UHGV virus genome: UHGV-0004901
DNA length: 38,194 nucleotides
Reading direction: 5' to 3' (one strand)
DNA from: a virus
Shown here: positions 1 through 38,194 of the stretch, piece by piece
How positions within the stretch are numbered: the stretch's first letter is position 1
How the letters are laid out: the number at the start of each line of letters is the position of its first letter
Notes under the pieces: model-generated
What the model was told of the DNA's origin: nothing
Databases searched by the model: none
Seen by the model: the letters and a program-made list of their open reading frames with translations, nothing else
Made by a program: the position numbers and the translations under genes

Positions 1-135
1 TTAACAGCTAACTCATAGCAAGTCATTCCTATTCAGATACTAATTCAACCCTCTGTTTTTACAGAGGGTTTTTGTTTTTATGTATTCATTTCTATTCACT
101 CTGCACCATATTTTTTGGCGGTACAGGTGACGGTA

Positions 136-150
136 TTACCTTAAAGGTAT
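136..150. promoter_or_regulatory. Operator-like palindrome TTACCTTAAAGGTAT upstream of the integrase gene, nested inside a longer inverted repeat (TGACGGTAT ... ATACCGTCA, about 128..165)
   Basis: Direct reading; member of the TTACC-N5-GGTAA family found at 14 or more sites in the window. Confidence 0.5.
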
Positions 151-192
151 ACTCTCATACCGTCATGAAAATGGTTTCTATACGGGTGAATT

Positions 193-1443
193 GTGCTTAC
201 CGATACAAAATTAAAAAACCTCAAGCCGCAGGACAAACTGTATAAGGTCTCCGATCGTGACGGGCTGTATGTAGCTGTGCTTACGTCAGGCACGGTCTCG
301 TTTCGCTATGACTACCGTATCAACGGTCGCCGCGAAACACTGGTAATCGGGCAGTATGGGCGTGACGGTATCAGCCTGGCAGAAGCGCGAGAAGAACTGA
401 TTGCTGCAAAGAAGCTGCTTAAAGCAGGCCAGTCGCCGGCTGCGGCTAAACGTGACGGTATCAAAAAGATTCGTGGTGCCGAGACGTTTGCGGTACATAC
501 CGACAGTTATATGAAACACGTCATCCTGGCTGACAGTACCCGCGCAATGAAGCAGGCGGTGATCGACCGTGACATACTTCCGGTTCTTGGCAACAAAATG
601 ATGGCTGAAATTACCACATCGATGGTTCGTGATTTGTGTGACCGGATTGTCGAACGCGGTGGTCGGGCAACAGCAGTACAGGCCAGGGAGATTATCAGCA
701 GCGTATACCGTCACGCCAATGACCGTGGTCATGGTTTGTTTAATCCTGCGGCTGACATTAAACCTTCGTCTATCGCCATATTTAAACCACGAGAGCGAAC
801 ACTGACACCAGAAGAAATTGGCCTGTTCTTCCGCACGCTGGATGCCATTGGTGCTATGGGCACTATGAAAATGGCTTTAAAACTGGTGCTTATCACTATG
901 GTTCGTAAGGGCGAATTCACCAATGCAACGTGGGATGAAATAGATTTTAAAAAATGGACATGGACAATTCCTCCAGACCGCATGAAGGGAAGCCGGGCGC
1001 ACGTTATTTACCTGCCTAAACAGGCACAGGATATATTGGTCGGGTTGCAGATGTGCGCTGGTGGAAGTGAATATCTGGTTCCTGGTCGTTACAATTTCCG
1101 GAAGCCATTATCTAATGCCGCGCTGAACTCTCTGATCGACAGAACGGTGAAAATAATAAATGAAGATGGTGAGCATATTCAGGACTTCACCGTACACGAT
1201 ATGCGCCGTACAGCCAGTACGTTGTTGCATGAGGCTGGTTATCCTTCAGACTGGATTGAAAAGGCTCTGGCACATGAGCAGAAAGGTGTGCGCGCCGTAT
1301 ATAACAAAGCGGAATACGCCAGACAGCGCGCCTACATGTTGCAGCAGTGGGCCGATATGATTGATTCCTGGATTAACGGGGAGCATACGGATCTGATTCC
1401 GTTCTCCCCGTCGAAGTTTGAGAAGTGGATGGCGGGGGAATAA
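193..1443 (+). CDS. int: Tyrosine integrase, P4-like, with N-terminal arm-binding domain (GTG start)
   Basis: 416-aa ORF; N-terminus LTDTKLKNLKPQDKLYKVSDRDGLYVAV...FRYDYRINGRRETL is typical of P4-type integrase arm domains; C-terminal ...HDMRRTASTLL...Y catalytic region. Confidence 0.9.
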   Translation: MLTDTKLKNLKPQDKLYKVSDRDGLYVAVLTSGTVSFRYDYRINGRRETLVIGQYGRDGISLAEAREELIAAKKLLKAGQSPAAAKRDGIKKIRGAETFAVHTDSYMKHVILADSTRAMKQAVIDRDILPVLGNKMMAEITTSMVRDLCDRIVERGGRATAVQAREIISSVYRHANDRGHGLFNPAADIKPSSIAIFKPRERTLTPEEIGLFFRTLDAIGAMGTMKMALKLVLITMVRKGEFTNATWDEIDFKKWTWTIPPDRMKGSRAHVIYLPKQAQDILVGLQMCAGGSEYLVPGRYNFRKPLSNAALNSLIDRTVKIINEDGEHIQDFTVHDMRRTASTLLHEAGYPSDWIEKALAHEQKGVRAVYNKAEYARQRAYMLQQWADMIDSWINGEHTDLIPFSPSKFEKWMAGE

Positions 1444-1446
1444 CGT

Positions 1447-1641
1447 TTAATAGTTCTGCTGATTTTCTTCCATCTCGGCTTCTGCTGCCAGTGATTCAAT
1501 TTTATCTGTGAATATTGCTGACAGTGTTGCAAATTCAGCATCAGTGACAGCGGGAATTGGAACAAACCTGATCCCGCTGTGTGCAAGCATGTTTGCAGTT
1601 TCAAGGCATTTCCTTAAATCTGCTGGTGATGCCCTGTTCAT
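1447..1641 (-). CDS. Hypothetical small protein (64 aa), translationally coupled to the upstream methyltransferase gene (ATGA overlap)
   Basis: In-frame ATG at 1641 overlaps the methyltransferase stop; the longer 1447..1761 track ORF overlaps the methyltransferase in another frame. Confidence 0.35.
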   Translation of the reverse strand: MNRASPADLRKCLETANMLAHSGIRFVPIPAVTDAEFATLSAIFTDKIESLAAEAEMEENQQNY

Positions 1642-2288
1642 GCTGCACGCTCCCGCCCCTGGTTGTCTGTTGGTGACAGCGGAGCATTGCTGAATGCATT
1701 TGTTAATCCGGCAATATCCAACGCGTATCCTGGGTGTAGTTGCACTGCCGGGTCTTCGCACTGATTACCCCAAACATCGAAGCCATGAGACGACTGGCGG
1801 GCGAACAGTTCAATGCGAGAAACATCGCCTAACAATTGCACAAGTTTTTCACGAACGACATCTGGTTTTCTTGAATGCTCAAGCCGCGGTGCGGTAAATG
1901 ACTGAACGATACCTGCATTAATGCGCGGAGGTAGTTTTCCCTTTACCGCAAACAGGCAATCTTCACTGTTGGCGCGAGTCATGTGTCCCATCCCCATAAC
2001 CAGTTTATCTGGTTGTCGACTACCACATTTTATCCACGTGAAGCCCTTCATGGTCATCAGACGGAATCCCCAGGCTTCAACAACTTTTAGTGCTTCGAGT
2101 GGTTGTGTTGGCACCCACCACATGGCCAACAGACAGTTTTCACCGGCCAAATCCCACACAGGAAGGCGGCAGATATCCAGCACACTCATAACCGGATATT
2201 TAAAACCAGCACCGCGATTACCATCTGTGGCTTTGTCCCGGTATGCCCAGGGTGGATCTGCATAGATTAGTGTGTATTTCTTAGTCAT
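1638..2288 (-). CDS. DNA N6-adenine methyltransferase, MT-A70-like (orphan phage methylase)
   Basis: MTKKYTLIYADPPWAY... contains the DPPW catalytic motif; start trimmed to the ATG at 2288. Confidence 0.85.
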   Translation of the reverse strand: MTKKYTLIYADPPWAYRDKATDGNRGAGFKYPVMSVLDICRLPVWDLAGENCLLAMWWVPTQPLEALKVVEAWGFRLMTMKGFTWIKCGSRQPDKLVMGMGHMTRANSEDCLFAVKGKLPPRINAGIVQSFTAPRLEHSRKPDVVREKLVQLLGDVSRIELFARQSSHGFDVWGNQCEDPAVQLHPGYALDIAGLTNAFSNAPLSPTDNQGRERAA

Positions 2289-2580
2289 AAACCACCCCAC
2301 AACATCCTATGCCGCTATAGTCGCCACGGCGAAGGCCGTTACCTTTTGTGATACATTGGTCCCTGCGAACCGCGATCCTTGCACGTTCAACATCACCAGA
2401 AGCAACATCCATACACTGAAGCCAAAGGTGGGCGGCAACGCGGAACTGCCCTTTTTTCTCTCTTTCAATCGCGCGTTTTTCGATCTCTATCGCCGCAGGA
2501 GTAACGGCAACAACCTTTGAAGGGCTGCGCATTGAAACCTTGTTCATGTGATATTTTTCAAGTCGGCTTAACTTTCTCAC
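2281..2580 (-). CDS. Hypothetical protein
   Basis: ORF in the leftward operon, overlaps the methyltransferase start by 8 bp; no recognisable motif. Confidence 0.3.
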   Translation of the reverse strand: MRKLSRLEKYHMNKVSMRSPSKVVAVTPAAIEIEKRAIEREKKGQFRVAAHLWLQCMDVASGDVERARIAVRRDQCITKGNGLRRGDYSGIGCCGVVYD

Positions 2581-2689
2581 TTAATCCAACCCTCTCTGAA
2601 AATTAATGCCAGCAGATAAAGCCATGCTGAAACAGAGGCCAGGAATAAGTACCATCCTGACCATTTGCTCCAGTGCCTTAGCAGCACAC

Positions 2690-2938
2690 TCATGCCGCGT
2701 TGCTCACAGGACGATATACACGTTGCTGAACAGGAGGTTTTTTACCCTGGAACTCTGCCGGGCTTGCTGCCTGACGTTCATCAAGCCAACGCTCAACTTC
2801 ATCACGGTTCCATGCGCAGCGTTTATCGGTGATATACCAGCGTTTAGGAAATTCCCCTGCGCGCTCCATACGGTCGATAGTGCTCCATGACAGTGGCACC
2901 ACCGCCAGGAGTTCCTTCTTACCTAATGCACCTTTCAT
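2690..2938 (-). CDS. AlpA-family small DNA-binding protein (excisionase/regulator-like)
   Basis: 82-aa protein; LSWSTIDRMERAGEFPKRWYITDKRCAWNRDEVERWL resembles AlpA/Vis-type HTH. Confidence 0.6.
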   Translation of the reverse strand: MKGALGKKELLAVVPLSWSTIDRMERAGEFPKRWYITDKRCAWNRDEVERWLDERQAASPAEFQGKKPPVQQRVYRPVSNAA

Positions 2939-2987
2939 AAATACCTCTCTTGGTTGCAGTGCGGCGCGCGTGGCGCCGCGGTGGTGG

Positions 2988-3869
2988 TTACATAGATGTT
3001 TCGTTTAATTCTTCCCGACGAACGCTGTAAACGTCGGTGGCTTTTGCCAGCAGTTCGTCATCATCTGAAAGTTTTTGTGCAATGTATTTGTAAGCCTTAT
3101 CCAGTTCGGAGACAGTGCTGTAATTCATCGCTGCGCTGGTAAAGGCCATCAGCATTTCTTCTGGATCACGGCTATCCGCTTTACGCGTTTGCTCATCAGG
3201 CTTTTTCACTGGTTTAGCGTTGATCAGACTGTTCATTCCCGCAGCAGTAGTCGTTTGCGGAGTAATGTCTCGCTCAACGCGCGGTGCCGTTTCCTGTAAT
3301 TCGTCAGGGGTGTAAACACCGAGAAGTACATCAGGAGCGTGCAGGCGAGCCCATCGTTTCGTGCAAAGATAGGCAAGCTGCTGGCGCGGATCCTGTTCCC
3401 ACAATGGAGAGTTACGCACTCCGGCTTGCGCCATACTGATGGTAAGCTCACGGGGTTCTGCTTCTCCTTTAAGAACTGCTGACACAGTTACCGTCAGATT
3501 CGGTGATTTATCTGTTTTGCCGTTAACATTCGACCAGTCACCGCTCCAGCGATAATTCAGGCGTGTCGCTAGCAGGCTGGAAGAGGATACGACCGCGTTT
3601 ACCAACTGTGCTTCGTAGCCTAACGTTCCGTTTACCACATGCGTTTTCTGCGCCACGGCGAAAGGGTTCATTCCCCACTGTGCCGCCTGCATGGTCACCG
3701 CCAGACAATCGGCAGGTTTGCCTTCAAGATGTTTCGGTACAGTCGCTTTGCTTTGTGACATCAACTCCGCGAAACGCACCAGTTGATTCATGCCCTCCGG
3801 GCTGAAGATTGCCGCAGCAGTACCTACAGTTGCGCCTGGTTGTGATGTGATTGCGATATCATTGCTCAT
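2988..3869 (-). CDS. recT: RecT-family single-strand annealing recombinase
   Basis: 293-aa ORF; central region ...QAAQWGMNPFAVAQKTHVVNGTLGYEAQL... is typical of RecT; overlaps the upstream exonuclease gene by 4 bp. Confidence 0.85.
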   Translation of the reverse strand: MSNDIAITSQPGATVGTAAAIFSPEGMNQLVRFAELMSQSKATVPKHLEGKPADCLAVTMQAAQWGMNPFAVAQKTHVVNGTLGYEAQLVNAVVSSSSLLATRLNYRWSGDWSNVNGKTDKSPNLTVTVSAVLKGEAEPRELTISMAQAGVRNSPLWEQDPRQQLAYLCTKRWARLHAPDVLLGVYTPDELQETAPRVERDITPQTTTAAGMNSLINAKPVKKPDEQTRKADSRDPEEMLMAFTSAAMNYSTVSELDKAYKYIAQKLSDDDELLAKATDVYSVRREELNETSM

Positions 3870-4687
3870 ACGTACATATCCTGTTTACGTGCCCAGTCAG
3901 GGCGTTTAATAATTTCCACGCCGCCCCATTCATCATTGATGCGGCATTCGTGATAGGTATTCAGATCCCGGCGGAACAGAGCGTGCCCGGCATCGACATC
4001 CGGCGCATCCAGCTCGAACACGCGTACCGGATACCGACCACAATCAATGCTTTCGCTCACGGCAAGAAAGAAAAAACCATGCGACTGACCAGTAACCCTC
4101 ATCGCTCCTTCGCGGTACATTGCGTCCTGCACGTGGTAGCGGAATTCCTCGATGTGGCGTGCAAAACGGTCCATATCTGCAACCTTTTTCACGTCGACGA
4201 TCACGTTGTGCTCGTTCAGCCATTTGTCTGGACGAATGCGGCACAACTCACCAGTCTCTTCATCATTCCAGTACATTGATGCTTCGCAGTAACCAGGTGC
4301 TTCCAGCATCCAGCGTGCCGCCGGGTGAGCCATTGCGCTATCACGCATCAGCTCCAGTTTTCGCCACTGCTCTGCATCAAGTACCGAAATCCCCATATCC
4401 GCTACATCACGAATAAATGCCTCTTCGTCAGCTTTACCTTGTTTTGTCCGACGATCGAATTTCGGTGAAACGATGAAGCGTTTGTCAAACTCTCCAGGTT
4501 CCAGAAGCAGACAGTGCAGAGCAGTACCCATGTCCAGTGCAGACTTCTTCTCTTCGTCTTCCGGAGCAGCCTTCACCCATTTCAGAAGGGCAGGGTTCTT
4601 AGCCACCATATCTAGCTGCGACTTACTCACGCCGTCACCGGCGTGGTAGTCCTCGTTGCTGATATCGAAATAAATTCCCGGATTCAT
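3866..4687 (-). CDS. RecE-like PD-(D/E)XK exonuclease (partner of RecT)
   Basis: 273 aa; N-terminal DISNEDYHAG motif and downstream D..E.K-type motif (IVDVKKV); operon partner of recT. Confidence 0.75.
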   Translation of the reverse strand: MNPGIYFDISNEDYHAGDGVSKSQLDMVAKNPALLKWVKAAPEDEEKKSALDMGTALHCLLLEPGEFDKRFIVSPKFDRRTKQGKADEEAFIRDVADMGISVLDAEQWRKLELMRDSAMAHPAARWMLEAPGYCEASMYWNDEETGELCRIRPDKWLNEHNVIVDVKKVADMDRFARHIEEFRYHVQDAMYREGAMRVTGQSHGFFFLAVSESIDCGRYPVRVFELDAPDVDAGHALFRRDLNTYHECRINDEWGGVEIIKRPDWARKQDMYV

Positions 4688-4983
4688 GCCGCGTCCCTCT
4701 GCCCATCAATCTGATCAGCCAGATCCCAGCGGGCGATAATTGCCATTGCCTCGCGCCGGTAGGCATCCATTAGTTCTTCGAACTCAGGGCTGTCTTTAGC
4801 GGCCTCCAGTACTTCCTGGCGAACGCCTTTAACTGTTACAACGTCGAAAGTTGATGCCAGTTGATGAAGCCGGATACTCTCAATCAGTTCAACTTGTCGG
4901 TCATATAGCTGTTCTGACAGGCGGTAGTCCTTGTCGAATGCCAGCATGATTTTTTGAAGATTTTTCTGCTGATTAACGTTCAT
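4684..4983 (-). CDS. Hypothetical early protein (99 aa from ATG 4983)
   Basis: Strong SD (GGGAGGG) upstream of the ATG at 4983; track ORF trimmed. Confidence 0.5.
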   Translation of the reverse strand: MNVNQQKNLQKIMLAFDKDYRLSEQLYDRQVELIESIRLHQLASTFDVVTVKGVRQEVLEAAKDSPEFEELMDAYRREAMAIIARWDLADQIDGQRDAA

Positions 4984-4985
4984 TA

Positions 4986-5138
4986 TCAGCCCTCCCATAT
5001 CTCGTTATCGTTGGCCACATCGCGAGCTTCTTTGCTGACGAAAGCCCACTTAATGCCTTCCTGTAAGGTGCGGAACTTCCAGCTCATGAATCCGCATGCA
5101 GTAACGCAGTACCAACCGTTGATGATTTTCCACTGCAT
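4986..5138 (-). CDS. Small protein (50 aa), first gene of the leftward early operon
   Basis: ORF below the track cutoff: MQWKIINGWYCVTACGFMSWKFRTLQEGIKWAFVSKEARDVANDNEIWEG; SD GAGGT 8 nt upstream, overlapping an operator half-site. Confidence 0.35.
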   Translation of the reverse strand: MQWKIINGWYCVTACGFMSWKFRTLQEGIKWAFVSKEARDVANDNEIWEG

Positions 5139-5144
5139 AACTTG

Positions 5145-5234
5145 TTACCTCGGTCTGTTACCGTTGAGGTAATAATTATGCGTATCTGGTTTGATGTCAA
5201 TAGATATGAGTTAAAAAAATTACCCATTAGGTAA
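5145..5234. promoter_or_regulatory. Leftward early promoter/operator region (OL-like): TTACCGTTGAGGTAA (5158..5172), TTACCCATTAGGTAA (5220..5234) and an extra TTACCTC half-site (5145..5151)
   Basis: Palindromes read directly; lie between the repressor-gene terminator and the first leftward gene. Confidence 0.6.
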
Positions 5235-5243
5235 TCGAATAGG

Positions 5244-5271
5244 CAATAAAAAAGCCGCCAGAAGGCGGCTT
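5244..5271 (-). terminator. Rho-independent terminator after the repressor gene
   Basis: Minus-strand hairpin AAGCCGCC-TTCT-GGCGGCTT followed by a T-run. Confidence 0.65.
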
Positions 5272-5291
5272 ACTTACTGAAAAATATGATT

Positions 5292-5876
5292 TTATTGTTT
5301 GTTTTTTTCGTTCTGGTTGATGACAAATTCAATGTAACTTTCGATCTTTGCTTTCTCGGTTTCGGGTAACAATGCGTAGCGCGAGCGATCATAGTTGATG
5401 GTCGCAGGGTCGTGCGGGTGAATCAGTAATTCATAGCCGTGACGCCCGAATGCGGATGCAACATTCTCCAGGGTGGAAATGGAAACGCTGACCTCATTGT
5501 TTAACAGGCGGCTGATTGTCACCTGGGCGACGCCGGATGCGCGGTGTAGTTTTCCCTGCGTTGAAAGGTCGCGGCTTTCGCTCATCCAGCGTTCCAGGTT
5601 GTGAGCCGCCAGCTGACCTATATCACTCGGGCCGACAGGCTGAAAACCTTCCTGAGAAAGCGAGCGATCGATATCAAGCCAGTTACGGGGTTTATTGGCG
5701 GCAGCTTCAATTTTTCGCGCAACCTGGTCGCCGATAACCTTCTTGCCAAGAGCCCAGCGGTTTACCAGATTTGCCTGAGTTCCAAGTTTTTCTGCCATCC
5801 GCGTCTGAACACCATTGAATTCACGGTCGATCAAGTCGTTGAGATTTTGCCTGCGGACGTCCTGGATACTTTTCAT
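5292..5876 (-). CDS. Immunity repressor (CI-like) with two HTH domains and no S24 peptidase domain
   Basis: 194 aa; two XRE-type HTH-like segments (…TRMAEKLGTQANLVNRWALGKK… and …ASGVAQVTISRLLNNE…); divergent from the Cro-like gene across an operator cluster. Confidence 0.7.
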   Translation of the reverse strand: MKSIQDVRRQNLNDLIDREFNGVQTRMAEKLGTQANLVNRWALGKKVIGDQVARKIEAAANKPRNWLDIDRSLSQEGFQPVGPSDIGQLAAHNLERWMSESRDLSTQGKLHRASGVAQVTISRLLNNEVSVSISTLENVASAFGRHGYELLIHPHDPATINYDRSRYALLPETEKAKIESYIEFVINQNEKNKQ

Positions 5877-5931
5877 TTTCTGGAAAATCGCCTCATATAT
5901 GAATCAGTAGATGATTCAATTTAAAGCAATA

Positions 5932-5994
5932 TTACCCAACAGGTAAATGCACCTCATAGGTAACTATCCTTGATTTTTGTTACCTTATGGGTGA
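5932..5994. promoter_or_regulatory. Immunity switch operators (OR-like): TTACCCAACAGGTAA (5932..5946), GCACCTCATAGGTAA (5949..5963), TTACCTTATGGGTGA (5980..5994)
   Basis: Three tandem 15-bp palindromic sites between the divergent repressor and Cro-like genes. Confidence 0.7.
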
Positions 5995-6030
5995 ATATTT
6001 ATTATCTGAAATAAATATCAGGCAATAGCT

Positions 6031-6261
6031 ATGAGCGATAACGGACATTTCGATTTCAAAAAGCACTGGCTTGCACTTACTCCGGATGAGCGTGAAGCCT
6101 TCGCACAGGAAGCCGGAACGACGAGTCACTATATCCAGACTCACTTAACAGGTAAGCGCAAAATGCCAGGTAAAGTATTGATGAATGGGCTTTTTAAAGC
6201 CTGTAAAACAAGACAATGGCTGCGCTTAAAAGCAGAACTGGCATACTTCTTCTACTCATGA
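6031..6261 (+). CDS. Cro-like small DNA-binding protein
   Basis: 76 aa, divergent from the repressor across the operator cluster; HTH-like segment LTPDEREAFAQEAGTTSHYIQTHLTGKR. Confidence 0.55.
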   Translation: MSDNGHFDFKKHWLALTPDEREAFAQEAGTTSHYIQTHLTGKRKMPGKVLMNGLFKACKTRQWLRLKAELAYFFYS

Positions 6262-6282
6262 TATCCAGCTACAACCCTCTGT

Positions 6283-6308
6283 AGACCGCCACCCGGCGGT
6301 CTTTTCAT
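6283..6308 (+). terminator. Rho-independent terminator after the Cro-like gene (tR1-like)
   Basis: GACCGCC-ACCC-GGCGGTC hairpin followed by TTTTC. Confidence 0.6.
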
Positions 6309-6316
6309 ATCTATTC

Positions 6317-6331
6317 GTACCTCAAAGGTAA
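6317..6331. promoter_or_regulatory. Operator-like palindrome GTACCTCAAAGGTAA downstream of the Cro terminator
   Basis: Direct reading. Confidence 0.45.
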
Positions 6332-6411
6332 TAAAAAACCAAATCTGGTTGATCTTTTTTTTGTGTCAGCACAAAATGACCGTAATCCCAATACTAATAA
6401 CAGGGCTTACC

Positions 6412-6612
6412 ATGGAAATCATTACACGTATTGATGCCGCAAAGCGCGGACTTAAACGCTACTACACCGGAAAAACATGTAAGCACGGACATGACAGTGA
6501 ACGCTGGGTTTACAACGGACACTGTGTTGAGTGCACCATGGAATCAAACCGTCGTATCAGGGCAGAGATTAAGCAGATCATGATTAATTCCTCCCCACAA
6601 CATTCAAGCTGA
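6412..6612 (+). CDS. Small Cys/His-rich protein in the cII position (hypothetical, possible zinc-binding)
   Basis: MEIITRIDAAKRGLKRYYTGKTCKHGHDSERWVYNGHCVEC...; start trimmed to ATG 6412. Confidence 0.4.
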   Translation: MEIITRIDAAKRGLKRYYTGKTCKHGHDSERWVYNGHCVECTMESNRRIRAEIKQIMINSSPQHSS

Positions 6613-6627
6613 TAGCGGAGATTAATC

Positions 6628-7467
6628 ATGAGCAGACATGCAACAGATTGGGCCTGGGAGACAGATCCAGGTAGCTCATCATTAAAGCTCATACTGCTCT
6701 CGATGGCTGACAGAGCCGATGAATATAACCTCTGCTACCCCAGCATAGAACGCCTCGTTAAAGACACTTGCCTGAATAAAAAAACCGTGCAGGCCGGGCT
6801 TATATCGCTCATGAAAATGGGGCTTATTTCAGATACCGGAGAGAGAAAGGGAGCGACAAAAAGAGTGCGGGTTTTCTCTCTTAATATAACCAAAAACGGG
6901 AACATTAAAGGCAACCGAGAGGGGGGCAATGAACCCGAAAACGGTAATGTTACCGAAAACGGGAATATACCCAAAAACGGGATGTTGAATGATCCCAAAA
7001 ACGGGATGTTGAATGATCCCAAAAACGGGATGTTGAATGATCCCAAAAACGGGATCCAGAACCAGTCATATAACCAGTCATTTAACCAAGAGAGGGAGAG
7101 CAGGACAAAAAACGGGGATTCTGTGCATCATGACCCCGGCGCAAACAACGCCGTGATGAATAACTTTGTTCCTCCTGGTGGGCCAGGGCAATTAGGCAAA
7201 TTTGTCATGCATGAACAATGGCAGCCATCAGATGACTTTCTTCGGAAAAGCTCATTGCAGGGGATCTACCTGGACAGTCTGCCAACGGCACAGGAACTTG
7301 CAGAGTTCAGAATTTACTGGATGGCTGAGGGTAAGGCATACCATCAGGCACAGTGGGAGCAGAAGCTGGCAAGGCGGCTGCAGATTAGCAGACAGAAGCA
7401 ATCAACATTACCTGATAACAACGTTCCGCACTGGAACAGCCCTGAAGCATGGGAGGATTTCTTGTGA
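6628..7467 (+). CDS. Replication initiator, lambda O-like (N-terminal winged-helix domain) with internal iterons
   Basis: N-terminal HTH-like domain; internal PKNGMLND repeats encoded by DNA iterons; followed by and overlapping a lambda P homolog. Confidence 0.75.
   Translation: MSRHATDWAWETDPGSSSLKLILLSMADRADEYNLCYPSIERLVKDTCLNKKTVQAGLISLMKMGLISDTGERKGATKRVRVFSLNITKNGNIKGNREGGNEPENGNVTENGNIPKNGMLNDPKNGMLNDPKNGMLNDPKNGIQNQSYNQSFNQERESRTKNGDSVHHDPGANNAVMNNFVPPGGPGQLGKFVMHEQWQPSDDFLRKSSLQGIYLDSLPTAQELAEFRIYWMAEGKAYHQAQWEQKLARRLQISRQKQSTLPDNNVPHWNSPEAWEDFL
6890..7060. repeat. Iteron array (putative origin of replication): 7 copies of CC(C/G)AAAACGG(G/T)A at 18-24 bp spacing, including 3 perfect 24-bp tandem copies
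   Basis: AAAACGG cores at 6893, 6938, 6956, 6974, 6998, 7022, 7046; followed by a second short direct repeat AACCAGTCAT(A/T)TAACCA (7059..7090). Confidence 0.7.
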
Positions 7468-8249
7468 ACAACGTTTTTACCGCGATACAAAACCGTGACG
7501 GAGAAGCCCTTTCTCGCATGTCAGGTTATGAGCATCAGTACACCAACAATGACAACGTGGTGAACATGTCAGCAGAGAGGCTTGTTGATGCCCTTTTCAA
7601 ACAGCTGAAACAACTGTTTCCGGCGGCAGTGGTAACCAACCTGAAGACGCCAGAGCAGGAAGTCGCTGCAAAACAGCAGTGGATTGCTGCGTTTGCCGAA
7701 GGTGGGATCCGAACCCGTGAACAGGTTTCTGCTGGTATGCGCCACGCCCGCGCCAGTGAATCTCCGTTCTGGCCGTCGCCAGGGCAATTCATCAAGTGGT
7801 GCAAAGACAGCAAGATGGTTCTTGGCGTCACCATTGACGATGTGATGGCGGAGTTTCACCGGTACAGCAAGGAAAAAAGTTTATATCCTGGTAGTCCCGA
7901 AAGATTCCCGTGGCGACATCCGGTTATGTACTGGGTCGTATGTGATACCCGCCGTGCAATGTATCAGCGCCAGCTTAGCGAGATTGAGGTTGAGAAACAT
8001 GCGCGCAGGCTGCTCGATGATTGGGCGAAAAAGGTGGCTTCTGGACAGCAGATACCCGATCCGGTGATCAGCATACAGGCAAAGCCAGAGCCCATGAGTA
8101 CACCTCCGGACACAGGGAGAGACGTTTACCATCCACCAGGGCGAAGTTTCGGATGCATGCCTAACGCCGCCACCCTTGGGGGAATAACACCGGCGCAGTG
8201 GCTGATGGAGGAATACAGGCGAGGAAAGGCGGCAGGATTTATCAAGTAA
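7449..8249 (+). CDS. Replication protein P-like (DnaB helicase loader)
   Basis: Clear similarity to lambda P recalled from memory: ...FPAAVVTNLKTPEQEVAAKQQWIAAFAEGGIRTREQVSAGMRHARASESPFWPSPGQFIKWCKD... versus lambda ...FPASL...RRQWVLAFRENGITTMEQVNAGMRVARRQNRPFLPSPGQFVAWCRE. Confidence 0.85.
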   Translation: MGGFLVNNVFTAIQNRDGEALSRMSGYEHQYTNNDNVVNMSAERLVDALFKQLKQLFPAAVVTNLKTPEQEVAAKQQWIAAFAEGGIRTREQVSAGMRHARASESPFWPSPGQFIKWCKDSKMVLGVTIDDVMAEFHRYSKEKSLYPGSPERFPWRHPVMYWVVCDTRRAMYQRQLSEIEVEKHARRLLDDWAKKVASGQQIPDPVISIQAKPEPMSTPPDTGRDVYHPPGRSFGCMPNAATLGGITPAQWLMEEYRRGKAAGFIK

Positions 8250-8286
8250 TACCAGCGCGATAGCGCATTTTTTTACGCTCAAATAA

Positions 8287-8363
8287 TTACCCATCAGGTA
8301 ATAAAATATTCTAAACTCTATTGATTTCGTGTCTTATGTGGTTTTTAATTACCTCAGAGGTAA
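8287..8363. promoter_or_regulatory. Operator pair TTACCCATCAGGTAA (8287..8301) and TTACCTCAGAGGTAA (8349..8363), 62 bp centre to centre; the second overlaps the SD of the downstream gene
   Basis: Direct reading; same 62-bp spacing as the OL pair. Confidence 0.55.
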
Positions 8364-8366
8364 ATC

Positions 8367-8711
8367 ATGAGAAAACAGATGCAGGCTCTTGGTCGACTCA
8401 AAACAGGCCAGATGAACAAAACAGAATCTGCGTATTGCCAGCATCTTGAGCAGCGTAAACGTGCAGGGGAAATCGCCTGGTATCGATTCGAGGGTATCAA
8501 GCTGCGGTTAGCTGATAACACGTTCTATACGCCAGATTTCGCTGTGATGCTCGCCACCGGAGAGATGGAACTGCACGAAGTGAAAGGTTTCTGGACCGAC
8601 GACGCCAGGGTGAAAACCAAAGTCGCCGCAGATCAGTATCCGTTCCGAATCATCGGGGTAACGGTTAAGCCAAAGAAAGCAGGTGGCGGATGGAAAATCG
8701 AAGAGTTCTGA
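8367..8711 (+). CDS. Small PD-(D/E)XK-like protein (DUF1064-like; possible nuclease/resolvase)
   Basis: 114 aa; ...YTPDFAVMLATGEMELHEVKG... fits a PD...E.K motif; family assignment from memory only. Confidence 0.45.
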   Translation: MRKQMQALGRLKTGQMNKTESAYCQHLEQRKRAGEIAWYRFEGIKLRLADNTFYTPDFAVMLATGEMELHEVKGFWTDDARVKTKVAADQYPFRIIGVTVKPKKAGGGWKIEEF

Positions 8712-8772
8712 ATCGACGATCTTTTTAGTTATCAATGTTATCAATAAGTTATGTGGATAAGCGAGGGTAAAG

Positions 8773-9252
8773 ATGGAAAGTAATATCAAAGGGTTAGTTG
8801 CCGCCGGGCATGAGATGGCTTCGGAACTGAAAGCAGAATGTGGTGCCGTTGATATGCGTAGTGTGGCAAAGCTGATCAGCGATTTGGCAACGCAACTGGA
8901 AGTGCAACTGGTGCGTGCTAATGCGCTGGCGGCGGAGAATGCGGGGCTGAAGTCTGGCGCTATGGACGAAATCAAGGTTATCAACCGTGGAGGGCAGGCA
9001 TATTGCGTAAAAGATGGAGTGCAAGTTAATCCCATGTATGCAAGAGGGTGGAATGACTATCGCGCAAAGTCTCTGCAATCAGACACCCCAGCCACCGATG
9101 CTTTCCTGGCTGAAATTGAACGCAAAGCAATCCGCAAGTTCATTAACAGCATTGAACACATCCTGCGTGACAAGTTGTCACCGTATGACACCGAAGAGAT
9201 GCTTGAGGCTATGCGTATTTTTCTGGAAGAACAGGGAGGTGAGCAAAAATGA
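8773..9252 (+). CDS. Hypothetical protein (nin-like region)
   Basis: 159-aa ORF with SD; no recognisable motif. Confidence 0.5.
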   Translation: MESNIKGLVAAGHEMASELKAECGAVDMRSVAKLISDLATQLEVQLVRANALAAENAGLKSGAMDEIKVINRGGQAYCVKDGVQVNPMYARGWNDYRAKSLQSDTPATDAFLAEIERKAIRKFINSIEHILRDKLSPYDTEEMLEAMRIFLEEQGGEQK

Positions 9253-9551
9253 CAATCACAAAACAACGAGTAGAAAAAATCATATATCGCCATGAAATGG
9301 GACTGAACAGCGATGTCACCGCCGAAGAGGTTTATGACCTGGCTGTACTGGCGCTGAATTTATCAAATATCGCAAACCTGAAGCGATACGAGCTTGATAT
9401 GGATGGTTGTGACTCGTTCGGTCAGGATTGTGGCGCTGACATGACTGAAGATCCTGATGGCGATTATGTCCTGTTTGATGACGTGGTTAAGTTGTTTGAG
9501 TTTGATACATTCGAAAGCCCAGCAAGGGAGACAACCAGTGAGCAAGATTGA
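9249..9551 (+). CDS. Hypothetical protein, acidic C-terminus
   Basis: 100-aa ORF; start overlaps the upstream stop (ATGA). Confidence 0.45.
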   Translation: MTITKQRVEKIIYRHEMGLNSDVTAEEVYDLAVLALNLSNIANLKRYELDMDGCDSFGQDCGADMTEDPDGDYVLFDDVVKLFEFDTFESPARETTSEQD

Positions 9552-9936
9552 CTATCAGGCACTGCGTGAGGCGGCGGAACGTGCAATTCAAGCAATGGAA
9601 CGCCTGTTAATGTTGCCAGCTGCTGATGATTTGTTAAGTGAACAGGAACTTAAAGATTACGGTGTGGATATTGATGTGCTCAACGCCTTCAAATTTCTGA
9701 CCGGACCAGAAACCGTGCTGGCGCTGCTGGATGAACTAGAAGCTAAAAACAAACGCATTACAGAACTGGAAGCGAGGGAAGTTCAATTACCGACTCGCTA
9801 CGACCTTCGATATGGGCACCCAATAAATGCTGATAAGCGACATGTCATGATACCTAAAGAAAATGGCAGTTGGCTTTGCCTGATTGACTTAGAACACGCA
9901 CTACGCGTCGCTGGCATTCGCATCAAAGGAGAGTGA
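9538..9936 (+). CDS. Hypothetical protein (GTG start)
   Basis: SD AGGGAG 8 nt upstream of GTG 9538; track ORF 9457..9936 trimmed. Confidence 0.4.
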   Translation: MSKIDYQALREAAERAIQAMERLLMLPAADDLLSEQELKDYGVDIDVLNAFKFLTGPETVLALLDELEAKNKRITELEAREVQLPTRYDLRYGHPINADKRHVMIPKENGSWLCLIDLEHALRVAGIRIKGE

Positions 9937-9937
9937 G

Positions 9938-10345
9938 ATGACCACTATTACCAAAGAGCGACTGCTGACAATCAAGCAGTGGCGCGAAACATACGGACCG
10001 GGTAGCAACGTTGTACTGCCAGCAGAAGAAGCGGAAGAACTGGCACGAATTGCACTGGTATCGCTGGAAGCAGAGCCGGTGGCAAAGATTATAGCTCATT
10101 ACCCATTAGGAGTTGACGTAGGCAAACAAAAGTTCGTACAGGCCATTGGAGAGCTTCCTGACTTTGGCGGATATCTATTTGCCGCCCCGCCAGCGCCGGT
10201 AGTGCCGGAAGAAGCAACTCCGGAAAACGTAGAAATGCTCTCTGGCTATGTTTCCACGTACAAATTAACCGATAGCGAGCGCGATATTGCTGCCGAAATA
10301 TGGAACGCCTGCCGCGCCGCTATGCTTCATGGGAAAGGAGAGTGA
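9938..10345 (+). CDS. Hypothetical protein, paralog of the 10621 gene (shared MTTITKER N-terminus)
   Basis: 135 aa; conserved junction AAAGGAGAGTGAGATG. Confidence 0.5.
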   Translation: MTTITKERLLTIKQWRETYGPGSNVVLPAEEAEELARIALVSLEAEPVAKIIAHYPLGVDVGKQKFVQAIGELPDFGGYLFAAPPAPVVPEEATPENVEMLSGYVSTYKLTDSERDIAAEIWNACRAAMLHGKGE

Positions 10346-10346
10346 T

Positions 10347-10610
10347 ATGGCAACTTTAACAAAAAAAGAACGGGCATGGTTGAACGAATTACAGGACGTT
10401 CTTGATCGCTGCCCATCACCGAAAAAAATTGGTTTTTACACCATTGGCGATAAAAGCATTTACCTGTATGACCTGCGCCGCATGGATGAAATCATGGAGG
10501 CTCTTGATAATCGTTCGTCAATGGATTGGTGTGTTGCTGTCCATGATATGAATGCAGGGTTTGATGAAAAGATTTTGTTCCCCTCATCAGTTGAAAGCAC
10601 TGCGGGTTAA
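10347..10610 (+). CDS. Hypothetical protein
   Basis: Start at ATG 10347 after conserved junction AAAGGAGAGTGATATG; track ORF trimmed. Confidence 0.45.
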   Translation: MATLTKKERAWLNELQDVLDRCPSPKKIGFYTIGDKSIYLYDLRRMDEIMEALDNRSSMDWCVAVHDMNAGFDEKILFPSSVESTAG

Positions 10611-10620
10611 GGAGTAACAC

Positions 10621-11199
10621 ATGACCACTATTACCAAAGAACGTATTGAATTGTTCATTAAAAATCCGCTTGGAAACGGACTTACCCGTGGCGAACAAAT
10701 GGAACTGGCACGAATTGCACTGGCATCACTGGCAGCAGTATCGGATGAACGAGCAGCCTATGAATTATTTATGGAGAAGCGTTTCGGGGAATCTGTAGAT
10801 CGCCGCAGGGCGAAAAATGGCGATAGAGAATACATGGCATGGGATATGGCGCTTGGCTGGATTATCTGGTGTCACCGCGCCGCCATGCTTCAGGCTGGAA
10901 ACTTTCGGGAAAATAAGGATTCGTCAACCAATAATTTTCGGGAAACCTCGGAAACGTCAACCAACTCTCCGGTAACTCCGGATAGTTGGATAAGCTGTAG
11001 TGAGCGAATGCCTGAGAAGAATCAGAACGTGCTCATTTCGGTGAATTTCGATAGCTCTCTGGTTGAACCGCTAATATGCTCCGCACGCTATACCGGAAGC
11101 ACTTTTCGGCGCGGAGATGCAACGATTAAGTCGGGTAATGGTATTGAGCAAGCAACTCACTGGATGCCGCTACCGGAACCGCCGCAGGAGGTGAAATGA
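10621..11199 (+). CDS. Hypothetical protein with DUF551-like C-terminal domain
   Basis: 192 aa; N-terminus paralogous to the 9938 gene; C-terminal ...WISCSERMPEKNQNVLI...THWMPLPEPP resembles DUF551 (from memory). Confidence 0.5.
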   Translation: MTTITKERIELFIKNPLGNGLTRGEQMELARIALASLAAVSDERAAYELFMEKRFGESVDRRRAKNGDREYMAWDMALGWIIWCHRAAMLQAGNFRENKDSSTNNFRETSETSTNSPVTPDSWISCSERMPEKNQNVLISVNFDSSLVEPLICSARYTGSTFRRGDATIKSGNGIEQATHWMPLPEPPQEVK

Positions 11200-11260
11200 T
11201 GCTTGGCCTGAAGTATTTTATGTAATTGGTATTGCTATATTTTTATCTGGGGATAAACGA

Positions 11261-11503
11261 ATGTTCTCTCTGATTCAACGTGGTCAGATATACACCGATA
11301 GCGCTGGCTATCCAGTAAAAATCATTCGTAGTACTGATCACTCAGTGTTCTTCAAGAGGATGGATGGCTATCCTGGAAGGGTGTGCATCAGAAAATTCAA
11401 TAATTTATTCGAACACATTGATCACAGAGAATATCACCAGATCCTGGCTGAAACAGAACAGGAGAACCATCTGAAAAAATTACGTGCCATGCAAAGGAGA
11501 TAA
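11261..11503 (+). CDS. Hypothetical protein
   Basis: 80-aa ORF. Confidence 0.4.
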   Translation: MFSLIQRGQIYTDSAGYPVKIIRSTDHSVFFKRMDGYPGRVCIRKFNNLFEHIDHREYHQILAETEQENHLKKLRAMQRR

Positions 11504-11535
11504 ACCGGTAAAGGTGTTCGCGATAAAGGTAAATA

Positions 11536-11877
11536 TTGATGGCTAAATCAGCAGCAGAGCGCAAAGCCGCTCAGAGAGCCAGACAAGCTGAATCCGGTGT
11601 ACGTAAGCTGGAGATTGTGCTTGATGCTCAGGAAATTGAAATGCTGGAGCGGAACTGCGCCGCCCGGCGCCCTGGTCGAGATCCCTATGAAATGGCCGAG
11701 TACATCGCGCTGATGATCCGCCAGGATGATGCCCGGGTGCGCGGGCGTATAAAATCGATCAGCAGAAAACGTTGCGGTAAGTGCGGCGAGAGAGTTCCAG
11801 TTAATTCATGCCCGTGTAATGGTGACTCGCAATGCTGGGTGACTAAAGGCTGGCATGAAACGAAATTAATAGTGTGA
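11536..11877 (+). CDS. Putative late-gene regulator: N-terminal basic/RHH-like region and C-terminal Cys-rich motif
   Basis: 113 aa; ...RKRCGKCGERVPVNSCPCNGDSQCW; sits directly upstream of the terminator that precedes the packaging operon; its stop codon lies inside a GTGACATGTCAC palindrome. Confidence 0.4.
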   Translation: MMAKSAAERKAAQRARQAESGVRKLEIVLDAQEIEMLERNCAARRPGRDPYEMAEYIALMIRQDDARVRGRIKSISRKRCGKCGERVPVNSCPCNGDSQCWVTKGWHETKLIV

Positions 11878-11885
11878 CATGTCAC
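11874..11885. repeat. 12-bp perfect palindrome GTGACATGTCAC (copy 1 of 3)
   Basis: Direct reading; overlaps the TGA stop of the 11536..11877 gene. Confidence 0.8.
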
Positions 11886-11926
11886 GAGTAGATTATGCAT
11901 GATGAATTTGATGGGTTTTGAATACT

Positions 11927-11952
11927 GCCGCCAACTATGGCGGCTTTATTTT
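11927..11952 (+). terminator. Rho-independent terminator upstream of the packaging operon (tR'-like)
   Basis: GCCGCC-AACTAT-GGCGGC hairpin followed by TTTATTTT. Confidence 0.6.
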
Positions 11953-11956
11953 GCAT

Positions 11957-11988
11957 GGTACTATTACCACAACGGTAACTATTACCAC
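11957..11988. promoter_or_regulatory. Direct repeat GGTA(A)CTATTACCAC x2 immediately upstream of the terminase small subunit gene; contains everted half-sites GGTAA-N3-TTACC
   Basis: Direct reading. Confidence 0.4.
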
Positions 11989-11995
11989 GGTGGTT

Positions 11996-12592
11996 ATGAT
12001 GCCTGCTGAACCTAAAACCTATAAACGCAAATCAACGCAATTTAAGCCACTAACAGCAATGCAGGAGGCTTATTGCCAGTCATACATCAAAACGCCTGAA
12101 AACCAGACTCAGGCAGCGATTAACGCAGGATTCTCCCCAAATACAGCGGCAGTTAAAGCCAGTGTCATGATGCGCGATGAACGCATTCAAAAACGGATTG
12201 CCGAGCTGATGGAGGAGCGCAACAAACGAATGCGCGTCAGTGCCGATTACGTTCTTATGCGCCTGGTGGAGATCGACCAGATGGATGTGATCGACATCCT
12301 CAACGACGATGGGAGCCTTAAACCAATCCGTGAGTGGCCGAAAATCTGGCGCACTACGCTTAGTGGCTTTGATCTGTCATCGACCATCATGAACATGAAC
12401 GAGGATTCGATAGAGACAATCCTCAAAAAAATTAAATGGCCTGACAAGGTGAAGAACCTTGAGCTGATTGGTAAGCATGTTGATGTCAACGCGTTCAAAG
12501 AACGTCTGGATGTTAATGTGAATGTGACAATTGCTGATCGCATAGCAGCAGCCAGGAAGCGACTCAAAGAACGTCAGGATGGTAATCAGTGA
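11996..12592 (+). CDS. Terminase small subunit
   Basis: Position immediately upstream of the large subunit with a 4-bp overlap; start moved to ATG 11996 because the track ORF start at 11918 reads through a terminator. Confidence 0.65.
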   Translation: MMPAEPKTYKRKSTQFKPLTAMQEAYCQSYIKTPENQTQAAINAGFSPNTAAVKASVMMRDERIQKRIAELMEERNKRMRVSADYVLMRLVEIDQMDVIDILNDDGSLKPIREWPKIWRTTLSGFDLSSTIMNMNEDSIETILKKIKWPDKVKNLELIGKHVDVNAFKERLDVNVNVTIADRIAAARKRLKERQDGNQ

Positions 12593-14064
12593 CAGATGCA
12601 GCGTTATCTCCTGAAGAGCAGTTGATCGAGGATATTGCAGGGTTCACTCACGATCCGCTTGGCTATGCCCTCTATGCGTTCCCGTGGGGGGAAGAGGGGA
12701 CTGAACTGGCACATGCTACCGGCCCACGTCAGTGGCAGGCCGATGCGTTCCGAGAGATACGTGATCACCTGCAGAATCCCGAGACGCGCTATCAGCCGCT
12801 TATGCTGGCACGTGCTTCGGGCCACGGTATTGGTAAATCAGCATTCATCTCAATGTTGATCAACTGGGGCATGTCCACTTGCGAGGATTGTAAGGTCGTG
12901 GTGACCGCCAACACCGACAACCAGCTACGAACGAAGACCTGGCCGGAAATTATCAAGTGGTCGAACCTTGCTATCACGAAAGACTGGTTTACCTGTACCG
13001 CTACCGCGATGTACAGCAATGATCCTGGGCACGACAAGCGGTGGCGAGCTGACGCAATCCCCTGGTCTGAGCACAACACTGAGGCATTCGCCGGACTACA
13101 CAACGAGCGCAAACGCATCATCGTGGTATTCGATGAAGCGTCGAACATTGCGGATCTGGTGTGGGAAGTTGCTGAGGGTGCGCTTACGGACGAAGACACT
13201 GAGATTATCTGGGTGGCGTTCGGAAACCCTACTCGTAACACCGGGCGTTTCCACGAATGTTTCCGCAAATATAAACACCGCTGGAAAACTGCGCAGATTG
13301 ACAGCCGGACGGTGGAAGGCACTAACAAACAGCAGTTGCAGAAATGGGTTGATGACTACGGGGAAGATAGCGACTTCGTTAAAATCCGTGTGCGCGGCAT
13401 ATTCCCTGATGCATCTGAATTGCAGTTTATCCCTACCGGTCTTACTGATGAGGCAATGAAACGGGTGGTAACCGCTGCGCAGGTGGCGCATGCTCCGGTG
13501 ATAATCGGCGTTGACCCGGCATACTCCGGCGTTGATGACGCTGTGATATACCTGCGGCAGGGGCTGCACAGTAAGGTGCTATGGACTGGTAACAAGACCA
13601 CCGACGATCTGATTATGGCGAAGCGTATCGCTGACTTTGAAGACCAGTATCAGGCTGACGCGGTGTTCATCGACTTCGGTTACGGTACCGGTCTGAAGTC
13701 AATCGGTGATGGTTGGGGGCGCACATGGCAACTTGTTCCGTTCGGTGGCGCGTCTACTGACCCGCAGATGCTCAACAAGCGTGGGGAGATGTTCAACTCA
13801 TGCAAGACATGGCTGAGGCTGGGCGGGATGCTGGATGACCAGGAAACAGCGGACGACCTGTCGGCGGCAGAGTATAAAGTTCGAGTGGACGGTAAAATCG
13901 TTATCGAACCGAAGGAAGATATCAAGGAGCGGCTTGGGCGTTCTCCTGGTAAAGGCGATGCGCTACTGCTGACGTTTGCTTTCCCTGTGTCAAAGCGTCT
14001 GCGAATTCCCGGGCAGCAGAACCAGCAAGGCAAGGCCATCACAGATTACGATCCCTATGCTTAA
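12589..14064 (+). CDS. Terminase large subunit (GTG start)
   Basis: 491 aa; Walker A-like ARASGHGIGKSAF; overall terminase ATPase/nuclease layout. Confidence 0.9.
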   Translation: MTDAALSPEEQLIEDIAGFTHDPLGYALYAFPWGEEGTELAHATGPRQWQADAFREIRDHLQNPETRYQPLMLARASGHGIGKSAFISMLINWGMSTCEDCKVVVTANTDNQLRTKTWPEIIKWSNLAITKDWFTCTATAMYSNDPGHDKRWRADAIPWSEHNTEAFAGLHNERKRIIVVFDEASNIADLVWEVAEGALTDEDTEIIWVAFGNPTRNTGRFHECFRKYKHRWKTAQIDSRTVEGTNKQQLQKWVDDYGEDSDFVKIRVRGIFPDASELQFIPTGLTDEAMKRVVTAAQVAHAPVIIGVDPAYSGVDDAVIYLRQGLHSKVLWTGNKTTDDLIMAKRIADFEDQYQADAVFIDFGYGTGLKSIGDGWGRTWQLVPFGGASTDPQMLNKRGEMFNSCKTWLRLGGMLDDQETADDLSAAEYKVRVDGKIVIEPKEDIKERLGRSPGKGDALLLTFAFPVSKRLRIPGQQNQQGKAITDYDPYA

Positions 14065-14113
14065 TCCGCTAGTGGGGATAATGTCGTTGATATCCTCTGA
14101 TGAGGATAAAACA

Positions 14114-14140
14114 AAGCCAGCTCATCGGCTGGCTGTTTGT
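14114..14140 (+). terminator. Rho-independent terminator after the terminase large subunit gene
   Basis: AGCCAGC-TCATC-GGCTGGCT hairpin followed by GTTTGT; immediately followed by a GTGACATGTCAC palindrome. Confidence 0.55.
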
Positions 14141-14150
14141 GACATGTCAC
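14139..14150. repeat. 12-bp perfect palindrome GTGACATGTCAC (copy 2 of 3)
   Basis: Direct reading. Confidence 0.8.
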
Positions 14151-14154
14151 GGTG

Positions 14155-14511
14155 TTATTGCTCGCTTAACTTCTGCTTCAGCAAGTAACCTTCGAGCATC
14201 CAGATTTTGTTTACAGCATTCTGCCGGGCAATCTTCCGACCAATTTCTGCATCAAAATTTTCCGGACTTGCACAGGCACTCTCTCCGGTGACGGTGAAGC
14301 CATTCTTCAGTACCAATACGCAGAAAGTCAGGAGGTCTGTAGATTTATGCGCTGTCCATGAATCGCCAACGCCCATATTGGCAGCACGAATGCCGTCATA
14401 AGCAGTAAAGAAATGCTCTTCAAGAATGATGCTTTCGATATATTGAGGCGTAACTCGCGGAGCGGTTTTGCCTTTCTCAACGATTTCTTTTTCGATTTGC
14501 TGGTCGTTCAT
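14155..14511 (-). CDS. Hypothetical protein (118 aa), reverse-oriented insert between terminase and portal
   Basis: ORF with SD AAGGTGAG; preceded directly by a terminator hairpin; no recognisable motif. Confidence 0.55.
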   Translation of the reverse strand: MNDQQIEKEIVEKGKTAPRVTPQYIESIILEEHFFTAYDGIRAANMGVGDSWTAHKSTDLLTFCVLVLKNGFTVTGESACASPENFDAEIGRKIARQNAVNKIWMLEGYLLKQKLSEQ

Positions 14512-14522
14512 AATCTCACCTT

Positions 14523-14546
14523 AAAAAAATGCCCGGCGAACCGGGC
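14523..14546 (-). terminator. Rho-independent terminator downstream of the tRNA, abutting the SD of the 14155..14511 gene
   Basis: Minus-strand GCCCGG-TTCG-CCGGGC hairpin followed by a T7 run. Confidence 0.65.
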
Positions 14547-14709
14547 GAACTGGAAGCAATGAGTTATGCCTTCCGTGGCTGTACTGGTTTACAGCATGAA
14601 GTCATCGCAATGGCGTCCTGCTGTAAAAAGGGCGGTGATAGTCCTTCAAGGGAAACCATCACCGCCAAGCCCCTGGAACTTCTGGCATCACGGTCCTTAG
14701 GCGTGATTC

Positions 14710-14786
14710 TGGCGTGGCATGCAGGATTCGAACCTGCGACCAACCGCTTAGAAGGCGGTTGCTCTGTCCAACTGAGCTAATGCCAC
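14710..14786 (-). tRNA. tRNA-Arg, anticodon UCU (decodes AGA), phage-encoded
   Basis: Folded by hand: 7-bp acceptor stem GUGGCAU/AUGCCAC, D-arm GCUC..GAGC, anticodon stem ACCGC/GCGGU with loop CUUCUAA, T-arm GCAGG-UUCGAAU-CCUGC, discriminator G and encoded CCA. Confidence 0.85.
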
Positions 14787-15108
14787 AACGCTGAGAGCAC
14801 TTAGCCTGTTAAGGCGCCACACTTTGTCGCGGCTCCATAAATGCTCTCATCGTTGTACCCTCGTCTCTTCCGAGGCGTCACACCGAATCGCCGGGATGGT
14901 GAATCCCCGTGCGCGGAATAAAACCGCTCGACTTGCACATTCCGGCTACCTGGTTCGTTTGCCCGAGCAAGGGAGGGTGCCCCTTAAACGTATCCAGACC
15001 GCTATCGGCGCATGTGCCATACGCCGTACTGCTCAAAATAAAAGCTCACTCCACCTGTTCAATTTAACGACAAGCCAGTCAGGTTAATAACCGGAATGAA
15101 CCATTTGC

Positions 15109-15123
15109 TTACCTGAAAGGTAA
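15109..15123. promoter_or_regulatory. Operator-like palindrome TTACCTGAAAGGTAA upstream of the virion gene block
   Basis: Direct reading; followed at 15165..15187 by a CATATGTGGTT-N5-GGTAATA element. Confidence 0.5.
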
Positions 15124-15213
15124 TAATTCGTGCGTTAAATGTCAACTGTCTACGATAAATAAATCATATGTGGTTAAATTGGTAATAATTTAATTGCGTA
15201 CGGAGTCATTGAT

Positions 15214-15420
15214 ATGTGCATGGGTAGCTCACCGTCAGTGCCTGCAACACCAGAAGTTCAGGCAGCACCACAGGAGCAGGATGCCGCCGTTGTTGATGCC
15301 CGCGACGAAGAAACTCGTCGCCGTCGCGCTGCTGCTGGTCGTAGTTCTACGCTGCTTACCGGTTCTCAGGGTGACACATCAACCGCTAATACCAGCGGTA
15401 AAACGCTGCTTGGTCAGTAA
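15214..15420 (+). CDS. Small low-complexity protein (68 aa), possibly a minor virion protein
   Basis: Initiation context CGGAGTCATTGATATG is nearly identical to the portal gene's (CGGAGTCATTGAAATG). Confidence 0.4.
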   Translation: MCMGSSPSVPATPEVQAAPQEQDAAVVDARDEETRRRRAAAGRSSTLLTGSQGDTSTANTSGKTLLGQ

Positions 15421-15434
15421 CCGGAGTCATTGAA

Positions 15435-17114
15435 ATGGCGGAAACAACTAAAGAGCGATTGAACAAACAGTTCGCACAACTTGAAAGCGAGCGTCAGTCG
15501 TTCGAGCCGCACTGGCGCGAGTTGAGTGATTACATCAACCCGCGTGGTTCCCGCTTTCTGACTTCTGAGGTCAACCGTAACGATCGACGCAATACACGCA
15601 TTATTGATTCGACCGGGACTATGGCGGCGCGCACTCTCGCCAGCGGCATGATGTCAGGCATCACAAGCCCCGCGCGTCCGTGGTTTCGCCTGGCTACGCC
15701 AGATCCTGAAATGATGGATTATGGCCCTGTTAAGTTGTGGCTTGAGGCGGTGCAGAACCGCATGAACGATATGTTCAATAAGTCGAATCTCTATCAGTCG
15801 CTGCCGCAGTTATACGGAAGCCTCGGCACATACAGCACTGGTGCAATGGCAGTGCTGGAGGATGACGAGGACATCATTCGCACAATGCCATTCCCGATAG
15901 GCAGTTACTACCTGGCTAACTCACCTCGTGGCAGTGTGGACACCTGTTTTCGCAAGTTCTCTATGACTGTTCGTCAGCTTGTTCAGGAGTTCGGGCTAAA
16001 TAACGTCAGCGAATCCGTAAAAAGCATGTGGGAAAGCGGAACCTACGAGAAGTGGATTGAAGTGATGCATTCGGTTTACCCGAACATTGACCGCGATACA
16101 TCGAAGCTGGATAGCAAGAACAAGCCATTCAAATCGGTTTATTACGAGGTTGGTGGCGATAACGACAAGTTGTTGCGTGAGTCCGGATTCGATGAGTTTC
16201 CAATTATGGCTCCGCGCTGGGAAGTTAACGGCGAAGATGTTTATGGATCATCATGCCCGGGTATGCTGGCGCTTGGACCTGTTAAGGCATTGCAGCTTCT
16301 CCAGAAGCGCAAGTCGCAGTTGATTGATAAAGCCACCAATCCGCCGATGGTTGCTCCGACTTCCCTCAAGAATCAGCGCGCCTCTCTTCTTCCTGGCGAC
16401 ATCACGTATATCGATCAGATTACTGGTCAGGATGGTTTCAGGCCTGCTTATCTGGTTAACCCCAGTACAGCAGATCTGGTAGCAGACATTCAGGACACCC
16501 GCCAAATCATTAACAGCGCCTACTTTGTCGATCTGTTCATGATGTTGCAGAACATCAATACCCGCTCGATGCCTGTTGAAGCAGTGATCGAAATGAAAGA
16601 AGAAAAGCTTCTGATGTTGGGGCCGGTTCTGGAGCGTCTGAACGACGAATGTCTTAACCCTCTCATTGACCGCGCTTTCTCGATGATGGTGCGTAAAAAC
16701 ATGCTGCCGCCACCGCCTGACGCGATGGAAGGTATGCCCCTGAAGGTCGAATACATTTCCGTCATGGCTCAGGCGCAGAAGTCTATCGGCCTGTCCAGTC
16801 TGGCGTCTACGGTCAACTTCATTGGTCAACTTGCGCAAGCGAAACCAGAAGCTCTCGACAAACTCAACGTTGATCAGGCGATCGATGCATTCGCTGATAT
16901 GTCCGGAGTGTCTCCAACCGTCATTGTTCCGCAGGAACAGGTTGAGCAGGCTCGCCAGCAACGGGCACAGCAACAACAGCAGCAACAAATGATGGCGATG
17001 GGGATGGCGGCGGCACAGGGGGCCAAGACGCTAAGCGAAGCTAAAACTTCGGATCCGAGTGTGTTGTCAGCTATGGCGAATGCAGTTAGTGGTCAGGGTG
17101 GGCAATCACAATGA
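15435..17114 (+). CDS. Portal (head-to-tail connector) protein, T7 gp8-like
   Basis: 559 aa; Gln/Met/Ala-rich C-terminal tail (…QQRAQQQQQQQMMAMGMAAAQGA…) resembles the T7 gp8 C-terminus; gene order portal-scaffold-capsid. Confidence 0.8.
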   Translation: MAETTKERLNKQFAQLESERQSFEPHWRELSDYINPRGSRFLTSEVNRNDRRNTRIIDSTGTMAARTLASGMMSGITSPARPWFRLATPDPEMMDYGPVKLWLEAVQNRMNDMFNKSNLYQSLPQLYGSLGTYSTGAMAVLEDDEDIIRTMPFPIGSYYLANSPRGSVDTCFRKFSMTVRQLVQEFGLNNVSESVKSMWESGTYEKWIEVMHSVYPNIDRDTSKLDSKNKPFKSVYYEVGGDNDKLLRESGFDEFPIMAPRWEVNGEDVYGSSCPGMLALGPVKALQLLQKRKSQLIDKATNPPMVAPTSLKNQRASLLPGDITYIDQITGQDGFRPAYLVNPSTADLVADIQDTRQIINSAYFVDLFMMLQNINTRSMPVEAVIEMKEEKLLMLGPVLERLNDECLNPLIDRAFSMMVRKNMLPPPPDAMEGMPLKVEYISVMAQAQKSIGLSSLASTVNFIGQLAQAKPEALDKLNVDQAIDAFADMSGVSPTVIVPQEQVEQARQQRAQQQQQQQMMAMGMAAAQGAKTLSEAKTSDPSVLSAMANAVSGQGGQSQ

Positions 17115-17407
17115 CAGATTACGAAGACGATCAACTGAAAGAAGAAAACGCCCGTAAGCAACGTGACATGGCGCAGCGTGAAATTGATGACATTCGCTTT
17201 GTCATGAGCAGTGAACAGGGGCGTCGCGTTGTCTGGTCGGTGCTGGAGAAAGGCCGTGTGTTTTCCGCTATCTCACCGATGGACGCTATGGCAATGGCAT
17301 TTAATGAGGGGCAACGCAATCTGGCGCTGGAACTGTTTCAGCGCGTTATGGCGCATTGCCCTGAACAGTATTTGAAGATGGCCAAAGAGGCCAGTGAACA
17401 GGAGTGA
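17111..17407 (+). CDS. Hypothetical protein (98 aa), coupled to the portal gene
   Basis: ATGA overlap with the portal stop. Confidence 0.45.
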   Translation: MTDYEDDQLKEENARKQRDMAQREIDDIRFVMSSEQGRRVVWSVLEKGRVFSAISPMDAMAMAFNEGQRNLALELFQRVMAHCPEQYLKMAKEASEQE

Positions 17408-17409
17408 TC

Positions 17410-18105
17410 ATGAATTTATTTGAGCGTTTGCTGTATCGCCGTCTTTGCAATGAGCAACCAGTCGATGGTGGAGCAGCTCCGGCTGCGTCAGAACCGTCAG
17501 CGCCTGCAGGTGATAACCCTGCTCCAGTTGGTGATCCATCACAACAGGAAGGTGATAAGCCACAACCTGTTGCTGATGGCGATAAACCTGCTGATGACAA
17601 AAAGCCTGAAAACGATAAGCAGGATGAAAAAAAGGACGGCGATAAACCAGAGGGTGCGCCTGAGAAGTACGAGTTTCAGGCAGCCGAAGGCGTAGAGCTG
17701 GATACAGAAGCGTTGAAGGAATTCGAGCCGGTGGCGCGAGAACTTAACCTGACCAACGAGCAAGCGCAAAAGCTGGTTGATGCTTATCCGAAGATTCTGG
17801 CAGGTGTTCAGCAGCGCCAGGCAGAAGCCTGGCAGAAAACAACCGAGCAGTGGGCTGCGGATGTAAAAGCTGACAAAGAAATCGGTGGCGACAAGTTGAT
17901 TTCTAACCTTAGCGCCGCACAGCGTGCGCTTGACCAGTTCGGGACACCTGAACTCAAAGAATATCTGAACACCACCGGACTGGGTAATCACCCTGATCTG
18001 GTCAAAACGTTCGTGAAAATCGGAAAGGCGATGTCTGAAGATGGCATGGTCACCGGTGGTAATGAAGGCCAGCGTAGTGCGGCCGAAGTGCTCTATGGCA
18101 AATAA
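17410..18105 (+). CDS. Scaffolding protein (putative)
   Basis: Acidic, low-complexity, helical-looking protein between portal and capsid; SD GGAG 6 nt upstream of ATG 17410. Confidence 0.55.
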   Translation: MNLFERLLYRRLCNEQPVDGGAAPAASEPSAPAGDNPAPVGDPSQQEGDKPQPVADGDKPADDKKPENDKQDEKKDGDKPEGAPEKYEFQAAEGVELDTEALKEFEPVARELNLTNEQAQKLVDAYPKILAGVQQRQAEAWQKTTEQWAADVKADKEIGGDKLISNLSAAQRALDQFGTPELKEYLNTTGLGNHPDLVKTFVKIGKAMSEDGMVTGGNEGQRSAAEVLYGK

Positions 18106-18113
18106 GAGAGGAA

Positions 18114-19106
18114 ATGACAATGGCTGTTAAAGGCTTAATTGCGCTGACGCTGGCAGACTGGGGTAAGCGCGTCGATCCTAATGGGAAAATCGATAAAATT
18201 ACCGAACTTCTCAGTCAAACGAATCCGATTCTGGAAGACATGCTGATTGTTGAAGGCAACCTTCCAACCGGACACCGCACCACCATTCGTTCTGGTTTAC
18301 CTTCAGCTACCTGGCGTTTGCTGAACTATGGCGTACAGCCAAGCAAATCAACCACAGTGCAGGTAACCGATTCCGTGGGCATGCTGGAAACCTATGCTGA
18401 AGTCGATAAGTCACTGGCTGATCTGAACGGCAATACCGCCGAATTCCGCCTGTCTGAAGACCGCGCATTTATTGAAGCGATGAATCAGCAGATGGCGCAG
18501 ACGCTGTTTTATGGTGATTCCAGCGTTAACCCTCAGCAGTTTATGGGACTGTCCTCCCGCTATTCCAGCCTGTCTGCGGGTAATGCTCAGAACATCATTG
18601 ATGCTGGTGGCACGGGTACAGATAACACCTCAATCTGGTTAGTGGTGTGGGGCGAAAACACCGTGCATGGCATCTTCCCGAAAGGGCAGAAGGCTGGCAT
18701 CCAGATGGAAGATAAAGGCCAGGTGACACTGGAAGATGCTAATGGCGGCAAGTACGAAGGCTACCGTACCCATTACAAATGGGACAACGGACTTGCTCTG
18801 CGTGACTGGCGTTATGTTGTTCGCATTGCAAACATCGATGTCAGCAATCTTTCAGAACCTTCCTCTGCCGCAAATATTGCGAAGTTGATGGTTAAAGCAC
18901 TGCATCGAATTCCAAACCGTGGCATGGGTCGCCCGGTGTTCTACATGAACCGCACTGTAGGCCAGGCTCTTGATCTGCAATCTCTGGAGAAAACATCTCT
19001 GGCGATCAGCGTAAAAGAGACAGAAGGCGAGTGGTGGACTTCATTCCGTGGTGTACCAATCCGTGAAACTGATGCGCTTCTGGAAACAGAAGCCCGCGTG
19101 GTGTAA
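18114..19106 (+). CDS. Major capsid protein
   Basis: 330-aa ORF with strong SD, in the capsid position after the scaffold; size fits a major capsid protein. Confidence 0.75.
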   Translation: MTMAVKGLIALTLADWGKRVDPNGKIDKITELLSQTNPILEDMLIVEGNLPTGHRTTIRSGLPSATWRLLNYGVQPSKSTTVQVTDSVGMLETYAEVDKSLADLNGNTAEFRLSEDRAFIEAMNQQMAQTLFYGDSSVNPQQFMGLSSRYSSLSAGNAQNIIDAGGTGTDNTSIWLVVWGENTVHGIFPKGQKAGIQMEDKGQVTLEDANGGKYEGYRTHYKWDNGLALRDWRYVVRIANIDVSNLSEPSSAANIAKLMVKALHRIPNRGMGRPVFYMNRTVGQALDLQSLEKTSLAISVKETEGEWWTSFRGVPIRETDALLETEARVV

Positions 19107-19157
19107 CGCCTGTTATTAACCTGTGGGTCGTAACAGACCCACTAATGGAGAAAGAAG

Positions 19158-19595
19158 ATGATCACCGACAAACTGTTGATGTTCTCCGAAGCTCAGGCGG
19201 TTACGAATACCGCGGCTTCTACTGACGTAATCGATCTCGGTCCAATTGACGGAAAACGTCGTGATATCGGCGTGGGTTACCCGCTTGAGTTTTGGGCGCT
19301 GGTTAACACAGCCGCCGCGGCAAGCGGTGATGCAACTGTAAACATCCAGTTGCAGACGAGTGAGAATAACAGCTCATGGACCACTATTTATGATAGTGGC
19401 GCACTGGCAAAGACCGCCCTGACAGCAGGTAAACGAGTTGTTTCTGCAAAGGTGCCTGCCGGTGTTCAGCGATATCTGCGTGTTAACTACTCCGTCGCAA
19501 CTGGCCCACTAACGGCTGGCGAATTCACTGCTGGTATCAGTCTTGATGTTGATGCCAATACGCCGTATCCGATCCGCTCAAAAGTAACTGGTTAA
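19158..19595 (+). CDS. Hypothetical capsid-associated protein (decoration-protein position)
   Basis: Position only. Confidence 0.35.
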   Translation: MITDKLLMFSEAQAVTNTAASTDVIDLGPIDGKRRDIGVGYPLEFWALVNTAAAASGDATVNIQLQTSENNSSWTTIYDSGALAKTALTAGKRVVSAKVPAGVQRYLRVNYSVATGPLTAGEFTAGISLDVDANTPYPIRSKVTG

Positions 19596-19605
19596 GGTGA
19601 TATCG

Positions 19606-19941
19606 ATGTCAGGTGAGAAACCAAGATACCGCGTTCTGCGCCTCTCTCATATCCATAACACTCTGTGGCCGGAGGGGGCAGAAATCGAATACGAAGGTGA
19701 GCCTGGTAGCGCACTGGAACCTGTTAACGATGCAGCCAGACAGGCAAAAGCAAAAGTTGCAGGAAAGGTGTCAATGGCAGCAACCAGCACCAAAATCATC
19801 AACGATGTGTCAGATGATGGTGAACTGGATAAGCTCCGTGAAGAGTACGAATTGCTCTTTAACGAGAAGCCACACCATAACGCCAAAGCCGAAACGCTCC
19901 GCGAGAAGATCGCAGATAAGCGTAAAGAACTGGGCGTGTAA
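19606..19941 (+). CDS. Hypothetical protein
   Basis: ATG 19606 with SD AAGGTGA; track ORF started at GTG 19597. Confidence 0.4.
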   Translation: MSGEKPRYRVLRLSHIHNTLWPEGAEIEYEGEPGSALEPVNDAARQAKAKVAGKVSMAATSTKIINDVSDDGELDKLREEYELLFNEKPHHNAKAETLREKIADKRKELGV

Positions 19942-19957
19942 GCCTCGCGAATCAGAC

Positions 19958-19980
19958 AAGGGGCTTCGGCCCCTTTATTG
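19958..19980 (+). terminator. Rho-independent terminator after the capsid gene block
   Basis: AAGGGGC-TTCG-GCCCCTT hairpin followed by TATTG. Confidence 0.65.
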
Positions 19981-19997
19981 CAGGAGTATAGAAACTT

Positions 19998-20603
19998 ATG
20001 GCCTCTGTAGTAGAGATCTGCAATCGTGCGCTGTCCAATATTGGCAATAGCCGCAGCATTAACAGCCTGACGGAAGCCAGCAAGGAAGCGGGGGAATGTT
20101 CGCTGCACTTTGAGGCCTGCCGTGATGCTGTGCTTTCTGATTTTGACTGGAACTTTGCTACCAAACGCGTGGCGCTTGCAGATACGAGCAATCCACCGCC
20201 TGACTGGGAATATGCGTACCAGTACCCGTCAGATTGTCTGCGCATTACTGAAATTATGCTTCCTGGTGTACGCAATCCAACAGCAGCAATGCGCGTTCAG
20301 TACGAAGTTGGTGCAGACACCAACGGAACAGGAAAGTTGATCTACACAGACCAGCCTCAGGCATGGCTCAAGTATGTCTCTCGCGTTACAGATGTGAACA
20401 TGTTTGATGCCATTTTTATGGAGGCGTTGGCCTGGCGTCTTGCGGCAGCTATTAACATGGCGCTGACTGGGAATGCAGACCTCGGTACGTTTGCCCTCAA
20501 TATGTACAATCGCGTGATTCTTAGTGCTGGCTTGCATAGCCAGAATGAATCACAGGAACCACAGCCACCGGTTGATGAGTTTACCATTGCGAGGTTGTCC
20601 TGA
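19998..20603 (+). CDS. Tail tubular protein A (T7 gp11-like adaptor)
   Basis: 201 aa, directly followed by an 823-aa gp12-like gene; size and order match the T7 gp11/gp12 pair; weak N-terminal resemblance to gp11. Confidence 0.55.
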   Translation: MASVVEICNRALSNIGNSRSINSLTEASKEAGECSLHFEACRDAVLSDFDWNFATKRVALADTSNPPPDWEYAYQYPSDCLRITEIMLPGVRNPTAAMRVQYEVGADTNGTGKLIYTDQPQAWLKYVSRVTDVNMFDAIFMEALAWRLAAAINMALTGNADLGTFALNMYNRVILSAGLHSQNESQEPQPPVDEFTIARLS

Positions 20604-23074
20604 TGGCTATCAGTTGGATCCAGCCCAGCTTTGCCGGTGGTGAGATTGGACCGTCGTTGTACGGGCGTATTGACATGGCGAAGTACCAGGTGGCATTGCG
20701 CAAGTGCGATAACTTTATCGTGCGGCAGTATGGCGGCGTTGAGAATCGACCTGGTACGCGTTTTGTCGGTGCCGCCAAATACCCAAATCGGAAATGCCGC
20801 CTGATCCCGTTCCAGTTCTCGACGGTTCAGACCTATGCTCTGGAGTTCGGACACCAGTACATGCGCGTTATCAAAGATGGTGCGTTGGTGCTGAACAGCA
20901 GCAATGTTATTTATGAAATTGCCACGCCATATACTGAAGCCGATCTGTTCCGAATTAAATTCACGCAAAGCGCAGACGTGCTTACGCTGGTTCATCCGGC
21001 ATACCCGCCGAAAGAGTTGCGCCGCTATGCGCATGACAACTGGCAACTGGTTGATGTGGTAACGAAGAACGGGCCATTTGAAGATATCAATATTGACGAG
21101 TCAGTGACGGTTTATGCCAGCGCCAGCACCGGGACAATTACGTTAACGGCAAGCGCCTCTATTTTTGGCTCGGAGCAGGTAGACAAATTGTTCTATCTGG
21201 AACAGCCTGCAGTGGATTCAGTGCCGGTATGGGAAACCAGTAAGAGTACGTCGATTGACGATGTTCGCCGTGCAGACAGTAACTACTATCGCGCTGTTAC
21301 AGCAGGTAAAACAGGCACTTTGCGCCCTTCGCATACAGAAGGCACATCATGGGATGGCTGGGGCGGATCCGGTGATGATGATACCGGCATTGAGTGGGAA
21401 TATCTGCACAGTGGTTTTGGCATTGCCCGTATCACTGCTGCAAATGGAACTACTGCAACTGCCGAGGTGATTTCCTATATCCCTTCGCAGATAGTTGGCG
21501 AGGATAATGCCAGCTATAAATGGGCTAAATATGCCTGGAACAGTATTAACGGTTATCCTGGCACTGTTGTTTATTATCAACAACGTCTTTACTTCGCCGC
21601 ATCGACTGCGTTCCCTCAGACTATCTGGGCCAGCCGTACTGGGGATTATAAGGATTTTGGCAAAAGCAATCCTACGCAGGATGACGACAGAATTATCTAC
21701 ACCTATGCCGGGCGTCAGGTTAATGAGATCCGCCACCTGATTGATGTTGGTTCGCTGGTGGCGCTGACTTCCGGAGGTGAGTACGTCATCACCGGCGACC
21801 AGAACAAAGTATTAACCCCATCATCATTTGCATTCAGCTCTCAGGGATCAAATGGCTCGAGCAATGTCCCACCAATTGCCGTGGCGAATATTGCTCTGTT
21901 CGTCCAGGAGAAAGGCAGTGTTGTCCGTGATCTTGCCTACTCATTCGATGTTGACGGCTATCAGGGGAACGACCTGACCATCCTTGCCAATCATCTTTTT
22001 CAGAAGCACAGCATTGTTGACTGGTGCTTCTCTATTGTCCCTTACTCCAGCGCCTTCTGCATTCGTGATGACGGTAAATTACTGGTGATGACCTATTTGC
22101 GTGATCAGCAGGTTTTTGCATGGGCACCACAATCCAGTACCGGAAAATATGAAAGCACATGCAGTATCAGCGAAGGCAATGAAGATGCGGTGTATTTCGT
22201 CGTTAACCGAACCGTTAACGGGCAAACAGTGAGATACATCGAGCGGCTGTCCAGCCGTTTATTTACCAGCGATGAAGATGCTTTCTTTGTTGATTCTGGC
22301 CTTAGCTATGATGGAAGAAATACGTCTGACAGAACGATGACCATCACTGGTGGTTCTGGTGAATGGGATTACCGTGCGGAATATACAATCAGTGTTTCTG
22401 GTGGTGCGTACTTCACCAGTAGTGATGTCGGCGCGCAACTACAGTTCCCTTATACCGGAACTGATCCTGATACTGGCGATGAGGTGTCAAAAGAATTACG
22501 TTGCGACATTATTTCTGTAACCAGCAATACCGCTGTAGTGGTTCGTGCTAACAGGAACGTCCCGCCATCCCTCAGGAATGTGGCCACCACGAACTGGCAG
22601 ATGGCGCGCCGGACATTTGGAGGCCTGTCTCATCTTGAAGGCCAGACCGTAAACATTCTCTCTGATGCGAACGTGGAACCACAGAAAGTGGTTTCCGGAG
22701 GTGCCGTCACGCTGGAATCTCCGGGGGCTGTAGTGCACATCGGCCTGCCAATAACTGCTGAATTCGAAACACTGGATATCAACATTAACGGACAGGAAAC
22801 GCTGCTGGACAAAAAACAGGTGATCCCCTCCGTTACTCTGGTTGTGAATGCCAGTCGCGGCATCTGGGCGACTACGCCCGGCGGTAAATGGTACGAATAT
22901 CCACAGCGTGAATTCGAGTTCTACGATGATCCTGTTGATGATGCTACCGGAAAAGTAGAAGTGAAACTGGACAGTAACTGGGGCAAAAACGGACGTGTAA
23001 AAATCCGTCAGCTTGATCCGTTGCCGCTGTCTGTTCTTGCCGTTATTCCTCGCCTTACTGTTGGGGGATTCTGA
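20603..23074 (+). CDS. Tail tubular protein B (T7 gp12-like nozzle)
   Basis: 823 aa; N-terminus ...GGEIGPSLYGRID...VENRPGTRF resembles T7 gp12 ...GGISQQPDILRYPDQ...LQKRPPLVF. Confidence 0.7.
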   Translation: MAISWIQPSFAGGEIGPSLYGRIDMAKYQVALRKCDNFIVRQYGGVENRPGTRFVGAAKYPNRKCRLIPFQFSTVQTYALEFGHQYMRVIKDGALVLNSSNVIYEIATPYTEADLFRIKFTQSADVLTLVHPAYPPKELRRYAHDNWQLVDVVTKNGPFEDINIDESVTVYASASTGTITLTASASIFGSEQVDKLFYLEQPAVDSVPVWETSKSTSIDDVRRADSNYYRAVTAGKTGTLRPSHTEGTSWDGWGGSGDDDTGIEWEYLHSGFGIARITAANGTTATAEVISYIPSQIVGEDNASYKWAKYAWNSINGYPGTVVYYQQRLYFAASTAFPQTIWASRTGDYKDFGKSNPTQDDDRIIYTYAGRQVNEIRHLIDVGSLVALTSGGEYVITGDQNKVLTPSSFAFSSQGSNGSSNVPPIAVANIALFVQEKGSVVRDLAYSFDVDGYQGNDLTILANHLFQKHSIVDWCFSIVPYSSAFCIRDDGKLLVMTYLRDQQVFAWAPQSSTGKYESTCSISEGNEDAVYFVVNRTVNGQTVRYIERLSSRLFTSDEDAFFVDSGLSYDGRNTSDRTMTITGGSGEWDYRAEYTISVSGGAYFTSSDVGAQLQFPYTGTDPDTGDEVSKELRCDIISVTSNTAVVVRANRNVPPSLRNVATTNWQMARRTFGGLSHLEGQTVNILSDANVEPQKVVSGGAVTLESPGAVVHIGLPITAEFETLDININGQETLLDKKQVIPSVTLVVNASRGIWATTPGGKWYEYPQREFEFYDDPVDDATGKVEVKLDSNWGKNGRVKIRQLDPLPLSVLAVIPRLTVGGF

Positions 23075-23538
23075 TGATCGATGTTCGAATTGTTCCCGCT
23101 ACCGAAGAGCATCTTCAGATGATTTTGCCGGATGTTCGTCAGGCTGATATTGACGAACTGTATGCGGTATCGCTGATGACTACCGAAGATGCGCTGCGTG
23201 TTGGTCTTCGCACTGCGACTATGGCCTGGTCAGGATTTGCGAACGGAGAACTGGTAACCATGTTTGGCGTATCTCCGGCGTCAATGATCGGTGGCAATGG
23301 TACGCCCTGGCTGGTAGGAACCAGCCGTATTGAAAAATATCAGAAGACATTTCTTCGCCACTGCCGCCCTGTATTGCAGCAGATGCTGGCAGTTTATCCG
23401 CGCCTGGAAAACTACGTCGATGAGCGAAACCATGTTGCCAAAGCATGGCTGCACTGGCTTGGATTCAGGCTTGAAGAAGCCGCGCCTTATGGTGCTCTTG
23501 GTCTTAATTTCCACAGATTTCACATGGAGAGAAAATAA
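23074..23538 (+). CDS. Hypothetical virion protein (T7 gp13 position)
   Basis: Position only; coupled overlaps with both neighbours. Confidence 0.4.
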   Translation: MIDVRIVPATEEHLQMILPDVRQADIDELYAVSLMTTEDALRVGLRTATMAWSGFANGELVTMFGVSPASMIGGNGTPWLVGTSRIEKYQKTFLRHCRPVLQQMLAVYPRLENYVDERNHVAKAWLHWLGFRLEEAAPYGALGLNFHRFHMERK

Positions 23539-24083
23539 TGTGCGATCCGGTTATTGCTGGTGGCGCAATGCTCGCCATGAGTGGCATTCAGGCATACACC
23601 CAGTACCAACAGGGAAAGTATGCCTCGAAGGTTGCAGAAGCGAACGCAGATATAGCCACAGCTCAGGCAAATGATGCAATAAACAGAGGTAACGCTGAAG
23701 CTGAGCAACGGCGCAGAGAGACCCGACAGCGGCTTGGTACACAGGCGGCGACAATGGGGGCTACCGGCGCTGATTTATCTACAGGTAACGCGCTGGATAT
23801 ATTTGGTGACACTGCTCAGTTTGGTGCTCTTGATTCGCTAACGACGGTGAATAACGCGCAACGCGAGGCTTACGGTTATCAGGTGCAGGCTGCCAACTAT
23901 AAAGCAGAAGCCAGTTCAGCCCGTAAACAGGGGAATGTAGGAGCAGCAACAACATTGCTCACTGCGCCTCTGAAGGCATACGGTGCGTACCAGATGTTTG
24001 GTGGGACGTGGAGTCCGTTTACTCAAAGCACTCCTGCGCCAATCGGGGCAGCAGCAGGAACCAGATTACCCGGAGGATTATAA
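23538..24083 (+). CDS. Internal virion protein B (T7 gp14-like)
   Basis: N-terminus MCDPVIAGGAMLAMSGIQAY resembles the T7 gp14 N-terminus MCWAAAIPIAISGAQAI; Ala/Gln-rich. Confidence 0.6.
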   Translation: MCDPVIAGGAMLAMSGIQAYTQYQQGKYASKVAEANADIATAQANDAINRGNAEAEQRRRETRQRLGTQAATMGATGADLSTGNALDIFGDTAQFGALDSLTTVNNAQREAYGYQVQAANYKAEASSARKQGNVGAATTLLTAPLKAYGAYQMFGGTWSPFTQSTPAPIGAAAGTRLPGGL

Positions 24084-26704
24084 TGCCAGTCGTACCAACA
24101 GTATCCGGACGTCAGGTTGAGAGTCGTGGAGTTCAGTCAGCAGGCTTGCAGACGTTTTCTCAGCCAGGTATTGGTGATGCTTTTGTTCGGGCAGGGACAG
24201 AGGCAATTGATGTTTTTGGTCAGGCAAAACAGCGTGCCAATATTGCCTTTGTTCAGGAGGCATCCCTTAAACTCAGTCAGACAGGCAGTGATCTGCTGAA
24301 TAATCCTGAAACAGGATTGCTTAACCTGAAAGGGAAAAATGCTATTGGAAAAGGCCATGAGTATACGCAGCAGTTTGATGCTCAGGTTGAACAACTGGCT
24401 ATGTCGCTGCCAGATGAACAGGCTCGTAATGCTTTCATGCAGCAGGCGCAGCAACAGCGTATTCAGTTCACTACGCAGGCCGGGAGGTACGAAATAGGAC
24501 AGGTTCGCCAGTATGAGGCGGATATGCAGGATGCGACACTAAAAAACCTATCGATGCAGTTCCGTAACCCGACAATGGCAAACCAGGCAGGATTGAAGGC
24601 ATATCATAGCATCATCGCTTACGGCGAAGCCCACGGCCAGAGTCAGGAAGAGATCGAACAGAACTGGGTTTCGTGGCGCGAGAATGCCGCGAACGGTGCG
24701 GCGGAGGCGTGGTATGTGCCGATGTATCAACAGATGATGGGGCCGAACGGCAAGATTGAGGTAACCGATACACCGAGTGAGGCGCAGTTATTCTCTGCAA
24801 TAATCTGGCAGGAGAGTGGCGGAAATCAGTACGGAAAGGACGGAACACCTCTGGTGTCGCCAAAAGGCGCTGTTGGCGTAGCGCAGGTGACGGAAGATAC
24901 TGGCCCCGAAGCTGCCCGCCTTGCTGGTGTGCCGTGGGACCGAGATAAATGGTTGAATGACCCGCGCTATAATGCCCGCTTGGGGCAAGCTTATTTCGGC
25001 GCGCAGATGAAGAAATACGACAATAACCCGGTTCTGGCAGTAGCTGCCTATAACGCTGGCCCAGGAAAGGTTGACGGCTGGATTAAACAGATTGGCGATC
25101 CGCGCACAGGCGAAGTCAGTAACGCCCAGTTTGCCGCAGCTATCCCATACGACGAGACGCGCAATTATGTGGCAAAAGTAACTGGCAGTGCTGGAGCTAT
25201 TCCTGGATCTGCGACGATGGAAAACCTCATCGCACAGCCATTCTGGAACGCCATGAGTCCGGACAAAAAGTCGCAGATGATGAGCAAGGTTGCTGGCATG
25301 TACGACATGCAGGCTTCAGCCGGTCGCGTTGCGCTACAGAGTCGAATGCAGGACGACCTATCCAAAATTGAGGCCGGTAAGCAGGTGACGCCTATTTCAG
25401 CGCACGAATGGGCCGCCGTTATGCCGCTTCAGGCAGCGCCTGCCGAGCGCCTGCAGATGGAAAAAACCTTCCAGCAATACCAGCAGGCAATGACGCTACA
25501 ACCTGTTTATCAGACCATCATGCAGGGCAACGTCCAGCAGGGTACCGCCGCCGTGCAGGCAATGGCACCGCAGGAAAACGACCCTGACTTTAAATACAAA
25601 GCCGAGCTTTATGCATCGGCAAAGGTCAAGCTTGGGCAGGTACTGAAGGCGCGGGAAGCGGATCCGGGGGTATGGCTGCAACAAAACTCTCCGGTTGTGC
25701 AGGCTGCATTCCAGCAGTACCTCAATGACCCTTCATCTGGTGAATACCTAGTTTCCCGCATACAGTCTGAAAAAGACCGCCTGGGGATAATGAGCAAAAA
25801 AGTTTTACCGGAGTCCATGGTTAACGACGTACTGCAGCGTATTGACAACACGCAGGAATCTAGCGTAAAGGCCATTCAGTCGGTGGCGCAGTCGTTCGGC
25901 AAATACTCGGATCAGGTGATGTGGCAGGTGCAAAATAAAGCATTCCCAGCTTTAAAGGTTGTAATGTCTACAGAAAACCAACGGGCAGCAGATGCGTTGT
26001 GGCAAATACGGAATGTATCTACTTCTGATTTGAGATCTGGTTTGGATAAAAACCAGGCAGACAGTGCAGACTCATCGTGGACAGATCAATTTAAAGATTT
26101 TTCTTCAACTCTTATTCCTCAGAGAAATGGTGCTGAAAACTGGACTATTTATAACGAGCAGGGAAAACGCTTGACCTACAACTACATGCAGCGCGGAATG
26201 TCGGCGTCTGATGCAGCAAAACAGGCGTATCAGGACCTTCTCGGCGAGCAGTACCAGACCAATGGCACTTGGCGGCTACCTAAGCGTGCAGGGATAGATA
26301 TTCGTGACGTTAACGATGGTGCCAATGCGTATCTGAAAAACCTGTCAGCAGATCAGATTATGCCGCTTATTGGTGACCCAAGGCTACCTGATGAGGTCAA
26401 CCGTGAGCAGAGTATCTCCCGCATTCGTGATAATGCGCAGTGGGTTACCAACAGCGACGAAACAGGACTTACCCTGATGCTCAACGGGCTGATCGTCAAC
26501 GGTGCCGACGGCAACCCGATTACGGTGCCGTTCAACGATCTGGCGAAACTGGGAACAACCAACCGATCAGTATGGAACAGCATTACCAAGTTCATTGATA
26601 CTCCGGTGAAATATACTCCCGGACAGTCTAAGGAATACAGCGCAGAAAGTCAGCGCGACAACCTGATTAACATTTTCCAGAACGGCCAGCAATCAGGACG
26701 ATAA
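24083..26704 (+). CDS. Internal virion (ejection) protein with lytic transglycosylase domain
   Basis: Start at ATG 24083 (SD GGAGGA); SLT motifs ...IIWQESGGNQYG... and ...AAYNAGPGKV... Confidence 0.8.
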   Translation: MPVVPTVSGRQVESRGVQSAGLQTFSQPGIGDAFVRAGTEAIDVFGQAKQRANIAFVQEASLKLSQTGSDLLNNPETGLLNLKGKNAIGKGHEYTQQFDAQVEQLAMSLPDEQARNAFMQQAQQQRIQFTTQAGRYEIGQVRQYEADMQDATLKNLSMQFRNPTMANQAGLKAYHSIIAYGEAHGQSQEEIEQNWVSWRENAANGAAEAWYVPMYQQMMGPNGKIEVTDTPSEAQLFSAIIWQESGGNQYGKDGTPLVSPKGAVGVAQVTEDTGPEAARLAGVPWDRDKWLNDPRYNARLGQAYFGAQMKKYDNNPVLAVAAYNAGPGKVDGWIKQIGDPRTGEVSNAQFAAAIPYDETRNYVAKVTGSAGAIPGSATMENLIAQPFWNAMSPDKKSQMMSKVAGMYDMQASAGRVALQSRMQDDLSKIEAGKQVTPISAHEWAAVMPLQAAPAERLQMEKTFQQYQQAMTLQPVYQTIMQGNVQQGTAAVQAMAPQENDPDFKYKAELYASAKVKLGQVLKAREADPGVWLQQNSPVVQAAFQQYLNDPSSGEYLVSRIQSEKDRLGIMSKKVLPESMVNDVLQRIDNTQESSVKAIQSVAQSFGKYSDQVMWQVQNKAFPALKVVMSTENQRAADALWQIRNVSTSDLRSGLDKNQADSADSSWTDQFKDFSSTLIPQRNGAENWTIYNEQGKRLTYNYMQRGMSASDAAKQAYQDLLGEQYQTNGTWRLPKRAGIDIRDVNDGANAYLKNLSADQIMPLIGDPRLPDEVNREQSISRIRDNAQWVTNSDETGLTLMLNGLIVNGADGNPITVPFNDLAKLGTTNRSVWNSITKFIDTPVKYTPGQSKEYSAESQRDNLINIFQNGQQSGR

Positions 26705-26705
26705 C

Positions 26706-28403
26706 ATGCCAATTTACACAGATGATCCGGGACAGGGCATTAACCAGCCAATTGGCAACGCGCCAGCAGGGCTTGGCGAATCGCTGCTTTCTTCCCTTAA
26801 GCAGGGATTTGAAGAGGGGCCGGTCATGTCCGGCTACCGCTTTGCGCAGGCCGACTCGCTGACGAATGACCCAAACTCTACAGTTATCAGTAAGCAGGAC
26901 GCAGATGAGCTCCTGAAGCAGTACGGCGTAAAGAGCATAAACGTGCCAGATTCTGGCGTTACGCAGGCTTTTCTCGATCATGTTATTGCCGAACGCAAAG
27001 ATTCTCTGGCACGCCAGCAGATTGCGATGTCGGCACCGAGCGGGTGGGTAGCCACGCCGCTTAATTTCGCAGCCAGCCTAGCTGGTTCAATGGCAGATCC
27101 TGGTAACGTGGCGCTGGCGCTGGTTCCGTTCGCTGGAGAAGCAAAGGCAGCTTCTGTGCTTGGCCGATTTGGCGAGCGATTTGTTGCTGGTGCACGCATG
27201 GGGGCAGCGCAGGCGGTGGTGACCGTGCCGCTTACCGGGCTGGCAGCGGCGGCGGAAGGTGACGACTTCACCTATAGCAACGCGTTGGAAAGTACTTTCT
27301 TTAACACGATGGCTGGCGGCCTAATGCATGCCGGCGGCGGCCTTATCGCCGATATCGTGCGACCGCGTCGCGTTCCCGATGCTGCAACGGGAGAGTCCCC
27401 GGCGTTTTCTGGCGATGCGCAGCCAACCCCGGTGATAACGCCTGACAACATTCCGGCGGGCGTGAATATCCCTGAGGTTGGCGCTAACGCAGATCTGGCG
27501 GCGGCCATTTCCAGTGAAGCGGAGAGCTACGCATACAGCCGGGCTTATGACGACGTGGTTCCTGACTATATGGCGCGCCAGCAGGAGTTACAGAGCGGGC
27601 AGATCGGTAACGTAGCCGACCTGCGTGCCGAGCTTGCGGCTAATCAACGTCATGCTGACTCGCTTGATGCGACGCTGCAGCAGCGCACCAAAAAGTATCA
27701 GGGGCAGCGGATGAAGTTTAAGGATGCGCGCTCTAGGGCACTGAAAGAGATTCAGGCCGAGAAAGACGCCATCGCTGCACGCAATCAGGAGATCAACACA
27801 TCGCTGGAGCAGAACGCGACAGCAGAGCAGGCGCGCTGGCGCCAGTCTCAGATTTCCCGCGGCGAGATCCCCGACGACCTGAAAGTCACCATTTCCGAGC
27901 GTGCGCAGCAGATCCTGGACGGCATGCAGATGTCGCCGGTCGCTGGCGCAGTTCGCACTGCCGCAAGCGCCATCAGGGATGCTGACTGGAGCGTGAACCA
28001 GCAGGCGTATCGCGCTGCGCTGGCACACATGATGGAAGGACGTAGCCCAGATGTTGAGCCCTTCTATGAACTGCACAAACCGGCACTGCGTGAACGCGCC
28101 ATCCATCGCATACAGAATCCGGCACGGCAGGTTGATGAAACGGCTCGCCCAGCAAGCGAAACAGCCGATCGGGTTTATCAAGAAACGCAAAAGGCAGATC
28201 ATGAAATTACCGCTGCCGCTGCAGACCTTGATAACGAGCTCAACCTGAGTAACGCCCTGCTTGACGATATCGCTGTCGATAACCCTGATCTTGCGACCAC
28301 GTTGCGCCAGAAACTCAATGATATTCGTGTCGACGCCAGCGACAATAGCATGAGCAACGCTTTCCGGGCATTTGCCGCCTGTATGATTAACCGGGGGATG
28401 TGA
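26706..28403 (+). CDS. Internal virion/ejection protein (putative)
   Basis: 565-aa ORF within the ejection-gene block; position and coupling. Confidence 0.5.
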   Translation: MPIYTDDPGQGINQPIGNAPAGLGESLLSSLKQGFEEGPVMSGYRFAQADSLTNDPNSTVISKQDADELLKQYGVKSINVPDSGVTQAFLDHVIAERKDSLARQQIAMSAPSGWVATPLNFAASLAGSMADPGNVALALVPFAGEAKAASVLGRFGERFVAGARMGAAQAVVTVPLTGLAAAAEGDDFTYSNALESTFFNTMAGGLMHAGGGLIADIVRPRRVPDAATGESPAFSGDAQPTPVITPDNIPAGVNIPEVGANADLAAAISSEAESYAYSRAYDDVVPDYMARQQELQSGQIGNVADLRAELAANQRHADSLDATLQQRTKKYQGQRMKFKDARSRALKEIQAEKDAIAARNQEINTSLEQNATAEQARWRQSQISRGEIPDDLKVTISERAQQILDGMQMSPVAGAVRTAASAIRDADWSVNQQAYRAALAHMMEGRSPDVEPFYELHKPALRERAIHRIQNPARQVDETARPASETADRVYQETQKADHEITAAAADLDNELNLSNALLDDIAVDNPDLATTLRQKLNDIRVDASDNSMSNAFRAFAACMINRGM

Positions 28404-30952
28404 TGGCAGCAAACGAATTTTTGACGCAGTGCGAGCGCAGTGTAAATGCTGCCGCTGGTCGCGAGCTTTCTTCCGATGAGATGGAGTCGCTGGTGCGTGA
28501 CATGAACGACACCACTAGGCGAATTCTGGCGACCAATGAGGCGCTGTCTCTGGAAGAGGCCGCGATGCGCGCAGCGGAAGAACTGAGCAATACCGATATG
28601 CTGGCAAAACAGATTGAGGCTCGCAATAAGGCAATCAACACCCGTATTGCAGCACAACGACTTAGAGAGCTTCGTACTATCTGGAAAGACCGCCCGGATA
28701 TCGGGCTTGAAGCAATGCTGGTTGGCCGCAACGATGCGCGTACCGGCGCCCGCCGGTCGGTATCTTCGGAGGTGGCGCAACTGCGCGGCAAGTATCATTC
28801 CGGTATCAACTACGATTTTGACCGTGCCGGGCTAGTGCAATTCATCGCCAGCGGCAGCAATGACAGGGAAATTGCCGATGCAATGTGGCGCATAGGGCGC
28901 GGGCAGTCAACTGACGGTATGACAAAGCAATCCGTAAGCGCTGCACAAATCATCATGAAATGGCAGGAAACTGCGCGCATTGATGAGAACCGCGCCGGGG
29001 CATGGATACGCAAAGAGCCGGGCTATATAGTGCGCCAGTCACACGATATCATGAAGATCCGCGCCGCAGGTTATGAAGCATGGCGAAATGCTATTCTCCC
29101 GCGCCTTGATGAGCGCACTTTTGACGGCGTGGCTGACCGCGAGCAGTTCATGCATAACATTTATAACGGGCTGGCTTCCGGCGTGCATCTTACATCTGAA
29201 AAGCCAGATTGGATGAATGGCTTTAAGGGATCGGCGAACGCAGCTAAACGCGCCAGCCAAGAGCGAATTTTGCACTTCAAAGATGGTATCTCGTGGCACG
29301 AGTACAACCAGCAATTCGGCACCGGCAGCCTGCGAGAGGCGCTGTTTGGTGGCTTAAACAGCGCTGCCCGCACAACGGGCATGATGCGCGTACTGGGCAC
29401 TAACCCACAGAACATGTTTAAGTACCTGACGGACACCATTGCTGAAGATATCAGCAAATCCGGAAGACCGGCAGCGTTAGCTGACTACATGACGAAGGTG
29501 CGTCGCATTAACCGTACCGTAATGCCGCAGGTTGACGGCTCGCTAAATATTCCTGGCAGCGTAGGCTGGGCCAATGCGTCGGCGGCTGTACGCGGCTGGT
29601 TGCGTATGAGCCAGCTTGGTGGCGCGGTAATCTCATCGTTTAACGACGTGCCTATCGCCGCTACCGAGATGCGCTACCAAGGGCAGAATTTTATGCAGGC
29701 GTTGCTTGGTGCTATGAGAGGCCGCTTCACGCGTTACAACAGCGCGGAGCAGAAAGAGATCCTTTCCTCTATCGGAGTTTATTCCGACTCCATGACGCAG
29801 GAAATCATCCGGCGCATATCTGGTGATGACACGCTGAATGGAAAACTTGGTCGCGCGCAGCAGCTTTTCTTTAAGTACAACCTCATGAACTTCTGGACCG
29901 AGAGCGGTCGTAACAGCAACGCCATGATGATAACCAACTGGCTTGCAAAGAATGCTGACCAGTCTCATGCGCGGCTACCGGAAGACCTGCGACGCGTGCT
30001 GGATCTGCACGGTATTGGCGAACGTGAGTGGGAAATTTTTCGCAACATGGACATGGCCGATAGCGAAGGTCGTAAGTTCATGACGACCAGCGGCATGCGC
30101 GGCGTGCCTGACGAAGTGATTGCCGGTTATGTAGAGAGTAAGGGGATCAAACCAACGCAGCGCGCTATCGCTGACGCACGCGATCAATTGGAAGGGCAGT
30201 TGCGCGGCTACATCCTTGACCGCCTGAATATCGCCATGTCAGAGCCTGGCGATCGCACGCAGGCGTTTATGAAGATGGGCACGGTGCCAGGAACGGTGGC
30301 TGGGGAAGCAATACGATTCGCTGGTCAGTACAAATCGTTCACTGCAAGCTTCATGCAGAACGTACTAGGACGCGAAGTATTCGGGCGTGGTTATATTCCT
30401 GCTGGGCTTGGTGAGTCGAAAACCGGATCGCTGACGAATGCGCTGCTACGTAACGGGAAGGGGGCTTTCCTTGGTGCTGCAAACCTCTTTGTCTGGGCGA
30501 CTATGTTTGGTTATATCTCCATGCAGTCAAAACTCATGCTGAAAGGGCAAACACCACGCCCGGCAGATGCCAAGACGTTTCTCGCAGCCGCATCTCAGGG
30601 GGGCGGTCTTGGCATCTTGGGTGACTTCATGTTTGGCGAGGTCAACCGCATGGGGGCCGGGCCGGTTACGTCGCTAATGGGACCGGCTGCATCGAACGCT
30701 GACAGCATTATCACGCTGCTCCAGCAGACCACGAGGGGGGATGCAGATTTGGGTGACTGGTATCGCACGGCACTTGACAATACGCCATTCCTCAACGTGT
30801 TCTGGCTTCGTACGGCGATGAATGGTTTAATATTGAACCGGATACAAGATGCCCTTGACCCAGGCTCTCTTGAGCGTTATCAGCGCCGTGTTGAGCGTGA
30901 ACAGGGTAACGACTTTCTGATCCCACCATCGCAGTTCATGCTAGGGAAGTAA
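28403..30952 (+). CDS. Internal virion/ejection protein (putative)
   Basis: Start at ATG 28403, overlapping the upstream stop (TGATG); position. Confidence 0.55.
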   Translation: MAANEFLTQCERSVNAAAGRELSSDEMESLVRDMNDTTRRILATNEALSLEEAAMRAAEELSNTDMLAKQIEARNKAINTRIAAQRLRELRTIWKDRPDIGLEAMLVGRNDARTGARRSVSSEVAQLRGKYHSGINYDFDRAGLVQFIASGSNDREIADAMWRIGRGQSTDGMTKQSVSAAQIIMKWQETARIDENRAGAWIRKEPGYIVRQSHDIMKIRAAGYEAWRNAILPRLDERTFDGVADREQFMHNIYNGLASGVHLTSEKPDWMNGFKGSANAAKRASQERILHFKDGISWHEYNQQFGTGSLREALFGGLNSAARTTGMMRVLGTNPQNMFKYLTDTIAEDISKSGRPAALADYMTKVRRINRTVMPQVDGSLNIPGSVGWANASAAVRGWLRMSQLGGAVISSFNDVPIAATEMRYQGQNFMQALLGAMRGRFTRYNSAEQKEILSSIGVYSDSMTQEIIRRISGDDTLNGKLGRAQQLFFKYNLMNFWTESGRNSNAMMITNWLAKNADQSHARLPEDLRRVLDLHGIGEREWEIFRNMDMADSEGRKFMTTSGMRGVPDEVIAGYVESKGIKPTQRAIADARDQLEGQLRGYILDRLNIAMSEPGDRTQAFMKMGTVPGTVAGEAIRFAGQYKSFTASFMQNVLGREVFGRGYIPAGLGESKTGSLTNALLRNGKGAFLGAANLFVWATMFGYISMQSKLMLKGQTPRPADAKTFLAAASQGGGLGILGDFMFGEVNRMGAGPVTSLMGPAASNADSIITLLQQTTRGDADLGDWYRTALDNTPFLNVFWLRTAMNGLILNRIQDALDPGSLERYQRRVEREQGNDFLIPPSQFMLGK

Positions 30953-30953
30953 T

Positions 30954-31325
30954 ATGAACAGAATTATATTAATGATTATTCTTATGCTTTTAGTTGTAAA
31001 ATCTTTTGCAGATACTACCTCACCGTTAATGATTCAGCCTAAAAATGGGGAAACACTGGAGGATTCTAAAAAGCATACAATGGAATATTTTGGATGTATA
31101 AAAGGGCAGGTCGTAAAATACGCTAAGACAGGAGAAAGTGTTGATTCTATATCCAAAGCTTCGGTTGTGTCATGCGAGTCGTACATACAAAAGATTGCTG
31201 AATCAAATATATACTATTTAAATTCCTCTCAAGACGGTAAGCGGAAATTTATTGGAAGGCTTAAATCAGATGGTGAAAATTTAGCAACGAAATTTGCTAT
31301 GGATGAAAAGCTAAAAAATAAATAG
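30954..31325 (+). CDS. Secreted/periplasmic protein with signal peptide (moron, about 33% GC)
   Basis: N-terminal MNRIILMIILMLLVVKSFA signal peptide; two Cys in the mature part; very AT-rich compared with about 52% GC for the flanking virion genes. Confidence 0.55.
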   Translation: MNRIILMIILMLLVVKSFADTTSPLMIQPKNGETLEDSKKHTMEYFGCIKGQVVKYAKTGESVDSISKASVVSCESYIQKIAESNIYYLNSSQDGKRKFIGRLKSDGENLATKFAMDEKLKNK

Positions 31326-31333
31326 GTGACTAC

Positions 31334-31630
31334 ATGCAAGCGATAGGATTCATTGTTTATATCGTCGTTGGTCTTTTTCAGTTGGCAGCAATTATGGCTG
31401 GGCTTGAATCATGGTGGGGATTGCACTGGATAATTGCAGCCCCCATTGCTTTCATCGTGAGCTATATTCCATTTGTTGGAGCGATTGTTGGTATGGTTGG
31501 CGCTGTGGATGTATGGCGGTGGGAGTGGTGGCAGGCTGGCCTTCTCTTCTTTGGTGGGATCATCTTTGCTATTGTCTGCGGTGGAATGTCATCATTTTTC
31601 GAATGGCTATCATTCAGAAAAGGAACGTGA
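31334..31630 (+). CDS. Small integral membrane protein (3-4 predicted TM segments); candidate holin or exclusion protein
   Basis: 98 aa, hydrophobic throughout, Trp-rich loops; stop codon embedded in a GTGACATGTCAC palindrome. Confidence 0.5.
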   Translation: MQAIGFIVYIVVGLFQLAAIMAGLESWWGLHWIIAAPIAFIVSYIPFVGAIVGMVGAVDVWRWEWWQAGLLFFGGIIFAIVCGGMSSFFEWLSFRKGT

Positions 31631-31638
31631 CATGTCAC
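31627..31638. repeat. 12-bp perfect palindrome GTGACATGTCAC (copy 3 of 3)
   Basis: Direct reading; overlaps the TGA stop of the 31334..31630 gene in the same register as copy 1. Confidence 0.8.
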
Positions 31639-31663
31639 AGGCCGCTTTCGCGGCCTTGTTTTT
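31639..31663 (+). terminator. Rho-independent terminator ending the late/moron transcript
   Basis: AGGCCGC-TTTC-GCGGCCT hairpin followed by TGTTTTT. Confidence 0.7.
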
Positions 31664-31823
31664 AACGAATGCCACCGCCGCCCGGGCGGGAATCCGCAGA
31701 ACGCCCACCGCAGCGGGAGCCGTCAGCGGCAGTATCGCTGTCGTGCTGACAACGACCGGCAAAGGCCTGAGTTGAAGCTACCAGAGACAACAAAACGAAC
31801 AGTGCAGCAAATGCTTTTTTCAT
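31662..31823 (-). CDS. Small protein with Sec-type signal peptide (53 aa), speculative
   Basis: MKKAFAALFVLLSLVASTQAFA then a 31-aa Gly/Arg/Cys-containing tail; possible promoter TTGACG-16-TATAGA upstream; weak SD. Confidence 0.3.
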   Translation of the reverse strand: MKKAFAALFVLLSLVASTQAFAGRCQHDSDTAADGSRCGGRSADSRPGGGGIR

Positions 31824-31894
31824 TGTGACATTTCCATCTATAAGCCACCTCAATGTGGCGTCAATGAGTGTAGCACTGACTTTTGTTTCGTCCA

Positions 31895-31917
31895 CAAAAA
31901 AGCCCTCGCCGCGGGCT
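31895..31917 (-). terminator. Rho-independent terminator after the 31917..32456 gene
   Basis: Minus-strand AGCCC-GCGGCGA-GGGCT hairpin followed by a T6 run. Confidence 0.6.
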
Positions 31918-32456
31918 TACCAAAACTTGTACCACGGGGATTTATCCTTCAATGGACAATCCTTCCATCGTGTGGCTAACCATTCATATTCTTTAAAATA
32001 TGTGTTTATGTTTTCTTTTTCTCTAATAGCTTGTATAAGAGGTAGCGCAATCTGATAGTTATTTACAACGGAGCTGTAAAATACTTCCTTAATCATGGTC
32101 TCATCATAAGTTTTCCGCTTCACGCTCACAGCCATGCGTTCGTAGAAACCTAGACAGTAAATTATTTCTCTCTTCTCTATCTTTTCTTCATCCGTAAGAT
32201 CAGCCTGCCCATTGCTTGGATACATATAAGAGCGGAATGATTTGTTCGACTCGTGAATGCGGCGCATAGTAGATAGGCCTTTCTTATAATCTACATCAAA
32301 CCTGCTTTCACCAAGGAATACTGAAGTGTGTACTTTTCTCGCTGTATTTACATTATAAATAATAGTAGCGATAGCTATGAACAAGCCAAGCGAAACCGCG
32401 ACTGCACTTACGATTTGAGCCACAGCCATGGCAAATTGCATTTCTTCACTTAACAC
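31917..32456 (-). CDS. Membrane-anchored protein of unknown function (single N-terminal TM, about 36% GC); candidate superinfection-exclusion/defence protein
   Basis: GTG start with SD GGAG; TM segment AMAVAQIVSAVAVSLGLFIAIATII; AT-rich; occupies the position held by sieA in P22-type genomes. Confidence 0.55.
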   Translation of the reverse strand: MLSEEMQFAMAVAQIVSAVAVSLGLFIAIATIIYNVNTARKVHTSVFLGESRFDVDYKKGLSTMRRIHESNKSFRSYMYPSNGQADLTDEEKIEKREIIYCLGFYERMAVSVKRKTYDETMIKEVFYSSVVNNYQIALPLIQAIREKENINTYFKEYEWLATRWKDCPLKDKSPWYKFW

Positions 32457-32474
32457 AAACTGTCTCCAGACATG

Positions 32475-32496
32475 AAAACGGGGCCTAATGGCCCCG
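32475..32496 (-). terminator. Hairpin/terminator between the antirepressor gene and the 31917..32456 gene
   Basis: Minus-strand ACGGGGCC-ATTA-GGCCCCGT hairpin followed by TTTT. Confidence 0.5.
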
Positions 32497-32585
32497 TCAT
32501 TAAACTATCCGAATGTTAAACGCCTTCGTACTCGTCAAATTTTCTCATGTGGGCTCCTCCTGTATCGGTGCCTAATCGCTATGGA

Positions 32586-32600
32586 TCACCCGTAAGGTAA
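32586..32600. promoter_or_regulatory. Operator-like palindrome TCACCCGTAAGGTAA
   Basis: Direct reading. Confidence 0.45.
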
Positions 32601-32672
32601 TAGTACTCTATTCACCACCCTGTCTGCAATCGTACAGAATTATTTAAAAGCACATCCATGTGCCACCGCCCG

Positions 32673-33383
32673 TCAGAAGAACCCTGCCTTGTCGTTGATG
32701 TATTCCGCGTGCGTCTGGATATCACGCAGGCATTTGCTCACACCGACGATGTAGCAGAACATGGTGGTCAGCTCCGCCGCCGCGCCCGATACGTCGTGCC
32801 CGTCTTCCTGTAACTGGTTCAGCAGATTCATCAGCAGTGAGTTCTCCGTCAGGCCGAGAACACCAGACGGCGAGTGAATCAGGCTGCGGTAGCCGGGCTT
32901 CAGCGGGGCGCTGTAGGTTTTGTTCTCTATCTTCATTGCCTGCATCACTGCTGATGCTGTGGCGTTTGCAACCTGGTCGGCAACCATCTTTATGCGTTCT
33001 TCCTGCGGGAGCGAGTTTTTAATGTAACTTCCGGTGCGGCGGATCTGAGGAAGAACCTCACCTGTAACCCATTTACGAAAGCGGTAGGGGATAGTGCCTG
33101 GTGTCACTGCGTCGCGGCAGCGGAGGATCAGTGTGTAGAGGCCTGACTCGGAGATGATGTTGATCTCTTTTACTCGGCTGTCAAAAATTGCACGATGTTC
33201 ATGCCCTATGTTGAACATAGACCTTTCATCATCATCCAGTTTTTCAAGTGCTTGGGTGACGTTTTGGATACGCAGCGCACTACAAACGTCTTGGGCTACA
33301 AACCATGGTTGGCCATCGATAATGATGGAACGGATAGGGTTAACAGATTCAAATTTGAAGATGGCAGTTTGAGCATTAGCCAT
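32673..33383 (-). CDS. ant: Antirepressor with Bro-N/KilA-N-type N-terminal domain
   Basis: ...FESVNPIRSIIIDGQPWFVAQDVCSALRIQN...GLYTLILRCRDA... matches Bro-N; start at ATG 33383 with SD GGAG. Confidence 0.8.
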   Translation of the reverse strand: MANAQTAIFKFESVNPIRSIIIDGQPWFVAQDVCSALRIQNVTQALEKLDDDERSMFNIGHEHRAIFDSRVKEINIISESGLYTLILRCRDAVTPGTIPYRFRKWVTGEVLPQIRRTGSYIKNSLPQEERIKMVADQVANATASAVMQAMKIENKTYSAPLKPGYRSLIHSPSGVLGLTENSLLMNLLNQLQEDGHDVSGAAAELTTMFCYIVGVSKCLRDIQTHAEYINDKAGFF

Positions 33384-33652
33384 GGTGGTTATCTCCACTT
33401 AGTGATTTTAATCACCACCGCAACGCCAATTACTGGTGGTGAACTGGACAAGGTTGGCGTACCGGCCTAAGTGGTACCGGCGTCCTTTCGGACCCCTGCC
33501 CAGCCCACCATAATTCGGATATAGCTGTGCTTAACGCATAAAAAAACCACGTCTGGCGTGGTATGCGCCACTTAGTAACTCGGGACGCCAATCCCGGCAC
33601 TGGATTTTGCCAGTACCCGATTACTATGGCACAAGAGGAGTGCGATGTAAAT

Positions 33653-33760
33653 TTACCGCAAAGGTAATGATAAACGCGAAGAAATATTAAAATCAACCGT
33701 ATTTGGTTGGTTGCGTTTAACGCTTGATCACCTGAAAGCAAGATATTACCTTTAAGGTAA
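33653..33760. promoter_or_regulatory. Two operator palindromes in the divergent ant / 33781 promoter region: TTACCGCAAAGGTAA (33653..33667) and TTACCTTTAAGGTAA (33746..33760)
   Basis: Direct reading. Confidence 0.55.
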
Positions 33761-33780
33761 TGTTATTGTGAGGAAAAGCA

Positions 33781-34509
33781 ATGGAAGTTTTCTGGATAGT
33801 TGTTGGTGTGGTTGCGGTGATTATTTATGTTATCAACCAGAACAAGACTAAGATCTCTGATCGTACGGTCGTTAATCATAACAAAACGATAAAGACCGAA
33901 GATGGGGAGATAACGATTAATCGTACACAGGTGATAGAACACACCTCTACTCAGTTTCAAAAAACTGGAGGTAATGCGCCTAATATTTCCGCACCTCCTG
34001 CTTATGATAGTGCGGTAATCCAGACATATTATAAACAGCAGGAGTTAGCAAAAGAGAGGCAACTGATTCAGCCAAAGCCGTTTACAGCTGAGCTTCCACC
34101 TGGAGTGTCAACGCGTCCGGCATATCATGGAAGATTCCCTGGTGATGACATATCGTCTCAGTCATCTAAAAAAGCACCTCAGGCAGTATCAGAGCCAGCA
34201 AGAATACCTTCTGTATCGCCGCCAAAAGAAGAATCAGCTAACAGAGTTTCAAGTGGTAGCAAGCAGTGCTTGCGATGCAGAATAAACCTACCATATGAAA
34301 AATTCAGGAAATCGTCAAAAAATCCAGATGGATTGACTAAGTGGTGTGCAAGGTGTCTCGATGGCCCAAAGAATACACGCCATATGAAGTGGTGCCCAAT
34401 TTGTAATGTCCGCAGAAAACGAACCAGCTTTTACCCTAATAATCAAAATGCGGACGGATTAATGGCATGGTGCAAAACGTGCTGGGATGAGCACAAAGCG
34501 AAACGATAG
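33781..34509 (+). CDS. Membrane-anchored protein with two tandem CxxC...DGLxxWCxxC zinc-ribbon-like repeats (unknown function)
   Basis: N-terminal TM MEVFWIVVGVVAVIIYVI; C-terminal repeats CLRCRINLPYEKFRKSSKNPDGLTKWCARC and CPICNVRRKRTSFYPNNQNADGLMAWCKTC. Confidence 0.6.
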   Translation: MEVFWIVVGVVAVIIYVINQNKTKISDRTVVNHNKTIKTEDGEITINRTQVIEHTSTQFQKTGGNAPNISAPPAYDSAVIQTYYKQQELAKERQLIQPKPFTAELPPGVSTRPAYHGRFPGDDISSQSSKKAPQAVSEPARIPSVSPPKEESANRVSSGSKQCLRCRINLPYEKFRKSSKNPDGLTKWCARCLDGPKNTRHMKWCPICNVRRKRTSFYPNNQNADGLMAWCKTCWDEHKAKR

Positions 34510-34533
34510 GCCGCTCTTGCGGCCTTTAAATTT
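34509..34533. terminator. Hairpin/terminator between convergent genes
   Basis: GGCCGC-TCTT-GCGGCC followed by TTTAAATTT. Confidence 0.5.
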
Positions 34534-34789
34534 ACCGGGTTTGTTTTCGTAATTGTTCGGCACAATAGTCGAGATGTGTTTGCAGATCCCGCATAGACAT
34601 CTGTGACCTGGTGACGTAGTTAATCAGTGCAGTCAGTTCGGCAAGTGGGCCATCGACATTAAATCCATCCTTATCGAGATCCCGGAGTAATTTCATCAAG
34701 TGCGATCCCTCCACCAGTGATCTGACGCCTCCCGGCGTGTGAATCCTTTCGGTAAATCCGTCTTCCAGTGGATAGTGATACTGCTGCAT
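34532..34789 (-). CDS. Antirepressor C-terminal-domain paralog (85 aa, stand-alone)
   Basis: ...GGVRSLVEGSHLMKLLRDLDKDGFNVDGPLAELTALINYV...RDLQTH... aligns by eye with the Ant C-terminus ...SGVLGLTENSLLMNLLNQLQEDGHDVSGAAAELTTMFCYI...RDIQTH...; strong SD GGAGAAG before ATG 34789. Confidence 0.5.
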   Translation of the reverse strand: MQQYHYPLEDGFTERIHTPGGVRSLVEGSHLMKLLRDLDKDGFNVDGPLAELTALINYVTRSQMSMRDLQTHLDYCAEQLRKQTR

Positions 34790-34865
34790 CTTATCTTCTC
34801 CATACGATAACTGTATATTTATACAGTAACAAATAATTTGTTTGCTATCCAGCACGTTTTGCAAA

Positions 34866-34880
34866 TCACCTGAAAGGTAA
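34866..34880. promoter_or_regulatory. Operator-like palindrome TCACCTGAAAGGTAA between the Ant-C paralog and the tail fibre gene; followed by CATATGTGGTT-N5-GGTAATA (34910..34932)
   Basis: Direct reading. Confidence 0.5.
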
Positions 34881-34984
34881 TATCTGTTCGTATTTATGGG
34901 TTGTCTATCCATATGTGGTTTTTTAGGTAATAGAATGACCAGATATGCGGCGCAACGGGTGCTGCGACTATCTGGAGATTTAAC

Positions 34985-37900
34985 ATGACGGTCTCAACCG
35001 AAGTTGACCACAACGAATACACCGGTAACGGAGTTACGACATCATTTCCGTATACCTTCCGTATTTTCAAAAAATCCGACCTGGTTGTTCAGGTGTCTGA
35101 TCTGAACGGGAACGTAACAGAATTGGTGCTTGATACCGGTTATAAGGTAACTGGAGCGGGCACTTATAGTGGCGGTGAAGTGGTTCTTCCGTCGCCGCTT
35201 GCTGCTGGCTGGCGAATTACGATAGAGCGTGTGCTTGATGTGGTGCAGGAGACTGATCTTCGCAATCAGGGAAAATTTTTCCCCGAAGTTCATGAGGATG
35301 CATTCGACTACCTGACGATGCTGATCCAGCGATGTTTTGGGTGGTTCAGACGTGCATTGATGAAGCCCTCGCTGCTTGCAAAATATTACGATGCAAAGCA
35401 AAACAAAATTTCTAACCTTGCAGATCCATCACTTGAGCAGGACGCTGTAAATAATCGTTCAATGCGTAAGTATGTGGATGCTGCAATTGCTGGTGTTGTC
35501 GGTGGTTTCGGATGGTTTATCCAGTATGGTGCTGGAGCTGTATACAGAACGTTCCAGGATAAGATGCGTGATACAGTAAGTGTGAAAGATTATGCTGCTG
35601 TTGGAGATGGTATAACTGATGATACGAATTCTTTTATTCTGGCTCCTGAAAATGCTTATGTTCCACCTGGAGTATATCTTGTTGATACGTTGAAAGTAGA
35701 TGTAAGCAAAATGACAGGGGAAGGGATGATTCTTTCCAAAACTGGTCATCTACTTTCTCTTCGTAATAATATCAGTAATACATTGGTGCAACGCCATTTA
35801 ATGGAAGCATTTATGGGTTTTGGTGAGTCCCAAGTTTTTCCAAATGGTGAGGCTACAAGTCAAGGGTGTGCTTATGCGAATTATAATGGTAAAAAATTAT
35901 TTATTTTACAAACGGTTGTTGGCAGTGCTGAAGGTAGTGGAAACTTCAACTCTAAAGTAACATCAGCTGGTGACTTCATAACCGGAATTGAATATGAAAT
36001 AGTAAGTATAGGTTCAACTGATTTTACAACTATAGGGGCTGCTGAAAATAATATTGGTGTACGATTTACGGCGAATGGTCCAGGGGTTGGTACAGGAACA
36101 GCAGCTGCTTTAGAGAAGCGCAGGCTGGTTGAATACTCGTTTTCTGATGATGGTTCAGTAGTGCAAAATACTACTTACACTGCACCAATATTAAATAACC
36201 ATCAGGGAATATCTACGATAGTTATTGATGATGACCTTTTTATTTATACCCAAATGGTTACCCAGCCTACATATCGAGGAAATGATGGAGGAAAAGGTTA
36301 TTCAAAATTAATTTGGAAAGGGAGCAGCACATCTGAATCTGATGTGATTACTTATCAGCTTTTTGGATATTCTGGTTCTGGTCATCCTTATCAGAATTAT
36401 AATTCAGCAACCCCGTGTGTATCTTCAGATGGAAGGTATGTTGTTCTTGTTGCAACTGATAGCACAGCAGATGATGATGCCTGGTATGTATTTGTTTACA
36501 GCAGGATACACGTAGAATCCCTTGACAATAGTTTGGAAGCAAGACCATTGTATTATTTCAGGATTCCACATCCGCAGCGCGGAACTGATACTCATGTTAT
36601 TCAAGATGTTGCCAGTGATGGTAAGTACATCTATATATTAAGGGGATATACACATCCGTTCATGTTGCATATTATTCAGAAGTTTGATTATTCTGGTAAT
36701 ATTCTTGCTGAATTTTCATTTGAGGGGGCTCGTTCTCTTTATGGATACAAAAATCTTATGGATAATCCAAAGTATGGGACCCCCCATTCATTTGAACCTG
36801 AAGGTATAGACATGTATGAAGGAGACCTTATTATTCTAACTATGGATAATTGGGATTCTGGAGCTTCTATTATAACTTACAAAGGAAAGAATTATTCCGC
36901 TTTTTCTACTGCTTCTGGTATTGCTCCGGATGATCCCGATGGATTTAGAATGTGGGCGATAACAAATAAAGTTAGTGGTGGGGAATACTCGAATGATAAA
37001 AAGTACAGCGATGGAGTGTATTCGAAACGAGGAAAACAGATATTTCTTATTTCACAATCGCGTGGGGTTGCTAATGAACTCCCATTGAATTCCGCCTTGA
37101 CAACTCGTGTTAATAACTCACCACTTTCTTCTATAAGTTCTGCTTTTGATGTTTCCTTTAAATTAGGAGAGAACTGGATATTGGGGGGGTATTCAGAAAA
37201 TACTTCAGAATATAAAAAAGCCATTCAGTATGCTAGTAATGGTGCTTTTCGTGTTCATGATTCCCGCAGAGAATCTGACAATAATAAGTACTGGTCTATA
37301 CGTGGTGGATATGATGTAACACCGCAGATACAAGAAGTTGTTGAATTTAGGTGTCGTGGTACTGTAGAAAATGGGGCTGGCTGGAATGCTTATGGTTCTA
37401 ATGACTATCGCTTACCAAACAGGTTTCGTATGTTCCCTGGCGGGAGCTTTGGCGGTACTCAAGTTCTTGTCGAGATAGCTAATCCAGTTAATGATAATCC
37501 TTATTTTGCTCCCACAGGGCAGATAGGAACAGTTAATAATGGTACAACGACAGCATACTGGAATAACATATATAGCAAGAATGCTGTCACTGTTGTTTCA
37601 GATGTTAATTACAAAGATGAATTCTCGGATATACCGACTGAACTTATTGAAGCCGTGGGTAGTGTAAAATTTCAAATGTGGAAGATGAAGGATGAAATAT
37701 TACGAAAAGGAAGTGAACATGCCAGATATCATTTTGGAGTTGTAGCGCAGCAAGTTAAGGATGCAATTACAAAAGCTGGTCTTGATTGGAAGAAGTATGG
37801 TCTTATTACGTATGAAGAAACCAGTGTTTTGGTAAGAGAAAACGAATCTGGTGATTTTTATCCTATTGATATTGAGTCTTGTCCAATTCCAGTTAATGAA

Positions 37901-38059
37901 TTTGGGATTATTAAATTAATAGAAGGTGCAGATGAAATTAAAGAAGATAAACATGGAAATTTGGTATTGACAAGATCTATTTACATGATGCGTATGGATG
38001 AATTTGAAATAATAAGGATGGCATATCAAGAAAAGAAAATAGCGGATCTAATAAGTTAA
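34985..38059 (+). CDS. Tail fibre/tailspike protein: T7 gp17-like N-terminal virion-attachment domain, AT-rich distal receptor-binding region, C-terminal chaperone-like segment
   Basis: N-terminus ...TGNGVTTSFPYTFRIFKKSDLVVQV...RITIERVLDVVQETDLRNQGKFFP resembles the T7 tail fibre N-terminal domain; GC drops from about 50% to about 36% after roughly 35.6 kb; C-terminal ...SDVNYKDEF...YHFGVVAQQVKD... resembles intramolecular chaperone (S74-like) domains. Confidence 0.8.
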   Translation: MTVSTEVDHNEYTGNGVTTSFPYTFRIFKKSDLVVQVSDLNGNVTELVLDTGYKVTGAGTYSGGEVVLPSPLAAGWRITIERVLDVVQETDLRNQGKFFPEVHEDAFDYLTMLIQRCFGWFRRALMKPSLLAKYYDAKQNKISNLADPSLEQDAVNNRSMRKYVDAAIAGVVGGFGWFIQYGAGAVYRTFQDKMRDTVSVKDYAAVGDGITDDTNSFILAPENAYVPPGVYLVDTLKVDVSKMTGEGMILSKTGHLLSLRNNISNTLVQRHLMEAFMGFGESQVFPNGEATSQGCAYANYNGKKLFILQTVVGSAEGSGNFNSKVTSAGDFITGIEYEIVSIGSTDFTTIGAAENNIGVRFTANGPGVGTGTAAALEKRRLVEYSFSDDGSVVQNTTYTAPILNNHQGISTIVIDDDLFIYTQMVTQPTYRGNDGGKGYSKLIWKGSSTSESDVITYQLFGYSGSGHPYQNYNSATPCVSSDGRYVVLVATDSTADDDAWYVFVYSRIHVESLDNSLEARPLYYFRIPHPQRGTDTHVIQDVASDGKYIYILRGYTHPFMLHIIQKFDYSGNILAEFSFEGARSLYGYKNLMDNPKYGTPHSFEPEGIDMYEGDLIILTMDNWDSGASIITYKGKNYSAFSTASGIAPDDPDGFRMWAITNKVSGGEYSNDKKYSDGVYSKRGKQIFLISQSRGVANELPLNSALTTRVNNSPLSSISSAFDVSFKLGENWILGGYSENTSEYKKAIQYASNGAFRVHDSRRESDNNKYWSIRGGYDVTPQIQEVVEFRCRGTVENGAGWNAYGSNDYRLPNRFRMFPGGSFGGTQVLVEIANPVNDNPYFAPTGQIGTVNNGTTTAYWNNIYSKNAVTVVSDVNYKDEFSDIPTELIEAVGSVKFQMWKMKDEILRKGSEHARYHFGVVAQQVKDAITKAGLDWKKYGLITYEETSVLVRENESGDFYPIDIESCPIPVNEFGIIKLIEGADEIKEDKHGNLVLTRSIYMMRMDEFEIIRMAYQEKKIADLIS

Positions 38060-38078
38060 TGCTATAATAAATAATATG

Positions 38079-38115
38079 TAATGGCCGCGCATTACGGCCA
38101 TTATTATAATTATAT
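38079..38115 (+). terminator. Rho-independent terminator after the tail fibre gene
   Basis: TAATGGCCG-CGCATTA-CGGCCATTA hairpin followed by a T/A-rich run. Confidence 0.6.
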
Positions 38116-38117
38116 CA

Positions 38118-38194
38118 CTGTGCTGCTGTGCTGCTGTGCTGCTGTGCTGCTGTGCTGCTGTGCTGCTGTGCTGCTGTGCTGCTGTGCTGCTGTG
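38118..38194. repeat. Tandem octanucleotide repeat (CTGTGCTG)n, at least 9.6 copies, truncated by the window end
   Basis: Direct reading; perfect 8-bp periodicity to the last base of the window. Confidence 0.9.

Follow-up and report, generated by a model that had tools for sequence, protein, structure and literature searches.

The 38,194-nucleotide stretch analysed here (the window) is, judged from its sequence, a prophage of the phiV10/epsilon15 type: it is phiV10-like (Uetakevirus), and its immunity region is about 98% identical to that of phiV10. It carries a family of 15-bp palindromes, TTACC-N5-GGTAA, which are very probably operators of the prophage repressor Rep placed before nearly every transcription unit. 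The finding is sound but ordinary and already known, as the same sites are annotated in phage epsilon15.

The palindrome family is real. The motif scan against a shuffled control, which the preliminary description had proposed, gave nine exact copies (positions 5158, 5220, 5932, 8287, 8349, 11964, 15109, 33653, and 33746) versus 0.04 expected; with at most one mismatch there were 15 versus 0.56, a number reached by none of 100 shuffles. The one-mismatch sites, with their deviant halves, are 136 (GGTAT), 5980 (GGTGA), 6317 (GTACC), 11982 (GGTTA), 32586 (TCACC), and 34866 (TCACC). The class with two mismatches is mostly due to chance (about 21 observed versus about 10.5 expected). In an unbiased check, which enumerated all 4-mer dyads, TACC-N5-GGTA came out on top in each of three genomes, namely the window, epsilon15, and a Klebsiella relative (p about 1e-16 to 1e-17). 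Among 80 near-identical prophage loci, 730 sites represent 81 distinct sequences, and the 5-bp centre is highly variable. Thirteen of the 14 sites listed in the preliminary description match with at most one mismatch; site 5949 has two, and the exact site 11964 and its neighbour 11982, both 5' of terS, had been overlooked.

The intergenic placement of the sites, claimed earlier, was borne out. According to the curated annotation of epsilon15, where only 6.6% of the genome is non-coding, this small part harbours all 11 exact sites (binomial p about 1e-13) and, when up to one mismatch is allowed, 14 of 15 sites (p about 5e-16); in SPC32H, 10 of 10 exact sites are non-coding. For the window, the bias is significant (p = 7e-8) even under an ORF cover that was made over-inclusive on purpose. 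Sites scored as coding by this cover lie inside spurious or over-extended ORFs: the true start of terS, for example, is ATG 11999, as in epsilon15, and 33430..33741 is the isrK/C4 RNA region.

Eleven related phages and prophages, which represent eight genera, carry the motif in syntenic intergenic places; among them are phiV10, epsilon15, SPC32H, Tyrion, and BUCT711 as well as prophages of Superficieibacter, Erwinia, Klebsiella, Citrobacter, and Scandinavium. Two pairs spaced by 61-63 bp recur in all 11 genomes, with fixed half-sites and a varying centre. All motif-bearing genomes carry an (N/T)LVNRW helix in Rep. The motif is absent (at most one match with one mismatch) where the N-terminal Rep homologue has a different helix, and likewise from one unrelated lambdoid phage. 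In the GenBank record of epsilon15, seven dispersed copies of the same motif, out of 14 intergenic sites identified in that genome, are marked "protein_bind: repressor; lysogeny"; the phiV10 record has the sites without annotation.

The identity of the motif across phages whose hosts belong to eight genera might be due to a conserved host factor; the sites would then be targets of a transcription factor common to Enterobacterales, with no phage protein involved. We consider this very improbable: around rep and cro the sites form a classical OL/OR layout that overlaps PL and PR, their occurrence follows that of Rep-type prophages, and the unrelated lambdoid phage has no sites in any comparable arrangement. 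No E. coli factor that recognises TTACC-N5-GGTAA is known to us; the operator of GntR contains TTACCGGTAA, which is ungapped. It is scarcely credible that the palindromes are RNA or DNA hairpins, acting as processing, pausing or terminator elements instead of protein operators. Every one of them can fold into a hairpin of 5-8 bp, and RNase III sites are annotated in some of the same intergenic regions of epsilon15, but these hairpins are weak (-2 to -6.4 kcal/mol) and the half-site sequence is the same in every copy, without co-variation. The deviant halves TCACC, GTACC, GGTGA, and GGTAT break a pair uncompensated, and every one of these variants is found again at its position in some or all of the relatives. 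Moreover, both orientations relative to transcription occur, and some sites lie upstream of transcription starts.

The immunity region contains the gene of the probable binding protein, Rep, and the OL and OR sites. The gene rep (5292..5876, minus strand) codes for a prophage repressor with two HTH domains, which matches SPC32H Rep over its full length (PDB 5D50, E 4e-42); a Pfam search gave HTH families only, an S24 peptidase (autocleavage) domain being absent. Its N-terminal NLVNRW stretch is invariant in five relatives. The exact site OL1 (5158..5172) covers the start region of PL, which consists of TTGACA (5195-5200), 17 nt, and AATTAT (5172-5177) on the minus strand and has a promoter score at the 100th percentile of the background; the exact site OL2 (5220..5234) lies 62 bp from OL1, upstream of the -35 element. 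At OR, an exact OR3-like site (5932..5946) is closest to the start of rep. It is followed by an OR2-like site (5949..5963, GCACCTCATAGGTAA) with two mismatches (GCACC...GGTAA), and an OR1-like site (5980..5994) with one mismatch is located within the PR spacer. For PR there are two options: TTGATT 5970-5975 with GAATAT 5993-5998, or TTGTTA 5977-5982 with TATTAT 6000-6005. Site 5949 was assigned by synteny with exact sites in epsilon15 (33358), SPC32H (34407), and BUCT711 (6419); its distance of 17 bp from 5932 makes it credible, as a second exact site is found at just this position in epsilon15, SPC32H, and the Klebsiella phage. A further site with one mismatch (6317..6331), syntenic in phiV10, Tyrion, and BUCT711, is placed 3' of the terminator of the cro-like gene (6283-6302) and 5' of the replication genes.

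The small Cro-like regulator (6031..6261, plus strand) has to be considered as well. The sites might be bound mainly by this protein or by another phage regulator, while Rep would recognise only some of them or another sequence. PHROG 35, "transcriptional repressor", includes the Cro-like protein, whose stretch GTTSHYIQTHLT is invariant in five relatives and whose putative recognition helix does not vary among the genomes in which the motif is kept; classical Cro proteins bind the same operators as their repressor. We nevertheless regard this explanation as improbable, since the curators of epsilon15 attribute the sites to the repressor, palindromic sites are reportedly bound by tetrameric SPC32H Rep (PMC9638917), and paired sites 62 bp apart are more easily reconciled with a repressor that has two DNA-binding pairs than with a Cro-like protein of 76 amino acids. 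The Cro-like protein is as conserved as Rep, so that co-variation cannot separate the two. It is possible that the Cro-like protein is a second binder at OR, which it would share with Rep.

Beyond the immunity region, the sites interpreted as Rep operators show a recurrent promoter geometry. The post-replication promoter (TTGATT 8321-8326, 17 nt, TTTAAT 8344-8349; 99.9th percentile), which is kept in six genomes, has an exact upstream operator (8287..8301) and an exact downstream operator (8349..8363); the equal spacing of 62 bp in the pairs 5158/5220 and 8287/8349 had been described correctly. The downstream operator covers the SD sequence of the gene starting at 8367 and is the only one that also covers a ribosome-binding site, so that the SD overlap noted earlier stands here and not elsewhere. 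A one-mismatch site (32586..32600) is found at the promoter (TTGCAG 32624-32629, 18 nt, TACTAT 32600-32605, minus strand; 99.5th percentile) of an accessory gene (31917..32456, minus strand; Pfam DUF4760). Likewise, an exact site (33653..33667) is located at the promoter of the isrK/C4/Bro-N antirepressor unit (TTGATT 33691-33696, 18 nt, TATCAT 33667-33672, minus strand; 100th percentile). The leader of the Bro-N gene (33432..33616, minus strand) contains an isrK-like RNA (33540-33616) and a C4 antisense RNA (33432-33515); the Rfam matches RF01394 (63.5 bits) and RF01695 (66 bits) both exceed the gathering score. The gene itself (32673..33398, minus strand) is Bro-N/Ant-family antirepressor-like (Pfam Bro-N, E 1e-19; PHROG 130 "anti-repressor Ant", E 2e-57), and the order of the unit is identical in phiV10 and Tyrion. 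An additional exact site (33746..33760) lies 93 bp upstream of site 33653 and 21 nt upstream of ORF 33781..34509. At four promoters (PL, post-replication, isrK/C4/Bro-N antirepressor, and DUF4760) the -10 element ends on the first base of the operator, the junctions being AATTAT/TACC, TTTAAT/TACC, TATCAT/TACC, and TACTAT/TACC; PR differs in that the operator is within its spacer. A promoter with its -10 element ending on the operator scored above the 99th percentile for 8 of 32 site orientations versus 0.3 expected. The preliminary description had the right half of the operator overlapping the -10 element, which is wrong: read along transcription, the hexamer ends on the operator's first T.

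Other sites head late units or the integrase gene. A terminator (11927-11944) precedes the exact site 11964..11978 upstream of terS, whose homologue in epsilon15 (12-27) is annotated as a repressor binding site; a second site (11982..11996, GGTTA, one mismatch) follows at a distance of 18 bp. The exact site 15109..15123 lies between the leftward tRNA-Arg/p03 unit and the rightward portal/virion block, and a one-mismatch site (34866..34880) lies midway between the divergent ant and tail-fibre units; their epsilon15 homologues (2931-2947 and 19895-19911, respectively) are also annotated as repressor binding sites. At 15109, a leftward TTGACA (15140-15145), 17 nt, TACCTT (15117-15122) is kept in five of six genomes; downstream of it is tRNA-Arg(tct) (14710..14786, minus strand), and SPC32H has a tRNA-Arg at the same place. 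Operators 15109 and 34866 abut leftward promoter-like elements directed towards the tRNA-Arg gene and ant, respectively. Conserved candidate late promoters reading rightward follow about 65-80 bp downstream of both operators, and conserved candidate late promoters lie equally far downstream of the lysis-block site found in relatives; it is consequently not obvious that late genes are repressed directly from these positions. The operator-like site 136..150 (TTACC-N5-GGTAT, one mismatch), 43 nt upstream of int, is flanked by inverted integrase arm-type repeats (GTGACGGTAT; 127-136 and 157-166), which it overlaps. Its deviant right half GGTAT is kept in all six aligned genomes, its centre is variable, and its counterpart in the epsilon15 record has no repressor-site annotation; membership in the family is least certain for this site.

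Alternatively, one might restrict functional operators to OL/OR and the promoter-abutting sites and regard the solitary sites 136, 6317, 11964/11982, 15109, and 34866 as leftovers or as elements serving another purpose; attP architecture and packaging were considered. Promoter scoring of the window and the six-genome alignment revealed no convincing promoter at 136, 6317, and 11964/11982, site 136 is embedded in integrase arm repeats, and the pair 11964/11982 adjoins terS. However, the solitary sites hold their position in at least four of six aligned genomes, and their half-sites are fixed while centres and flanks vary, a pattern which argues for selection on binding; in addition, the curators of epsilon15 marked the copies at terS, portal, and tailspike as sites of the repressor. 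We therefore judge the restriction unlikely. Synteny, promoter architecture, and the epsilon15 annotation lend good support to the earlier proposal that a single operator type serves the phage repressor far beyond OL/OR. The notion of one regulon is supported for the early, antirepressor, and accessory units, but less clear for the late genes, given the distance of their operators, and for the integrase, given the arm sites around site 136.

In the mechanism we propose, Rep would be a non-cleavable repressor of the SPC32H/epsilon15 type with two HTH domains, and a pair of N-terminal HTH domains would read the 15-bp dyad, whose half-site centres are 10 bp apart. According to published work, the SPC32H Rep tetramer binds palindromic DNA and is disassembled by Ant (PMC9638917, PMC9986798). 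A tetramer possesses two HTH pairs, so that two operators could be held at once; as 62 bp correspond to about six helical turns, PL and the post-replication promoter could each have their core clamped by a single tetramer. At both, one operator covers the -10/+1 edge and the second lies 62 bp upstream. At PR, the operator is placed in the -35/-10 spacer, and at the isrK/C4/Bro-N and DUF4760 promoters a lone operator begins at the last -10 base. Further copies, placed after terminators, head the remaining units, namely those for replication and terS, the virion block plus tRNA-Arg, the tail fibre plus ant, the lysis block of relatives, and possibly int. We infer that Rep occupies every site and affects late genes, each unit being separately shut down or dampened in the lysogen. 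In the near-identical phage ZX5, transcripts for endolysin and holin fell by more than 99.9% when the identical repressor was overexpressed (PMC9782041). Induction would proceed via LexA-controlled Ant, which would remove Rep from the DNA: ant (34532..34789, minus strand; in-frame ATG 34789) encodes a small antirepressor 86% identical to SPC32H Ant, and a LexA box (34809..34828, AACTGTATATTTATACAGTA, one mismatch to the consensus), the sole match in the window, lies over the -10 element of its promoter (TATAAA 34818-34823, minus strand).

The prophage thus resembles epsilon15/SPC32H-type phages (Uetakevirus, Rep-Ant switch) in the motif and its syntenic positions. It differs in that overall identity between the Rep proteins is only about 42%, though the N-terminal helix is conserved, and in that isrK/C4/Bro-N, DUF4760, and ORF 33781..34509 are units with their own operators missing in epsilon15 and SPC32H. 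With lambda CI/Cro it shares the divergent rep/cro genes and three OR and two or three OL sites overlapping PR and PL; unlike lambda, Rep lacks the S24 autocleavage domain and is reportedly a tetramer, induction is driven by Ant, and there are at least ten further site places. Dispersed repressor operators are classical in mycobacteriophage L5: the "stoperators" of L5/L1 gp71 are many repressor sites located genome-wide in short intergenic regions, as in the prophage. Stoperators are asymmetric 13-mers in one orientation inside transcribed regions, where they block elongation, whereas the prophage sites are symmetric and several occupy -10/+1 positions of promoters. Multiple asymmetric operators are noted in PMC1934351. 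The layout is not novel, given the seven annotated epsilon15 sites and phage P1, where one repressor, C1, has 22 operators dispersed over the genome and governs many separate units (PMC8546580). As with P1 C1, a protein antirepressor, not cleavage, inactivates Rep, and as in P1 immI (c4-icd-ant), a C4 antisense RNA and an antirepressor gene lie behind a promoter under operator control. However, the P1 operator is an asymmetric 17-mer (ATTGCTCTAATAAATTT; PMC8546580) and the prophage site a symmetric dyad; P1 is a 94-kb plasmid prophage, the prophage studied here a 39-kb integrating podovirus. The homology searches made with Rep found no relationship to C1; the Rep system works like that of P1 C1, but appears to stand outside the C1 family.

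The palindrome family TTACC-N5-GGTAA, whose sites are named here by their start coordinates, is real and was well described by the preliminary description, yet it is already known in Uetakevirus. A motif scan against a shuffled control, as had been proposed there, revealed an enrichment: nine exact copies were seen, whereas dinucleotide-preserving shuffles of the window gave an expectation of 0.04; with at most one mismatch, 15 were seen versus 0.56 expected, and no shuffle gets to 15. An unbiased test, in which all 4-mer dyads with gaps of 0–12 were counted, was run on the window, on epsilon15 and on a Klebsiella phage; in all three, TACC-N5-GGTA came out far above all other dyads (p about 1e-16 to 1e-17). 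Among the 14 sites listed previously, 13 were recovered at the one-mismatch level; the remaining one, 5949, has two mismatches (GCACCTCATAGGTAA). About 21 two-mismatch matches occur in the window with about 10.5 expected, and these are mostly chance matches. Site 5949, however, sits 17 bp from 5932, precisely at the place where epsilon15, SPC32H and the Klebsiella relative have a second exact site. The two pairs with a spacing of 62 bp (5158/5220 and 8287/8349) had been read correctly; the exact site 11964 and its one-mismatch neighbor 11982, both upstream of terS, were absent from the earlier list. In total, the window contains 16 sites in 10 intergenic regions.

Some of these positions have been annotated in a relative. 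The GenBank entry of epsilon15 (AY150271.2) lists seven protein_bind features labeled "repressor; lysogeny", all of which correspond to this motif: they are found upstream of terS, of the portal block and of the tailspike gene, three are at OL, and one follows the replication genes. The dyad of the window, (A)TTACC-N5-GGTAA(T), is exactly the one found at these epsilon15 features. This annotation is partial, as it marks 7 of the 14 intergenic sites having at most one mismatch; the 14 include a trio at OR and single sites ahead of the lysis block and of int. None of the sites is annotated in the phiV10 record. The genome paper on epsilon15 by Kropinski et al. from 2007 is said to describe putative operators that share such a consensus, 17 bp in length. 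A literature text search for the motif string gave no match, and a search for Uetakevirus repressor binding sites retrieved no relevant paper. Judged by all sequence-level features, the sites belong to the operator family of the epsilon15/SPC32H repressor Rep. Our additions are a fuller site list, the conserved pairs spaced 61–63 bp, the rule that a -10 hexamer ends on the operator, an operator-gated C4/isrK antirepressor unit, and a candidate late-promoter element.

The intergenic bias that had been claimed is borne out. Based on the curated annotation of epsilon15, all 11 exact sites lie within the non-coding 6.6% of the genome (p about 1e-13); for SPC32H, it is 10 of 10, and even with an over-inclusive ORF cover of the window the bias has p = 7e-8. 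The same intergenic positions are occupied in phiV10, epsilon15, SPC32H, Enterobacter phage Tyrion and Klebsiella phage BUCT711, as well as in prophages of Superficieibacter, Erwinia, Klebsiella, Citrobacter and Scandinavium (GTDB genomes), and two pairs spaced 61–63 bp, namely the OL pair and the post-replication pair, are kept in every genome. Among relatives, the half-sites are constant, while the 5-bp center and the flanks drift: at least 80 IMG/VR contigs encode an identical repressor, and 80 such loci contain 730 sites with 81 distinct sequences, whose center varies widely. This pattern of variation, location and synteny is evidence for protein-binding operators under selection. That the palindromes act instead as hairpins is unlikely, given that their stems are weak (-2 to -6.4 kcal/mol), that the copies keep one sequence with no co-variation, and that variant half-sites break pairs without compensation.

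The most plausible ligand of these operators is the prophage repressor. The immunity region is about 98% identical to that of Escherichia phage phiV10, an epsilon15-like podovirus of the genus Uetakevirus, and a whole-genome comparison is collinear from int through the tail-fibre gene; oac and the lysis genes of the prophage fall beyond the right end of the window. Rep (5292..5876, minus strand) matches the crystallized SPC32H Rep over its full length (PDB 5D50, E 4e-42, residues 1–190). With Pfam, only HTH families were found, in two HTH regions, and no S24 (LexA-like) autocleavage domain; the C-terminal part of Rep matches the domain through which SPC32H Rep tetramerises and is bound by Ant. 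According to secondary sources, SPC32H Rep is a tetramer that binds palindromic sites (PMC9638917), and the antirepressor Ant strips it off DNA by binding this C-terminal domain (PMC9986798). The product of 34532..34789 (minus strand) shares 86% identity with SPC32H Ant, and a near-consensus LexA box (34809–34828) overlaps the ant promoter, which points to a small Ant under LexA control. For a phage with an identical repressor, overexpression reduced endolysin and holin mRNA by more than 99.9% (PMC9782041); leaving aside how direct the effect is, this result agrees with broad control.

The N-terminal HTH stretch NLVNRW of Rep is invariant in relatives, and all motif-bearing genomes share the helix (N/T)LVNRW, with Rep being only about 42% identical overall. 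Conversely, the motif is missing near distant homologues of the Rep N-terminus with a different helix in Paraburkholderia, Hydrogenovibrio and Thiomicrospira (GTDB), near which no alternative operator was recognisable; nor was it found in an unrelated lambdoid Pseudomonas phage. This co-variation test is only one-sided, because nothing but near-identical fragments came back when proteins were searched with the N-terminal domain of Rep, the 80 IMG/VR loci have a Rep that is 100% identical, and the distant GTDB homologues lack the motif. The association also does not separate Rep from the Cro-like protein (6031..6261, plus strand), since the helix of the latter is equally invariant across the motif-bearing genomes. 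The Cro-like protein may share some sites, but is not likely to be the sole binder. A host factor is an unlikely reader in view of the OL/OR arrangement and of the tie to Rep-type prophages, as seen in a scan of phage and prophage sequences. In the Rep alignment (A1; L002, L003, L005 and L087–L092, from eight host genera), most of the divergence falls in the middle and in the C-terminal, Ant-binding parts. As the N-terminal helix and the operator stay the same despite an overall Rep identity of about 42%, immunity specificity in Uetakevirus may depend on the Rep–Ant pairing more than on the operator sequence.

At four promoters a common design is found: in the direction of transcription, the end of the -10 hexamer is the first T of the operator. 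These are PL (minus strand; TTGACA, spacer 17, AATTAT; operator 5158), the post-replication promoter (plus strand; TTGATT, spacer 17, TTTAAT; operator 8349), the promoter of the antirepressor unit (minus strand; TTGATT, spacer 18, TATCAT; operator 33653), and that of the DUF4760 gene (minus strand; TTGCAG, spacer 18, TACTAT; operator 32586). When promoters were scored under the constraint that the -10 ends on the operator, with random positions as background, 8 of 32 site orientations exceeded the 99th percentile versus 0.3 expected. The earlier proposal that the right half of the palindrome overlaps a -10 sequence is therefore not a general rule. A partner operator is found past the -35 of PL and of the post-replication promoter, 62 bp upstream in each case, and operator 8349 additionally covers the Shine-Dalgarno sequence of the first gene, which is kept in six of six genomes. 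At PR, operator 5980 is located inside the spacer, with 5949 and 5932 farther upstream towards rep. Directly downstream of OR1, an 8-bp inverted repeat (ATATTTAT at 5995–6002 and ATAAATAT at 6011–6018) extends over the -10/+1 region of PR; it is kept in Tyrion, and epsilon15 has a different palindrome there. This repeat could be the site of another regulator.

In a lysogen, Rep tetramers would sit on these operators. A single tetramer could grip the two operators of a pair at PL or at the post-replication promoter and enclose the -35 and -10 elements, as 62 bp are about six helical turns and place both operators on the same face of the helix; at PR and at the single-operator promoters, Rep would compete with RNA polymerase at the -10/+1 edge. 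Upon DNA damage, cleavage of LexA would allow Ant to be made, which would remove Rep.

The remaining sites are less clear. Sites 6317 and 11964/11982 each come after a terminator, the former ahead of the replication genes and the latter ahead of terS; a convincing promoter was found at neither location. The phiV10 terS CDS is annotated from a TTG (phiV10 position 41; window 11918) upstream of the terminator and of the two operators, and the ATG at 11999 of the window matches the terS starts of epsilon15, SPC32H and Tyrion; the phiV10 start is probably over-extended. Inside the replication gene 6628..7467, a perfect 24-bp tandem repeat (3.6 copies, 6970–7055) is flanked by arrays of 18-bp and 12-bp repeats; by analogy with lambda O, the whole region (6933–7088) probably represents origin iterons within an initiator gene. 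On either side of site 136 stands a copy of the 10-bp integrase arm-type repeat GTGACGGTAT, the two being inverted relative to each other. The right half of site 136 is deviant (GGTAT), and six of six aligned genomes keep it in this form; the counterpart of the site is not among the repressor sites marked by the epsilon15 curators. Five copies of GTGACGGTAT (127–136, 157–166, 362–371, 452–461, 705–714) were seen versus 1.6 expected; the sequence is annotated as integrase binding site in epsilon15, and three copies lie inside the int coding sequence.

At 15109 and 34866, a block (C/T)CATATGTGGTT, followed after 7 nt by TAATAA or TAATAG, is found 40–55 bp to the right of the operator in six of six genomes; in the lysis-block region of relatives, the same block precedes TATAAT or TATGAT, without a conserved -35. 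Should these blocks represent late promoters, the operator centers would fall near -65 to -80, which would make direct promoter occlusion unlikely. Each of these two operators further adjoins a leftward promoter-like element: at 15109 it is TTGACA-17-TACCTT, kept in five of six genomes and aimed at the tRNA-Arg gene (14710..14786, minus strand), and at 34866 it is TAGACA-17-GATATT, aimed at ant and found in the phiV10 lineage only. The tRNA-Arg(tct) gene is present in phiV10 at 2856–2929, where it overlaps the annotated hypothetical CDS PhiV10p04 (2672..2923), which is probably not a real gene. No consensus IHF site was found near the solitary operators of the window, though epsilon15 annotates IHF sites there. 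The solitary operators may add bridging repression, act on the leftward promoters, or serve as roadblocks behind terminators.

A second conserved element is approximately (C/T)CAWATNTGGTT; some relatives have the palindrome CCATATATGG as its core. In the window it occurs at 15164–15175, 34909–34920, 8332–8343, 6339–6350, 33695–33708 and 5180–5191, and in relatives at about 24745–24756 of phiV10 and at 24750–24761 of L002. At the portal block, the tail-fibre gene and the lysis blocks of relatives, a -10-like hexamer follows it after 7 nt, without a conserved -35; PL and the post-replication promoter carry the element in their spacers as well. With at most two mismatches, 26 copies were seen in the window versus 10.6 expected; in epsilon15, there is no genome-wide enrichment. 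The element looks like an activator-dependent late promoter, reminiscent of the late promoters of P1. Sigma-54 and extended -10 readings of the late-promoter block were a poor fit on inspection. An AlpA-type antiterminator as the reader of the second element was rejected as a direct analogy, because AlpA of P. aeruginosa is larger and reads the 6-bp element GGGACG (PMC9371919); the 82-residue AlpA-family protein of the window looks like an excisionase.

Directly downstream of the promoter at 33653, Rfam identified an isrK-like RNA (33540–33616, minus strand; 63.5 bits) and a C4 antisense RNA (33432–33515, minus strand; 66 bits), so that the mechanically called ORF 33430..33741 is spurious. These are followed by a gene of the Bro-N/Ant family (32673..33398, minus strand). 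The order operator, isrK, C4, Bro-N also exists in phiV10 and Tyrion, whereas the module and its operator are both missing from epsilon15. With a repressor operator on the -10 edge, a C4 RNA and an antirepressor gene in succession, the unit has the order of the P1 immI operon, in which a C1-controlled promoter is followed by c4 RNA and ant; it likewise resembles the isrK module of Gifsy, here inside a Uetakevirus. Taken together with the LexA-box Ant, there seem to be two antirepressor inputs, one gated by LexA and the other by Rep and a C4-type RNA.

A more far-reaching reading, which we regard as doubtful, combines these elements into a P1-like layered immunity of a 39-kb podovirus. Tetrameric Rep would clamp the core promoters via operator pairs fixed at 61–63 bp, and a solitary operator would head every other unit (tRNA, terminase, virion, tail fibre, lysis, int), working by long-range bridging and not by promoter coverage. 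LexA-controlled Ant and the Bro-N Ant gated by operator and C4 RNA would be independent inputs, and a putative activator would read the second palindrome, which is about CCATATRTGGTT, stands 7 nt ahead of the -10 and would be needed by the late promoters.

What results is a map, site by site, of the regulon that Rep likely controls in a very common type of E. coli prophage; phages of this type are also used for O157:H7, as reporters and for typing. Compared with the epsilon15 annotation and its 7 of 14 intergenic sites, this map is more complete. It predicts that the 61–63 bp operator pairs are promoter clamps for a tetramer, that an RNA-gated antirepressor unit similar to P1 immI is controlled by Rep, and that the accessory genes (DUF4760 and ORF 33781) are silent in the lysogen; a comparison of the accessory genes with defence-system models gave no match. 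The general view of phage repression is unchanged, because P1 and L5 are established cases of dispersed operators and the sites described here are already annotated in epsilon15.

Among known systems, lambda CI differs in two respects: it possesses an S24 domain, which Rep lacks, and its operators are confined to OL and OR, whereas 16 sites in 10 intergenic regions were found here; Rep is thus not a lambda-type CI. The stoperators of mycobacteriophage L5 are asymmetric 13-bp sequences, which function in one orientation within transcribed regions. In contrast to these orientation-dependent elements, the sites of the window are symmetric and several are placed at the -10/+1 region of promoters, so that they are not stoperators of the L5 type. 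P1 C1 acts on 22 dispersed operators with the asymmetric 17-bp consensus ATTGCTCTAATAAATTT, and has a protein antirepressor and the immI module (PMC8546580). Judged on operator symmetry, the system of the window is outside the P1 C1 family, since its site is a symmetric dyad, in contrast to the asymmetric 17-mer of P1; its mode of operation, with dispersed operators, a protein antirepressor and an immI-type module, is nevertheless like that of P1 C1.

Follow-up and report, generated by a model that had tools for sequence, protein, structure and literature searches.

The type species of Uetakevirus is Salmonella phage epsilon15, which also serves as a cryo-EM model system. Its relatives in Escherichia coli include phiV10, TL-2011b, vB_EcoP_PAS61 (PAS61, a classified Uetakevirus), vB_EcoP_ZX5 (ZX5), phiv142-3 and HEMP4. 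The joining of lambda-style early genes to a tail distantly related to that of T7 is already known in the epsilon15/phiV10 group, and a distant T7 relationship of the epsilon15 tail and internal proteins has been published (Hardies 2016, PMC4819975). In ZX5 the attP/attB core has been reported, and overexpression verified the effects of the repressor and anti-repressor (PMC9782041). A wider epsilon15 structural group takes in Bordetella phage BPP-1 and Cobetia phage Carin-1, whose virion structures have been solved.

The window analyzed here (38,194 nt of UHGV virus genome UHGV-0004901) represents, with a probability that we put at about 0.93, most of an ordinary, apparently intact prophage of an E. 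coli Uetakevirus, that is, an epsilon15/phiV10-like temperate podovirus, and the data examined hold no evidence contrary to this assignment. The initial annotation had described a little-studied mosaic in which a lambdoid early module was fused to a T7-like virion module. Its architectural reading, a temperate prophage combining a lambda-style early arm with a short-tailed virion that carries a T7-type tail and ejection set, is right in outline but not new: the layout is the conserved one of the Uetakeviruses rather than a fusion, and the group is well studied, the T7 kinship of its tail included.

Relatives, extent and integration site

Nucleotide comparison gave 97-98% DNA identity to Uetakeviruses (phiv142-3, PAS61, ZX5, HEMP4 and TL-2011b) over 80-87% of the first 25 kb. 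Most genes are 98-100% identical to those of TL-2011b or PAS61, and 36-95% identical to those of epsilon15. At the 98-100% level, the prophage shares with the E. coli Uetakeviruses its integrase, RecET, repressor, terminase, portal, capsid, adaptor, nozzle and internal proteins A and B, and it also has their gene order, including a tRNA-Arg, and their guaA attachment core. The genome is collinear with that of epsilon15, including a seroconversion slot and then a lysis cassette 3' of the tailspike, and the portal (81% identical), adaptor (85%), nozzle (88%) and gp14-like protein (78%) are close to their epsilon15 counterparts. In contrast, the capsid protein shares only 43% identity with its epsilon15 counterpart and is closer to that of BPP-1 (63%), the RecET alleles differ, and epsilon15 lacks a lambda-P homologue.

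The prophage occupies the guaA 3' end in E. coli. The att core, ATTGAGTGGGAATGATT, occurs as a 17-bp direct repeat at positions 3153-3169 and 45867-45883 of L003 and equals the published core of ZX5. The P4-type tyrosine integrase would insert the prophage into the guaA 3' end, with the phage att core restoring the end of the gene.

1-2, plus strand: final 2 nt of the 17-bp attL core ATTGAGTGGGAATGATT, whose remainder is the guaA 3' end adjoining the window on the left

The E. coli SW070919 chromosome from guaA to yfgI is 100% identical to the window, bar an IS3 insertion; the tailspike gene of that copy is IS disrupted. The window covers ∼38.2 of ∼41.4 kb, or ∼92% of the prophage, and the ∼3.2 kb beyond position 38194 comprises the acyltransferase, two holins, a GH19 endolysin, a spanin and attR. 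Because attR and the lysis genes lie outside the window, completeness was judged from the identical SW070919 locus. The element therefore exceeds the 193-38115 first given for it: the attL core straddles position 1 and the rest lies past the right edge.

Early region

The left part of the window carries the following features:

193-1443, plus strand: tyrosine integrase, P4 type, with arm-binding domain (Pfam PF13356, Arm-DNA-bind_3; PF22022, Phage_int_M; PF00589, Phage_integrase)
1447-2532, minus strand: DUF1382 protein (lambda orf63-like), MT-A70 adenine methyltransferase and PerC-like activator (Pfam)
2690-2938, minus strand: AlpA-family excisionase/regulator (PF05930, phrog_66)
2988-3869, minus strand: RecT annealing protein (PF03837, phrog_561)
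3866-4687, minus strand: RecE-type PD-(D/E)XK exonuclease (PF12684, phrog_412)
5292-5876, minus strand: prophage repressor, HTH, 194 aa (main match PF01381)
6031-6261, plus strand: cro-like regulator, divergent from the repressor (phrog_35, E 5e-12)
6628-7467, plus strand: replication initiator, O analogue, with HTH_36 and DnaT domains (Pfam, PHROG)
7464-8249, plus strand: lambda-P family helicase loader (PF06992, E 6e-57)
8367-11877, plus strand: small early-right genes, namely DUF1064 resolvase-like, Ead/Ea22, DUF551, DUF4222 and a regulator at 11539-11877 (Pfam, PHROG)

Domain and repeat searches bear out the integrase, the RecE/RecT-like pair, the divergent repressor and cro, and the O- and P-like replication genes with iterons that had been read from the sequence alone. 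The integrase, with all three of its Pfam domains, is 99% identical to those of TL-2011b and PAS61 and 87% identical to that of epsilon15. The methyltransferase is called MTase_II by PADLOC, and the AlpA-family protein shares 85% identity with epsilon15 gp33, whose annotation reads "excisionase and transcriptional regulator." Recombination during lytic growth would be supplied by the RecET-type proteins. A repeat search located origin iterons at 6882-7116 inside the initiator gene, with at least 7 copies of CCCAAAAACGGGA and including a perfect 24-nt × 3.6 tandem; the O-like initiator may bind these iterons in its own gene and bring in host DnaB via the downstream protein, a true lambda-P homologue.

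The resemblance to lambda is one of layout: repressor and cro diverge, the recombination pair lies to the left of immunity, the initiator gene carries iterons and precedes a P homologue, and small genes come ahead of the late region. Comparison of the proteins with lambda supported the P assignment (31% identity), and similarity was otherwise limited to Int (22%), orf63 (50% identity to the DUF1382 protein) and Ea22. The genes at 8367-11877, which had been called nin-like, fit that term by position but not by homology, since tblastn against lambda recovered only Ea22 among them. Unlike lambda, the prophage has its int transcribed toward the early-left operon and its lysis cassette after the tailspike, and we detected no homologues of N or Q in the window by Pfam and comparison with lambda, nor of cII or cIII.

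Packaging, head, tail and ejection proteins

11918-12592, plus strand: terminase small subunit (PF03592)
12589-14064, plus strand: terminase large subunit (phrog_2; 95% identical to that of epsilon15)
14155-14511, minus strand: Gp49/Sf6 gp66-family gene (PF13876)
14710-14786, minus strand: tRNA-Arg(TCT) (ARAGORN, Rfam)
15435-17114, plus strand: portal protein (PF12236, E 2e-187)
17111-17407, plus strand: Bbp19-family small protein (PF25181)
17410-18105, plus strand: capsid assembly protein (phrog_458, "protease")
18120-19106, plus strand: major capsid protein, epsilon15/BPP-1 type (PF20911, GP7, E 4e-149)
19158-19595, plus strand: Bbp16-type cement protein (PF21190, E 5e-47)
19606-19941, plus strand: epsilon15 gp10 homologue, capsid protein (phrog_590; 40% identical to epsilon15 gp10)
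19998-20603, plus strand: tail adaptor (tubular protein A), T7 gp11-type fold (AF2 pLDDT 88)
20603-23074, plus strand: tail nozzle (tubular protein B), T7 gp12-type fold (AF2 pLDDT 94)
23074-23538, plus strand: internal virion protein A (phrog_308/phrog_418, given jointly for A and B)
23538-24083, plus strand: internal virion protein B, T7 gp14 family (PF24072, 31.2 bits versus a cutoff of 27)
24083-30952, plus strand: three large ejection proteins of 873 aa, then 565 aa and 849 aa (phrog_1044, phrog_3003, phrog_684)

The gene order proposed earlier is upheld: the portal is followed by the capsid assembly protein, capsid, adaptor and nozzle, then by the internal virion proteins, of which one has an SLT domain, and finally by the tailspike. 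Terminase and capsid, along with both capsid accessory proteins, belong to the epsilon15/BPP-1 type and are not T7-like, although the capsid had been called so. By sequence, the capsid protein matches the PDB entries 3J4U (BPP-1, 6e-129), 8CJZ and 3J40 (epsilon15 gp7, 1e-84); epsilon15 gp10 is itself a capsid protein in 3J40. The product of 17410-18105 is acidic and Pro-rich at its N-terminus, contains 1 His and 1 Cys and has no match in Pfam, NCBIfam or PDB, and some of its relatives are annotated "capsid assembly protein"; it looks more like a scaffold than the protease of its database label. With BPP-1 and Carin-1 the prophage also shares the Bbp16 and Bbp19 families, and its portal, connector, nozzle and tailspike N-terminus match the Carin-1 entries 8CK0 (portal, E 6e-179) and 8CK1. 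Identities to these two phages are 27-63%, and BPP-1 differs in its early and replication modules, having its own DNA polymerase, helicase and diversity-generating retroelement.

In the virion genes, likeness to T7 goes no further than family or fold. T7 gp8 and gp14 fall in the Pfam families of the portal (PF12236) and internal virion protein B (PF24072), so that the gp8-like and gp14-like labels hold as family assignments. The gp11/gp12-like tail tubular proteins hold as folds, with 12-13% identity: in Foldseek the adaptor model matched Carin-1 8ck1_E at 3e-16 and T7 gp11 (7box_M) at 3e-6 (TM 0.6), and the nozzle model matched 8ck1_A at 4e-86, T7 gp12 at ∼1e-24 (TM 0.5-0.56) and P22 gp10 at 1e-8. 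The nozzle family profile also matches "tail tubular protein B" 9k09_U at 2e-9. Pairwise, none of the window proteins is significantly similar to any structural, replication or RNA polymerase protein of T7; the sole T7 match came from DUF1064 (8367-8711), whose tblastn hit to endonuclease I (T7 gene 3) was borderline (E 0.001). Like T7, the prophage has a portal-to-fiber order and one ejection protein with an SLT transglycosylase domain (PF01464, residues 233-339 of the 873-aa protein). Unlike T7, its terminase genes lie ahead of the portal and not after the fiber, its capsid, scaffold and terminase families are different, it has extra capsid accessory proteins, its large ejection proteins number three with SLT in the first, a tailspike stands in place of a fiber, and the lifestyle is temperate.

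From the genes we predict a short-tailed virion. The terminase would pack DNA into the epsilon15/BPP-1-type capsid with its accessory proteins, and a 12-fold portal, gp11-type adaptor and gp12-type nozzle would build a short tail bearing the tailspikes. The gp14-like, SLT-bearing and two other large internal proteins would, as in T7 and epsilon15, be ejected to span the cell envelope. The three large ejection-protein genes depart strongly from those of TL-2011b, PAS61 and epsilon15; compared with the E. coli Uetakeviruses, most of the 873-aa protein, together with the 565-aa and 849-aa proteins, is either unrelated or <30% identical. Divergence from every named phage is strong in the ejection-protein genes (24.5-31 kb) and the tailspike body, and at the species level the prophage matches no described phage.

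Taken literally, the initial annotation implies a recently formed chimera, in which the virion module of a T7-like phage took the place of a lambdoid prophage's late region. The lambda-like order of the early arm with its true P homologue, the T7-type families or folds of the tail and portal genes, and the occurrence in many Stx-converting lambdoid phages of some short stretches from the first 25 kb would fit such an origin. However, junctions and gene order are identical in all Uetakeviruses, including epsilon15, the core early region (2900-8400) matches only Uetakevirus-type phage records, pairwise T7 similarity is not significant and the head genes are of another type. With the same junctions across the genus, no close T7 relatives and a non-T7 head, any fusion must be ancient and older than the genus, and the recent-chimera reading, which we regard as very improbable, is already largely refuted.

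The chance is slighter still that this is a prophage of the P22-like Lederbergviruses, the other classic enterobacterial temperate podoviruses with a lambdoid early region. These share tailspikes, antirepressor-based immunity and seroconversion, and the nozzle has its weak structural match to P22 gp10, but that match is far poorer than the one to T7 gp12 (TMq 0.31 versus 0.5), the PF12236 portal has no match to P22-type portals, integration is in guaA with the Uetakevirus att core, and the nucleotide identities rule the assignment out, the matches listed including Uetakevirus-type records and no P22-group phage. Equally negligible is a true temperate member of the Autographiviridae, a T7 relative with an acquired integrase like LUZ100 or Paku: temperate T7-like phages exist (PMC10134795, PMC9022590), and the collinear portal-to-fiber order and common gp8 and gp14 families would suit one, but this is refuted for the window, which has no single-subunit RNA polymerase (as first noted), T7-type DNA polymerase or primase-helicase and leaves the Pfam families of T7 scaffold, capsid, Tube, nozzle, gp13 and fiber N-terminus unmatched, nor is there an RNA polymerase gene in the ∼3.2 kb beyond it in the identical SW070919 locus.

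Immunity, accessory region and tailspike

30954-34509, no strand assigned: accessory region of small ORFs plus the next five elements (Pfam, PHROGs, Rfam)
31917-32456, minus strand: DUF4760
32673-33383, minus strand: BRO-N/Ant antirepressor
33432-33515, minus strand: C4 antisense RNA (Rfam gathering-threshold match)
33540-33616, minus strand: isrK RNA (Rfam gathering-threshold match)
33781-34509, plus strand: Zn-ribbon protein
34532-34828, minus strand: 85-aa gene, epsilon15 gp19 homologue, with a LexA box in its promoter (phrog_450)
34985-38059, plus strand: tailspike with epsilon15-group N-terminal anchor (approximately residues 1-210), novel receptor-binding body and C-terminal S74 chaperone domain (PF13884)
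38118-38194, minus strand: start of a (CTGTGCTG)n array, 3' end of a convergent acyltransferase gene (tandem repeat search)

The repressor is 42% identical to epsilon15 gp38, and the cro-like protein is 75% identical to gp39. From the sequence and its relatives, the repressor is predicted to bind the palindromic motif TTACCYNNNRGGTAA, which occurs at 11 dispersed sites versus 0.03 expected. These putative operators extend beyond the repressor/cro region: besides the early-left operon and the early-right genes, int, the head operon, the tailspike and the Ant unit all have sites in front of them. The positions match those of the repressor sites annotated in epsilon15, and the dispersal is unlike the arrangement in lambda. 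With operators ahead of all these operons, one protein could directly silence every one of them.

Unlike the lambda repressor, this protein has no S24 peptidase (autocleavage) domain detectable by Pfam search, and induction therefore probably proceeds via antirepressors. The first candidate is the 85-aa gene, whose near-consensus LexA box at 34809-34828 (pattern search and reading of the sequence) would place it under SOS control; its product is 82% identical to epsilon15 gp19, with a weak match to phrog_1760 "anti-repressor," and we consider it a probable SOS-controlled antirepressor. The second candidate is the BRO-N/Ant gene, preceded by the C4 antisense and isrK RNAs. Elsewhere in the accessory region, DUF4760 is found here, while TL-2011b carries a YafO toxin.

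A tail fiber with a T7-type N-terminal domain had been proposed, but the tailspike has no PF03906 match and no BLASTP match to gp17, the sole such signal being a weak colinear hhalign alignment (P 0.034). Its N-terminus instead matches Carin-1 Dpo31 (1e-32) and belongs to a family confined to the epsilon15 supergroup. The body, which reaches no more than 32% identity with any phage record, sets the prophage apart from the other E. coli Uetakeviruses, as does the seroconversion slot, occupied here by a hexapeptide acyltransferase that carries an 8-nt repeat array; O-antigen conversion in epsilon15 relies on a polymerase and an inhibitor. The hypervariable 8-nt repeat begins at the window's right edge, within the acyltransferase gene in the seroconversion position. 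Most of that gene lies outside the window, and full repeat arrays are present in complete genomes.

Placement in Uetakevirus and integration at guaA

The prophage is an unremarkable representative of Uetakevirus, a genus that is already known and structurally well characterised. In megablast searches of phage records, window positions 1-25000 showed 97-98% identity over 80-87% with Escherichia phages phiv142-3, vB_EcoP_PAS61, vB_EcoP_ZX5, HEMP4 and TL-2011b, with Salmonella phage epsilon15 following at 75-77% DNA identity over 26-34% of the query. PAS61 and epsilon15 are both classified in Uetakevirus, and it is PAS61 (97.7% identity over 87% of window 1-25000) that provides the high genome-wide nucleotide identity to a classified member. 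The window holds about 48 genes in the order described by the initial annotation, and the prophage as a whole is collinear with epsilon15 from int, early-left, repressor/cro and replication genes through terminase, portal, capsid, tail and internal proteins to tailspike, seroconversion and lysis genes, as judged from the annotations of epsilon15, TL-2011b and PAS61, the E. coli SW070919 prophage locus and per-gene identities.

The initial observation is thus largely real and its interpretation right on architecture, but the proposal of a new lambda/T7 mosaic did not hold, since the whole layout is that of Uetakevirus. We reject a recent exchange of lambdoid modules in the immunity and replication core because the early core (2900-8400) matches Uetakevirus-type phage records alone; the early arm is a stable component of the lineage and not a recent lambdoid loan. 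The main use of this placement is correct annotation, in that prophages so arranged should be assigned to Uetakevirus instead of being reported as novel hybrids of lambda and T7.

The chromosome of E. coli SW070919, the only complete genome 100% identical to the window, matches it from one base past the guaA stop codon, an IS3 element excepted. In this chromosome the end of guaA carries a 17-bp sequence, ATTGAGTGGGAATGATT, that recurs as a direct repeat about 42.7 kb further downstream, ahead of yfgI. Phage ZX5, an integrator at the guaA 3' end, has this sequence as its published att core (PMC9782041). The prophage therefore shows the guaA 3'-end integration with this core that characterises E. 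coli members of the genus, and because the flanking repeat is the published att core, its length is about 41.4 kb without the IS. Nearly all of attL lies outside the window, as do the last ∼3.2 kb, with the convergent acyltransferase gene, the lysis genes (two holins, a GH19 endolysin and a DUF2514 spanin) and attR. The IS3-family element (38745-40062 of the SW070919 locus, equivalent to about window position 35580) splits the tailspike gene of SW070919; the window copy is intact. The SW070919 prophage copy is probably unable to make infectious particles.

Lambda-like early layout and its control

The early arm has a lambda-like layout with a different control logic.

Genes of the early arm
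Integrase with arm-binding, central and catalytic domains
2690-2938, leftward: AlpA-type excisionase
Next after the excisionase, leftward: RecT and a RecE-type PD-(D/E)XK nuclease
5292-5876, minus strand: repressor, 194 aa, HTH domains only
Divergent from the repressor: cro-like gene
6628-7467: initiator with HTH_36 and DnaT domains
Directly after the initiator: lambda-P family protein (PF06992, E 6e-57)

A repeat search recovered at least seven copies of the iteron CCCAAAAACGGGA, including a perfect 24-nt tandem of 3.6 units, at 6882-7116 inside the initiator gene, so that the lambdoid arrangement, with iterons within the initiator gene and the gene of a P-type helicase loader next downstream, is present. 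The lambda-like early arm of the initial annotation is upheld in its layout, its iterons and its P homologue (31% identity to lambda P), but not in its control or in its O-like protein, the initiator being of the HTH_36/DnaT type in place of the lambda O family. Resemblance to lambda proteins besides P is limited to Int (22%), orf63/DUF1382 (50%) and Ea22 (35%). No homologue of lambda N, Q, cII or the nin genes was detected, and the description of the small genes as nin-like is accordingly withdrawn; for N and Q, the result comes from tblastn against lambda, with no antiterminator family in Pfam or PHROG scans. The 194-aa repressor lacks the S24 peptidase of RecA-stimulated, CI-type autocleavage, and putative operators stand before late operons where lambdoid phages use N/Q antitermination.

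Positions of the palindrome TTACCYNNNRGGTAA, each before the unit named
136: int
5158, 5220: early-left operon
5932, 6317: repressor/cro region
8287, 8349: early-right genes
15109: head operon
33653, 33746: Ant unit
34866: tailspike

Chance alone would give 0.03 occurrences of this palindrome, but the window has 11, all of them in intergenic or promoter sequence and at positions corresponding to those of the repressor sites in the epsilon15 annotation. On this distribution, TTACCYNNNRGGTAA is likely the operator of a repressor acting genome-wide.

Candidate antirepressor loci
34809-34828: near-consensus LexA box AACTGTATATTTATACAGTA, 22 nt upstream of the 85-aa gene
34532-34789, minus strand: 85-aa gene, 82% identity to epsilon15 gp19
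33432-33616, minus strand: C4 antisense RNA (RF01695, 66 bits) and isrK (RF01394, 63.5 bits), both exceeding Rfam gathering thresholds
32673-33383, minus strand: BRO-N/Ant gene, with the C4 and isrK RNAs directly upstream

To judge from sequence, the 85-aa gene is probably an SOS-controlled antirepressor, and the C4/isrK/Ant genes form a unit resembling the RNA-controlled antirepressor unit immI of P1, located here in the late region. Because the repressor has no autocleavage domain, induction is likely to proceed via antirepressors. In 2013, Kim and Ryu reportedly found that SPC32H, an epsilon15-like phage, has an antirepressor under LexA control. Together, the LexA-boxed small gene and the C4/isrK-controlled Ant unit make this lineage a compact model for work on induction by antirepressors, and in ZX5 overexpression of the repressor and of the anti-repressor shifts the lysis-lysogeny balance (PMC9782041).

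A DUF1064 protein at 8367-8711 (phrog_190, "Holliday junction resolvase") weakly matched the endonuclease I of T7 (gene 3) in tblastn, at 41% across 44 aa and E 0.001, and this was the sole T7 match of any window protein.

Remote T7 affinities of the virion

The T7 affinities of this phage are remote, are restricted to the portal, tail and ejection proteins, and have already been published. A comparison of the 48 window proteins with 19 T7 proteins by BLASTP and phmmer returned nothing significant, and on this null result we rejected "T7-like" in the pairwise sense before turning to profiles and folds. When the window proteins and T7 gp8-gp17 were scanned with the same Pfam library, they shared the portal family PF12236 (E 2e-187 in the window and 3e-113 for T7 gp8), the gp14 family PF24072 (31.2 bits for the window protein at a cutoff of 27) and a generic SLT domain. 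The T7 families for scaffold (PF05396), capsid (PF21703), Tube (PF17212, gp11), nozzle (PF25675, gp12), gp13 (PF11090) and the fibre N-terminal domain (PF03906) had no match in the window. The SLT domain lies on the first of three large proteins here and on gp16 in T7; no other sequence link between gp15 or gp16 and the window proteins was found, and for epsilon15 Hardies et al. state that a homologue of internal protein C cannot be confirmed (PMC4819975). The initial annotation was also correct that no phage RNA polymerase is encoded: T7 gp1 had no match by BLASTP or phmmer, and the open reading frames longer than 800 aa are all assigned, to the nozzle, the ejection proteins or the tailspike. 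T7-type replication genes (gp5 DNA polymerase, gp4 primase-helicase) likewise gave no significant match, their place being taken by the O-like initiator and the lambda-P homologue.

Head and tail genes
Upstream of the portal gene: terminase genes, small subunit PF03592
17410-18105, between portal and capsid: gene labelled "protease" or "endoprotease" in most records
After the capsid gene: Bbp16-type cement protein (PF21190)
After the cement gene: epsilon15 gp10 homologue (gp10 is a capsid protein in 3J40)
19998-20603: adaptor (tubular protein A)
20603-23074: nozzle (tubular protein B)

Structural comparison placed both tubular proteins near T7 at the level of the fold. The AlphaFold model of the nozzle (pLDDT 94.3) was closest to the Carin-1 nozzle (E 4e-86, TM 0.91) and matched five T7 gp12 entries at E ∼1e-24, TM 0.49-0.56 and 12% identity, with a weak match to P22 gp10 (E 1e-8); the adaptor model (pLDDT 87.8) had the Carin-1 connector as its best match and reached T7 gp11 at E 3e-6, TM 0.58-0.60 and 13% identity. 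A nozzle profile built from 77 homologues extended to cyanophage "tail tubular protein B" (E 2e-9) and aligned with T7 gp12 residues 364-465, which fall within the region of epsilon15/T7 similarity of Hardies et al. (PMC4819975). The adaptor and nozzle belong to the same superfamily as T7 gp11 and gp12 but to a different family. The T7-like virion of the initial annotation is sound for the PF12236 portal, partly supported by the PF24072 match and the gp11/gp12 folds, and unsound for the capsid, the scaffold family and pairwise similarity.

The capsid protein is of the GP7/BPP topology (PF20911), accompanied by capsid accessory proteins, as in other Uetakeviruses. Among solved structures it comes closest to BPP-1 (3J4U, E 6e-129), with Carin-1 and epsilon15 gp7 (3J40) behind, and BPP-1 and epsilon15 have in common a distinct topology of the HK97-like fold and a jellyroll cement protein (PMC3863775). 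T7 has neither a Bbp16-type cement protein nor a homologue of epsilon15 gp10, and Hardies et al. group the terminase and capsid of epsilon15 with siphoviruses (PMC4819975). NCBIfam scans of the structural proteins added nothing useful. The "protease" label on 17410-18105 recurs across the epsilon15 supergroup, yet its product matched no peptidase family and nothing in Pfam, NCBIfam or PDB, and hhalign found nothing against the T7 gp9 scaffold. Residues 1-85 form an acidic, low-complexity stretch rich in proline, the protein contains one His and one Cys, and some relatives carry the annotation "capsid assembly protein." We suggest from this composition that the gene may encode a scaffold, as the initial annotation proposed, and the protease label may be a propagated misannotation.

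Apparent cassette exchange and an octanucleotide array

The T7-type N-terminal domain ascribed to the tail fibre was not found. PF03906, to which T7 gp17 scores 3e-74, had no match in the tailspike, and a shallow hhalign comparison with gp17 was colinear but insignificant (residues 12-155 to 11-149, P 0.034, probability 1.5%). The N-terminal 170 residues, which match domain D1 of Carin-1 Dpo31, have homologues in the same supergroup as those of the adaptor (epsilon15, BPP-1, BcepC6B, VP5, Pelagibacter podophages, Xanthomonas CP2 and Carin-1) and nowhere else, none being in Autographiviridae. The receptor-binding body (35600-38059) has at most 32% identity to any phage record and resembles the neck appendage protein of Bacillus phage GA-1, and the C-terminus is a Peptidase_S74 chaperone domain.

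The ejection genes (24500-30952) cover most of an 873-aa SLT protein together with 565-aa and 849-aa proteins, the last having no sequence match in the PDB, and GC content reaches 0.61 at 27-28 kb. Compared with TL-2011b, PAS61 and epsilon15, they have no counterpart or <30% identity, whereas the genes flanking the cassette are 98-100% identical to TL-2011b and PAS61. From these identities, the ejection and receptor-binding cassettes have evidently been swapped between otherwise near-identical phages, and such whole-cassette swaps bear on host-range engineering of phiV10-type reporter phages.

Accessory ("moron") slots
31917-32456: DUF4760 gene, in the slot of the YafO toxin in TL-2011b
33781-34509: 242-aa protein with Zn-ribbon motifs resembling endonuclease VII or Lar

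PADLOC identified only a methyltransferase among the accessory genes and no defence system in the DUF4760, Zn-ribbon and Gp49 slots.

The window ends within a perfect array of the octanucleotide CTGTGCTG, where a hexapeptide acyltransferase gene has its 3' end; this gene occupies the seroconversion slot and is convergent with the tailspike gene.

Coordinates of the array
38118-38194: window, last 77 bases, cut by the window end
42598-42997: L003, the SW070919 prophage locus
9930-10265: L005, another array-carrying locus
12135-12550: L006, another array-carrying locus

Across genomes, the array has about 1-2, 15-16, 22, 27, 42, 43, 50 or 52 copies; among complete genomes, SW070919 has 50, MLI121 42, MLI114 43, E100341 52, PAR 22, AST205 16 and EC0026B essentially none. 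A single repeat unit is the sole difference between MLI114 and MLI121 over 9,295 bp, which points to slippage, and short-read assemblies and contigs gap, break or end at the array. Long octanucleotide contingency repeats are not known from E. coli or its phages. A classical ON/OFF frameshift switch is rejected, because the array occupies the gene's 3' end and gives the same octapeptide, as (TAAQQHSS)n, in all three frames. We regard the array as a fast-evolving simple-sequence locus and not as noise from assembly. It is possible, though rather unlikely, that its copy number tunes either the C-terminal (TAAQQHSS)n tail of the enzyme or transcription read-through between the convergent tailspike and acyltransferase genes, and if so, O-antigen modification would vary heritably but reversibly. 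The acyltransferase gene was present in 11 of 5,426 complete E. coli genomes, and in strains PAR and EC0026B it is paired with a different tailspike body.

What the first reader, a model, noticed from the sequence alone, without database searches (positions are those of the whole stretch)
5292..34789. Antirepressor-based induction circuit: uncleavable dual-HTH repressor, Bro-N antirepressor and a stand-alone Ant C-domain paralog
The immunity repressor has two HTH domains and no recognisable LexA/S24-type autocleavage domain, so RecA-mediated cleavage is unlikely. A full Bro-N antirepressor (32673..33383) lies 27 kb away in the P22-immI-like position, behind a roughly 380-bp leader carrying two of the operators. 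A second 85-aa gene (34532..34789) encodes only the Ant C-terminal domain. It could act as a decoy, a dominant-negative modulator or a second-specificity antirepressor.
Basis: inference. Interest (0 to 1): 0.6.

Follow-up and report, generated by a model that had tools for sequence, protein, structure and literature searches.

The report
Two antirepressors controlling one prophage repressor
This E. coli prophage carries the already characterised SPC32H-type non-cleavable repressor and its small SOS-controlled antirepressor, plus a second antirepressor gated by an antisense RNA that reuses the same repressor-binding domain, so the core circuit is known and only the doubled arrangement is a modest new twist.

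Summary
The window is an epsilon15/phiV10-like (Uetakevirus) E. coli prophage.

- **Repressor (5292..5876).** It is a homologue of the SPC32H Rep (PDB 5D50_A, E 4e-42) and has no S24 domain.
- **The 85-aa protein (34532..34789).** It is not a decoy. It is the orthologue (about 85% identity, E 7e-46) of the solved SPC32H antirepressor Ant. A near-consensus LexA box (18/20) overlaps its promoter, as in SPC32H.
- **The Bro-N protein (32673..33383).** It carries a paralogous Ant domain at its C-terminus (43% identity, E 3e-20) and is the accessory antirepressor.
- **Its "leader".** This is a P1-immI/Gifsy-1-type RNA cassette. A promoter abutted by a Rep-type palindrome is followed by an isrK (a1b1) RNA with a terminator, then a C4 antisense RNA. 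C4 targets then overlap the gene's ribosome-binding site. C4 loops and their targets covary across 11 phage loci.
- **Experimental support.** In phage ZX5 the Rep is identical. There a Bro-N protein whose C-terminal two-thirds, Ant domain included, are identical to the window's lowered lysogeny 1000-fold when overexpressed.

The window therefore combines two known kinds of antirepressor control on one effector domain. It is a new member of known kinds, of moderate interest.

The parts
5292..5876 (-). rep: non-cleavable SPC32H-type repressor (N-terminal DNA-binding domain, middle dimerisation domain, C-terminal tetramerisation/Ant-binding domain)
   Evidence: PDB 5D50_A, E 4e-42, over residues 1-190. 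No S24 domain. 100% identical to phiV10/ZX5 Rep and 42% to SPC32H Rep. Domain names from PMC9986798.
5932..5994 (.). Rep-type palindromes TTACC-N5-GGTAA in the rep-cro intergenic region (5932..5946 and 5980..5994)
   Evidence: The same motif is conserved in the rep-cro regions of SPC32H, Tyrion and a Klebsiella phage. Assignment as the Rep operator is an inference.
5158..5234 (.). Pair of palindromes 62 bp apart flanking a leftward TTGACA -35 box just below rep
   Evidence: The same 62-63 bp pair occurs in L013-L015.
34532..34789 (-). ant: small stand-alone antirepressor (85 aa), orthologue of SPC32H Ant
   Evidence: PDB 5D50_E, E 7e-46, about 85% identity. Annotated 'ant: anti-repressor protein' in SPC32H at the same position next to the tailspike gene.
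34809..34828 (-). LexA box TACTGTATAAATATACAGTT (18/20 to consensus). Its left half forms a -10-like TACTGT hexamer placed 17 nt after a conserved TGGATA (34846..34851).
   Evidence: It is the only match in the window, with 0 expected in shuffles. It is conserved in six phages including SPC32H.
34866..34880 (.). Rep-type palindrome (one mismatch) about 35 bp upstream of the LexA box, conserved across the genus
   Evidence: Its role is unknown.
34508..34525 (.). Bidirectional terminator hairpin between the convergent ant and 242-aa genes
33781..34509 (+). 242-aa cargo gene (phrog_6762, with a C-terminal match to endonuclease VII / Lar-like families) inserted between ant and the isrK cassette
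   Evidence: The gene is absent at this place in phiV10, Tyrion, ZX5 and the annotated Klebsiella phage ST11-OXA245phi3.2, where ant and the cassette lie in tandem.
33746..33760 (.). Upstream perfect Rep-type palindrome, lying between the divergent 242-aa gene and the isrK promoter
33653..33667 (.). Perfect Rep-type palindrome abutting the -35 box of the isrK promoter
   Evidence: Its position (starting 51 nt before isrK in the window, 51-54 nt in the others) and the adjoining TTTACA-17-CATAGT promoter are conserved in Uetakevirus relatives. The palindrome is absent from non-Uetakevirus cassettes.
33623..33651 (-). Predicted promoter: TTTACA, 17 nt, then (TG)CATAGT. The predicted start of transcription coincides with the first base of isrK.
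33540..33616 (-). isrK-family RNA, which is the a1b1 target/decoy element for C4, ending in an intrinsic terminator (33546..33562 plus a U-run)
   Evidence: Rfam RF01394, 63.5 bits against a gathering score of 50. It contains UUGGCGU and CUAAGUGG, which are complementary to C4. RF03163 c4-a1b1 overlaps isrK in VT2-Sakai. Terminator.
33432..33515 (-). C4 antisense RNA
   Evidence: Rfam RF01695, 66 bits against a gathering score of 45. The fold exposes the loop ACCACUUAG and the single-stranded stretch ACGCCAA.
33395..33429 (-). a2 (33423..33429, UUGGCGU) and b2 (33395..33402, CUAAGUGG) targets of C4 in the 5'UTR. b2 overlaps the GGAG Shine-Dalgarno sequence of the Bro-N gene.
   Evidence: Compensatory covariation in 11 loci.
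32673..33383 (-). Bro-N::Ant-domain antirepressor (236 aa). Bro-N occupies residues 17-112 (33048..33335). The Ant-type C-domain occupies residues 155-231 (32691..32921).
   Evidence: Pfam Bro-N, E 1e-19. C-domain against 5D50_E, E 1.2e-13. 43% identity to the small Ant. The C-terminal two-thirds, from about residue 80, are identical to ZX5 ORF4, which lowered lysogeny when overexpressed (PMC9782041).

Best explanation
The prophage uses the SPC32H-type switch, with a second antirepressor layered on top of it.

**Primary switch.** Rep holds the lytic promoters shut through TTACC-N5-GGTAA operators and cannot be cleaved. DNA damage removes LexA from the box that overlaps the promoter of the small ant gene. 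The 85-aa Ant is then made. It binds the C-terminal tetramerisation domain of Rep, the Rep tetramer comes apart, and Rep leaves the DNA.

**Second antirepressor.** It has the same kind of Rep-binding domain, fused behind a Bro-N domain, and it is kept silent at two levels.
1. Its promoter is abutted by a Rep operator.
2. Its ribosome-binding site is masked by a C4 antisense RNA processed from the same transcript.

An upstream isrK RNA carries copies of the C4 targets and ends at a leaky terminator, so it can act as a decoy for C4.

**Consequences.** Once Rep is inactivated, or when the phage DNA enters a cell that lacks the matching C4 RNA, the Bro-N::Ant protein is produced. It then reinforces or spreads the loss of repression.

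**Status of each step.**
- Shown here by homology or sequence: the identities of Rep, Ant and the Ant domain; the LexA box; the two RNAs; the C4-target complementarity and its covariation.
- Shown by others in relatives: Ant-Rep binding and LexA control in SPC32H; the pro-lytic effect of the Bro-N protein in ZX5.
- Inferred: that the palindromes are Rep operators; that the fusion binds the cognate Rep; the feed-forward and anti-immunity roles.
For: - **Rep.** Homologous to 5D50_A over its whole length and has no S24 domain.
- **Small Ant.** About 85% identical to 5D50_E. It lies divergently from the tailspike gene, exactly as SPC32H ant does.
- **LexA box.** 18/20 to consensus, unique in the window with 0 expected, and conserved in six genus members including SPC32H.
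- **Published mechanism, via secondary sources.** LexA-controlled Ant in SPC32H (PMC7380047). Ant is a tetramer that breaks the Rep tetramer (PMC9638917). Ant binds the C-terminal tetramerisation domain of Rep (PMC9986798).
- **Fusion C-domain.** E 1.2e-13 to 5D50_E. 21 positions are invariant across both paralog lineages in 8 proteins.
- **Both paralogs persist.** They co-occur in the E. coli, Enterobacter and Klebsiella Uetakeviruses.
- **RNA cassette.** isrK and C4 both score above the Rfam gathering thresholds. The C4 loop and tail are complementary to sites in isrK and in the 5'UTR at the Shine-Dalgarno sequence. Cognate matches are mostly 8-9 nt and non-cognate matches mostly 4-6 nt, with compensatory changes in both the a and b elements. 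The leader RNA folds with z = -4.9.
- **Promoter.** The operator-abutted promoter is conserved in the genus.
- **Precedents.** P1 immI is C1-repressed and C4-gated (PMC8198154). In Gifsy-1, isrK controls anrP and AnrP induces the prophage (PMC4825925).
- **Experiment in ZX5.** Its Rep is identical, and its ORF4 is identical to the window's Bro-N protein over the C-terminal two-thirds (from about residue 80), Ant domain included. Overexpressing ORF4 reduced lysogens from 1e9 to 1e6.
Against: - No binding, LexA footprint or expression data exist for this phage itself.
- I could not read the two primary SPC32H papers. The Rep-Ant interface residues could therefore not be checked in the fusion domain.
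- The fusion domain is only about 40% identical to the small Ant.
- phiV10 carries a frameshift inside the fusion's Ant domain, so the fusion is dispensable for a viable phage.
- Salmonella relatives manage without the fusion.
- The ZX5 test was a GST-tagged overexpression, not a deletion.
- The AF2 model of the Ant domain was of low confidence.
- A Rep-type palindrome also sits upstream of the small ant gene. The simple model does not explain it.
Confidence: 0.75

Rival explanations
1. The Bro-N::Ant fusion plays no part in this prophage's own induction. It is an anti-immunity or cross-talk weapon. On infection it would inactivate the Rep of a resident related prophage whose C4 RNA does not match. 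From the lysogen it would co-induce other Rep-type prophages. The models are P1/P7 and P22 Ant, and Fels-1 FsoA.
For: - The E. coli Uetakeviruses share a 100% identical Rep but fall into at least two C4 specificities. The window and HEMP4 have ACCACUUAG. phiV10, TL-2011b and ZX5 have CCUUUUAG. This is the P1/P7 pattern.
- Fels-1 FsoA is repressor-controlled, is useless for Fels-1's own induction, and induces Gifsy-2 (PMC3121763).
- The fusion is dispensable in phiV10 and absent from the Salmonella relatives.
- A stand-alone copy of the fusion-type domain sits in a P4-like satellite. That fits a trans-acting use.
Against: This rival is not exclusive of the feed-forward role. No superinfection data exist. 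ZX5 ORF4 acted on its own phage's lysogenisation.
Confidence: 0.35
2. The Bro-N protein is the main antirepressor that drives induction. The 85-aa protein is a decoy, a dominant-negative modulator or a second-specificity fragment derived from it.
For: The two proteins are paralogous. Ant is oligomeric, so mixed oligomers are conceivable.
Against: - The 85-aa protein is the orthologue of the functional, crystallised SPC32H Ant.
- It alone carries the LexA box.
- It is the only Ant in SPC32H and epsilon15.
- It is the better conserved of the two: 84% against 79% in Tyrion, and about 60% against 53% in the Klebsiella phages.
Confidence: 0.03
3. The Bro-N::Ant protein is not an antirepressor of Rep. 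Its Ant-like C-domain would serve only as an oligomerisation module for a Bro-N DNA-binding regulator with another target. Alternatively the gene is decaying cargo.
For: - Bro-N is a putative DNA-binding domain of unclear function (PMC9782041).
- The phiV10 copy is frameshifted.
- The fusion domain is only about 40% identical to Ant.
- The interface residues could not be checked.
Against: - The C-domain keeps 21 invariant positions shared with the small Ants.
- It is found behind three different N-terminal domain types (Bro-N, AntA/B, ORF6N), always at the C-terminus. This marks it as the constant effector part.
- It sits behind the RNA cassette that controls an antirepressor in Gifsy-1 and precedes annotated antirepressor genes in VT2-Sakai and other phages; P1 immI uses the same c4 logic.
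- Overexpression in ZX5 was pro-lytic.
Confidence: 0.1

Closest known systems
Salmonella phage SPC32H Rep-Ant antirepression system (Kim & Ryu 2013; Kim et al. 2016; PDB 5D4Z and 5D50)
   Same: - Same genus.
- Rep is homologous over its full length.
- The small Ant is about 85% identical.
- ant lies divergently next to the tailspike gene.
- The LexA box, the promoter and an upstream palindrome are conserved.
- The same TTACC-N5-GGTAA motif occurs around rep.
   Different: - Rep is only 42% identical.
- SPC32H has no isrK/C4 cassette and no second Ant-domain protein.
Phage P1/P7 immI operon (c4 antisense RNA, icd, ant1/2)
   Same: - A promoter repressed by the primary repressor.
- a1b1 targets, then C4 RNA, then a2b2 targets at a ribosome-binding site, then an antirepressor of the primary repressor.
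- C4 specificity varies between phages through compensatory changes.
   Different: - There is no icd-like gene; C4 masks the antirepressor's own Shine-Dalgarno sequence.
- The antirepressor protein is not annotated or matched as a P1-type Ant: it is Bro-N plus an SPC32H-Ant domain. No direct comparison with P1 Ant1/2 was run.
- The repressor is Rep, not C1.
Gifsy-1 isrK-orf45-anrP locus together with the LexA-controlled GfoA
   Same: - An isrK RNA with a leaky terminator, a C4-like RNA (STnc1160) and a downstream antirepressor that induces the prophage.
- Gifsy-1 also has a separate small LexA-controlled antirepressor and a non-cleavable repressor. The two-logic combination therefore has a precedent.
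   Different: - In Gifsy-1 the two antirepressors have not been reported to share a domain; I ran no comparison. Here they are paralogs in the effector domain.
- The orf45 frame is cut to 14 codons in the window (read from the sequence).
- The repressors bear different names and the Gifsy-1 literature describes no relationship to Rep; I did not compare them here.
Escherichia phage vB_EcoP_ZX5 ORF4 'anti-repressor' (PMC9782041)
   Same: - Rep is 100% identical.
- ORF4's C-terminal two-thirds (from about residue 80), Ant-type domain included, are identical to the window protein.
- The same isrK/C4 cassette lies upstream.
   Different: - The N-terminal Bro-N part is mosaic (85% identity overall).
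- The C4 specificity differs (CCUUUUAG against ACCACUUAG).
- The paper recognised neither the small Ant, nor LexA, nor the RNAs.
P22 immI (mnt-arc-ant with sar RNA)
   Same: The antirepressor locus sits immediately upstream of the tailspike gene (from my own knowledge). The relative TL-2011b does carry Arc, sar RNA and an AntA/B-type Ant whose C-terminus is the same Ant-type domain.
   Different: The window has no Arc or Mnt, no sar RNA and no AntA/B domain.

Membership tests
SPC32H-type Rep/Ant antirepression system | Repressor homologous to SPC32H Rep (DNA-binding, dimerisation and tetramerisation domains), with no autocleavage domain | tested here: met
   5D50_A, E 4e-42, covering residues 1-190 of 194. 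No Peptidase_S24 in Pfam.
SPC32H-type Rep/Ant antirepression system | Small (about 86 aa) antirepressor homologous to SPC32H Ant | tested here: met
   5D50_E, E 7e-46, 83 aligned residues, about 85% identity.
SPC32H-type Rep/Ant antirepression system | LexA box overlapping the ant promoter | tested here: met
   TACTGTATAAATATACAGTT at 34809..34828, 18/20 to consensus, 0 expected by chance. It aligns with the SPC32H box. LexA binding itself was not tested.
SPC32H-type Rep/Ant antirepression system | Ant physically binds Rep and releases it from the operator | not testable with these tools
   Known only for SPC32H.
C4 antisense RNA-controlled antirepressor cassette (P1 immI / Gifsy-1 isrK-anrP) | C4 RNA scoring above the Rfam gathering score | tested here: met
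   RF01695, 66 bits against 45.
C4 antisense RNA-controlled antirepressor cassette (P1 immI / Gifsy-1 isrK-anrP) | Upstream a1b1 / isrK element carrying the C4 target sequences | tested here: met
   RF01394, 63.5 bits against 50. UUGGCGU and CUAAGUGG are present.
C4 antisense RNA-controlled antirepressor cassette (P1 immI / Gifsy-1 isrK-anrP) | Downstream a2b2 targets at the ribosome-binding site of the controlled gene, covarying with C4 | tested here: met
   b2 overlaps GGAG and ends 11 nt before the AUG. At least 7 b' specificities and 3 a' variants occur, with matching targets, in 11 loci.
C4 antisense RNA-controlled antirepressor cassette (P1 immI / Gifsy-1 isrK-anrP) | Intervening icd/orf45-type leader ORF translationally coupled to ant | tested here: not met
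   The frame that begins inside C4 stops after 14 codons (sequence). The Bro-N gene has its own Shine-Dalgarno sequence.
C4 antisense RNA-controlled antirepressor cassette (P1 immI / Gifsy-1 isrK-anrP) | Operon promoter repressed by the phage's primary repressor | tested here: inconclusive
   A perfect Rep-type palindrome abuts the -35 box and is conserved in the genus. Rep binding was not tested.
Bro-N / KilAC (COG3617-type) prophage antirepressors | N-terminal Bro-N domain | tested here: met
   PF02498, E 1e-19, residues 17-112.
Bro-N / KilAC (COG3617-type) prophage antirepressors | C-terminal ANT/KilAC domain | tested here: not met
   No Pfam hit on the C-terminal half. That half is instead homologous to SPC32H Ant.
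P22-type immI (Mnt/Arc/Ant/sar) | Arc/Mnt repressors, sar RNA, AntA/B-type Ant | tested here: not met
   No sar in the window. No Arc/Mnt or AntA/B domains in the neighbouring ORFs. Only the position next to the tailspike gene is shared.
Lambda CI/LexA-type cleavable repressors | Peptidase S24 autocleavage domain | tested here: not met

The most novel reading that the evidence does not exclude
The Ant-type C-domain is a portable module that disassembles Rep, and one phage lineage has placed it under independent regulatory cassettes.
- LexA controls the stand-alone Ant.
- Rep plus the C4/isrK RNAs control the Bro-N fusion.
- In TL-2011b, Arc/sar controls a third copy fused to an AntA/B domain.
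- P4-like satellites may also have captured it to derepress helper prophages.

In the window the two copies would form a two-stage switch. The SOS-made Ant opens the Rep-repressed promoter of the second copy, which locks in induction.

The C4 allele would also define a second immunity specificity among phages that share an identical Rep. This would be P1/P7-style heteroimmunity, which I have not seen described for podoviruses of this genus.
Probability: 0.4. Interest if true: 0.55.

Novelty: new member of a known kind. Interest (0 to 1): 0.35.

Why it matters
- **Annotation.** The small Ant has no Pfam or NCBIfam model. Its PHROG family (phrog_450) is labelled 'unknown function'. RefSeq calls it 'hypothetical protein'. 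About one complete E. coli genome in ten carries a match to this ant region. This includes relatives found in O157 and O103 EHEC strains. Their SOS-inducibility is therefore invisible to routine annotation.
- **Literature link.** The analysis connects two bodies of work that do not cite each other. One is the SPC32H structural work. The other is the ZX5 'Bro-N anti-repressor' study, which mentions neither SPC32H nor LexA.
- **A cheap experiment.** Phages with the same Rep but different C4 alleles should be partly heteroimmune.
- **Limits.** Conceptually, both control logics and their coexistence already have precedents: Gifsy-1 (GfoA plus AnrP) and P1 (Coi plus Ant). The gain is incremental.

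Tried and rejected
- **Primary papers.** I tried to read the SPC32H papers (PMC3807360, PMC4983836 and its DOI) and the epsilon15 genome paper (PMC2698709). None is held. The mechanism is therefore cited from secondary sources and from my memory of the abstracts. The Rep-Ant interface residues could not be mapped onto the fusion domain.
- **Structure prediction.** AlphaFold2 on the fusion with a 23-sequence alignment gave a usable Bro-N domain (pLDDT about 80). The Ant-type domain scored below 50. I did not run a fold search on it. The sequence match to 5D50_E is sufficient for homology.
- **Other protein libraries.** PADLOC gave nothing for the fusion or the neighbouring cargo genes. NCBIfam gave nothing useful for Rep, Ant or the fusion.
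- **Other LexA-like sites.** The two other CTGT-N8-ACAG matches (14579 and 19121) were rejected. They are GC-rich in the spacer and fail the full 20-mer search.
- **Alternative promoter.** TTGATT-18-TATCAT (33696..33667) was considered for the isrK cassette. I preferred TTTACA-17-CATAGT because its predicted start coincides with the first base of isrK and it is conserved across the genus.
- **Co-divergence test.** I asked whether Rep and Ant diverge together, as a test of specificity. Ant is 85% identical between the window and SPC32H although Rep is only 42% identical. Co-divergence is therefore not informative here.

Full report
**What the window is.**
- DNA searches place it among the epsilon15/phiV10-like temperate podoviruses (genus Uetakevirus) of E. 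coli.
- It is 100% identical to part of the chromosome of E. coli SW070919. Related ant regions occur in 535 of 5426 complete E. coli genomes.
- Gene order runs from an integrase at the left end, through rep/cro, replication, packaging and virion genes, to a tailspike at the right end.

**Checking the observation.**
- The 194-aa repressor has a Pfam HTH_3 hit at residues 106-147 and a weak HTH-like hit at 21-61. It has no Peptidase_S24 domain.
- The 236-aa protein has a Bro-N domain at residues 17-112.
- Its residues 155-228 align without gaps to the 85-aa protein at 43% identity, E 3e-20.
- The leader of the Bro-N gene holds two perfect TTACC-N5-GGTAA palindromes. This motif also marks the rep-cro intergenic region. 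It occurs 15 times in the window, against 0.56 expected.

**The repressor and the small protein are a known, solved pair.**
- A search of PDB sequences matched the repressor to chain A of 5D50, 'Repressor', over residues 1-190 (E 4e-42).
- The same search matched the 85-aa protein to chain E of the same entry, 'Anti-repressor protein', 86 aa (E 7e-46, about 85% identity).
- That entry is the Rep-Ant complex of Salmonella phage SPC32H, another Uetakevirus. In its GenBank record the gene at the same position, divergent from the tailspike gene, is annotated 'ant: anti-repressor protein'.
- I could not open the two primary papers. Papers that I could read summarise them as follows:
  - Induction depends on a LexA-controlled antirepressor (PMC7380047).
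  - Rep binds DNA as a tetramer, and a tetrameric Ant binds two Rep dimers and breaks the tetramer (PMC9638917).
  - Rep has an N-terminal DNA-binding domain, a middle dimerisation domain and a C-terminal tetramerisation domain that also binds Ant (PMC9986798).

**The LexA box.**
- The sequence TACTGTATAAATATACAGTT starts 19 nt upstream of the ATG of the 85-aa gene.
- It is the only match to the 20-mer LexA consensus in the window at up to three mismatches, with none in 100 shuffles.
- Aligned with phiV10, TL-2011b, Tyrion, a Klebsiella phage and SPC32H, four elements are conserved. These are the box, a TGGATA hexamer 17 nt before its TACTGT half, the Shine-Dalgarno sequence, and a Rep-type palindrome about 35 bp further upstream.
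- The longer 126-aa frame that some gene callers use (P0013) would start upstream of these signals. It is therefore wrong.
- The 85-aa protein is thus the primary SOS-responsive antirepressor. It is not a decoy derived from the Bro-N protein.
- The Salmonella members of the genus (SPC32H, SPN1S, epsilon15) have only this small Ant. The SPC32H locus, the only one of these checked with Rfam, contains no isrK or C4 RNA.

**The Bro-N protein is the accessory antirepressor, and its leader is an RNA control cassette.**
- Its C-terminal domain matches 5D50_E directly (E 1.2e-13).
- Rfam, at gathering thresholds, finds two RNAs in the leader. One is an isrK-family RNA at 33540..33616, ending in an intrinsic terminator. 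The other is a C4 antisense RNA at 33432..33515.
- C4 folds so that a hairpin loop (ACCACUUAG) and a single-stranded stretch (ACGCCAA) are exposed.
- Their complements, CUAAGUGG and UUGGCGU, occur twice. One pair lies inside isrK. The other lies in the 51-nt 5'UTR, where CUAAGUGG runs into the GGAG Shine-Dalgarno sequence of the Bro-N gene.
- This is the a1b1 - c4 - a2b2 layout of the P1/P7 immI operon. Rfam has a separate family for 'a1, b1 targets of C4', and it overlaps isrK in phage VT2-Sakai (the motif is listed in PMC2864571).

**Covariation of C4 with its targets.**
- I collected the cassette from ten other phages and compared the three elements.
- The C4 loop differs in sequence between phages, with at least seven variants.
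- In each phage both targets carry the matching change. Cognate exact matches are 8-9 nt in most loci. Three targets keep the pairing only through G-U wobbles. VT2-Sakai matches only 4-6 nt. Non-cognate matches are mostly 4-6 nt.
- The a element covaries as well, in Tyrion and in Kp4865-1.
- This is strong comparative evidence that the antisense pairing is functional and specific.
- The whole leader folds far better than shuffled controls (z = -4.9). The AUG also sits in a local hairpin.

**Promoter of the cassette.**
- A TTTACA-17-(TG)CATAGT promoter predicts a transcription start at the first base of isrK.
- In every Uetakevirus copy, a TTACC-N5-GGTAA palindrome sits one base upstream of the -35 box.
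- In cassettes from unrelated phages (Hafnia, Yersinia, Salmonella 118970_sal3, VT2-Sakai) the promoter is at the same place but the palindrome is absent.
- The same palindrome family surrounds rep in SPC32H, Tyrion and a Klebsiella phage, although their Reps are only 42-78% identical. The invariant NLVNRW stretch in the N-terminal domain fits a conserved DNA specificity.
- I therefore read the palindromes as Rep operators. This is an inference; nobody has tested it here.
That gene is inserted between ant and the cassette in the window, HEMP4 and TL-2011b. In phiV10, Tyrion, ZX5 and the Klebsiella phage ST11-OXA245phi3.2 the small ant, isrK, C4 and the Bro-N gene lie in tandem.

**Does the fusion act on the cognate Rep?** Three lines of evidence suggest that it does.
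1. Twenty-one positions are invariant across small Ants and fusion domains from E. coli, Enterobacter, Klebsiella and Salmonella phages.
2. The domain is the constant part of these proteins.
   - It lies at the extreme C-terminus behind Bro-N and AntA/B domains. E. coli genomes also carry an ORF6N-annotated protein at the same locus, whose C-terminus I did not check.
   - It also occurs alone.
   - The family is small, with 65 representatives at E <= 1e-3 among 1.84 billion proteins.
3. A published experiment exists in phage vB_EcoP_ZX5.
   - Its Rep is 100% identical to the window's.
   - The C-terminal two-thirds of its ORF4, from about residue 80 and including the Ant domain, are identical to the window protein.
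   - Overexpressed ORF4 lowered the prophage count after infection from 1e9 to 1e6 and reduced repressor transcripts by 75% (PMC9782041).
   - That paper noted only the Bro-N domain. It does not mention SPC32H or LexA (0 occurrences of either term), and its genome description names only ORF4, ORF12 and ORF21 as lysogeny-related.

Evidence against an essential role: phiV10 has a frameshift in the fusion's Ant domain, and the Salmonella phages lack the gene.

**How it most likely works.**
- In the lysogen, LexA keeps the small ant gene off. Rep keeps the cassette promoter low. Stable C4 RNA blocks whatever Bro-N mRNA is made.
- DNA damage removes LexA. Ant is made and takes the Rep tetramer off its operators.
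- The cassette promoter then opens. Each transcript brings one C4 but two target sets, and terminated isrK transcripts add further decoys. C4 is thus outnumbered and the Bro-N::Ant protein is translated.
- This gives either a feed-forward lock on induction or, on infection, an anti-immunity function against a resident phage whose C4 does not match.
- The decoy reading of isrK follows the P1 a1b1 concept. It is compatible with the Gifsy-1 data, in which excess IsrK switches on translation of the downstream antirepressor AnrP and AnrP induces the prophage (PMC4825925).
- Phages with identical Rep carry different C4 alleles. The window and HEMP4 differ from phiV10, TL-2011b and ZX5. This makes the anti-immunity role testable.

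**Comparison with what is known.**
- The Rep/Ant/LexA part belongs to the SPC32H system on every defining feature that I could test.
- The cassette belongs to the C4-controlled antirepressor class (P1 immI, Gifsy-1 isrK-anrP), except that it has no icd/orf45-type leader ORF.
- The protein is not a classical Bro-N/KilAC antirepressor, because the KilAC domain is replaced by the SPC32H-Ant domain.
- It is not a P22-type immI. The relative TL-2011b has, in addition, an Arc-sar-Ant module whose Ant ends in the same domain (89% identical).
- A LexA-controlled antirepressor and an isrK-controlled one already coexist in one prophage, Gifsy-1. P1 also has two antirepressors for C1.
- What I have not seen described is that both antirepressors share one effector domain, and that P1-style C4 specificities exist in this podovirus genus.

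**Verdict.**
- The finding is real, but its centrepiece is an already solved system with the roles reversed.
- It is a new member of known kinds, with one modestly new combinatorial feature.
- Interest: 0.35.

Noticed in passing
window 14710..14786 (-): A tRNA-Arg(TCT) gene lies on the minus strand between the terminase and portal genes (Rfam 73 bits; ARAGORN).
   Followed up: partly
window 5158/5220, 8287/8349, 11964/11982, 15109, 136, 6317, 32586: TTACC-N5-GGTAA palindromes are scattered through the genome. Two pairs lie exactly 62 bp apart on either side of a -35 box. The same 62-63 bp pair occurs below rep in SPC32H, Tyrion and a Klebsiella phage. This suggests that one Rep tetramer bridges two sites.
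   Followed up: partly
window 34866..34880: A Rep-type palindrome about 35 bp upstream of the LexA box of the small ant gene is conserved in all six genus members aligned, including SPC32H. Its role (Rep input on ant, or on the divergent tailspike gene) is unexplained.
   Followed up: partly
window 33781..34509 (+): A 242-aa gene (phrog_6762, unknown function, with C-terminal matches to endonuclease VII / Lar-like families) is inserted between ant and the isrK cassette. It has no PADLOC hit. 107 of 5426 complete E. coli genomes cover at least 80% of the 2.4-kb query that includes it.
   Followed up: partly
window 31917..32456 (-) and 32586..32600: A DUF4760 gene lies downstream of the Bro-N gene and has its own Rep-type palindrome. 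Its function is unknown and it has no PADLOC hit.
   Followed up: no
L001 (TL-2011b) 280..1464 and 451..518: TL-2011b carries an Arc-like repressor, a sar RNA (Rfam) and an AntA/B-type Ant. The last 92 residues of that Ant are 89% identical to the window's fusion domain, giving a third Ant-domain protein in one phage.
   Followed up: partly
L002 (phiV10) 2566..2837: The phiV10 Bro-N gene is frameshifted in the middle of its Ant-type domain, so the annotated protein is 194 aa. This is either a pseudogene or a sequencing error.
   Followed up: partly
L016-L018, gene at 10001..10288: A stand-alone 95-aa copy of the fusion-type Ant domain (P0134) sits at the edge of a P4-like satellite in contigs from metagenome and sequencing-run assemblies; the source names for P0134 are Raoultella/Klebsiella. 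The satellite carries primase/DUF927, Phage_ASH, AlpA and Bro-N genes. It may be a device that derepresses a helper prophage, like P4 epsilon.
   Followed up: no
L012 (ZX5) 2555..2668; L008 (yong2) 1282..1965: CDSs annotated 'Ash family protein' lie on top of the C4 RNA. In the window the same frame stops after 14 codons. These protein calls are probably artefacts of the RNA gene.
   Followed up: partly
window 34532..34912 (-): Many database entries call the small ant gene as 126-127 aa from an ATG upstream of the LexA box (for example P0013, 833 members). The family has no Pfam or NCBIfam model, and phrog_450 is labelled 'unknown function' although a crystal structure exists.
   Followed up: yes

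Follow-up and report, generated by a model that had tools for sequence, protein, structure and literature searches.

A lambda-like iteron array inside the initiator gene is the probable replication origin of a phiV10-type prophage

Where does replication start in a phiV10-type phage, and does the run of short direct repeats inside its initiator gene mark the site? The stretch of DNA analysed here (38,194 bases, hereafter the window) is the genome of a phiV10-like (Uetakevirus) E. coli prophage. A preliminary description of it, made from the letters alone, had proposed that iterons within an O-like replication gene form an origin of the lambda kind. The corresponding part of the phiV10 record carries no annotated origin, and in the 421 of 5426 complete E. 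coli genomes that contain the array region the only label found there is that of a DnaT-like protein. The openly searchable literature on phiV10 and epsilon15 origins or on the motif contained no description of this iteron family and no binding or replication experiment with a phiV10-type phage. We conclude that the seven iterons (6883-7054), as binding sites for the N-terminal domain of the initiator, together with the 12-bp repeats and purine tract to their right (~7058-7119), very probably make up the replication origin of this phage. Calling it an origin rests on the repeats, their conservation at the DNA level, their linkage to the N-domain, the domain content of the initiator and the gene order; binding, unwinding, helicase loading and origin activity of the array are what we infer by analogy with better-known systems.

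The gene that contains the array encodes a protein of 279 residues with 97.4% identity to phiV10 gp43, which carries the annotation 'replication initiation protein'. Pfam assigns it an HTH_36 domain (residues 18-67, E 1.9e-10) and a DnaT DNA-binding domain (PF17948, residues 192-260, E 1.2e-15), and gives no match to Phage_rep_O (PF04492) and, at E up to 0.01, none to RepA_N. The label 'O-like' thus holds for function and architecture but not for protein family: lambda O and P22 gp18 belong to Phage_rep_O and not to HTH_36 (gp18 scores 129.5 bits against PF04492), and BLASTP detected no similarity between the initiator and P22 gp18. The N-terminal winged-helix domain is the presumed reader of the iterons, and the DnaT-like C-domain is presumed to bind single-stranded DNA and/or to contact the helicase loader. 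A gene of the lambda P family (PF06992) adjoins, so that HTH_36 N-domain, DnaT C-domain and loader gene are all three present; its phiV10 counterpart, gp44 ('putative replication protein p'), starts at ~7464 in an ATGA overlap with the initiator stop. Coordinates are collected in the table.

Table. Features of the initiator gene, the iteron array and their surroundings, in window coordinates
Feature	Position	Strand	Basis or remark
Two-HTH repressor-like gene, upstream of initiator	5292-5876	other strand	Pfam
Replication-initiator gene, 279 aa	6628..7467	+	ORF; HTH_36 N-domain, repeat-encoded linker, DnaT-like C-domain
N-terminal winged-helix domain coding part, residues 1-87	6628..6888	+	AlphaFold2, Foldseek, hhalign
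Iteron 1, AATATAACCAAAAACGGGA	6883..6901	+	45 bp ahead of iteron 2
Iteron 2, AATGAACCCGAAAACGGTA	6928..6946	+	Tandem Repeats Finder and motif search
Iteron 3, AATGTTACCGAAAACGGGA	6946..6964	+	Tandem Repeats Finder and motif search
Iteron 4, AATATACCCAAAAACGGGA	6964..6982	+	opens perfect 24-bp tandem block
Iteron 5, AATGATCCCAAAAACGGGA	6988..7006	+	dyad arms ATCCC/GGGAT
Iteron 6, AATGATCCCAAAAACGGGA	7012..7030	+	Tandem Repeats Finder and motif search
Iteron 7, AATGATCCCAAAAACGGGA	7036..7054	+	final copy; conserved CAGAACC junction next
Second element, CAGAACCAGTCATATAACCAGTCATTTAACCAAGAG, about three 12-bp repeats of (G/A)AACC	7058..7093	+	Tandem Repeats Finder; candidate start of unwinding region
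Polypurine A-rich tract	7085..7119	+ (coding strand)	83% purine, 3% T
DnaT-like C-terminal domain coding part, residues 192-260	7201..7407	+	Pfam PF17948
Lambda-P-family helicase-loader gene	7449..8249	+	Pfam Phage_lambda_P (PF06992), E 6.3e-57

Matches to the 12-bp consensus CCSAAAACGGKA with at most one mismatch begin at seven positions on the + strand (6890, 6935, 6953, 6971, 6995, 7019 and 7043), compared with a mean of 0.42 and a maximum of 3 in dinucleotide-preserving shuffles, and a search of both strands of the 38,194 bases found no further match in the remainder of the window. The seven copies reported earlier for 6890-7090 are thereby borne out, as are the perfect 24-bp tandem units, which Tandem Repeats Finder recovered as CCCAAAAACGGGATGTTGAATGAT in 3.6 copies at 100% identity (6970-7055) next to an 18-bp unit in 2.8 copies (6933-6982). 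The motif proposed earlier, CC(C/G)AAAACGG(G/T)A, is real, yet in that form it fits exactly only 2 copies; CC(A/G)AAAACGG(G/T)A is more accurate, since 5 of the 7 copies have A as the third base. Similarly, a spacing of 18-24 bp describes iterons 2-7 (18, 18, 24, 24 and 24 bp) but not the first interval, and with 45 bp between it and iteron 2 the first copy stands apart. All copies lie on the same strand, and the array extends over 6890-7054 by the 12-bp consensus or 6883-7054 by a longer conserved unit of ~19 bp, AAT-N3-(C)CC-N-AAAACGG-N-A. In the protein it occupies codons 86-143, between HTH_36 and DnaT, and is translated as ...IPKNGMLNDPKNGMLNDPKNGMLNDPKNGIQNQSYNQSFNQ....

Full dyad arms (ATCCC/GGGAT) occur in three copies, iterons 5-7, and apart from these intra-iteron arms a search for inverted repeats around the array found nothing notable. 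Across the family, with kinship ignored throughout, flank positions -3/+3 were complementary at 0.44 against 0.26 after permutation (0 of 2000 permutations reaching 0.44) and positions -5/+5 at 0.39 against 0.26 (3 of 2000), while the other three of the five pairs showed no excess over the permutation control; because this covariation is only partial (2 of 5 pairs), the argument does not rely on it. A possible eighth iteron, ACAAAAAACGGGGA at ~7106-7119, was considered and rejected as a degenerate word that is not conserved: its TKNG codons become TKSG, TKTG, TKAG or TKTR among close relatives, and on account of this free variation it is not counted.

How the array varies was followed at two depths. 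A first scan of viral contigs returned near-identical loci only and was used for copy-number variation, not for diversity. In these 80 loci, whose N-domains are 99-100% identical, the number of strict iterons ranges from 3 to 9 with a mode of 6 (59 of 80 loci), the window's 7 being common to 6 loci; the spacings are 18, 24 or 45 bp, and in 80 of 80 one copy precedes its neighbour by 45 bp. The 475 units never depart from AAT at -7 to -5, CC, AAAA, GG or the A at +11, whereas the C that precedes GG is found in 470 of them. Nonsynonymous changes (T/P, E/K, V/I) do occur in units with an invariant core, and they fall on DNA positions of low information.

For diversity, 80 loci from different species were gathered with an N-domain profile, of which 70 were usable. 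Genome DNA loci were taken because the proteins that a search with the same profile gave were all short or truncated, none exceeding 163 aa; these short proteins revealed TQKR and PKNG variants of the linker but were of no use for architecture. In the 345 bp that follow the N-domain, the 70 loci hold 130 copies of the core CCNAAAA[ACT]GG (5.38 per kb), compared with 10 copies (0.049 per kb) outside that zone, an enrichment of ~110-fold directly after the N-domain, and only one copy is on the opposite strand. The core is read in all three frames, 93, 26 and 11 times, giving PKNG, xQKR and PKTx peptides, with two or more frames used in 24 loci. The same word is thus read as CCC AAA AAC GGG (P-K-N-G) in the window, A CCC AAA AAC GG (T-Q-K-R) in GF-2 and PPompW, and GAC CCA AAA ACG GAA (D-P-K-T-E) in Her; with one DNA word translated as PKNG, TQKR and PKTE, the peptide is not what is conserved. 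This points to repeats maintained as a DNA signal and not as a protein repeat. The strict core is absent from 33 loci, and those inspected have variant repeats in the same position: GTCCCAACGTTGGGAC and relatives in Acinetobacter, GTACCAAAAGTGGTAC, and CCGCCGGAAACGG in a Desulfovibrionaceae genome. Iteron variants within the family comprise CCCAAAAACGG, GTCCCAACGTTGGGAC, GTACCAAAAGTGGTAC and CCGGAAACGG, and the hosts of motif-bearing loci range from Enterobacterales to Sphingomonadales.

The motif follows the N-domain and not the C-domain. In a translated search, Edwardsiella phage GF-2, Vibrio phage Her and Acinetobacter phage AP22 matched the initiator over its N-terminal ~148 residues only, and the motif is present in all of these and in PPompW, although their C-halves or neighbouring loaders differ. 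GF-2 has a perfect 24-bp tandem unit, AATGATCCCAAAATTGGGATTTTG in 2.8 copies, and Her another, CCGAAAACGGTACTTTGAATAGGC in 4.6 copies; both stand in the same place as the array of the window and are followed by a short 12-13-bp repeat. In AP22, Tandem Repeats Finder detected no array, and copies of the motif are dispersed through the linker. What follows the HTH_36 N-domain is a lambda-O-like C-half and a P gene in GF-2 and a different C-half in Her, while in AP22 a DnaB-like helicase gene adjoins the initiator. Conversely, SPN1S, TL-2011b and Tyrion, which have the DnaT-like C-domain in common with the window but other N-domains, gave 0 matches to the motif. Residues 137-280 of GF-2 match lambda O 156-299 at 62% identity (E 2e-67), the N-terminal 136 residues being unmatched, so on these alignments GF-2 is a natural chimera in which a lambda-O C-half follows the HTH_36 N-domain with its iterons. 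The DNA to the right of the GF-2 iterons, GAGAATTCTGACGAATCCTC, also resembles the lambda right arm. N-domain and array thus occupy the place of lambda's own N-domain and iterons, ahead of a C-domain of the lambda type.

An AlphaFold2 model of the N-domain (97 residues, alignment of 48 sequences) reached a pLDDT of 89 and a pTM of 0.80 and has the topology H-H-(short strand)-H-H-strand-strand of a winged helix, with confidence falling in the final residues, where the repeat-encoded stretch begins. A single-sequence model of the whole protein was uninformative (mean pLDDT 38) and was set aside in favour of the alignment-based one; it drew the linker without secondary structure, at low confidence throughout. 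Foldseek with the N-domain model returned generic winged-helix DNA binders (MarR, Fur/PerR, BlaI), all at E >= 2e-3, and no specific initiator family among the matches; rank 19 was 4pql, a plasmid RepA N-terminal domain. RepA_N-family initiators of Gram-positive plasmids (pSK41, pTZ2162) have iterons centrally within rep. They resemble the window in that a winged-helix N-domain would read repeats in its own gene, and the pTZ2162-type 4pql is among the fold matches, but hosts and partner proteins are other ones and the fold match to the window N-domain is generic. A profile comparison by hhalign of window-type N-domains with those of lambda O and P22 gp18 gave a probability of 58% (E 1e-4), a marginal value from shallow profiles, the aligned parts being the helix-turn-helix and wing regions. 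Brezellec et al. reported an HHpred-based homology of DopC to lambda O that is confined to the N-terminus (PMC5509034). Given this N-terminal homology and our 58% profile match, the HTH_36 N-domain is likely homologous to that of lambda O.

To the right of the last iteron, a second short direct repeat had been described, and Tandem Repeats Finder confirmed it as the 12-bp unit AACCAGTCATAT in 2.4 copies (7060-7088). The A/T-rich stretch said to accompany it is mildly so, with 40% GC at 7056-7090 against 49% window-wide, but its predicted ease of melting is modest: the nearest-neighbour duplex instability of the 40-bp segment from 7060 ranks no higher than the 89th percentile, and the values adjoining the array span the 89th to 97th, whereas the A/T-rich regions of lambda and P22 lie above the 99.7th percentile for the loci concerned. 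Strand asymmetry, more than A/T richness, marks the array region, the A-over-T skew of 6885-7124 lying at the 99.95th percentile within the window. The second repeat, too, is conserved at the DNA level: it reads CAGAACCAGTCATATAACCAGTCATTTAACCAAG in the window and CAGAACCAGTCATTAGAACCAGTCATAGAACCAAG in Vibrio phage Her, where a 13-bp period places the second copy in another frame (EPVI vs NQS), and most of 41 diverse loci have a periodic GAAYC element beyond the last iteron. The GC-skew analysis put the cumulative minimum of the window at 6786, ~100 bp left of the array, and the maximum of A>T skew at 6888; the minimum is consistent with an origin here but is confounded by the direction of transcription.

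Among the closest known layouts is that of lambda, whose record annotates four iterons, ATCCCTCAAAACGAGGGA, ATCCCCTAAAACGAGGGA, ATCCCTCAAATTGGGGGA and ATCCCTCAAAACAGGGGG, in O frames 0, 2, 2 and 1. The window unit gATCCCAAAAACGGGAT is similar to ATCCCTCAAAACGAGGGA and ATCCCTCAAATTGGGGGAT, both annotated iterons of lambda, and the aligned units of the window (gATCCCAAAAACGGGATg) and GF-2 (gATCCCAAAATTGGGAT) show arms and an A-rich centre as in lambda. In both phages the initiator gene contains the array, flanked by its coding parts for the N- and C-domains, with iterons ~18-24 bp apart and in several reading frames; both have ATCCC...AAAAC...GGGAT in their units, a repeat-containing purine-rich stretch on the same side, and a P-family loader gene immediately downstream. 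They differ in that the window has 7 iterons to lambda's 4, a flank that is only mildly A/T-rich, and a centre 3 bp shorter (ATCCC-AAAAAC-GGGAT vs ATCCC-TCAAAACGA-GGGAT in lambda), and in that its N-domain is HTH_36 and not Phage_rep_O and its C-domain DnaT-like and not of the lambda O type. P22 likewise has a rep_origin annotated inside initiator gene 18, with direct repeats of the TCGGTAAAAC type, then GAATCAGTCA, then short A-rich repeats; its gp18, however, is a Phage_rep_O protein with another iteron sequence, and the partner is a DnaB-type helicase (gene 12) where the window has a P-type loader. Stx phages such as 933W and P27 also have lambda-type in-gene origins with an iteron number differing from lambda's, although they carry true lambda O/P orthologues and lambda-type iterons. 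Their count of 6 against 4 in lambda (PMC7466680) shows that changes of copy number are tolerated. The earlier reading of in-gene iterons as an origin in the manner of lambda is thus strongly supported by the reading frames, the ~110-fold enrichment, the linkage to the N-domain, the likeness to lambda iterons, GF-2 and the P gene. As the in-gene iteron origin is the lambda paradigm, this probable origin, built like lambda's, adds one more case to an established design and is not a new kind of element.

By analogy, replication would proceed as follows. Rightward early transcription after induction would produce the initiator, dimers of which may bind the iterons, with their A-tracts and partial dyad symmetry, so that the DNA becomes wrapped in an O-some-like complex. 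Strain from this complex would open the adjoining repeat and purine-rich stretch, the second element being the candidate point at which unwinding starts. The DnaT-like C-domain could then hold the single strand and/or dock the lambda-P-like product of the neighbouring gene, and this product would deliver the host DnaB helicase.

Three other explanations of the repeats were weighed. They might matter only as protein, as a low-complexity, slippage-prone PKNGMLND linker whose DNA has no role in cis. Perfect tandem units and variation in copy number are what replication slippage would give, the confidence of the N-domain model drops where the repeat-encoded stretch begins, and the linker has no secondary structure in the single-sequence model (of low confidence throughout). 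A protein repeat does not, however, account for one DNA word used in three frames within and between genes, for a strand-specific motif enriched ~110-fold, for T/P and E/K replacements at uninformative positions while core bases stay invariant in 475 units, or for a second repeat that Her keeps in a different frame, and we regard this explanation as very improbable. Still less probable is binding of the motif by some other factor, of the host or of the phage, in place of the N-domain. Nucleoid proteins could be drawn to so generic an A-tract core, but the motif is found wherever the HTH_36 N-domain occurs, from Enterobacterales to Sphingomonadales, is absent where that domain has been replaced, and gives way to variant repeats at the same position where the N-domain itself is variant.

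The remaining explanation grants that the initiator binds the repeats but sees the purpose in autoregulation, copy control or the exclusion of related phages, with replication starting elsewhere, for instance at 8720-8770. Plasmid iterons also serve in copy control, which counts in its favour, and it retains some weight because the unwinding element adjoining the array is weak. The A/T-rich intergenic DNA at 8728-8760 (~33% GC) moreover holds the DnaA-box-like words TTATCAATG, TTATCAATA and a perfect TTATCCACA. This last, at 8752-8760, is the sole perfect DnaA box, none having been found in or near the array; a single perfect box is nevertheless within chance, given an expectation of 3.6 hits for the degenerate pattern. 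Against a start elsewhere stand also the conserved 12-13-bp repeat element after the last iteron across the family, the position of the GF-2 array directly ahead of lambda-like right-arm sequence, and the fact that the equivalent in-gene arrays of lambda and P22 are origins (record annotations; PMC7466680). We consider it unlikely and prefer the array with its right flank as the origin.

The pairing of HTH_36 N-domain and iterons extends well beyond this phage, occurring in prophages of Gamma-, Beta- and Alphaproteobacteria and, in variant form, in Desulfovibrionaceae. Attached to it are C-domains that are DnaT-like, of the lambda-O-C kind or others, and the next gene encodes a lambda-P-type loader or a DnaB-type helicase. 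We tentatively propose, judging the chances to be slightly short of even, that the HTH_36 N-domain, together with its CCCAAAAACGG iterons, is an origin cassette, ancient and portable, with swappable C-domains, the recognition site being a shortened relative of the lambda iteron. Were this so, protein and site would have been conserved jointly across two Pfam families, and the origins of thousands of prophages could be predicted from a single short DNA pattern. The unusual PKNG/TQKR linkers of these genes, and the breaks in their assemblies, would then also be explained. For predicting origins in many prophages, the family-wide pattern offers a simple rule, namely a CCNAAAACGG array that is strand-specific and comes immediately behind an HTH_36 domain.

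For phiV10-type (Uetakevirus) phages, which serve as O157 reporter and typing phages, the array offers a concrete and testable origin, and a defined pair of origin and initiator would be useful for phage-derived replicons and for reading escape replication after induction. The locus also illustrates clearly how a DNA signal that acts in cis is overprinted on coding sequence, whichever the reading frame. It has a chromosomal relation in DopC/DopE, a domesticated gene pair of Cellvibrionales and some Oceanospirillales in which an HTH_36 N-domain and a DnaT C-terminal motif are likewise followed by a lambda-P-derived protein (PMC5509034). The authors of that study found neither iteron-like sequences nor a skew minimum at dopC (PMC5509034), so that this pair has lost its iterons, whereas the phage-borne counterpart in the window keeps the full array. 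The most interesting by-product of the analysis is that one 10-bp core is conserved from Enterobacterales to Sphingomonadales.

Across the window, cumulative GC skew is lowest at 6786, about 100 bp to the left of the iteron array, and not in the divergent promoter region at ~5.9–6.0 kb. Repeats and related signals elsewhere in the window, and in the initiator genes of other loci, are collected in the table below.

The Edwardsiella phage GF-2 initiator joins an HTH_36 N-domain, which carries CCCAAAATTGGG iterons, to a C-half that is 62% identical to residues 156-299 of lambda O. Comparison with the lambda origin showed that the sequence on the right-hand side of the GF-2 iterons is similar to the lambda origin's right arm. 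Within the same HTH_36 initiator family, the repeats of two Acinetobacter loci look like a variant iteron specificity: the copies preceding the final palindrome are half-sites. The initiators of Tyrion, SPN1S and TL-2011b all have the DnaT-like C-domain but carry other N-domains and different linker repeats, which may be origin signals of their own.

Many initiator-family proteins among the N-domain profile matches (P0001-P0120) end prematurely within the repeats and are encoded on short contigs, suggesting that iteron arrays are frequent sites of assembly breaks.

Repeats and related features in the window and in compared loci
Feature	Source	Position	Remarks
A/T-rich intergenic stretch	window	8720-8770	between DUF1064 gene (8367-8711) and ORF 8773-9252
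Perfect DnaA box TTATCCACA	window	8752-8760	minus strand; sole perfect one in window
Perfect 8-bp tandem array CTGTGCTG	window	38118-38194	9.6 copies; continues past window end
Short 18-bp tandem repeat	window	4280-4318	~2 copies, ~80% identity (TRF)
Short 18-bp tandem repeat	window	17571-17608	~2 copies, ~80% identity (TRF)
GF-2 initiator	L002 (Edwardsiella phage GF-2)	1501-2343	natural chimera
GGATCAG x3	L170 (Enterobacter phage Tyrion)	1128-1150	initiator linker
Run of 5-bp unit AGAGA	L168 (SPN1S)	1105-1127	initiator linker
19-bp direct repeat	L169 (TL-2011b)	840-858 and 1049-1067	209 bp apart; initiator linker
Perfect 16-bp palindrome GTCCCAACGTTGGGAC	L123 and L113 (Acinetobacter spp.)	repeats at ~1800-1945	last copy, before GAATCT-periodic element

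A megablast search of the window's final 495 bases against the phage collection returned no match; a very A/T-rich stretch and a hairpin with a GC stem lie 5' of the 8-bp array in which the window ends. The intergenic stretch between the DUF1064 gene and ORF 8773-9252 may represent either a promoter or a cluster of DnaA boxes. It contains a 9-bp tandem (TTATCAATG / TTATCAATA) followed by the perfect DnaA box.

Follow-up and report, generated by a model that had tools for sequence, protein, structure and literature searches.

A conserved palindrome at transcription-unit ends of epsilon15-like prophages and its putative phage-encoded binding protein

Palindromic sites in the prophage and its relatives

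The window, the whole stretch of 38,194 nt that was analyzed, is an E. coli prophage resembling epsilon15 and phiV10 (Uetakevirus). Its landmarks are collected in Table 1. The palindrome GTGACATGTCAC is present in exactly three exact copies, at 11874-11885, 14139-14150, and 31627-31638; an exact search thus returned the coordinates given in the original prediction, which had also described the three positions as module boundaries. This description holds, and the units closed by the sites are, in succession, the early-right, packaging, and structural units. For GTGACNNGTCAC, three matches are found compared with a mean of 0.03 in 100 dinucleotide-preserving shuffles, none of which reached three. 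The palindrome is real, and the number of its copies is far above chance, as had been claimed.

Table 1. Positions of the motif copies and of neighboring genes and signals in the window
Feature	Position	Strand	Remark
Candidate-binder gene, 112 aa	11539..11877 (ORF 11536..11877)	+	PHROG 536 "transcriptional regulator"
Motif copy 1 (T-GTGACATGTCAC-G)	11873..11886	none	Closes the early-right transcription unit
Intrinsic terminator, hairpin then T-run	11927..11944	+	41 nt downstream of copy 1; equivalent annotated in epsilon15
Two epsilon15-type repressor operator-like sites (ATTACC-N5-GGTAAT, one mismatch each)	11963..11997	none	Open the packaging unit
Terminator hairpin adjoining copy 2	14115..14134	-	Minus strand with strong T-run, plus strand with weak GTTTG tail
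Motif copy 2 (T-GTGACATGTCAC-G)	14138..14151	none	Between the large-terminase hairpin and the stop of 14155..14511
Reverse gene, Pfam Phage_gp49_66	14155..14511	-	Stop 4 nt before copy 2 on the minus strand
Repressor operator-like site	15108..15124	none	Opens the structural unit ending at copy 3; equivalent annotated in epsilon15
Small gene, PHROG 3075 (unknown function)	31334..31630	+	TGA stop within copy 3
Motif copy 3 (C-GTGACATGTCAC-A)	31626..31639	none	Abuts the terminator closing the long structural operon
Intrinsic terminator	31639..31656	+	Begins on the base right after copy 3

Copy 1 includes the TGA stop codon (11875-11877) of the candidate-binder gene (ORF 11536..11877), and copy 3 that of the ORF at 31334..31630, both in the same register (G-TGA-C), as originally noted. 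Coding constraint was rejected as a cause, the ORF covering just 4 of the 12 bases at each of these copies. Copy 2 follows the large-terminase hairpin, again as predicted, and the terminator scan calls this hairpin on the minus strand (14134-14115). Read on that strand, the order is the stop of 14155..14511, 4 nt, the palindrome, 4 nt, and the terminator.

Relatives from Escherichia, Salmonella, Enterobacter, and Klebsiella carry the palindrome at the same three positions, and seven Uetakevirus genomes, which come from four host genera and are about 80% identical in DNA, share all three. A lack of positional conservation in related phages had been named beforehand as evidence against the prediction; conservation is strong. 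Copy 1 is found in 76 of 78 related viral loci, copy 2 lies 2.2-3.5 kb downstream of copy 1 in 51 of 71, and copy 3 is present in 54 of 61, despite varying genes on its left and terminators on its right. The position of copy 2 is common to epsilon15, phiV10, SPN1S, Tyrion, Kp4865-1, and 66FD. The closely related complete prophage of E. coli SW070919 (42.8 kb), which is identical over 11536-11990 of the window, has exactly three copies. The epsilon15 and phiV10 records that we examined leave the conserved palindrome unannotated, the 12-mer appears in none of the papers searched, and no published account of the motif was found in that literature.

Several GenBank records begin just after copy 1, because their numbering by convention begins at the small-terminase gene. 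A role as a genome end (cos or pac) was rejected, as the site is remote from cos in N15 and P2-like phages.

A 14-bp motif next to terminators

Comparison of the relatives shows that the 12-mer is the core of a 14-bp motif with two-fold symmetry, Y-GTGAC-NN-GTCAC-R, in which position -1 is Y, position +12 is R, and conservation ends at these bases. The half-sites are invariant, unlike the two central bases. Inverted arms with a 2-bp spacer occur in 270 copies (146 unique contexts) in 2.8 Mb of related loci, with 2.66 expected, and they are the only enriched form; other spacings and everted arrangements in the same loci give 0-3 copies each. It had been stated in advance that a palindrome common in the host genome would speak against the prediction, and no copy of the motif was found in a limited sample of 114 kb of host DNA. 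The binding sequence of SlmA, GTGAGTACTCAC, differs from the palindrome at 4 of 12 positions.

Of 110 unique sites, 64 have a terminator hairpin on the 3' side, mostly 0-4 nt away and sometimes 20-40 nt, compared with 21 of 600 random positions, and none has a terminator on the 5' side only. The motif marks transcription-unit ends. Repressor operator-like sites stand at the head of each rightward unit of the window, and the palindrome with a terminator stands at its end. The operator-like sites at 11963..11997 and 15108..15124 provide context and lie outside the palindrome system. The palindrome itself was rejected as the main immunity operator, because the annotated repressor sites of epsilon15 follow another motif, ATTACC-N5-GGTAAT. 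It was also rejected as a promoter: the GTGACA half resembles a -35 element, yet downstream -10 matches are weak and no commoner than in shuffles. The promoter-like match over copy 1 is weak (9/12), and such matches are not more numerous than in shuffled sequence.

The constant placement of the sites on the transcribed side of terminators, together with a 4-bp mini-hairpin predicted beside each terminator hairpin, would fit an element acting in RNA, either a small hairpin in the 3' UTR or a processing signal, with an effect on the ends or stability of transcripts. We regard this as highly improbable. The hairpin alone has a predicted energy of -1.2 kcal/mol, not better than in shuffles; sequence rather than pairing is conserved, with two variable central bases and no compensatory variation; the Y/R symmetry reaches past any stem; and the candidate partner has a predicted fold that binds double-stranded DNA. 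No Rfam family matches at the palindromes, and the whole window yields only tRNA, C4, and isrK at the gathering threshold.

The original prediction offered recombination junctions as one reading of the sites, and the behavior of the flanks bears on this directly. Left and right flanks are reassorted among relatives, and homology breaks 0-4 nt from the 12-mer. In 1038 pairs of unique site contexts, one flank is at least 80% identical and the other unrelated, and in 840 of these identity ends 0-4 nt past the 12-mer. At copy 3, more than ten unrelated left flanks are joined with several different right-hand terminators. The part of the claim concerning junctions stands as a pattern, flanks being reassorted at the motif edges, but nothing shows the motif catalyzing exchange. 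That the palindrome is mainly a recombination site for the exchange of gene modules between phages appears improbable to us, since a conserved functional island in fast-evolving DNA would give the same junction pattern. No recombinase co-occurs with the motif, the only one in the window being the integrase (193..1443), with its attachment site at guaA; neither a recombinase nor long arms accompany the motif, whose conservation ends at 14 bp. To our knowledge, 5-bp arms around a 2-bp center are too short for the known core sites of tyrosine or serine recombinases, which also counts against this reading. Furthermore, P2-like phages keep a single copy, at the stop codon of the regulator, and a recombination site fails to predict either the adjacency to terminators or the coupling to a ribbon-helix-helix gene described below. 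Instead, the motif may be conserved for its function and provide microhomology in addition.

A candidate binder coupled to the site

Homologs of the protein encoded at 11539..11877 include epsilon15 gp49, phiV10 p55, and N15 gp46. The family, PHROG 536, bears a merely generic name, comprises 212 clusters at 50% identity, and is found in about 12% of complete E. coli genomes. The protein has a conserved basic N-terminal helix, a predicted ribbon-helix-helix core, and a Cys-rich C-terminal region. Its AlphaFold monomer model, of medium confidence (pLDDT 75), has the topology helix, extended segment, helix, helix, so that the strand-helix-helix fold of ribbon-helix-helix proteins is predicted to be present. 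No Pfam or NCBIfam family matches the protein at E<=0.01, nor even at E<=10, a profile search gave no PDB sequence match, and the sole match in a viral structure library is a fragment of the same protein.

The TGA of the gene usually lies within the motif in podovirus, myovirus, and siphovirus lineages, with identities as low as about 25-35%, examples being N15 gene 46 and Yersinia P2-like gp13. Among 28 loci from bacterial genomes, the stop is embedded in the motif in 20 and the motif lies 5-9 nt past the stop in 4 more; these loci hold 39 motifs in 510 kb, with 0.49 expected. We also looked up eight distant cluster representatives with 26-35% identity. Five have the motif at, or at most 17 nt from, their own stop (one with a mismatch), and one has it at the start codon; in another the copies lie 0.7-3.7 kb downstream, and the more distant of them precedes a small-terminase gene by 28 nt; the last shows no motif on its 856-nt contig. 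Pseudomonas and Aeromonas phages with a homolog carry variants of the motif, for example four copies of GTGACCGGACAC. Variable residues of the predicted β-strand track the central dinucleotide (KLEIVL with AT, EIR with GC, IEV with AG), a co-variation that is only suggestive, and the invariant basic helix goes together with invariant half-sites.

The coupling has exceptions. Family members at L099, L188, K308, and L190 have no site at their own stop, and some sites lie inside coding regions (N15 33237; a gene in L099-L101). One N15 site is located about 26 bp upstream of the -35 element of the antirepressor-operon promoter, and K308 and L188 each have one about 30 nt ahead of the small-terminase start codon; because of these placements, the outcome of binding may differ by context. 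In the direction from motif to gene, 37 of 79 viral stretches with the 14-mer among the matches listed show no homolog, but these stretches are short and cover only a few kb each. As far as comparison of genomes can tell, it is well supported that gene and site travel together over many unrelated phages. Co-occurrence, symmetry, and the predicted fold likewise make the pairing of protein and site well supported. The original suggestion of a site for a dimeric DNA-binding regulator thus gains strong comparative support from the 14-bp symmetry, the coupling to homologs of the 11536..11877 protein, which the original prediction had itself named as a candidate binder, and the predicted ribbon-helix-helix fold.

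Proposed function and relation to known systems

We consider it probable that the 12-mer is the core of an operator for a dimer of the 11539..11877 protein, acting as a transcription boundary and module seam. The most likely mechanism would be a boundary or roadblock combined with autoregulation. The candidate binder is the final product of the early-right operon. Its basic N-terminal helix would read the invariant GTGAC half-sites, with the variable β-ribbon placed over the variable central dinucleotide, like α4 and β1 in MatP-matS. Each site is wedged in, with a stop codon on one side and an intrinsic terminator on the other, and there the bound protein could obstruct RNA polymerase from either side, strengthen termination, and insulate the units against read-through and convergent transcription. 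At the regulator's own stop codon, binding would provide negative feedback, like LacI at the 3' end of lacI. Since all relatives retain the 14 bp but not the flanks, the site also becomes the exact seam of module exchange. A roadblock right before a good terminator looks redundant, and part of the adjacency of sites and terminators could reflect how closely elements are packed in a compact genome.

This assignment provides a concrete, testable DNA target for a widespread, uncharacterized phage protein family, accounts for a conserved feature of a well-studied phage genus, and supplies a sequence marker for transcription-unit ends and mosaic-exchange seams. If the site does act as a boundary or roadblock, synthetic circuits could use it as a protein-dependent insulator element.

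Operator-bound LacI at the 3' end of lacI is reportedly a roadblock that truncates the lacI mRNA and leads to tmRNA tagging, a finding attributed to Abo et al. in 2000. The likeness lies in a regulator's site at the 3' end of its own gene, where bound protein can block completion of the message; the fold is different, and the phage site, whose occupation is presumed, spans the stop codon and has a terminator after it. The mosaic "boundary" junctions between modules of lambdoid phages, said to have been described by Juhala et al. in 2000 and Clark et al. in 2001, similarly break homology at gene boundaries and receive different morons at the same place. Here, the seam retains a defined 14-bp sequence with a link to a specific protein family.

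The gene also occupies the place of a lambda-type Q, as the last early gene, directly followed by a terminator and by late packaging or lysis genes (Uetakeviruses, L186, L191, L194). The same binder could hence be a late-gene antiterminator, loaded onto RNA polymerase just before terminators so that early-right transcripts reach the packaging and structural genes. Sites that precede terminators and never lie solely behind them would suit such a role, and no other late activator is recognizable in the window; we nevertheless consider it unlikely. Copy 2 precedes a terminator only for the leftward reverse gene and comes after the hairpin for terminase transcripts. N15 keeps the gene despite its own Q-like protein, as do P2-like phages, which presumably use an Ogr-type late activator. 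In L101 the gap between site and terminator is 12 nt, so there is no room for promoter-proximal loading, and several phage lineages lack room for a promoter-proximal pause, with copies 2 and 3 at convergent gene ends. The protein has no similarity to Q families, no Q-type binding element inside a late promoter was found, and a ribbon-helix-helix protein handed to elongating polymerase is without precedent.

The operator reading places the protein beside the ribbon-helix-helix repressors Arc, Mnt, CopG, MetJ, the ParD/MazE-type antitoxins, and AmrZ. What sets it apart from them is an additional conserved basic helix preceding the strand, a Cys-rich tail following the core, and the lack of a match to any Pfam ribbon-helix-helix model. 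Its site overlaps the stop codon of the gene rather than a promoter, and usually abuts terminators.

The best structural match of the model is MatP, suggesting that such proteins read such sites. The site of MatP, matS, is the 13-bp GTGAC-RNY-GTCAC, with the consensus oligonucleotide T-GTGACATTGTCAC-G (PMC8669397; PMC6907758). The phage motif has identical half-sites and the same preferred flanking bases (PMC6907758, PMC8669397), MatP reads DNA via helix α4 followed by the ribbon-helix-helix strand (PMC8669397), an order of elements that also appears in the medium-confidence phage model, and in both cases a few sites are scattered along long DNA. The identity of half-sites and even of the T/G flanks, and the rank of MatP among structural matches, might be taken to mean that a host factor, especially MatP or another GTGAC reader, binds the sites and that the phage exploits chromosome-organizing machinery. 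This is very unlikely. The spacer is 2 bp at 270 phage sites and the 3 bp of matS at one, prophages are reported to avoid matS (PMC3603311), and MatP is stated to occur only in enteric bacteria (PMC7188993). Moreover, the motif tracks the phage gene and not the host clade, with variants in Pseudomonas and Aeromonas phages, and its central dinucleotide shifts with the lineage of the phage protein.

Homology to MatP was not detected at the sequence level: hhalign gives a probability of 0.15-0.4% (<1%) with E. coli MatP, Pfam MatP (PF06303) and MatP_C (PF17414) do not match, and a profile search of PDB sequences with the phage protein does not recover MatP. The MatP side of this comparison is narrow, as a protein search with MatP gave only near-identical E. 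coli sequences. A literature search for MatP-like or matS-like phage systems gave nothing relevant. Given the reported avoidance of matS by phages, an orthogonal system, "one base shorter" than that of the host, may have evolved in them. PHROG 536 and Y-GTGAC-NN-GTCAC-R as a phage counterpart of MatP/matS, in which a helix-plus-ribbon-helix-helix protein would read matS-type half-sites at a spacing deliberately one base off that of the host and would organize or insulate the phage chromosome, is a reading we hold to be unlikely. Possible modes would be bridging of the three sites, blocking of polymerases or SMC complexes at unit boundaries, or disturbance of MatP-dependent processes of the host. 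The phage system departs from MatP in being phage-encoded, in placing its sites at transcription-unit ends with a strict 2-bp spacer, and in a protein that has a Cys-rich tail and neither four-helix bundle nor coiled-coil tail; the relationship could be one of ancient common descent or of convergence.

Three palindromes in an epsilon15-type prophage

The window is an epsilon15/phiV10-type podovirus prophage of the genus Uetakevirus. E. coli SW070919 has a prophage at the guaA 3' end with 100% identity to positions 11536-11990, and 639 of 5426 complete E. coli genomes contain related DNA. From left to right, the window carries the integrase, early-left genes, the repressor and early-right genes with ORF 11539..11877 (also listed as 11536..11877) as the last, followed by the small and large terminase genes, a reverse insert with a tRNA-Arg, the genes from portal to ejection proteins, two small genes, a reverse antirepressor module and the tailspike. 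In the SW070919 prophage (locus L197), which otherwise matches the window, the tailspike gene is broken at 35788-37001 by an IS3-family element; the tailspike ORF 34985..38059 of the window is intact, with 1024 aa.

The original prediction held that a palindrome, GTGACATGTCAC, occurs at 11874, 14139 and 31627 (copies 1, 2 and 3) too often for chance. We find these copies and no others in the window, and a looser pattern, GTGACNNGTCAC, has three matches; 100 dinucleotide-preserving shuffles average 0.03. As had been noted, the TGA stops of ORF 11536..11877 and ORF 31334..31630 are embedded in copies 1 and 3, while copy 2 follows the terminase terminator, with the hairpin 3' of the large terminase gene on one side and the stop codon of the reverse gene 14155..14511 on the other. 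The expected positional conservation is also observed: the identical 12-mer recurs at all three positions in epsilon15, phiV10 (where the record ends split one copy), SPN1S, Tyrion, Kp4865-1 and 66FD (with C at the centre of one copy). In IMG/VR relatives, 76 of 78 loci have copy 1, 51 of 71 have copy 2 and 54 of 61 have copy 3. Copy 3 is retained 157-1894 nt past the last large structural gene, regardless of the small genes inserted before it.

Across 102 unique contexts, the 12-mer is preceded by T or C in 101 and followed by G or A in 98, with no conservation seen beyond 14 bp. Because the flanking Y/R pair is conserved and nothing farther out is, we define the element as the 14-bp symmetric Y-GTGAC-NN-GTCAC-R. 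Its spacing is strict. In 2.79 Mb of fetched loci, inverted half-sites with a 2-bp spacer number 270, in 146 unique contexts, where 2.66 would be expected. For spacers of 0, 1 or 3-7 bp, and for every everted arrangement, the counts are 0-3. No copy is present in a limited sample of host chromosome (114 kb).

Association with the PHROG 536 family

ORF 11539..11877, whose product is the candidate binder, carries a merely generic PHROG 536 label, "transcriptional regulator", and has no match in Pfam, NCBIfam or PDB sequences. Its homologues are found in phages of unrelated types, accompanied by the motif. In N15, the TGA stop of gene 46 lies inside GTGACTGGTCAC, and two more copies are located elsewhere in the N15 genome; in Yersinia P2-like phages, the genome's only copy overlaps the homologue's stop. 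Of the three copies in Vibrio phage K308, one lies 30 bp upstream of the small terminase gene. Pseudomonas and Aeromonas phages with a homologue contain motif variants. In Aeromonas phage Asp37 (L319), GTGACCGGACAC, a variant that differs from the motif by one mismatch and has lost the palindrome, occurs four times, at 74, 3176, 27608 and 32503, and one of these copies precedes the homologue by 25 nt.

The 28 bacterial-genome loci found via the protein (510 kb) contain 39 motifs, compared with 0.49 expected. The stop is embedded in the motif in 20 of them, and in 4 more the motif lies 5-9 nt past a TAA stop. The family comprises 212 cluster representatives, of which we checked eight distant ones (26-35% identity) in metagenome assemblies. 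Five have the motif (one mismatched) at their own stop or at most 17 nt from it, and one has it at the start codon. In another, copies lie 0.7-3.7 kb downstream, the more distant of them 28 nt ahead of a small-terminase gene, and the eighth, on a contig of 856 nt, is without the motif.

Terminators, operators and mosaic junctions

A terminator-like hairpin is located 3' of the site at 64 of 110 unique sites, as against 21 of 600 random positions, mostly at a distance of 0-4 nt and otherwise at about 20 or 40 nt. At none of the 110 is a terminator present solely on the 5' side. An antiterminator acting at these positions, or a role of the palindrome at the RNA level, would be less consistent with the data than the protein obstacle proposed below.

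Features around the palindromes in the window and in viral contigs (L-numbers denote fetched loci)
Feature	Position	Strand	Remarks
Terminator near copy 1	11927-11944	+	
Terminator near copy 2	14134-14115	-	
Terminator near copy 3	31639-31656	+	
ATTACC-N5-GGTAAT sites	5157, 5219, 5931, 6316, 8286, 8348, 11963, 11981, 15108, 32585, 33652, 33745, 34865 and others		
C4 antisense RNA and isrK (Rfam)	33432-33515 and 33540-33616	-	directly upstream of Bro-N gene 32673..33398
Half-site arrays	L216 about 10780-10880; L235 about 740-810; L264 about 1900-1960; L245 about 3130-3185		

The starts of transcription units carry a different element. The window has 17 matches with at most 2 mismatches to ATTACC-N5-GGTAAT, the annotated repressor operator of epsilon15, compared with 1.07 expected. 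Sites at 5931, 11963/11981, 15108 and 34865 are at unit starts. Dispersed along the genome, such sites open the early and packaging units as well as the structural, antirepressor and tailspike units, a distribution that suggests direct repressor control of many promoters. With repressor operators at their starts and palindromes and terminators at their ends, three successive rightward units are thus bounded. As listed, the small terminase ORF 11918..12592 has a TTG start, as in phiV10 and RefSeq annotations, and spans the terminator near copy 1 and two operator-like sites; it probably begins, as its epsilon15 counterpart does, beyond position 11997.

Within the reverse module that follows copy 3, the C4/isrK/Bro-N set is a P1/N15-type RNA-controlled antirepressor operon; N15 has the same C4/isrK pair at 28301-28489. 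One N15 palindrome is found some 26 bp 5' of the -35 element of the isrK/C4/antirepressor promoter, and three loci (L099-L101) have one site within a conserved early-left gene. A consensus LexA box, TACTGTTTAAATGTACAGTA, and a good promoter are present just 3' of copy 1 in Kp4865-1 (L008, about 12735-12755) and in L096 (about 10580-10600); downstream of copy 1 in the window any equivalent is absent. In some viral contigs with the 14-mer, dense GTGAC/GTCAC half-site arrays flank the palindrome. They look like iterons or centromere-like repeats and may represent another use of the same recognition unit. GTGACCCGTCAC recurs in the conserved N-terminal coding region of tailspike genes (...LRDPSR...; L132-L134 and L177, about 7900-8400; L008, 36317), where it probably reflects coding constraint and not a binding site.

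Copy 3 has more than 10 unrelated left flanks, paired with several different terminators and right flanks. Among 1038 site pairs with one flank in common and the other unrelated, identity ends 0-4 nt past the 12-mer in 840. The junction pattern implied by the proposal of module exchange at the palindrome is present; the pattern is no proof that the motif drives exchange, and a primarily recombinational role is less consistent with the data than protein binding.

The candidate binder and known systems

When aligned, family members share a conserved basic segment at the N terminus (RK..QR.R); a variable stretch and two helices follow, and the tail contains conserved Cys (CxxC...C...C). The AlphaFold model of the 112-aa protein (pLDDT 75) predicts a helix at 5-19, an extended segment at 20-29, helices at 30-43 and 52-75, a Cys-rich region and a helix at 100-109. 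Across the few independent lineages, the putative strand residues co-vary with the central dinucleotide and both the basic helix and the half-sites are constant, which agrees with the proposed reading mode of half-sites and centre.

The host protein MatP binds GTGACRNYGTCAC (PMC6907758, PMC3603311) and reads matS in the major groove via helix alpha4 and strand beta1 (PMC8669397). Removing one central base from the consensus matS oligonucleotide gives the phage motif. The matS arrangement, GTGAC-N3-GTCAC (13 bp), has two sites in the 114 kb of host chromosome, one matching the matS consensus GTGACATTGTCAC and the other departing from RNY. K308 (L005) has, besides its three 12-bp sites, a ParA-like gene and one 13-bp site, GTGACACCGTCAC, at 19491 that fits the host consensus. 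Homology of the phage protein to MatP is unsupported by sequence comparison (hhalign probability <1%), and use of the phage sites by host MatP is less consistent with the data than recognition by the phage's own protein.

The best explanation, which we regard as likely, is that the 14-bp motif and the PHROG 536 protein form a cognate protein-operator pair, since the motif is symmetric, its spacing is strict, one family is coupled to it across very different phages and a DNA-binding fold is predicted. We infer that the bound protein would be a symmetric obstacle at transcription-unit ends, which agrees with the placement of all three copies, two of which (2 and 3) lie at convergent junctions. 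LacI exerts feedback by binding at the end of lacI, and by analogy a site overlapping the stop codon of the regulator gene would mediate feedback on the regulator. Ribbon-helix-helix regulators with palindromic operators are an already known kind of system. As far as the literature consulted shows, the assignment of this family to its site, the conserved stop-codon overlap, the adjacency to terminators and the matS-type half-sites are new.

What the first reader, a model, noticed from the sequence alone, without database searches (positions are those of the whole stretch)
11536..11995. Late-operon control region: Cys-rich small regulator, palindrome, intrinsic terminator and direct repeats ahead of the terminase genes
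The 113-aa protein (RHH-like N-terminus, CGKCG...CPCNG...C tail) is followed by GTGACATGTCAC, then a strong terminator (11927..11952), then GGTA(A)CTATTACCAC x2 immediately before the terminase small subunit gene. A terminator placed just before the late operon resembles the lambda pR'-tR' arrangement, and suggests the small Cys-rich protein is a Q-like antiterminator or late activator.
Basis: inference. Interest (0 to 1): 0.5.

Follow-up and report, generated by a model that had tools for sequence, protein, structure and literature searches.

The report
Repressor-controlled packaging promoter behind a terminator
In this epsilon15/phiV10-type E. coli prophage the DNA in front of the packaging genes is a terminator followed by a promoter that the prophage's own repressor appears to switch off directly, and the small cysteine-rich protein next to it is a DNA-binding protein of unknown role whose probable binding site sits on its own stop codon in many unrelated phages.

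Summary
The lambda Q / pR'-tR' reading does not hold.

- **Direct repeats.** They are two tandem copies of a 15-bp inverted repeat, TTACC-N5-GGTAA. It occurs 15 times in the window (0.56 expected), including the repressor/cro intergenic region. They are most likely operators of the prophage repressor, a homolog of SPC32H Rep.
- **Promoter.** Just upstream of the repeats lies an extended -10 element, TGnTAnTAT. It is invariant in diverged relatives, including some that lack the terminator. The terS operon therefore most likely has its own promoter, repressed directly by Rep.
- **Terminator.** It ends the early-right operon.
- **41-nt spacer.** It is the remnant of a deleted accessory gene.
- **112-aa protein.** The model is a ribbon-helix-helix fold with a 4-Cys zinc module. 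Homologs also occur in phages that carry their own Q gene (N15, lambda-like) and in a P2-like phage.
- **Palindrome.** GTGAC-NN-GTCAC overlaps or follows this gene's stop codon across all those phage types. It occurs three times here, each time beside a stop codon and a terminator. I infer it is the protein's binding site; its function is unknown.

The parts
11539..11877 (+). Gene for a 112-aa ribbon-helix-helix plus 4-Cys zinc-module protein (PHROG 536; homolog of N15 gene 46). It is the last gene of the early-right operon.
11874..11885 (.). 12-bp palindrome GTGAC-AT-GTCAC embedded in the stop codon; inferred binding site of the RHH-Zn protein (site 1).
   Evidence: Three exact copies against 0.0022 expected. 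The same arms lie within -20..+30 nt of the homolog's stop in 34 of 57 species-level loci, and in N15, a P2-like Yersinia phage and a lambda-like phage.
11895..11921 (+). 8-codon remnant (MHDEFDGF*) of a deleted accessory ORF; a variable accessory-gene slot.
   Evidence: Relatives carry, between palindrome and terminator, a roughly 65-aa ORF ending ...DEFDGL*, an 86-aa ORF, or a umuD-like gene with a LexA box, or only 22 nt.
11927..11952 (+). Intrinsic terminator (GCCGCCA-ACUA-UGGCGGC plus UUUAUUUU) ending the early-right operon.
   Evidence: dG -14.5 kcal/mol. Conserved next to terS in most relatives.
11956..11964 (+). Inferred extended -10 promoter element TGgTACTAT (P_terS); predicted transcription start near 11971.
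   Evidence: TG, T-12, A-11 and T-7 are invariant while positions -13 and -10 vary across relatives with 66-89% TerS identity, including loci without the terminator. Flagged promoter-like in the window, E15 and Kp4865-1.
11964..11978 (.). Operator O1, TTACC-acaac-GGTAA, overlapping the last base of the -10 element and the predicted start site.
   Evidence: half-sites conserved, spacer variable.
11982..11996 (.). Operator O2, TTACC-acggt-GGTTA (1 mismatch), overlapping the terS ribosome-binding site.
   Evidence: The 18-bp centre-to-centre spacing from O1 resembles the 17-bp pair at 5932/5949.
11999..12592 (+). Terminase small subunit gene.
   Evidence: Pfam Terminase_2 E 1e-29. Start chosen by alignment with relatives.
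14139..14150 (.). Palindrome site 2. It lies 5 nt after the stop of the minus-strand gp49-like gene and 4 nt before that operon's terminator, which is shared with terL.
   Evidence: The terminator stem shows compensatory changes between the window, E15 and Kp4865-1.
31627..31638 (.). Palindrome site 3. It overlaps the TGA stop of the last gene of the structural operon and lies 1 nt before terminator GGCCGC-tttc-GCGGCC-TTGTTTTT.
5292..5876 (-). Prophage repressor (Rep), the probable protein binding TTACC-N5-GGTAA.
   Evidence: 100% identical to the phiV10 repressor. Homolog of SPC32H Rep, PDB 5d50_A, E 4e-42. Operators at 5932, 5949 and 5980 lie between it and cro.

Best explanation
The 11.5-12.0 kb stretch is a junction between two transcription units of a Uetakevirus (epsilon15/phiV10-type) prophage.

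1. **End of the early-right operon.** It ends with the gene for a ribbon-helix-helix/zinc DNA-binding protein. That gene's stop codon is embedded in a 12-bp palindrome, GTGAC-AT-GTCAC, which I infer to be the protein's own binding site.
2. **Spacer.** The vestige of a deleted accessory gene follows.
3. **Terminator.** An intrinsic terminator stops early-right transcription.
4. **terS promoter.** Immediately after the terminator, terS has its own sigma70 promoter of the extended -10 type (TGgTACTAT). Its start site and ribosome-binding site are covered by two tandem operators, TTACC-N5-GGTAA.
5. **Repression.** These operators are the same motif as in the repressor/cro region. One tetramer of the SPC32H-Rep-type prophage repressor is predicted to bind the O1-O2 pair and shut the packaging operon off directly in the lysogen. 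Cro may use the same sites.
6. **Induction.** Removal of Rep by the antirepressor would open this promoter together with the other operator-bearing promoters.

The packaging operon is therefore repressor-operated and insulated by a terminator, not opened by Q-type antitermination.

Shown: the motifs, their statistics, their conservation, the fold of the protein model and the homology of the repressor.

Inferred: who binds what, the promoter and its start site, and the role of the RHH-Zn protein. My best guess for that role is a site-specific factor acting at operon ends next to stop codons and terminators (boundary or roadblock function).
For: - **Operator motif.** 15 matches against 0.56 expected, clustered at operon starts. 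Three lie in the Rep/cro intergenic region.
- **Same motif in relatives.** 15 sites at equivalent positions in Salmonella E15 and in Klebsiella Kp4865-1, and none in lambda-like Chlobot.
- **Link to the repressor.** Motif counts of 8-13 occur only in genome loci that also encode a Rep homolog, with one distant exception.
- **Conservation upstream of terS.** Half-sites are conserved while the N5 spacers vary. TGnTAnTAT is invariant even where the upstream sequence differs and the terminator is missing.
- **Promoter geometry.** At the pL-type promoter, which has a perfect TTGACA, the last T of the -10 element is the first T of the operator. This holds in all three genomes.
- **Repressor identity.** Identical to the phiV10 repressor and homologous to SPC32H Rep. 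Per PMC9782041 the phiV10 repressor has the same sequence as vB_EcoP_ZX5 ORF21, whose overexpression cut holin transcription by 99.97%. SPC32H Rep binds palindromic sites as a tetramer (PMC9638917).
- **RHH fold.**
- **Palindrome linked to the gene across phage types.**
- **No antiterminator found.** No N-, Q- or Ogr-like gene among the early genes scanned.
Against: - No experimental transcription start, footprint or binding data were available to me.
- The promoter has no -35 element and only 4 of 6 matches in the -10 hexamer, so it may need an activator. The RHH-Zn protein is the only unassigned regulator in the early-right operon.
- Operator flanks are A/T-rich, which inflates -10-like matches.
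- All Uetakeviruses examined share the same half-sites, so I could not test covariation between repressor and operator in a heteroimmune relative.
- If all promoters open at once, the temporal delay of late genes is unexplained.
- In one distant phage (L091) a GTGAC-AC-GTCAC site lies 12 nt upstream of terS, which keeps a terS-related role for the RHH-Zn family open.
- The papers most likely to describe these operators (Kropinski 2007; Kim and Ryu 2013; Kim 2016) could not be read.
Confidence: 0.6

Rival explanations
1. First reader's model. The 112-aa protein is the late-gene switch. It would be either a Q-like antiterminator that lets transcription pass the terminator into terS, or an activator of the terS promoter acting from the palindrome.
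For: - The gene lies immediately upstream of terS in all Uetakeviruses, the position taken by RinA-type late activators in Gram-positive phages (own knowledge).
- No other candidate late regulator was found.
- The predicted promoter lacks a -35 element.
- A distant homolog's phage has a site 12 nt before terS.
- PHROG labels the family 'transcriptional regulator'.
Against: - Homologs occur in phages that carry their own Q gene (N15, an N15-like prophage, lambda-like Chlobot) and in a P2-like Yersinia phage. They sit in other positions there, near xis/int or after gene A.
- The distance from palindrome to promoter varies from 22 nt to more than 300 nt, with genes inserted between.
- Some relatives lack the terminator.
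- The other two palindromes lie at operon ends, not before promoters.
- The fold is RHH, with no Q or Ogr/Delta match.
Confidence: 0.15
2. The RHH-Zn protein with its GTGAC-NN-GTCAC sites is a self-contained accessory module unrelated to terS control. It could be a repressor of the adjacent SOS-regulated accessory-gene promoter, or a DNA-organising or bridging protein analogous to MatP/matS. In that case its proximity to terS in Uetakeviruses is incidental.
For: - In Klebsiella and Citrobacter relatives the palindrome lies 6-7 nt upstream of the -35 element of a LexA-box promoter driving a umuD-like gene or an 86-aa gene.
- Gene and site travel together into different genomic contexts.
- The arms are identical to the matS consensus GTGACRNYGTCAC (own knowledge), with N2 instead of N3.
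- Three sites per genome in Uetakeviruses and in N15.
Against:
- Sites 2 and 3 are not next to promoters.
- The accessory gene is deleted in this window while the site is kept.
Confidence: 0.2
3. The repeats before terS are packaging (pac) or terminase-recognition sequences rather than operators.
For: They sit next to terS, where pac sites often lie. Two public records of relatives are opened within this region.
Against: The same 15-bp motif occurs about 15 times per genome, including the repressor/cro intergenic region and in front of early genes. A pac site is expected once.
Confidence: 0.03

Closest known systems
Salmonella phage SPC32H Rep/Ant immunity system (Rep structures PDB 5d4z, 5d50)
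   Same: The window's repressor is a full-length homolog (E 4e-42). An antirepressor with a BRO-N domain is also present. Rep is described as a tetramer binding palindromic sites, which fits the paired operators spaced 17-18 bp apart.
   Different: I could not read the original papers. I therefore do not know whether the operator sequence, or operators outside the immunity region such as those before terS, were reported.
Phage P1 C1 repressor with operators dispersed over the genome, plus the immI region (c4 antisense RNA and ant)
   Same: One repressor motif is dispersed at many operon starts. A C4-type antisense RNA and isrK lie upstream of the antirepressor gene (Rfam).
   Different: P1 operators are asymmetric 17-mers. 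P1 late genes need the C1-controlled activator Lpa (own knowledge). Here the operators are symmetric and sit directly on the packaging-operon promoter.
Lambda Q / pR'-tR' late control
   Same: A regulator gene followed by its putative DNA site, and a terminator ahead of the late genes.
   Different: No promoter or short leader lies upstream of the terminator. The site is embedded in a stop codon, not in a promoter. The fold is RHH. The family coexists with genuine Q genes. The terminator is dispensable in some relatives.
MatP/matS (E. coli Ter macrodomain)
   Same: RHH DNA-binding fold. Palindrome arms GTGAC/GTCAC are identical to matS (own knowledge). A few sites are dispersed per replicon.
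   Different: The spacer is 2 bp, not 3. No sequence homology. There is no four-helix bundle or coiled coil, and a zinc module is present instead.
TraR/DksA C4 zinc-finger RNA polymerase-binding proteins (including lambda Orf73)
   Same: The C-terminal helix plus CxxC...C zinc module aligns weakly with TraR and YbiI (E 0.026-0.04; hhalign 59.7%). Like orf73, homologs in lambda-like phages lie in the exo-xis region (orf73 position from PMC8614690).
   Different: The match is below significance. There is no Pfam zf-dskA_traR hit. The fourth Cys is placed differently, and no conserved acidic tip is present. An RHH domain precedes the module.

Membership tests
Ribbon-helix-helix (Arc/MetJ/CopG) DNA-binding proteins | beta-strand, helix, turn, helix fold that pairs into a dimer | tested here: met
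Ribbon-helix-helix (Arc/MetJ/CopG) DNA-binding proteins | Sequence match to an RHH profile | tested here: inconclusive
   No Pfam hit for the window protein. Weak RHH_5, RHH_1 and RepB-RCR_reg hits in a few family members. NCBIfam YbfE, E 0.064.
Ribbon-helix-helix (Arc/MetJ/CopG) DNA-binding proteins | Binds a short repeated or palindromic operator | not testable with these tools
   Only association is available: GTGAC-NN-GTCAC lies next to the gene in 34 of 57 loci and in four phage types.
Lambda Q-type antiterminators with pR'-tR' arrangement | Homology to a Q family (Pfam Phage_antiter_Q and relatives) | tested here: not met
   No Pfam hit at E up to 1. None among the top 25 families in 59 family members. 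The fold is RHH.
Lambda Q-type antiterminators with pR'-tR' arrangement | Constitutive promoter with a Q-binding element just upstream of the terminator, giving a short terminated leader | tested here: not met
   Only a chance-level promoter match. The spacer is a gene remnant and varies from 22 to more than 300 nt. Function was not assayed.
Lambda Q-type antiterminators with pR'-tR' arrangement | The terminator is an obligatory barrier before the late genes | tested here: not met
   Kp4865-1, L094 and L100 lack the terminator but keep the promoter/operator block.
Ogr/Delta zinc-finger late activators (P2/P4) | Pfam Ogr_Delta homology | tested here: not met
   No Pfam hit.
Ogr/Delta zinc-finger late activators (P2/P4) | TGT-N12-ACA element at about -55 of late promoters | not tested
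   I did not search for this element. A family member occurs in a P2-like Yersinia phage, after gene A.
DksA/TraR C4 zinc-finger family | CxxC-N17-CxxC zinc finger preceded by a long helix; profile match | tested here: inconclusive
   hmmsearch E 0.026-0.04 to TraR and YbiI. hhalign probability 59.7%. No Pfam hit. The Cys pattern here is CxxC-x8-CxC-x5-C.
Rep (SPC32H-type) operators | Motif present in the repressor/cro intergenic region and associated with presence of the repressor gene | tested here: met
   Sites at 5932, 5949 and 5980. Counts of 8-13 only in loci with a Rep homolog. None in Chlobot.
Rep (SPC32H-type) operators | Rep protein binds the site | not testable with these tools
   Needs EMSA or footprinting.
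Intrinsic (Rho-independent) terminator | GC-rich hairpin followed by a U-tract, conserved | tested here: met
   In vivo activity was not tested.

The most novel reading that the evidence does not exclude
The RHH-zinc protein (phrog_536, N15 gp46 family) and its GTGAC-NN-GTCAC site form a previously undescribed two-part module. The protein would bind DNA at the very end of genes and operons, on the stop codon and just before the terminator, and act there on elongating or terminating RNA polymerase. It might do so through its TraR-like zinc module, as a DNA-tethered boundary, termination or anti-termination factor. The module is shared by epsilon15-, lambda-, N15- and P2-type phages.
Probability: 0.1. 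Interest if true: 0.8.

Novelty: new variant of a known kind. Interest (0 to 1): 0.5.

Why it matters
How epsilon15/phiV10-type phages switch on their packaging and structural genes does not seem to be established, and no Q-, N- or Ogr-like regulator is detectable here.

The data suggest a simple and testable design. One tetrameric repressor sits on paired operators at every operon start, including directly on the packaging promoter. Terminators wall the operons off from one another. These phages are present in about 12% of complete E. coli genomes and are used as reporter and typing phages, so knowing the late promoter is practically useful.

Separately, a small DNA-binding protein whose probable site is embedded in its own stop codon is conserved from N15 to P2-like phages. 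That is an unexplained regularity worth an experiment.

Tried and rejected
- **Q / Ogr / Delta homology:** no Pfam, NCBIfam or PDB sequence match.
- **First AF2 model:** built from 25 close homologs, it was poor (pLDDT 59.6). The 59-sequence alignment fixed this.
- **Other fold searches:** Foldseek against PDB and BFVD gave nothing useful. The afdb50 library was unavailable.
- **TraR/DksA relationship:** only marginal. Kept as a lead, not a claim.
- **MatP homology:** rejected at sequence level.
- **Direct-repeat reading of GGTA(A)CTATTACCAC:** not significant as such. Replaced by the inverted-repeat operator.
- **Promoter between palindrome and terminator:** chance-level and not conserved.
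- **RNA hairpin reading of the palindrome:** the 5-bp arms would leave a 2-nt loop, and the variation is confined to the two central bases. This fits a dimeric DNA-binding site better.
- **Rfam:** no known RNA element in 11.5-12.0 kb.
- **Literature:** no paper holds the string GTGACATGTCAC. Kropinski 2007, Kim and Ryu 2013 and Kim 2016 are not held. The vB_EcoP_ZX5 paper does not treat this gene or the operators.
- **Genome-collection scan with the diverse alignment:** Repeated with the closer alignment.

Full report
**Context.** The window is an almost complete Uetakevirus (epsilon15/phiV10/TL-2011b-type) prophage.
- It is 100% identical over the finding to a prophage of E. coli SW070919.
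- The finding's 460 bp occur in 639 of 5426 complete E. coli genomes, where the gene is annotated 'hypothetical protein'.
- Gene order: integrase, early-left genes, repressor (5292-5876, minus strand), cro (6031-6261), replication genes, DUF551 and DUF4222 genes, the 112-aa gene, terS, terL. Then come a minus-strand gp49-like gene with tRNA-Arg, the portal and structural genes, and last the antirepressor region and a 1024-aa ORF (34985-38059).

**Observation.** All four listed features are at the stated positions.
- The ORF starts at the ATG at 11539, giving 112 aa, because all homologs begin MAKS.
- The terminator is canonical: a 7-bp GC stem, a 4-nt loop and UUUAUUUU, dG -14.5 kcal/mol.
- The palindrome GTGACATGTCAC overlaps the TGA stop.
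- The two 'direct repeats' exist, but as a 15-mer repeat they are no better than chance.

**What the repeats are.** The significant unit is the inverted repeat TTACC-N5-GGTAA, at 11964-11978 (exact) and 11982-11996 (one mismatch).
- It has 15 matches in the window at up to one mismatch, against 0.56 expected, and no shuffle reached 15.
- The sites lie at operon starts:

| Position(s) | Location |
|---|---|
| 5932, 5949 (2 mismatches), 5980 | between repressor and cro |
| 5158, 5220 | flank a leftward promoter with a perfect TTGACA |
| 8287, 8349 | flank a promoter before the gene at 8367 |
| 15109 | between the tRNA/gp49 operon and the portal operon |
| 136, 6317, 32586, 33653, 33746, 34866 | before int, after cro, and in the antirepressor region |

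- Salmonella phage E15 and Klebsiella phage Kp4865-1 each have 15 such sites at equivalent positions. Lambda-like phage Chlobot has none.
- In 57 species-level genome loci, counts of 8-13 occur only where a homolog of the repressor is also present.

**The repressor.**
- It is 100% identical to the phiV10 repressor and 42% identical to that of epsilon15.
- It is a full-length homolog of SPC32H Rep (PDB 5d50_A, E 4e-42).
- That Rep is reported to bind palindromic sites as a tetramer, with DNA-binding domains contributed by different dimers (PMC9638917).
- Per PMC9782041, the phiV10 repressor has the same sequence as vB_EcoP_ZX5 ORF21. Overexpression of ORF21 reduced holin transcription by 99.97%.
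- I conclude the repeats are Rep (and probably Cro) operators. The O1-O2 pair, 18 bp centre to centre, resembles the 17-bp pair in the immunity region and would fit one tetramer. Binding itself is inferred.

**A promoter between terminator and operators.** Aligning terS upstream regions from relatives with 66-89% TerS identity shows TGnTAnTAT directly abutting O1.
- TG, T-12, A-11 and T-7 are invariant, while positions -13 and -10 vary freely. This is the pattern expected for an extended -10 sigma70 promoter.
- The element is kept in Kp4865-1, L094 and L100. There the upstream sequence is unrelated and there is no terminator.
- At the pL-type promoter the last T of the -10 element is the first T of the operator, in all three genomes.
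- The predicted start is near 11971, inside O1. O2 covers the ribosome-binding site, and the true terS start is the ATG at 11999.
- This promoter is inferred from conservation, not shown.

**The spacer and the terminator.**
- The 41 nt between palindrome and terminator contain ATG CAT GAT GAA TTT GAT GGG TTT TGA.
- Relatives carry one of several things at that place: a roughly 65-aa ORF ending ...DEFDGL*, an 86-aa ORF, a umuD-like gene with its own LexA-box promoter, or only 22 nt.
- The spacer is therefore a deletion remnant in a variable accessory-gene slot, not a leader.
- The palindrome stays with the regulator gene. The terminator stays with terS.

**The protein.**
- PHROG 536 'transcriptional regulator', E 4.8e-54. 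No Pfam or PDB sequence hit.
- A full-library HMMER search found 152 clusters at 50% identity with E up to 1e-3, with full-length members down to about 30% identity.
- With a 59-sequence alignment, AF2 gave pLDDT 92.2.
- The family conserves C79, C82 and C99, plus a Cys at position 91 or 93.
- A profile search of PDB put TraR, TraR and YbiI on top at E 0.026-0.04, and hhalign gave 59.7%. This is a lead only.

**Genomic distribution argues against a dedicated late switch.** Homologs are found in:
- N15 (gene 46) and an N15-like prophage, both with a Q gene;
- lambda-like Chlobot, which has N and Q, where the homolog lies between exo/bet and xis/int;
- prophages where it lies next to integrase;
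- a P2-like Yersinia phage, where it follows gene A;
- Vibrio and Aeromonas phages.

**The palindrome.**
- Three exact copies are present in the window against 0.0022 expected, P about 2e-9.
- Each lies 0-5 nt from a stop codon. Sites 2 and 3 lie 1-4 nt from an intrinsic terminator; at site 1 the terminator lies 41 nt downstream, beyond the accessory-gene remnant:
  - site 1, after the regulator gene;
  - site 2, after the minus-strand gp49-like gene, whose terminator shows compensatory stem changes between genomes;
  - site 3, after the last gene of the structural operon.
- E15 and Kp4865-1 also have three copies.
- In 57 genome loci from many genera, 34 have GTGAC-NN-GTCAC within -20..+30 nt of the homolog's stop. 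This includes cases where the site lies a few nt beyond a different stop codon.
- Forty further sites lie in the 1.08 Mb of flanks against about 1 expected.
- Only the two central bases vary (AT, AC, GT, CT, AG, TG, GC).
- In N15 the site GTGACTGGTCAC overlaps the stop of gene 46, with two more copies in the genome. In the P2-like Yersinia phage GTGACGCGTCAC overlaps the stop of the homolog. In Chlobot the single copy follows the gene.
- This linkage across phage types, at 34-100% protein identity, makes the palindrome the likely binding site of the RHH-Zn protein.
- The arms equal those of matS (GTGACRNYGTCAC, own knowledge) with one base less in the spacer. There is no sequence homology to MatP.
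- What the protein does at stop codon/terminator junctions is unknown. In some relatives the site lies 6-7 nt upstream of a LexA-box promoter. In one distant phage it lies 12 nt before terS.

**Verdict.**
It is wrong on mechanism.
- The best-supported picture is a terminator-insulated packaging promoter operated directly by Rep.
- The RHH-Zn gene and its palindrome form a separate, widely shared module of unknown function.
- The main uncertainties are the lack of any binding or transcript data, and my inability to read the three papers that may already describe the operators.

Noticed in passing
window 136; 5158; 5220; 5932; 5949; 5980; 6317; 8287; 8349; 15109; 32586; 33653; 33746; 34866: A genome-wide network of TTACC-N5-GGTAA operators at nearly every operon start. 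Pairs spaced 62 bp apart flank the core promoter at 5158/5220 and 8287/8349. The same layout occurs in E15 and Kp4865-1.
   Followed up: partly
window 33432-33515 (-) and 33540-33616 (-): Rfam C4 antisense RNA (66 bits) and isrK (63.5 bits) lie just upstream of the BRO-N antirepressor gene (32673-33398, minus strand). This is a P1 immI-like RNA control of the antirepressor.
   Followed up: no
L003 4349-4420; L004; L064; L080; L093; L094; L102; L106-L108: In Klebsiella, Citrobacter and other relatives the slot after the palindrome holds an accessory gene (umuD-like or an 86-aa protein). It has its own promoter overlapped by a consensus LexA box, e.g. TACTGTTTAAATATACAGTA.
   Followed up: partly
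window 14155-14786 (-): A minus-strand unit (tRNA-Arg(tct) plus an N4 gp49/Sf6 gp66-family gene) is inserted between terL and the portal operon. It is apparently driven by a leftward promoter (TAGACA, 18 nt, AATTAT) overlapping operator 15109. It ends at palindrome site 2 plus a terminator.
   Followed up: partly
window 6280-6331 and 5220-5275: The arrangement 'intrinsic terminator, then 15-19 nt, then an operator' recurs after cro (GACCGCC-accc-GGCGGTC-TTTTC, then operator 6317). It also recurs after the repressor gene on the minus strand, mirroring the arrangement before terS.
   Followed up: no
L125, L130, L132, L135-L138, L143, L147 (about 4 kb upstream of the homolog): In Xenorhabdus, Providencia and Rouxiella prophages that lack a palindrome next to the gene, GTGACATGTCAC sits at an internal gene junction. 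There its TGA is a stop and its ATG the next gene's start (...GGR* / MSH...).
   Followed up: no
L088 1065; 1336; 3804; 8151; 9481; 12236: The N15-like prophage carries six copies of TGGGACC-NN-GGTCCCA. This resembles the F sopC / N15 dispersed centromere repeat (own knowledge) and is unrelated to the finding.
   Followed up: no
L150 (N15) 28550 and 33237: The two extra GTGAC-NN-GTCAC sites of N15 lie upstream of the antirepressor operon (genes 32-30) and inside repA. An N15-like prophage (L088, position 1092) has a GTGACTGGTCAC site inside its repA as well.
   Followed up: no
window 9938-11199: Several adjacent paralogous genes share the N-terminal MTTITKER... motif (9938-10345 and 10621-11199). 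The latter carries a DUF551 domain.
   Followed up: no
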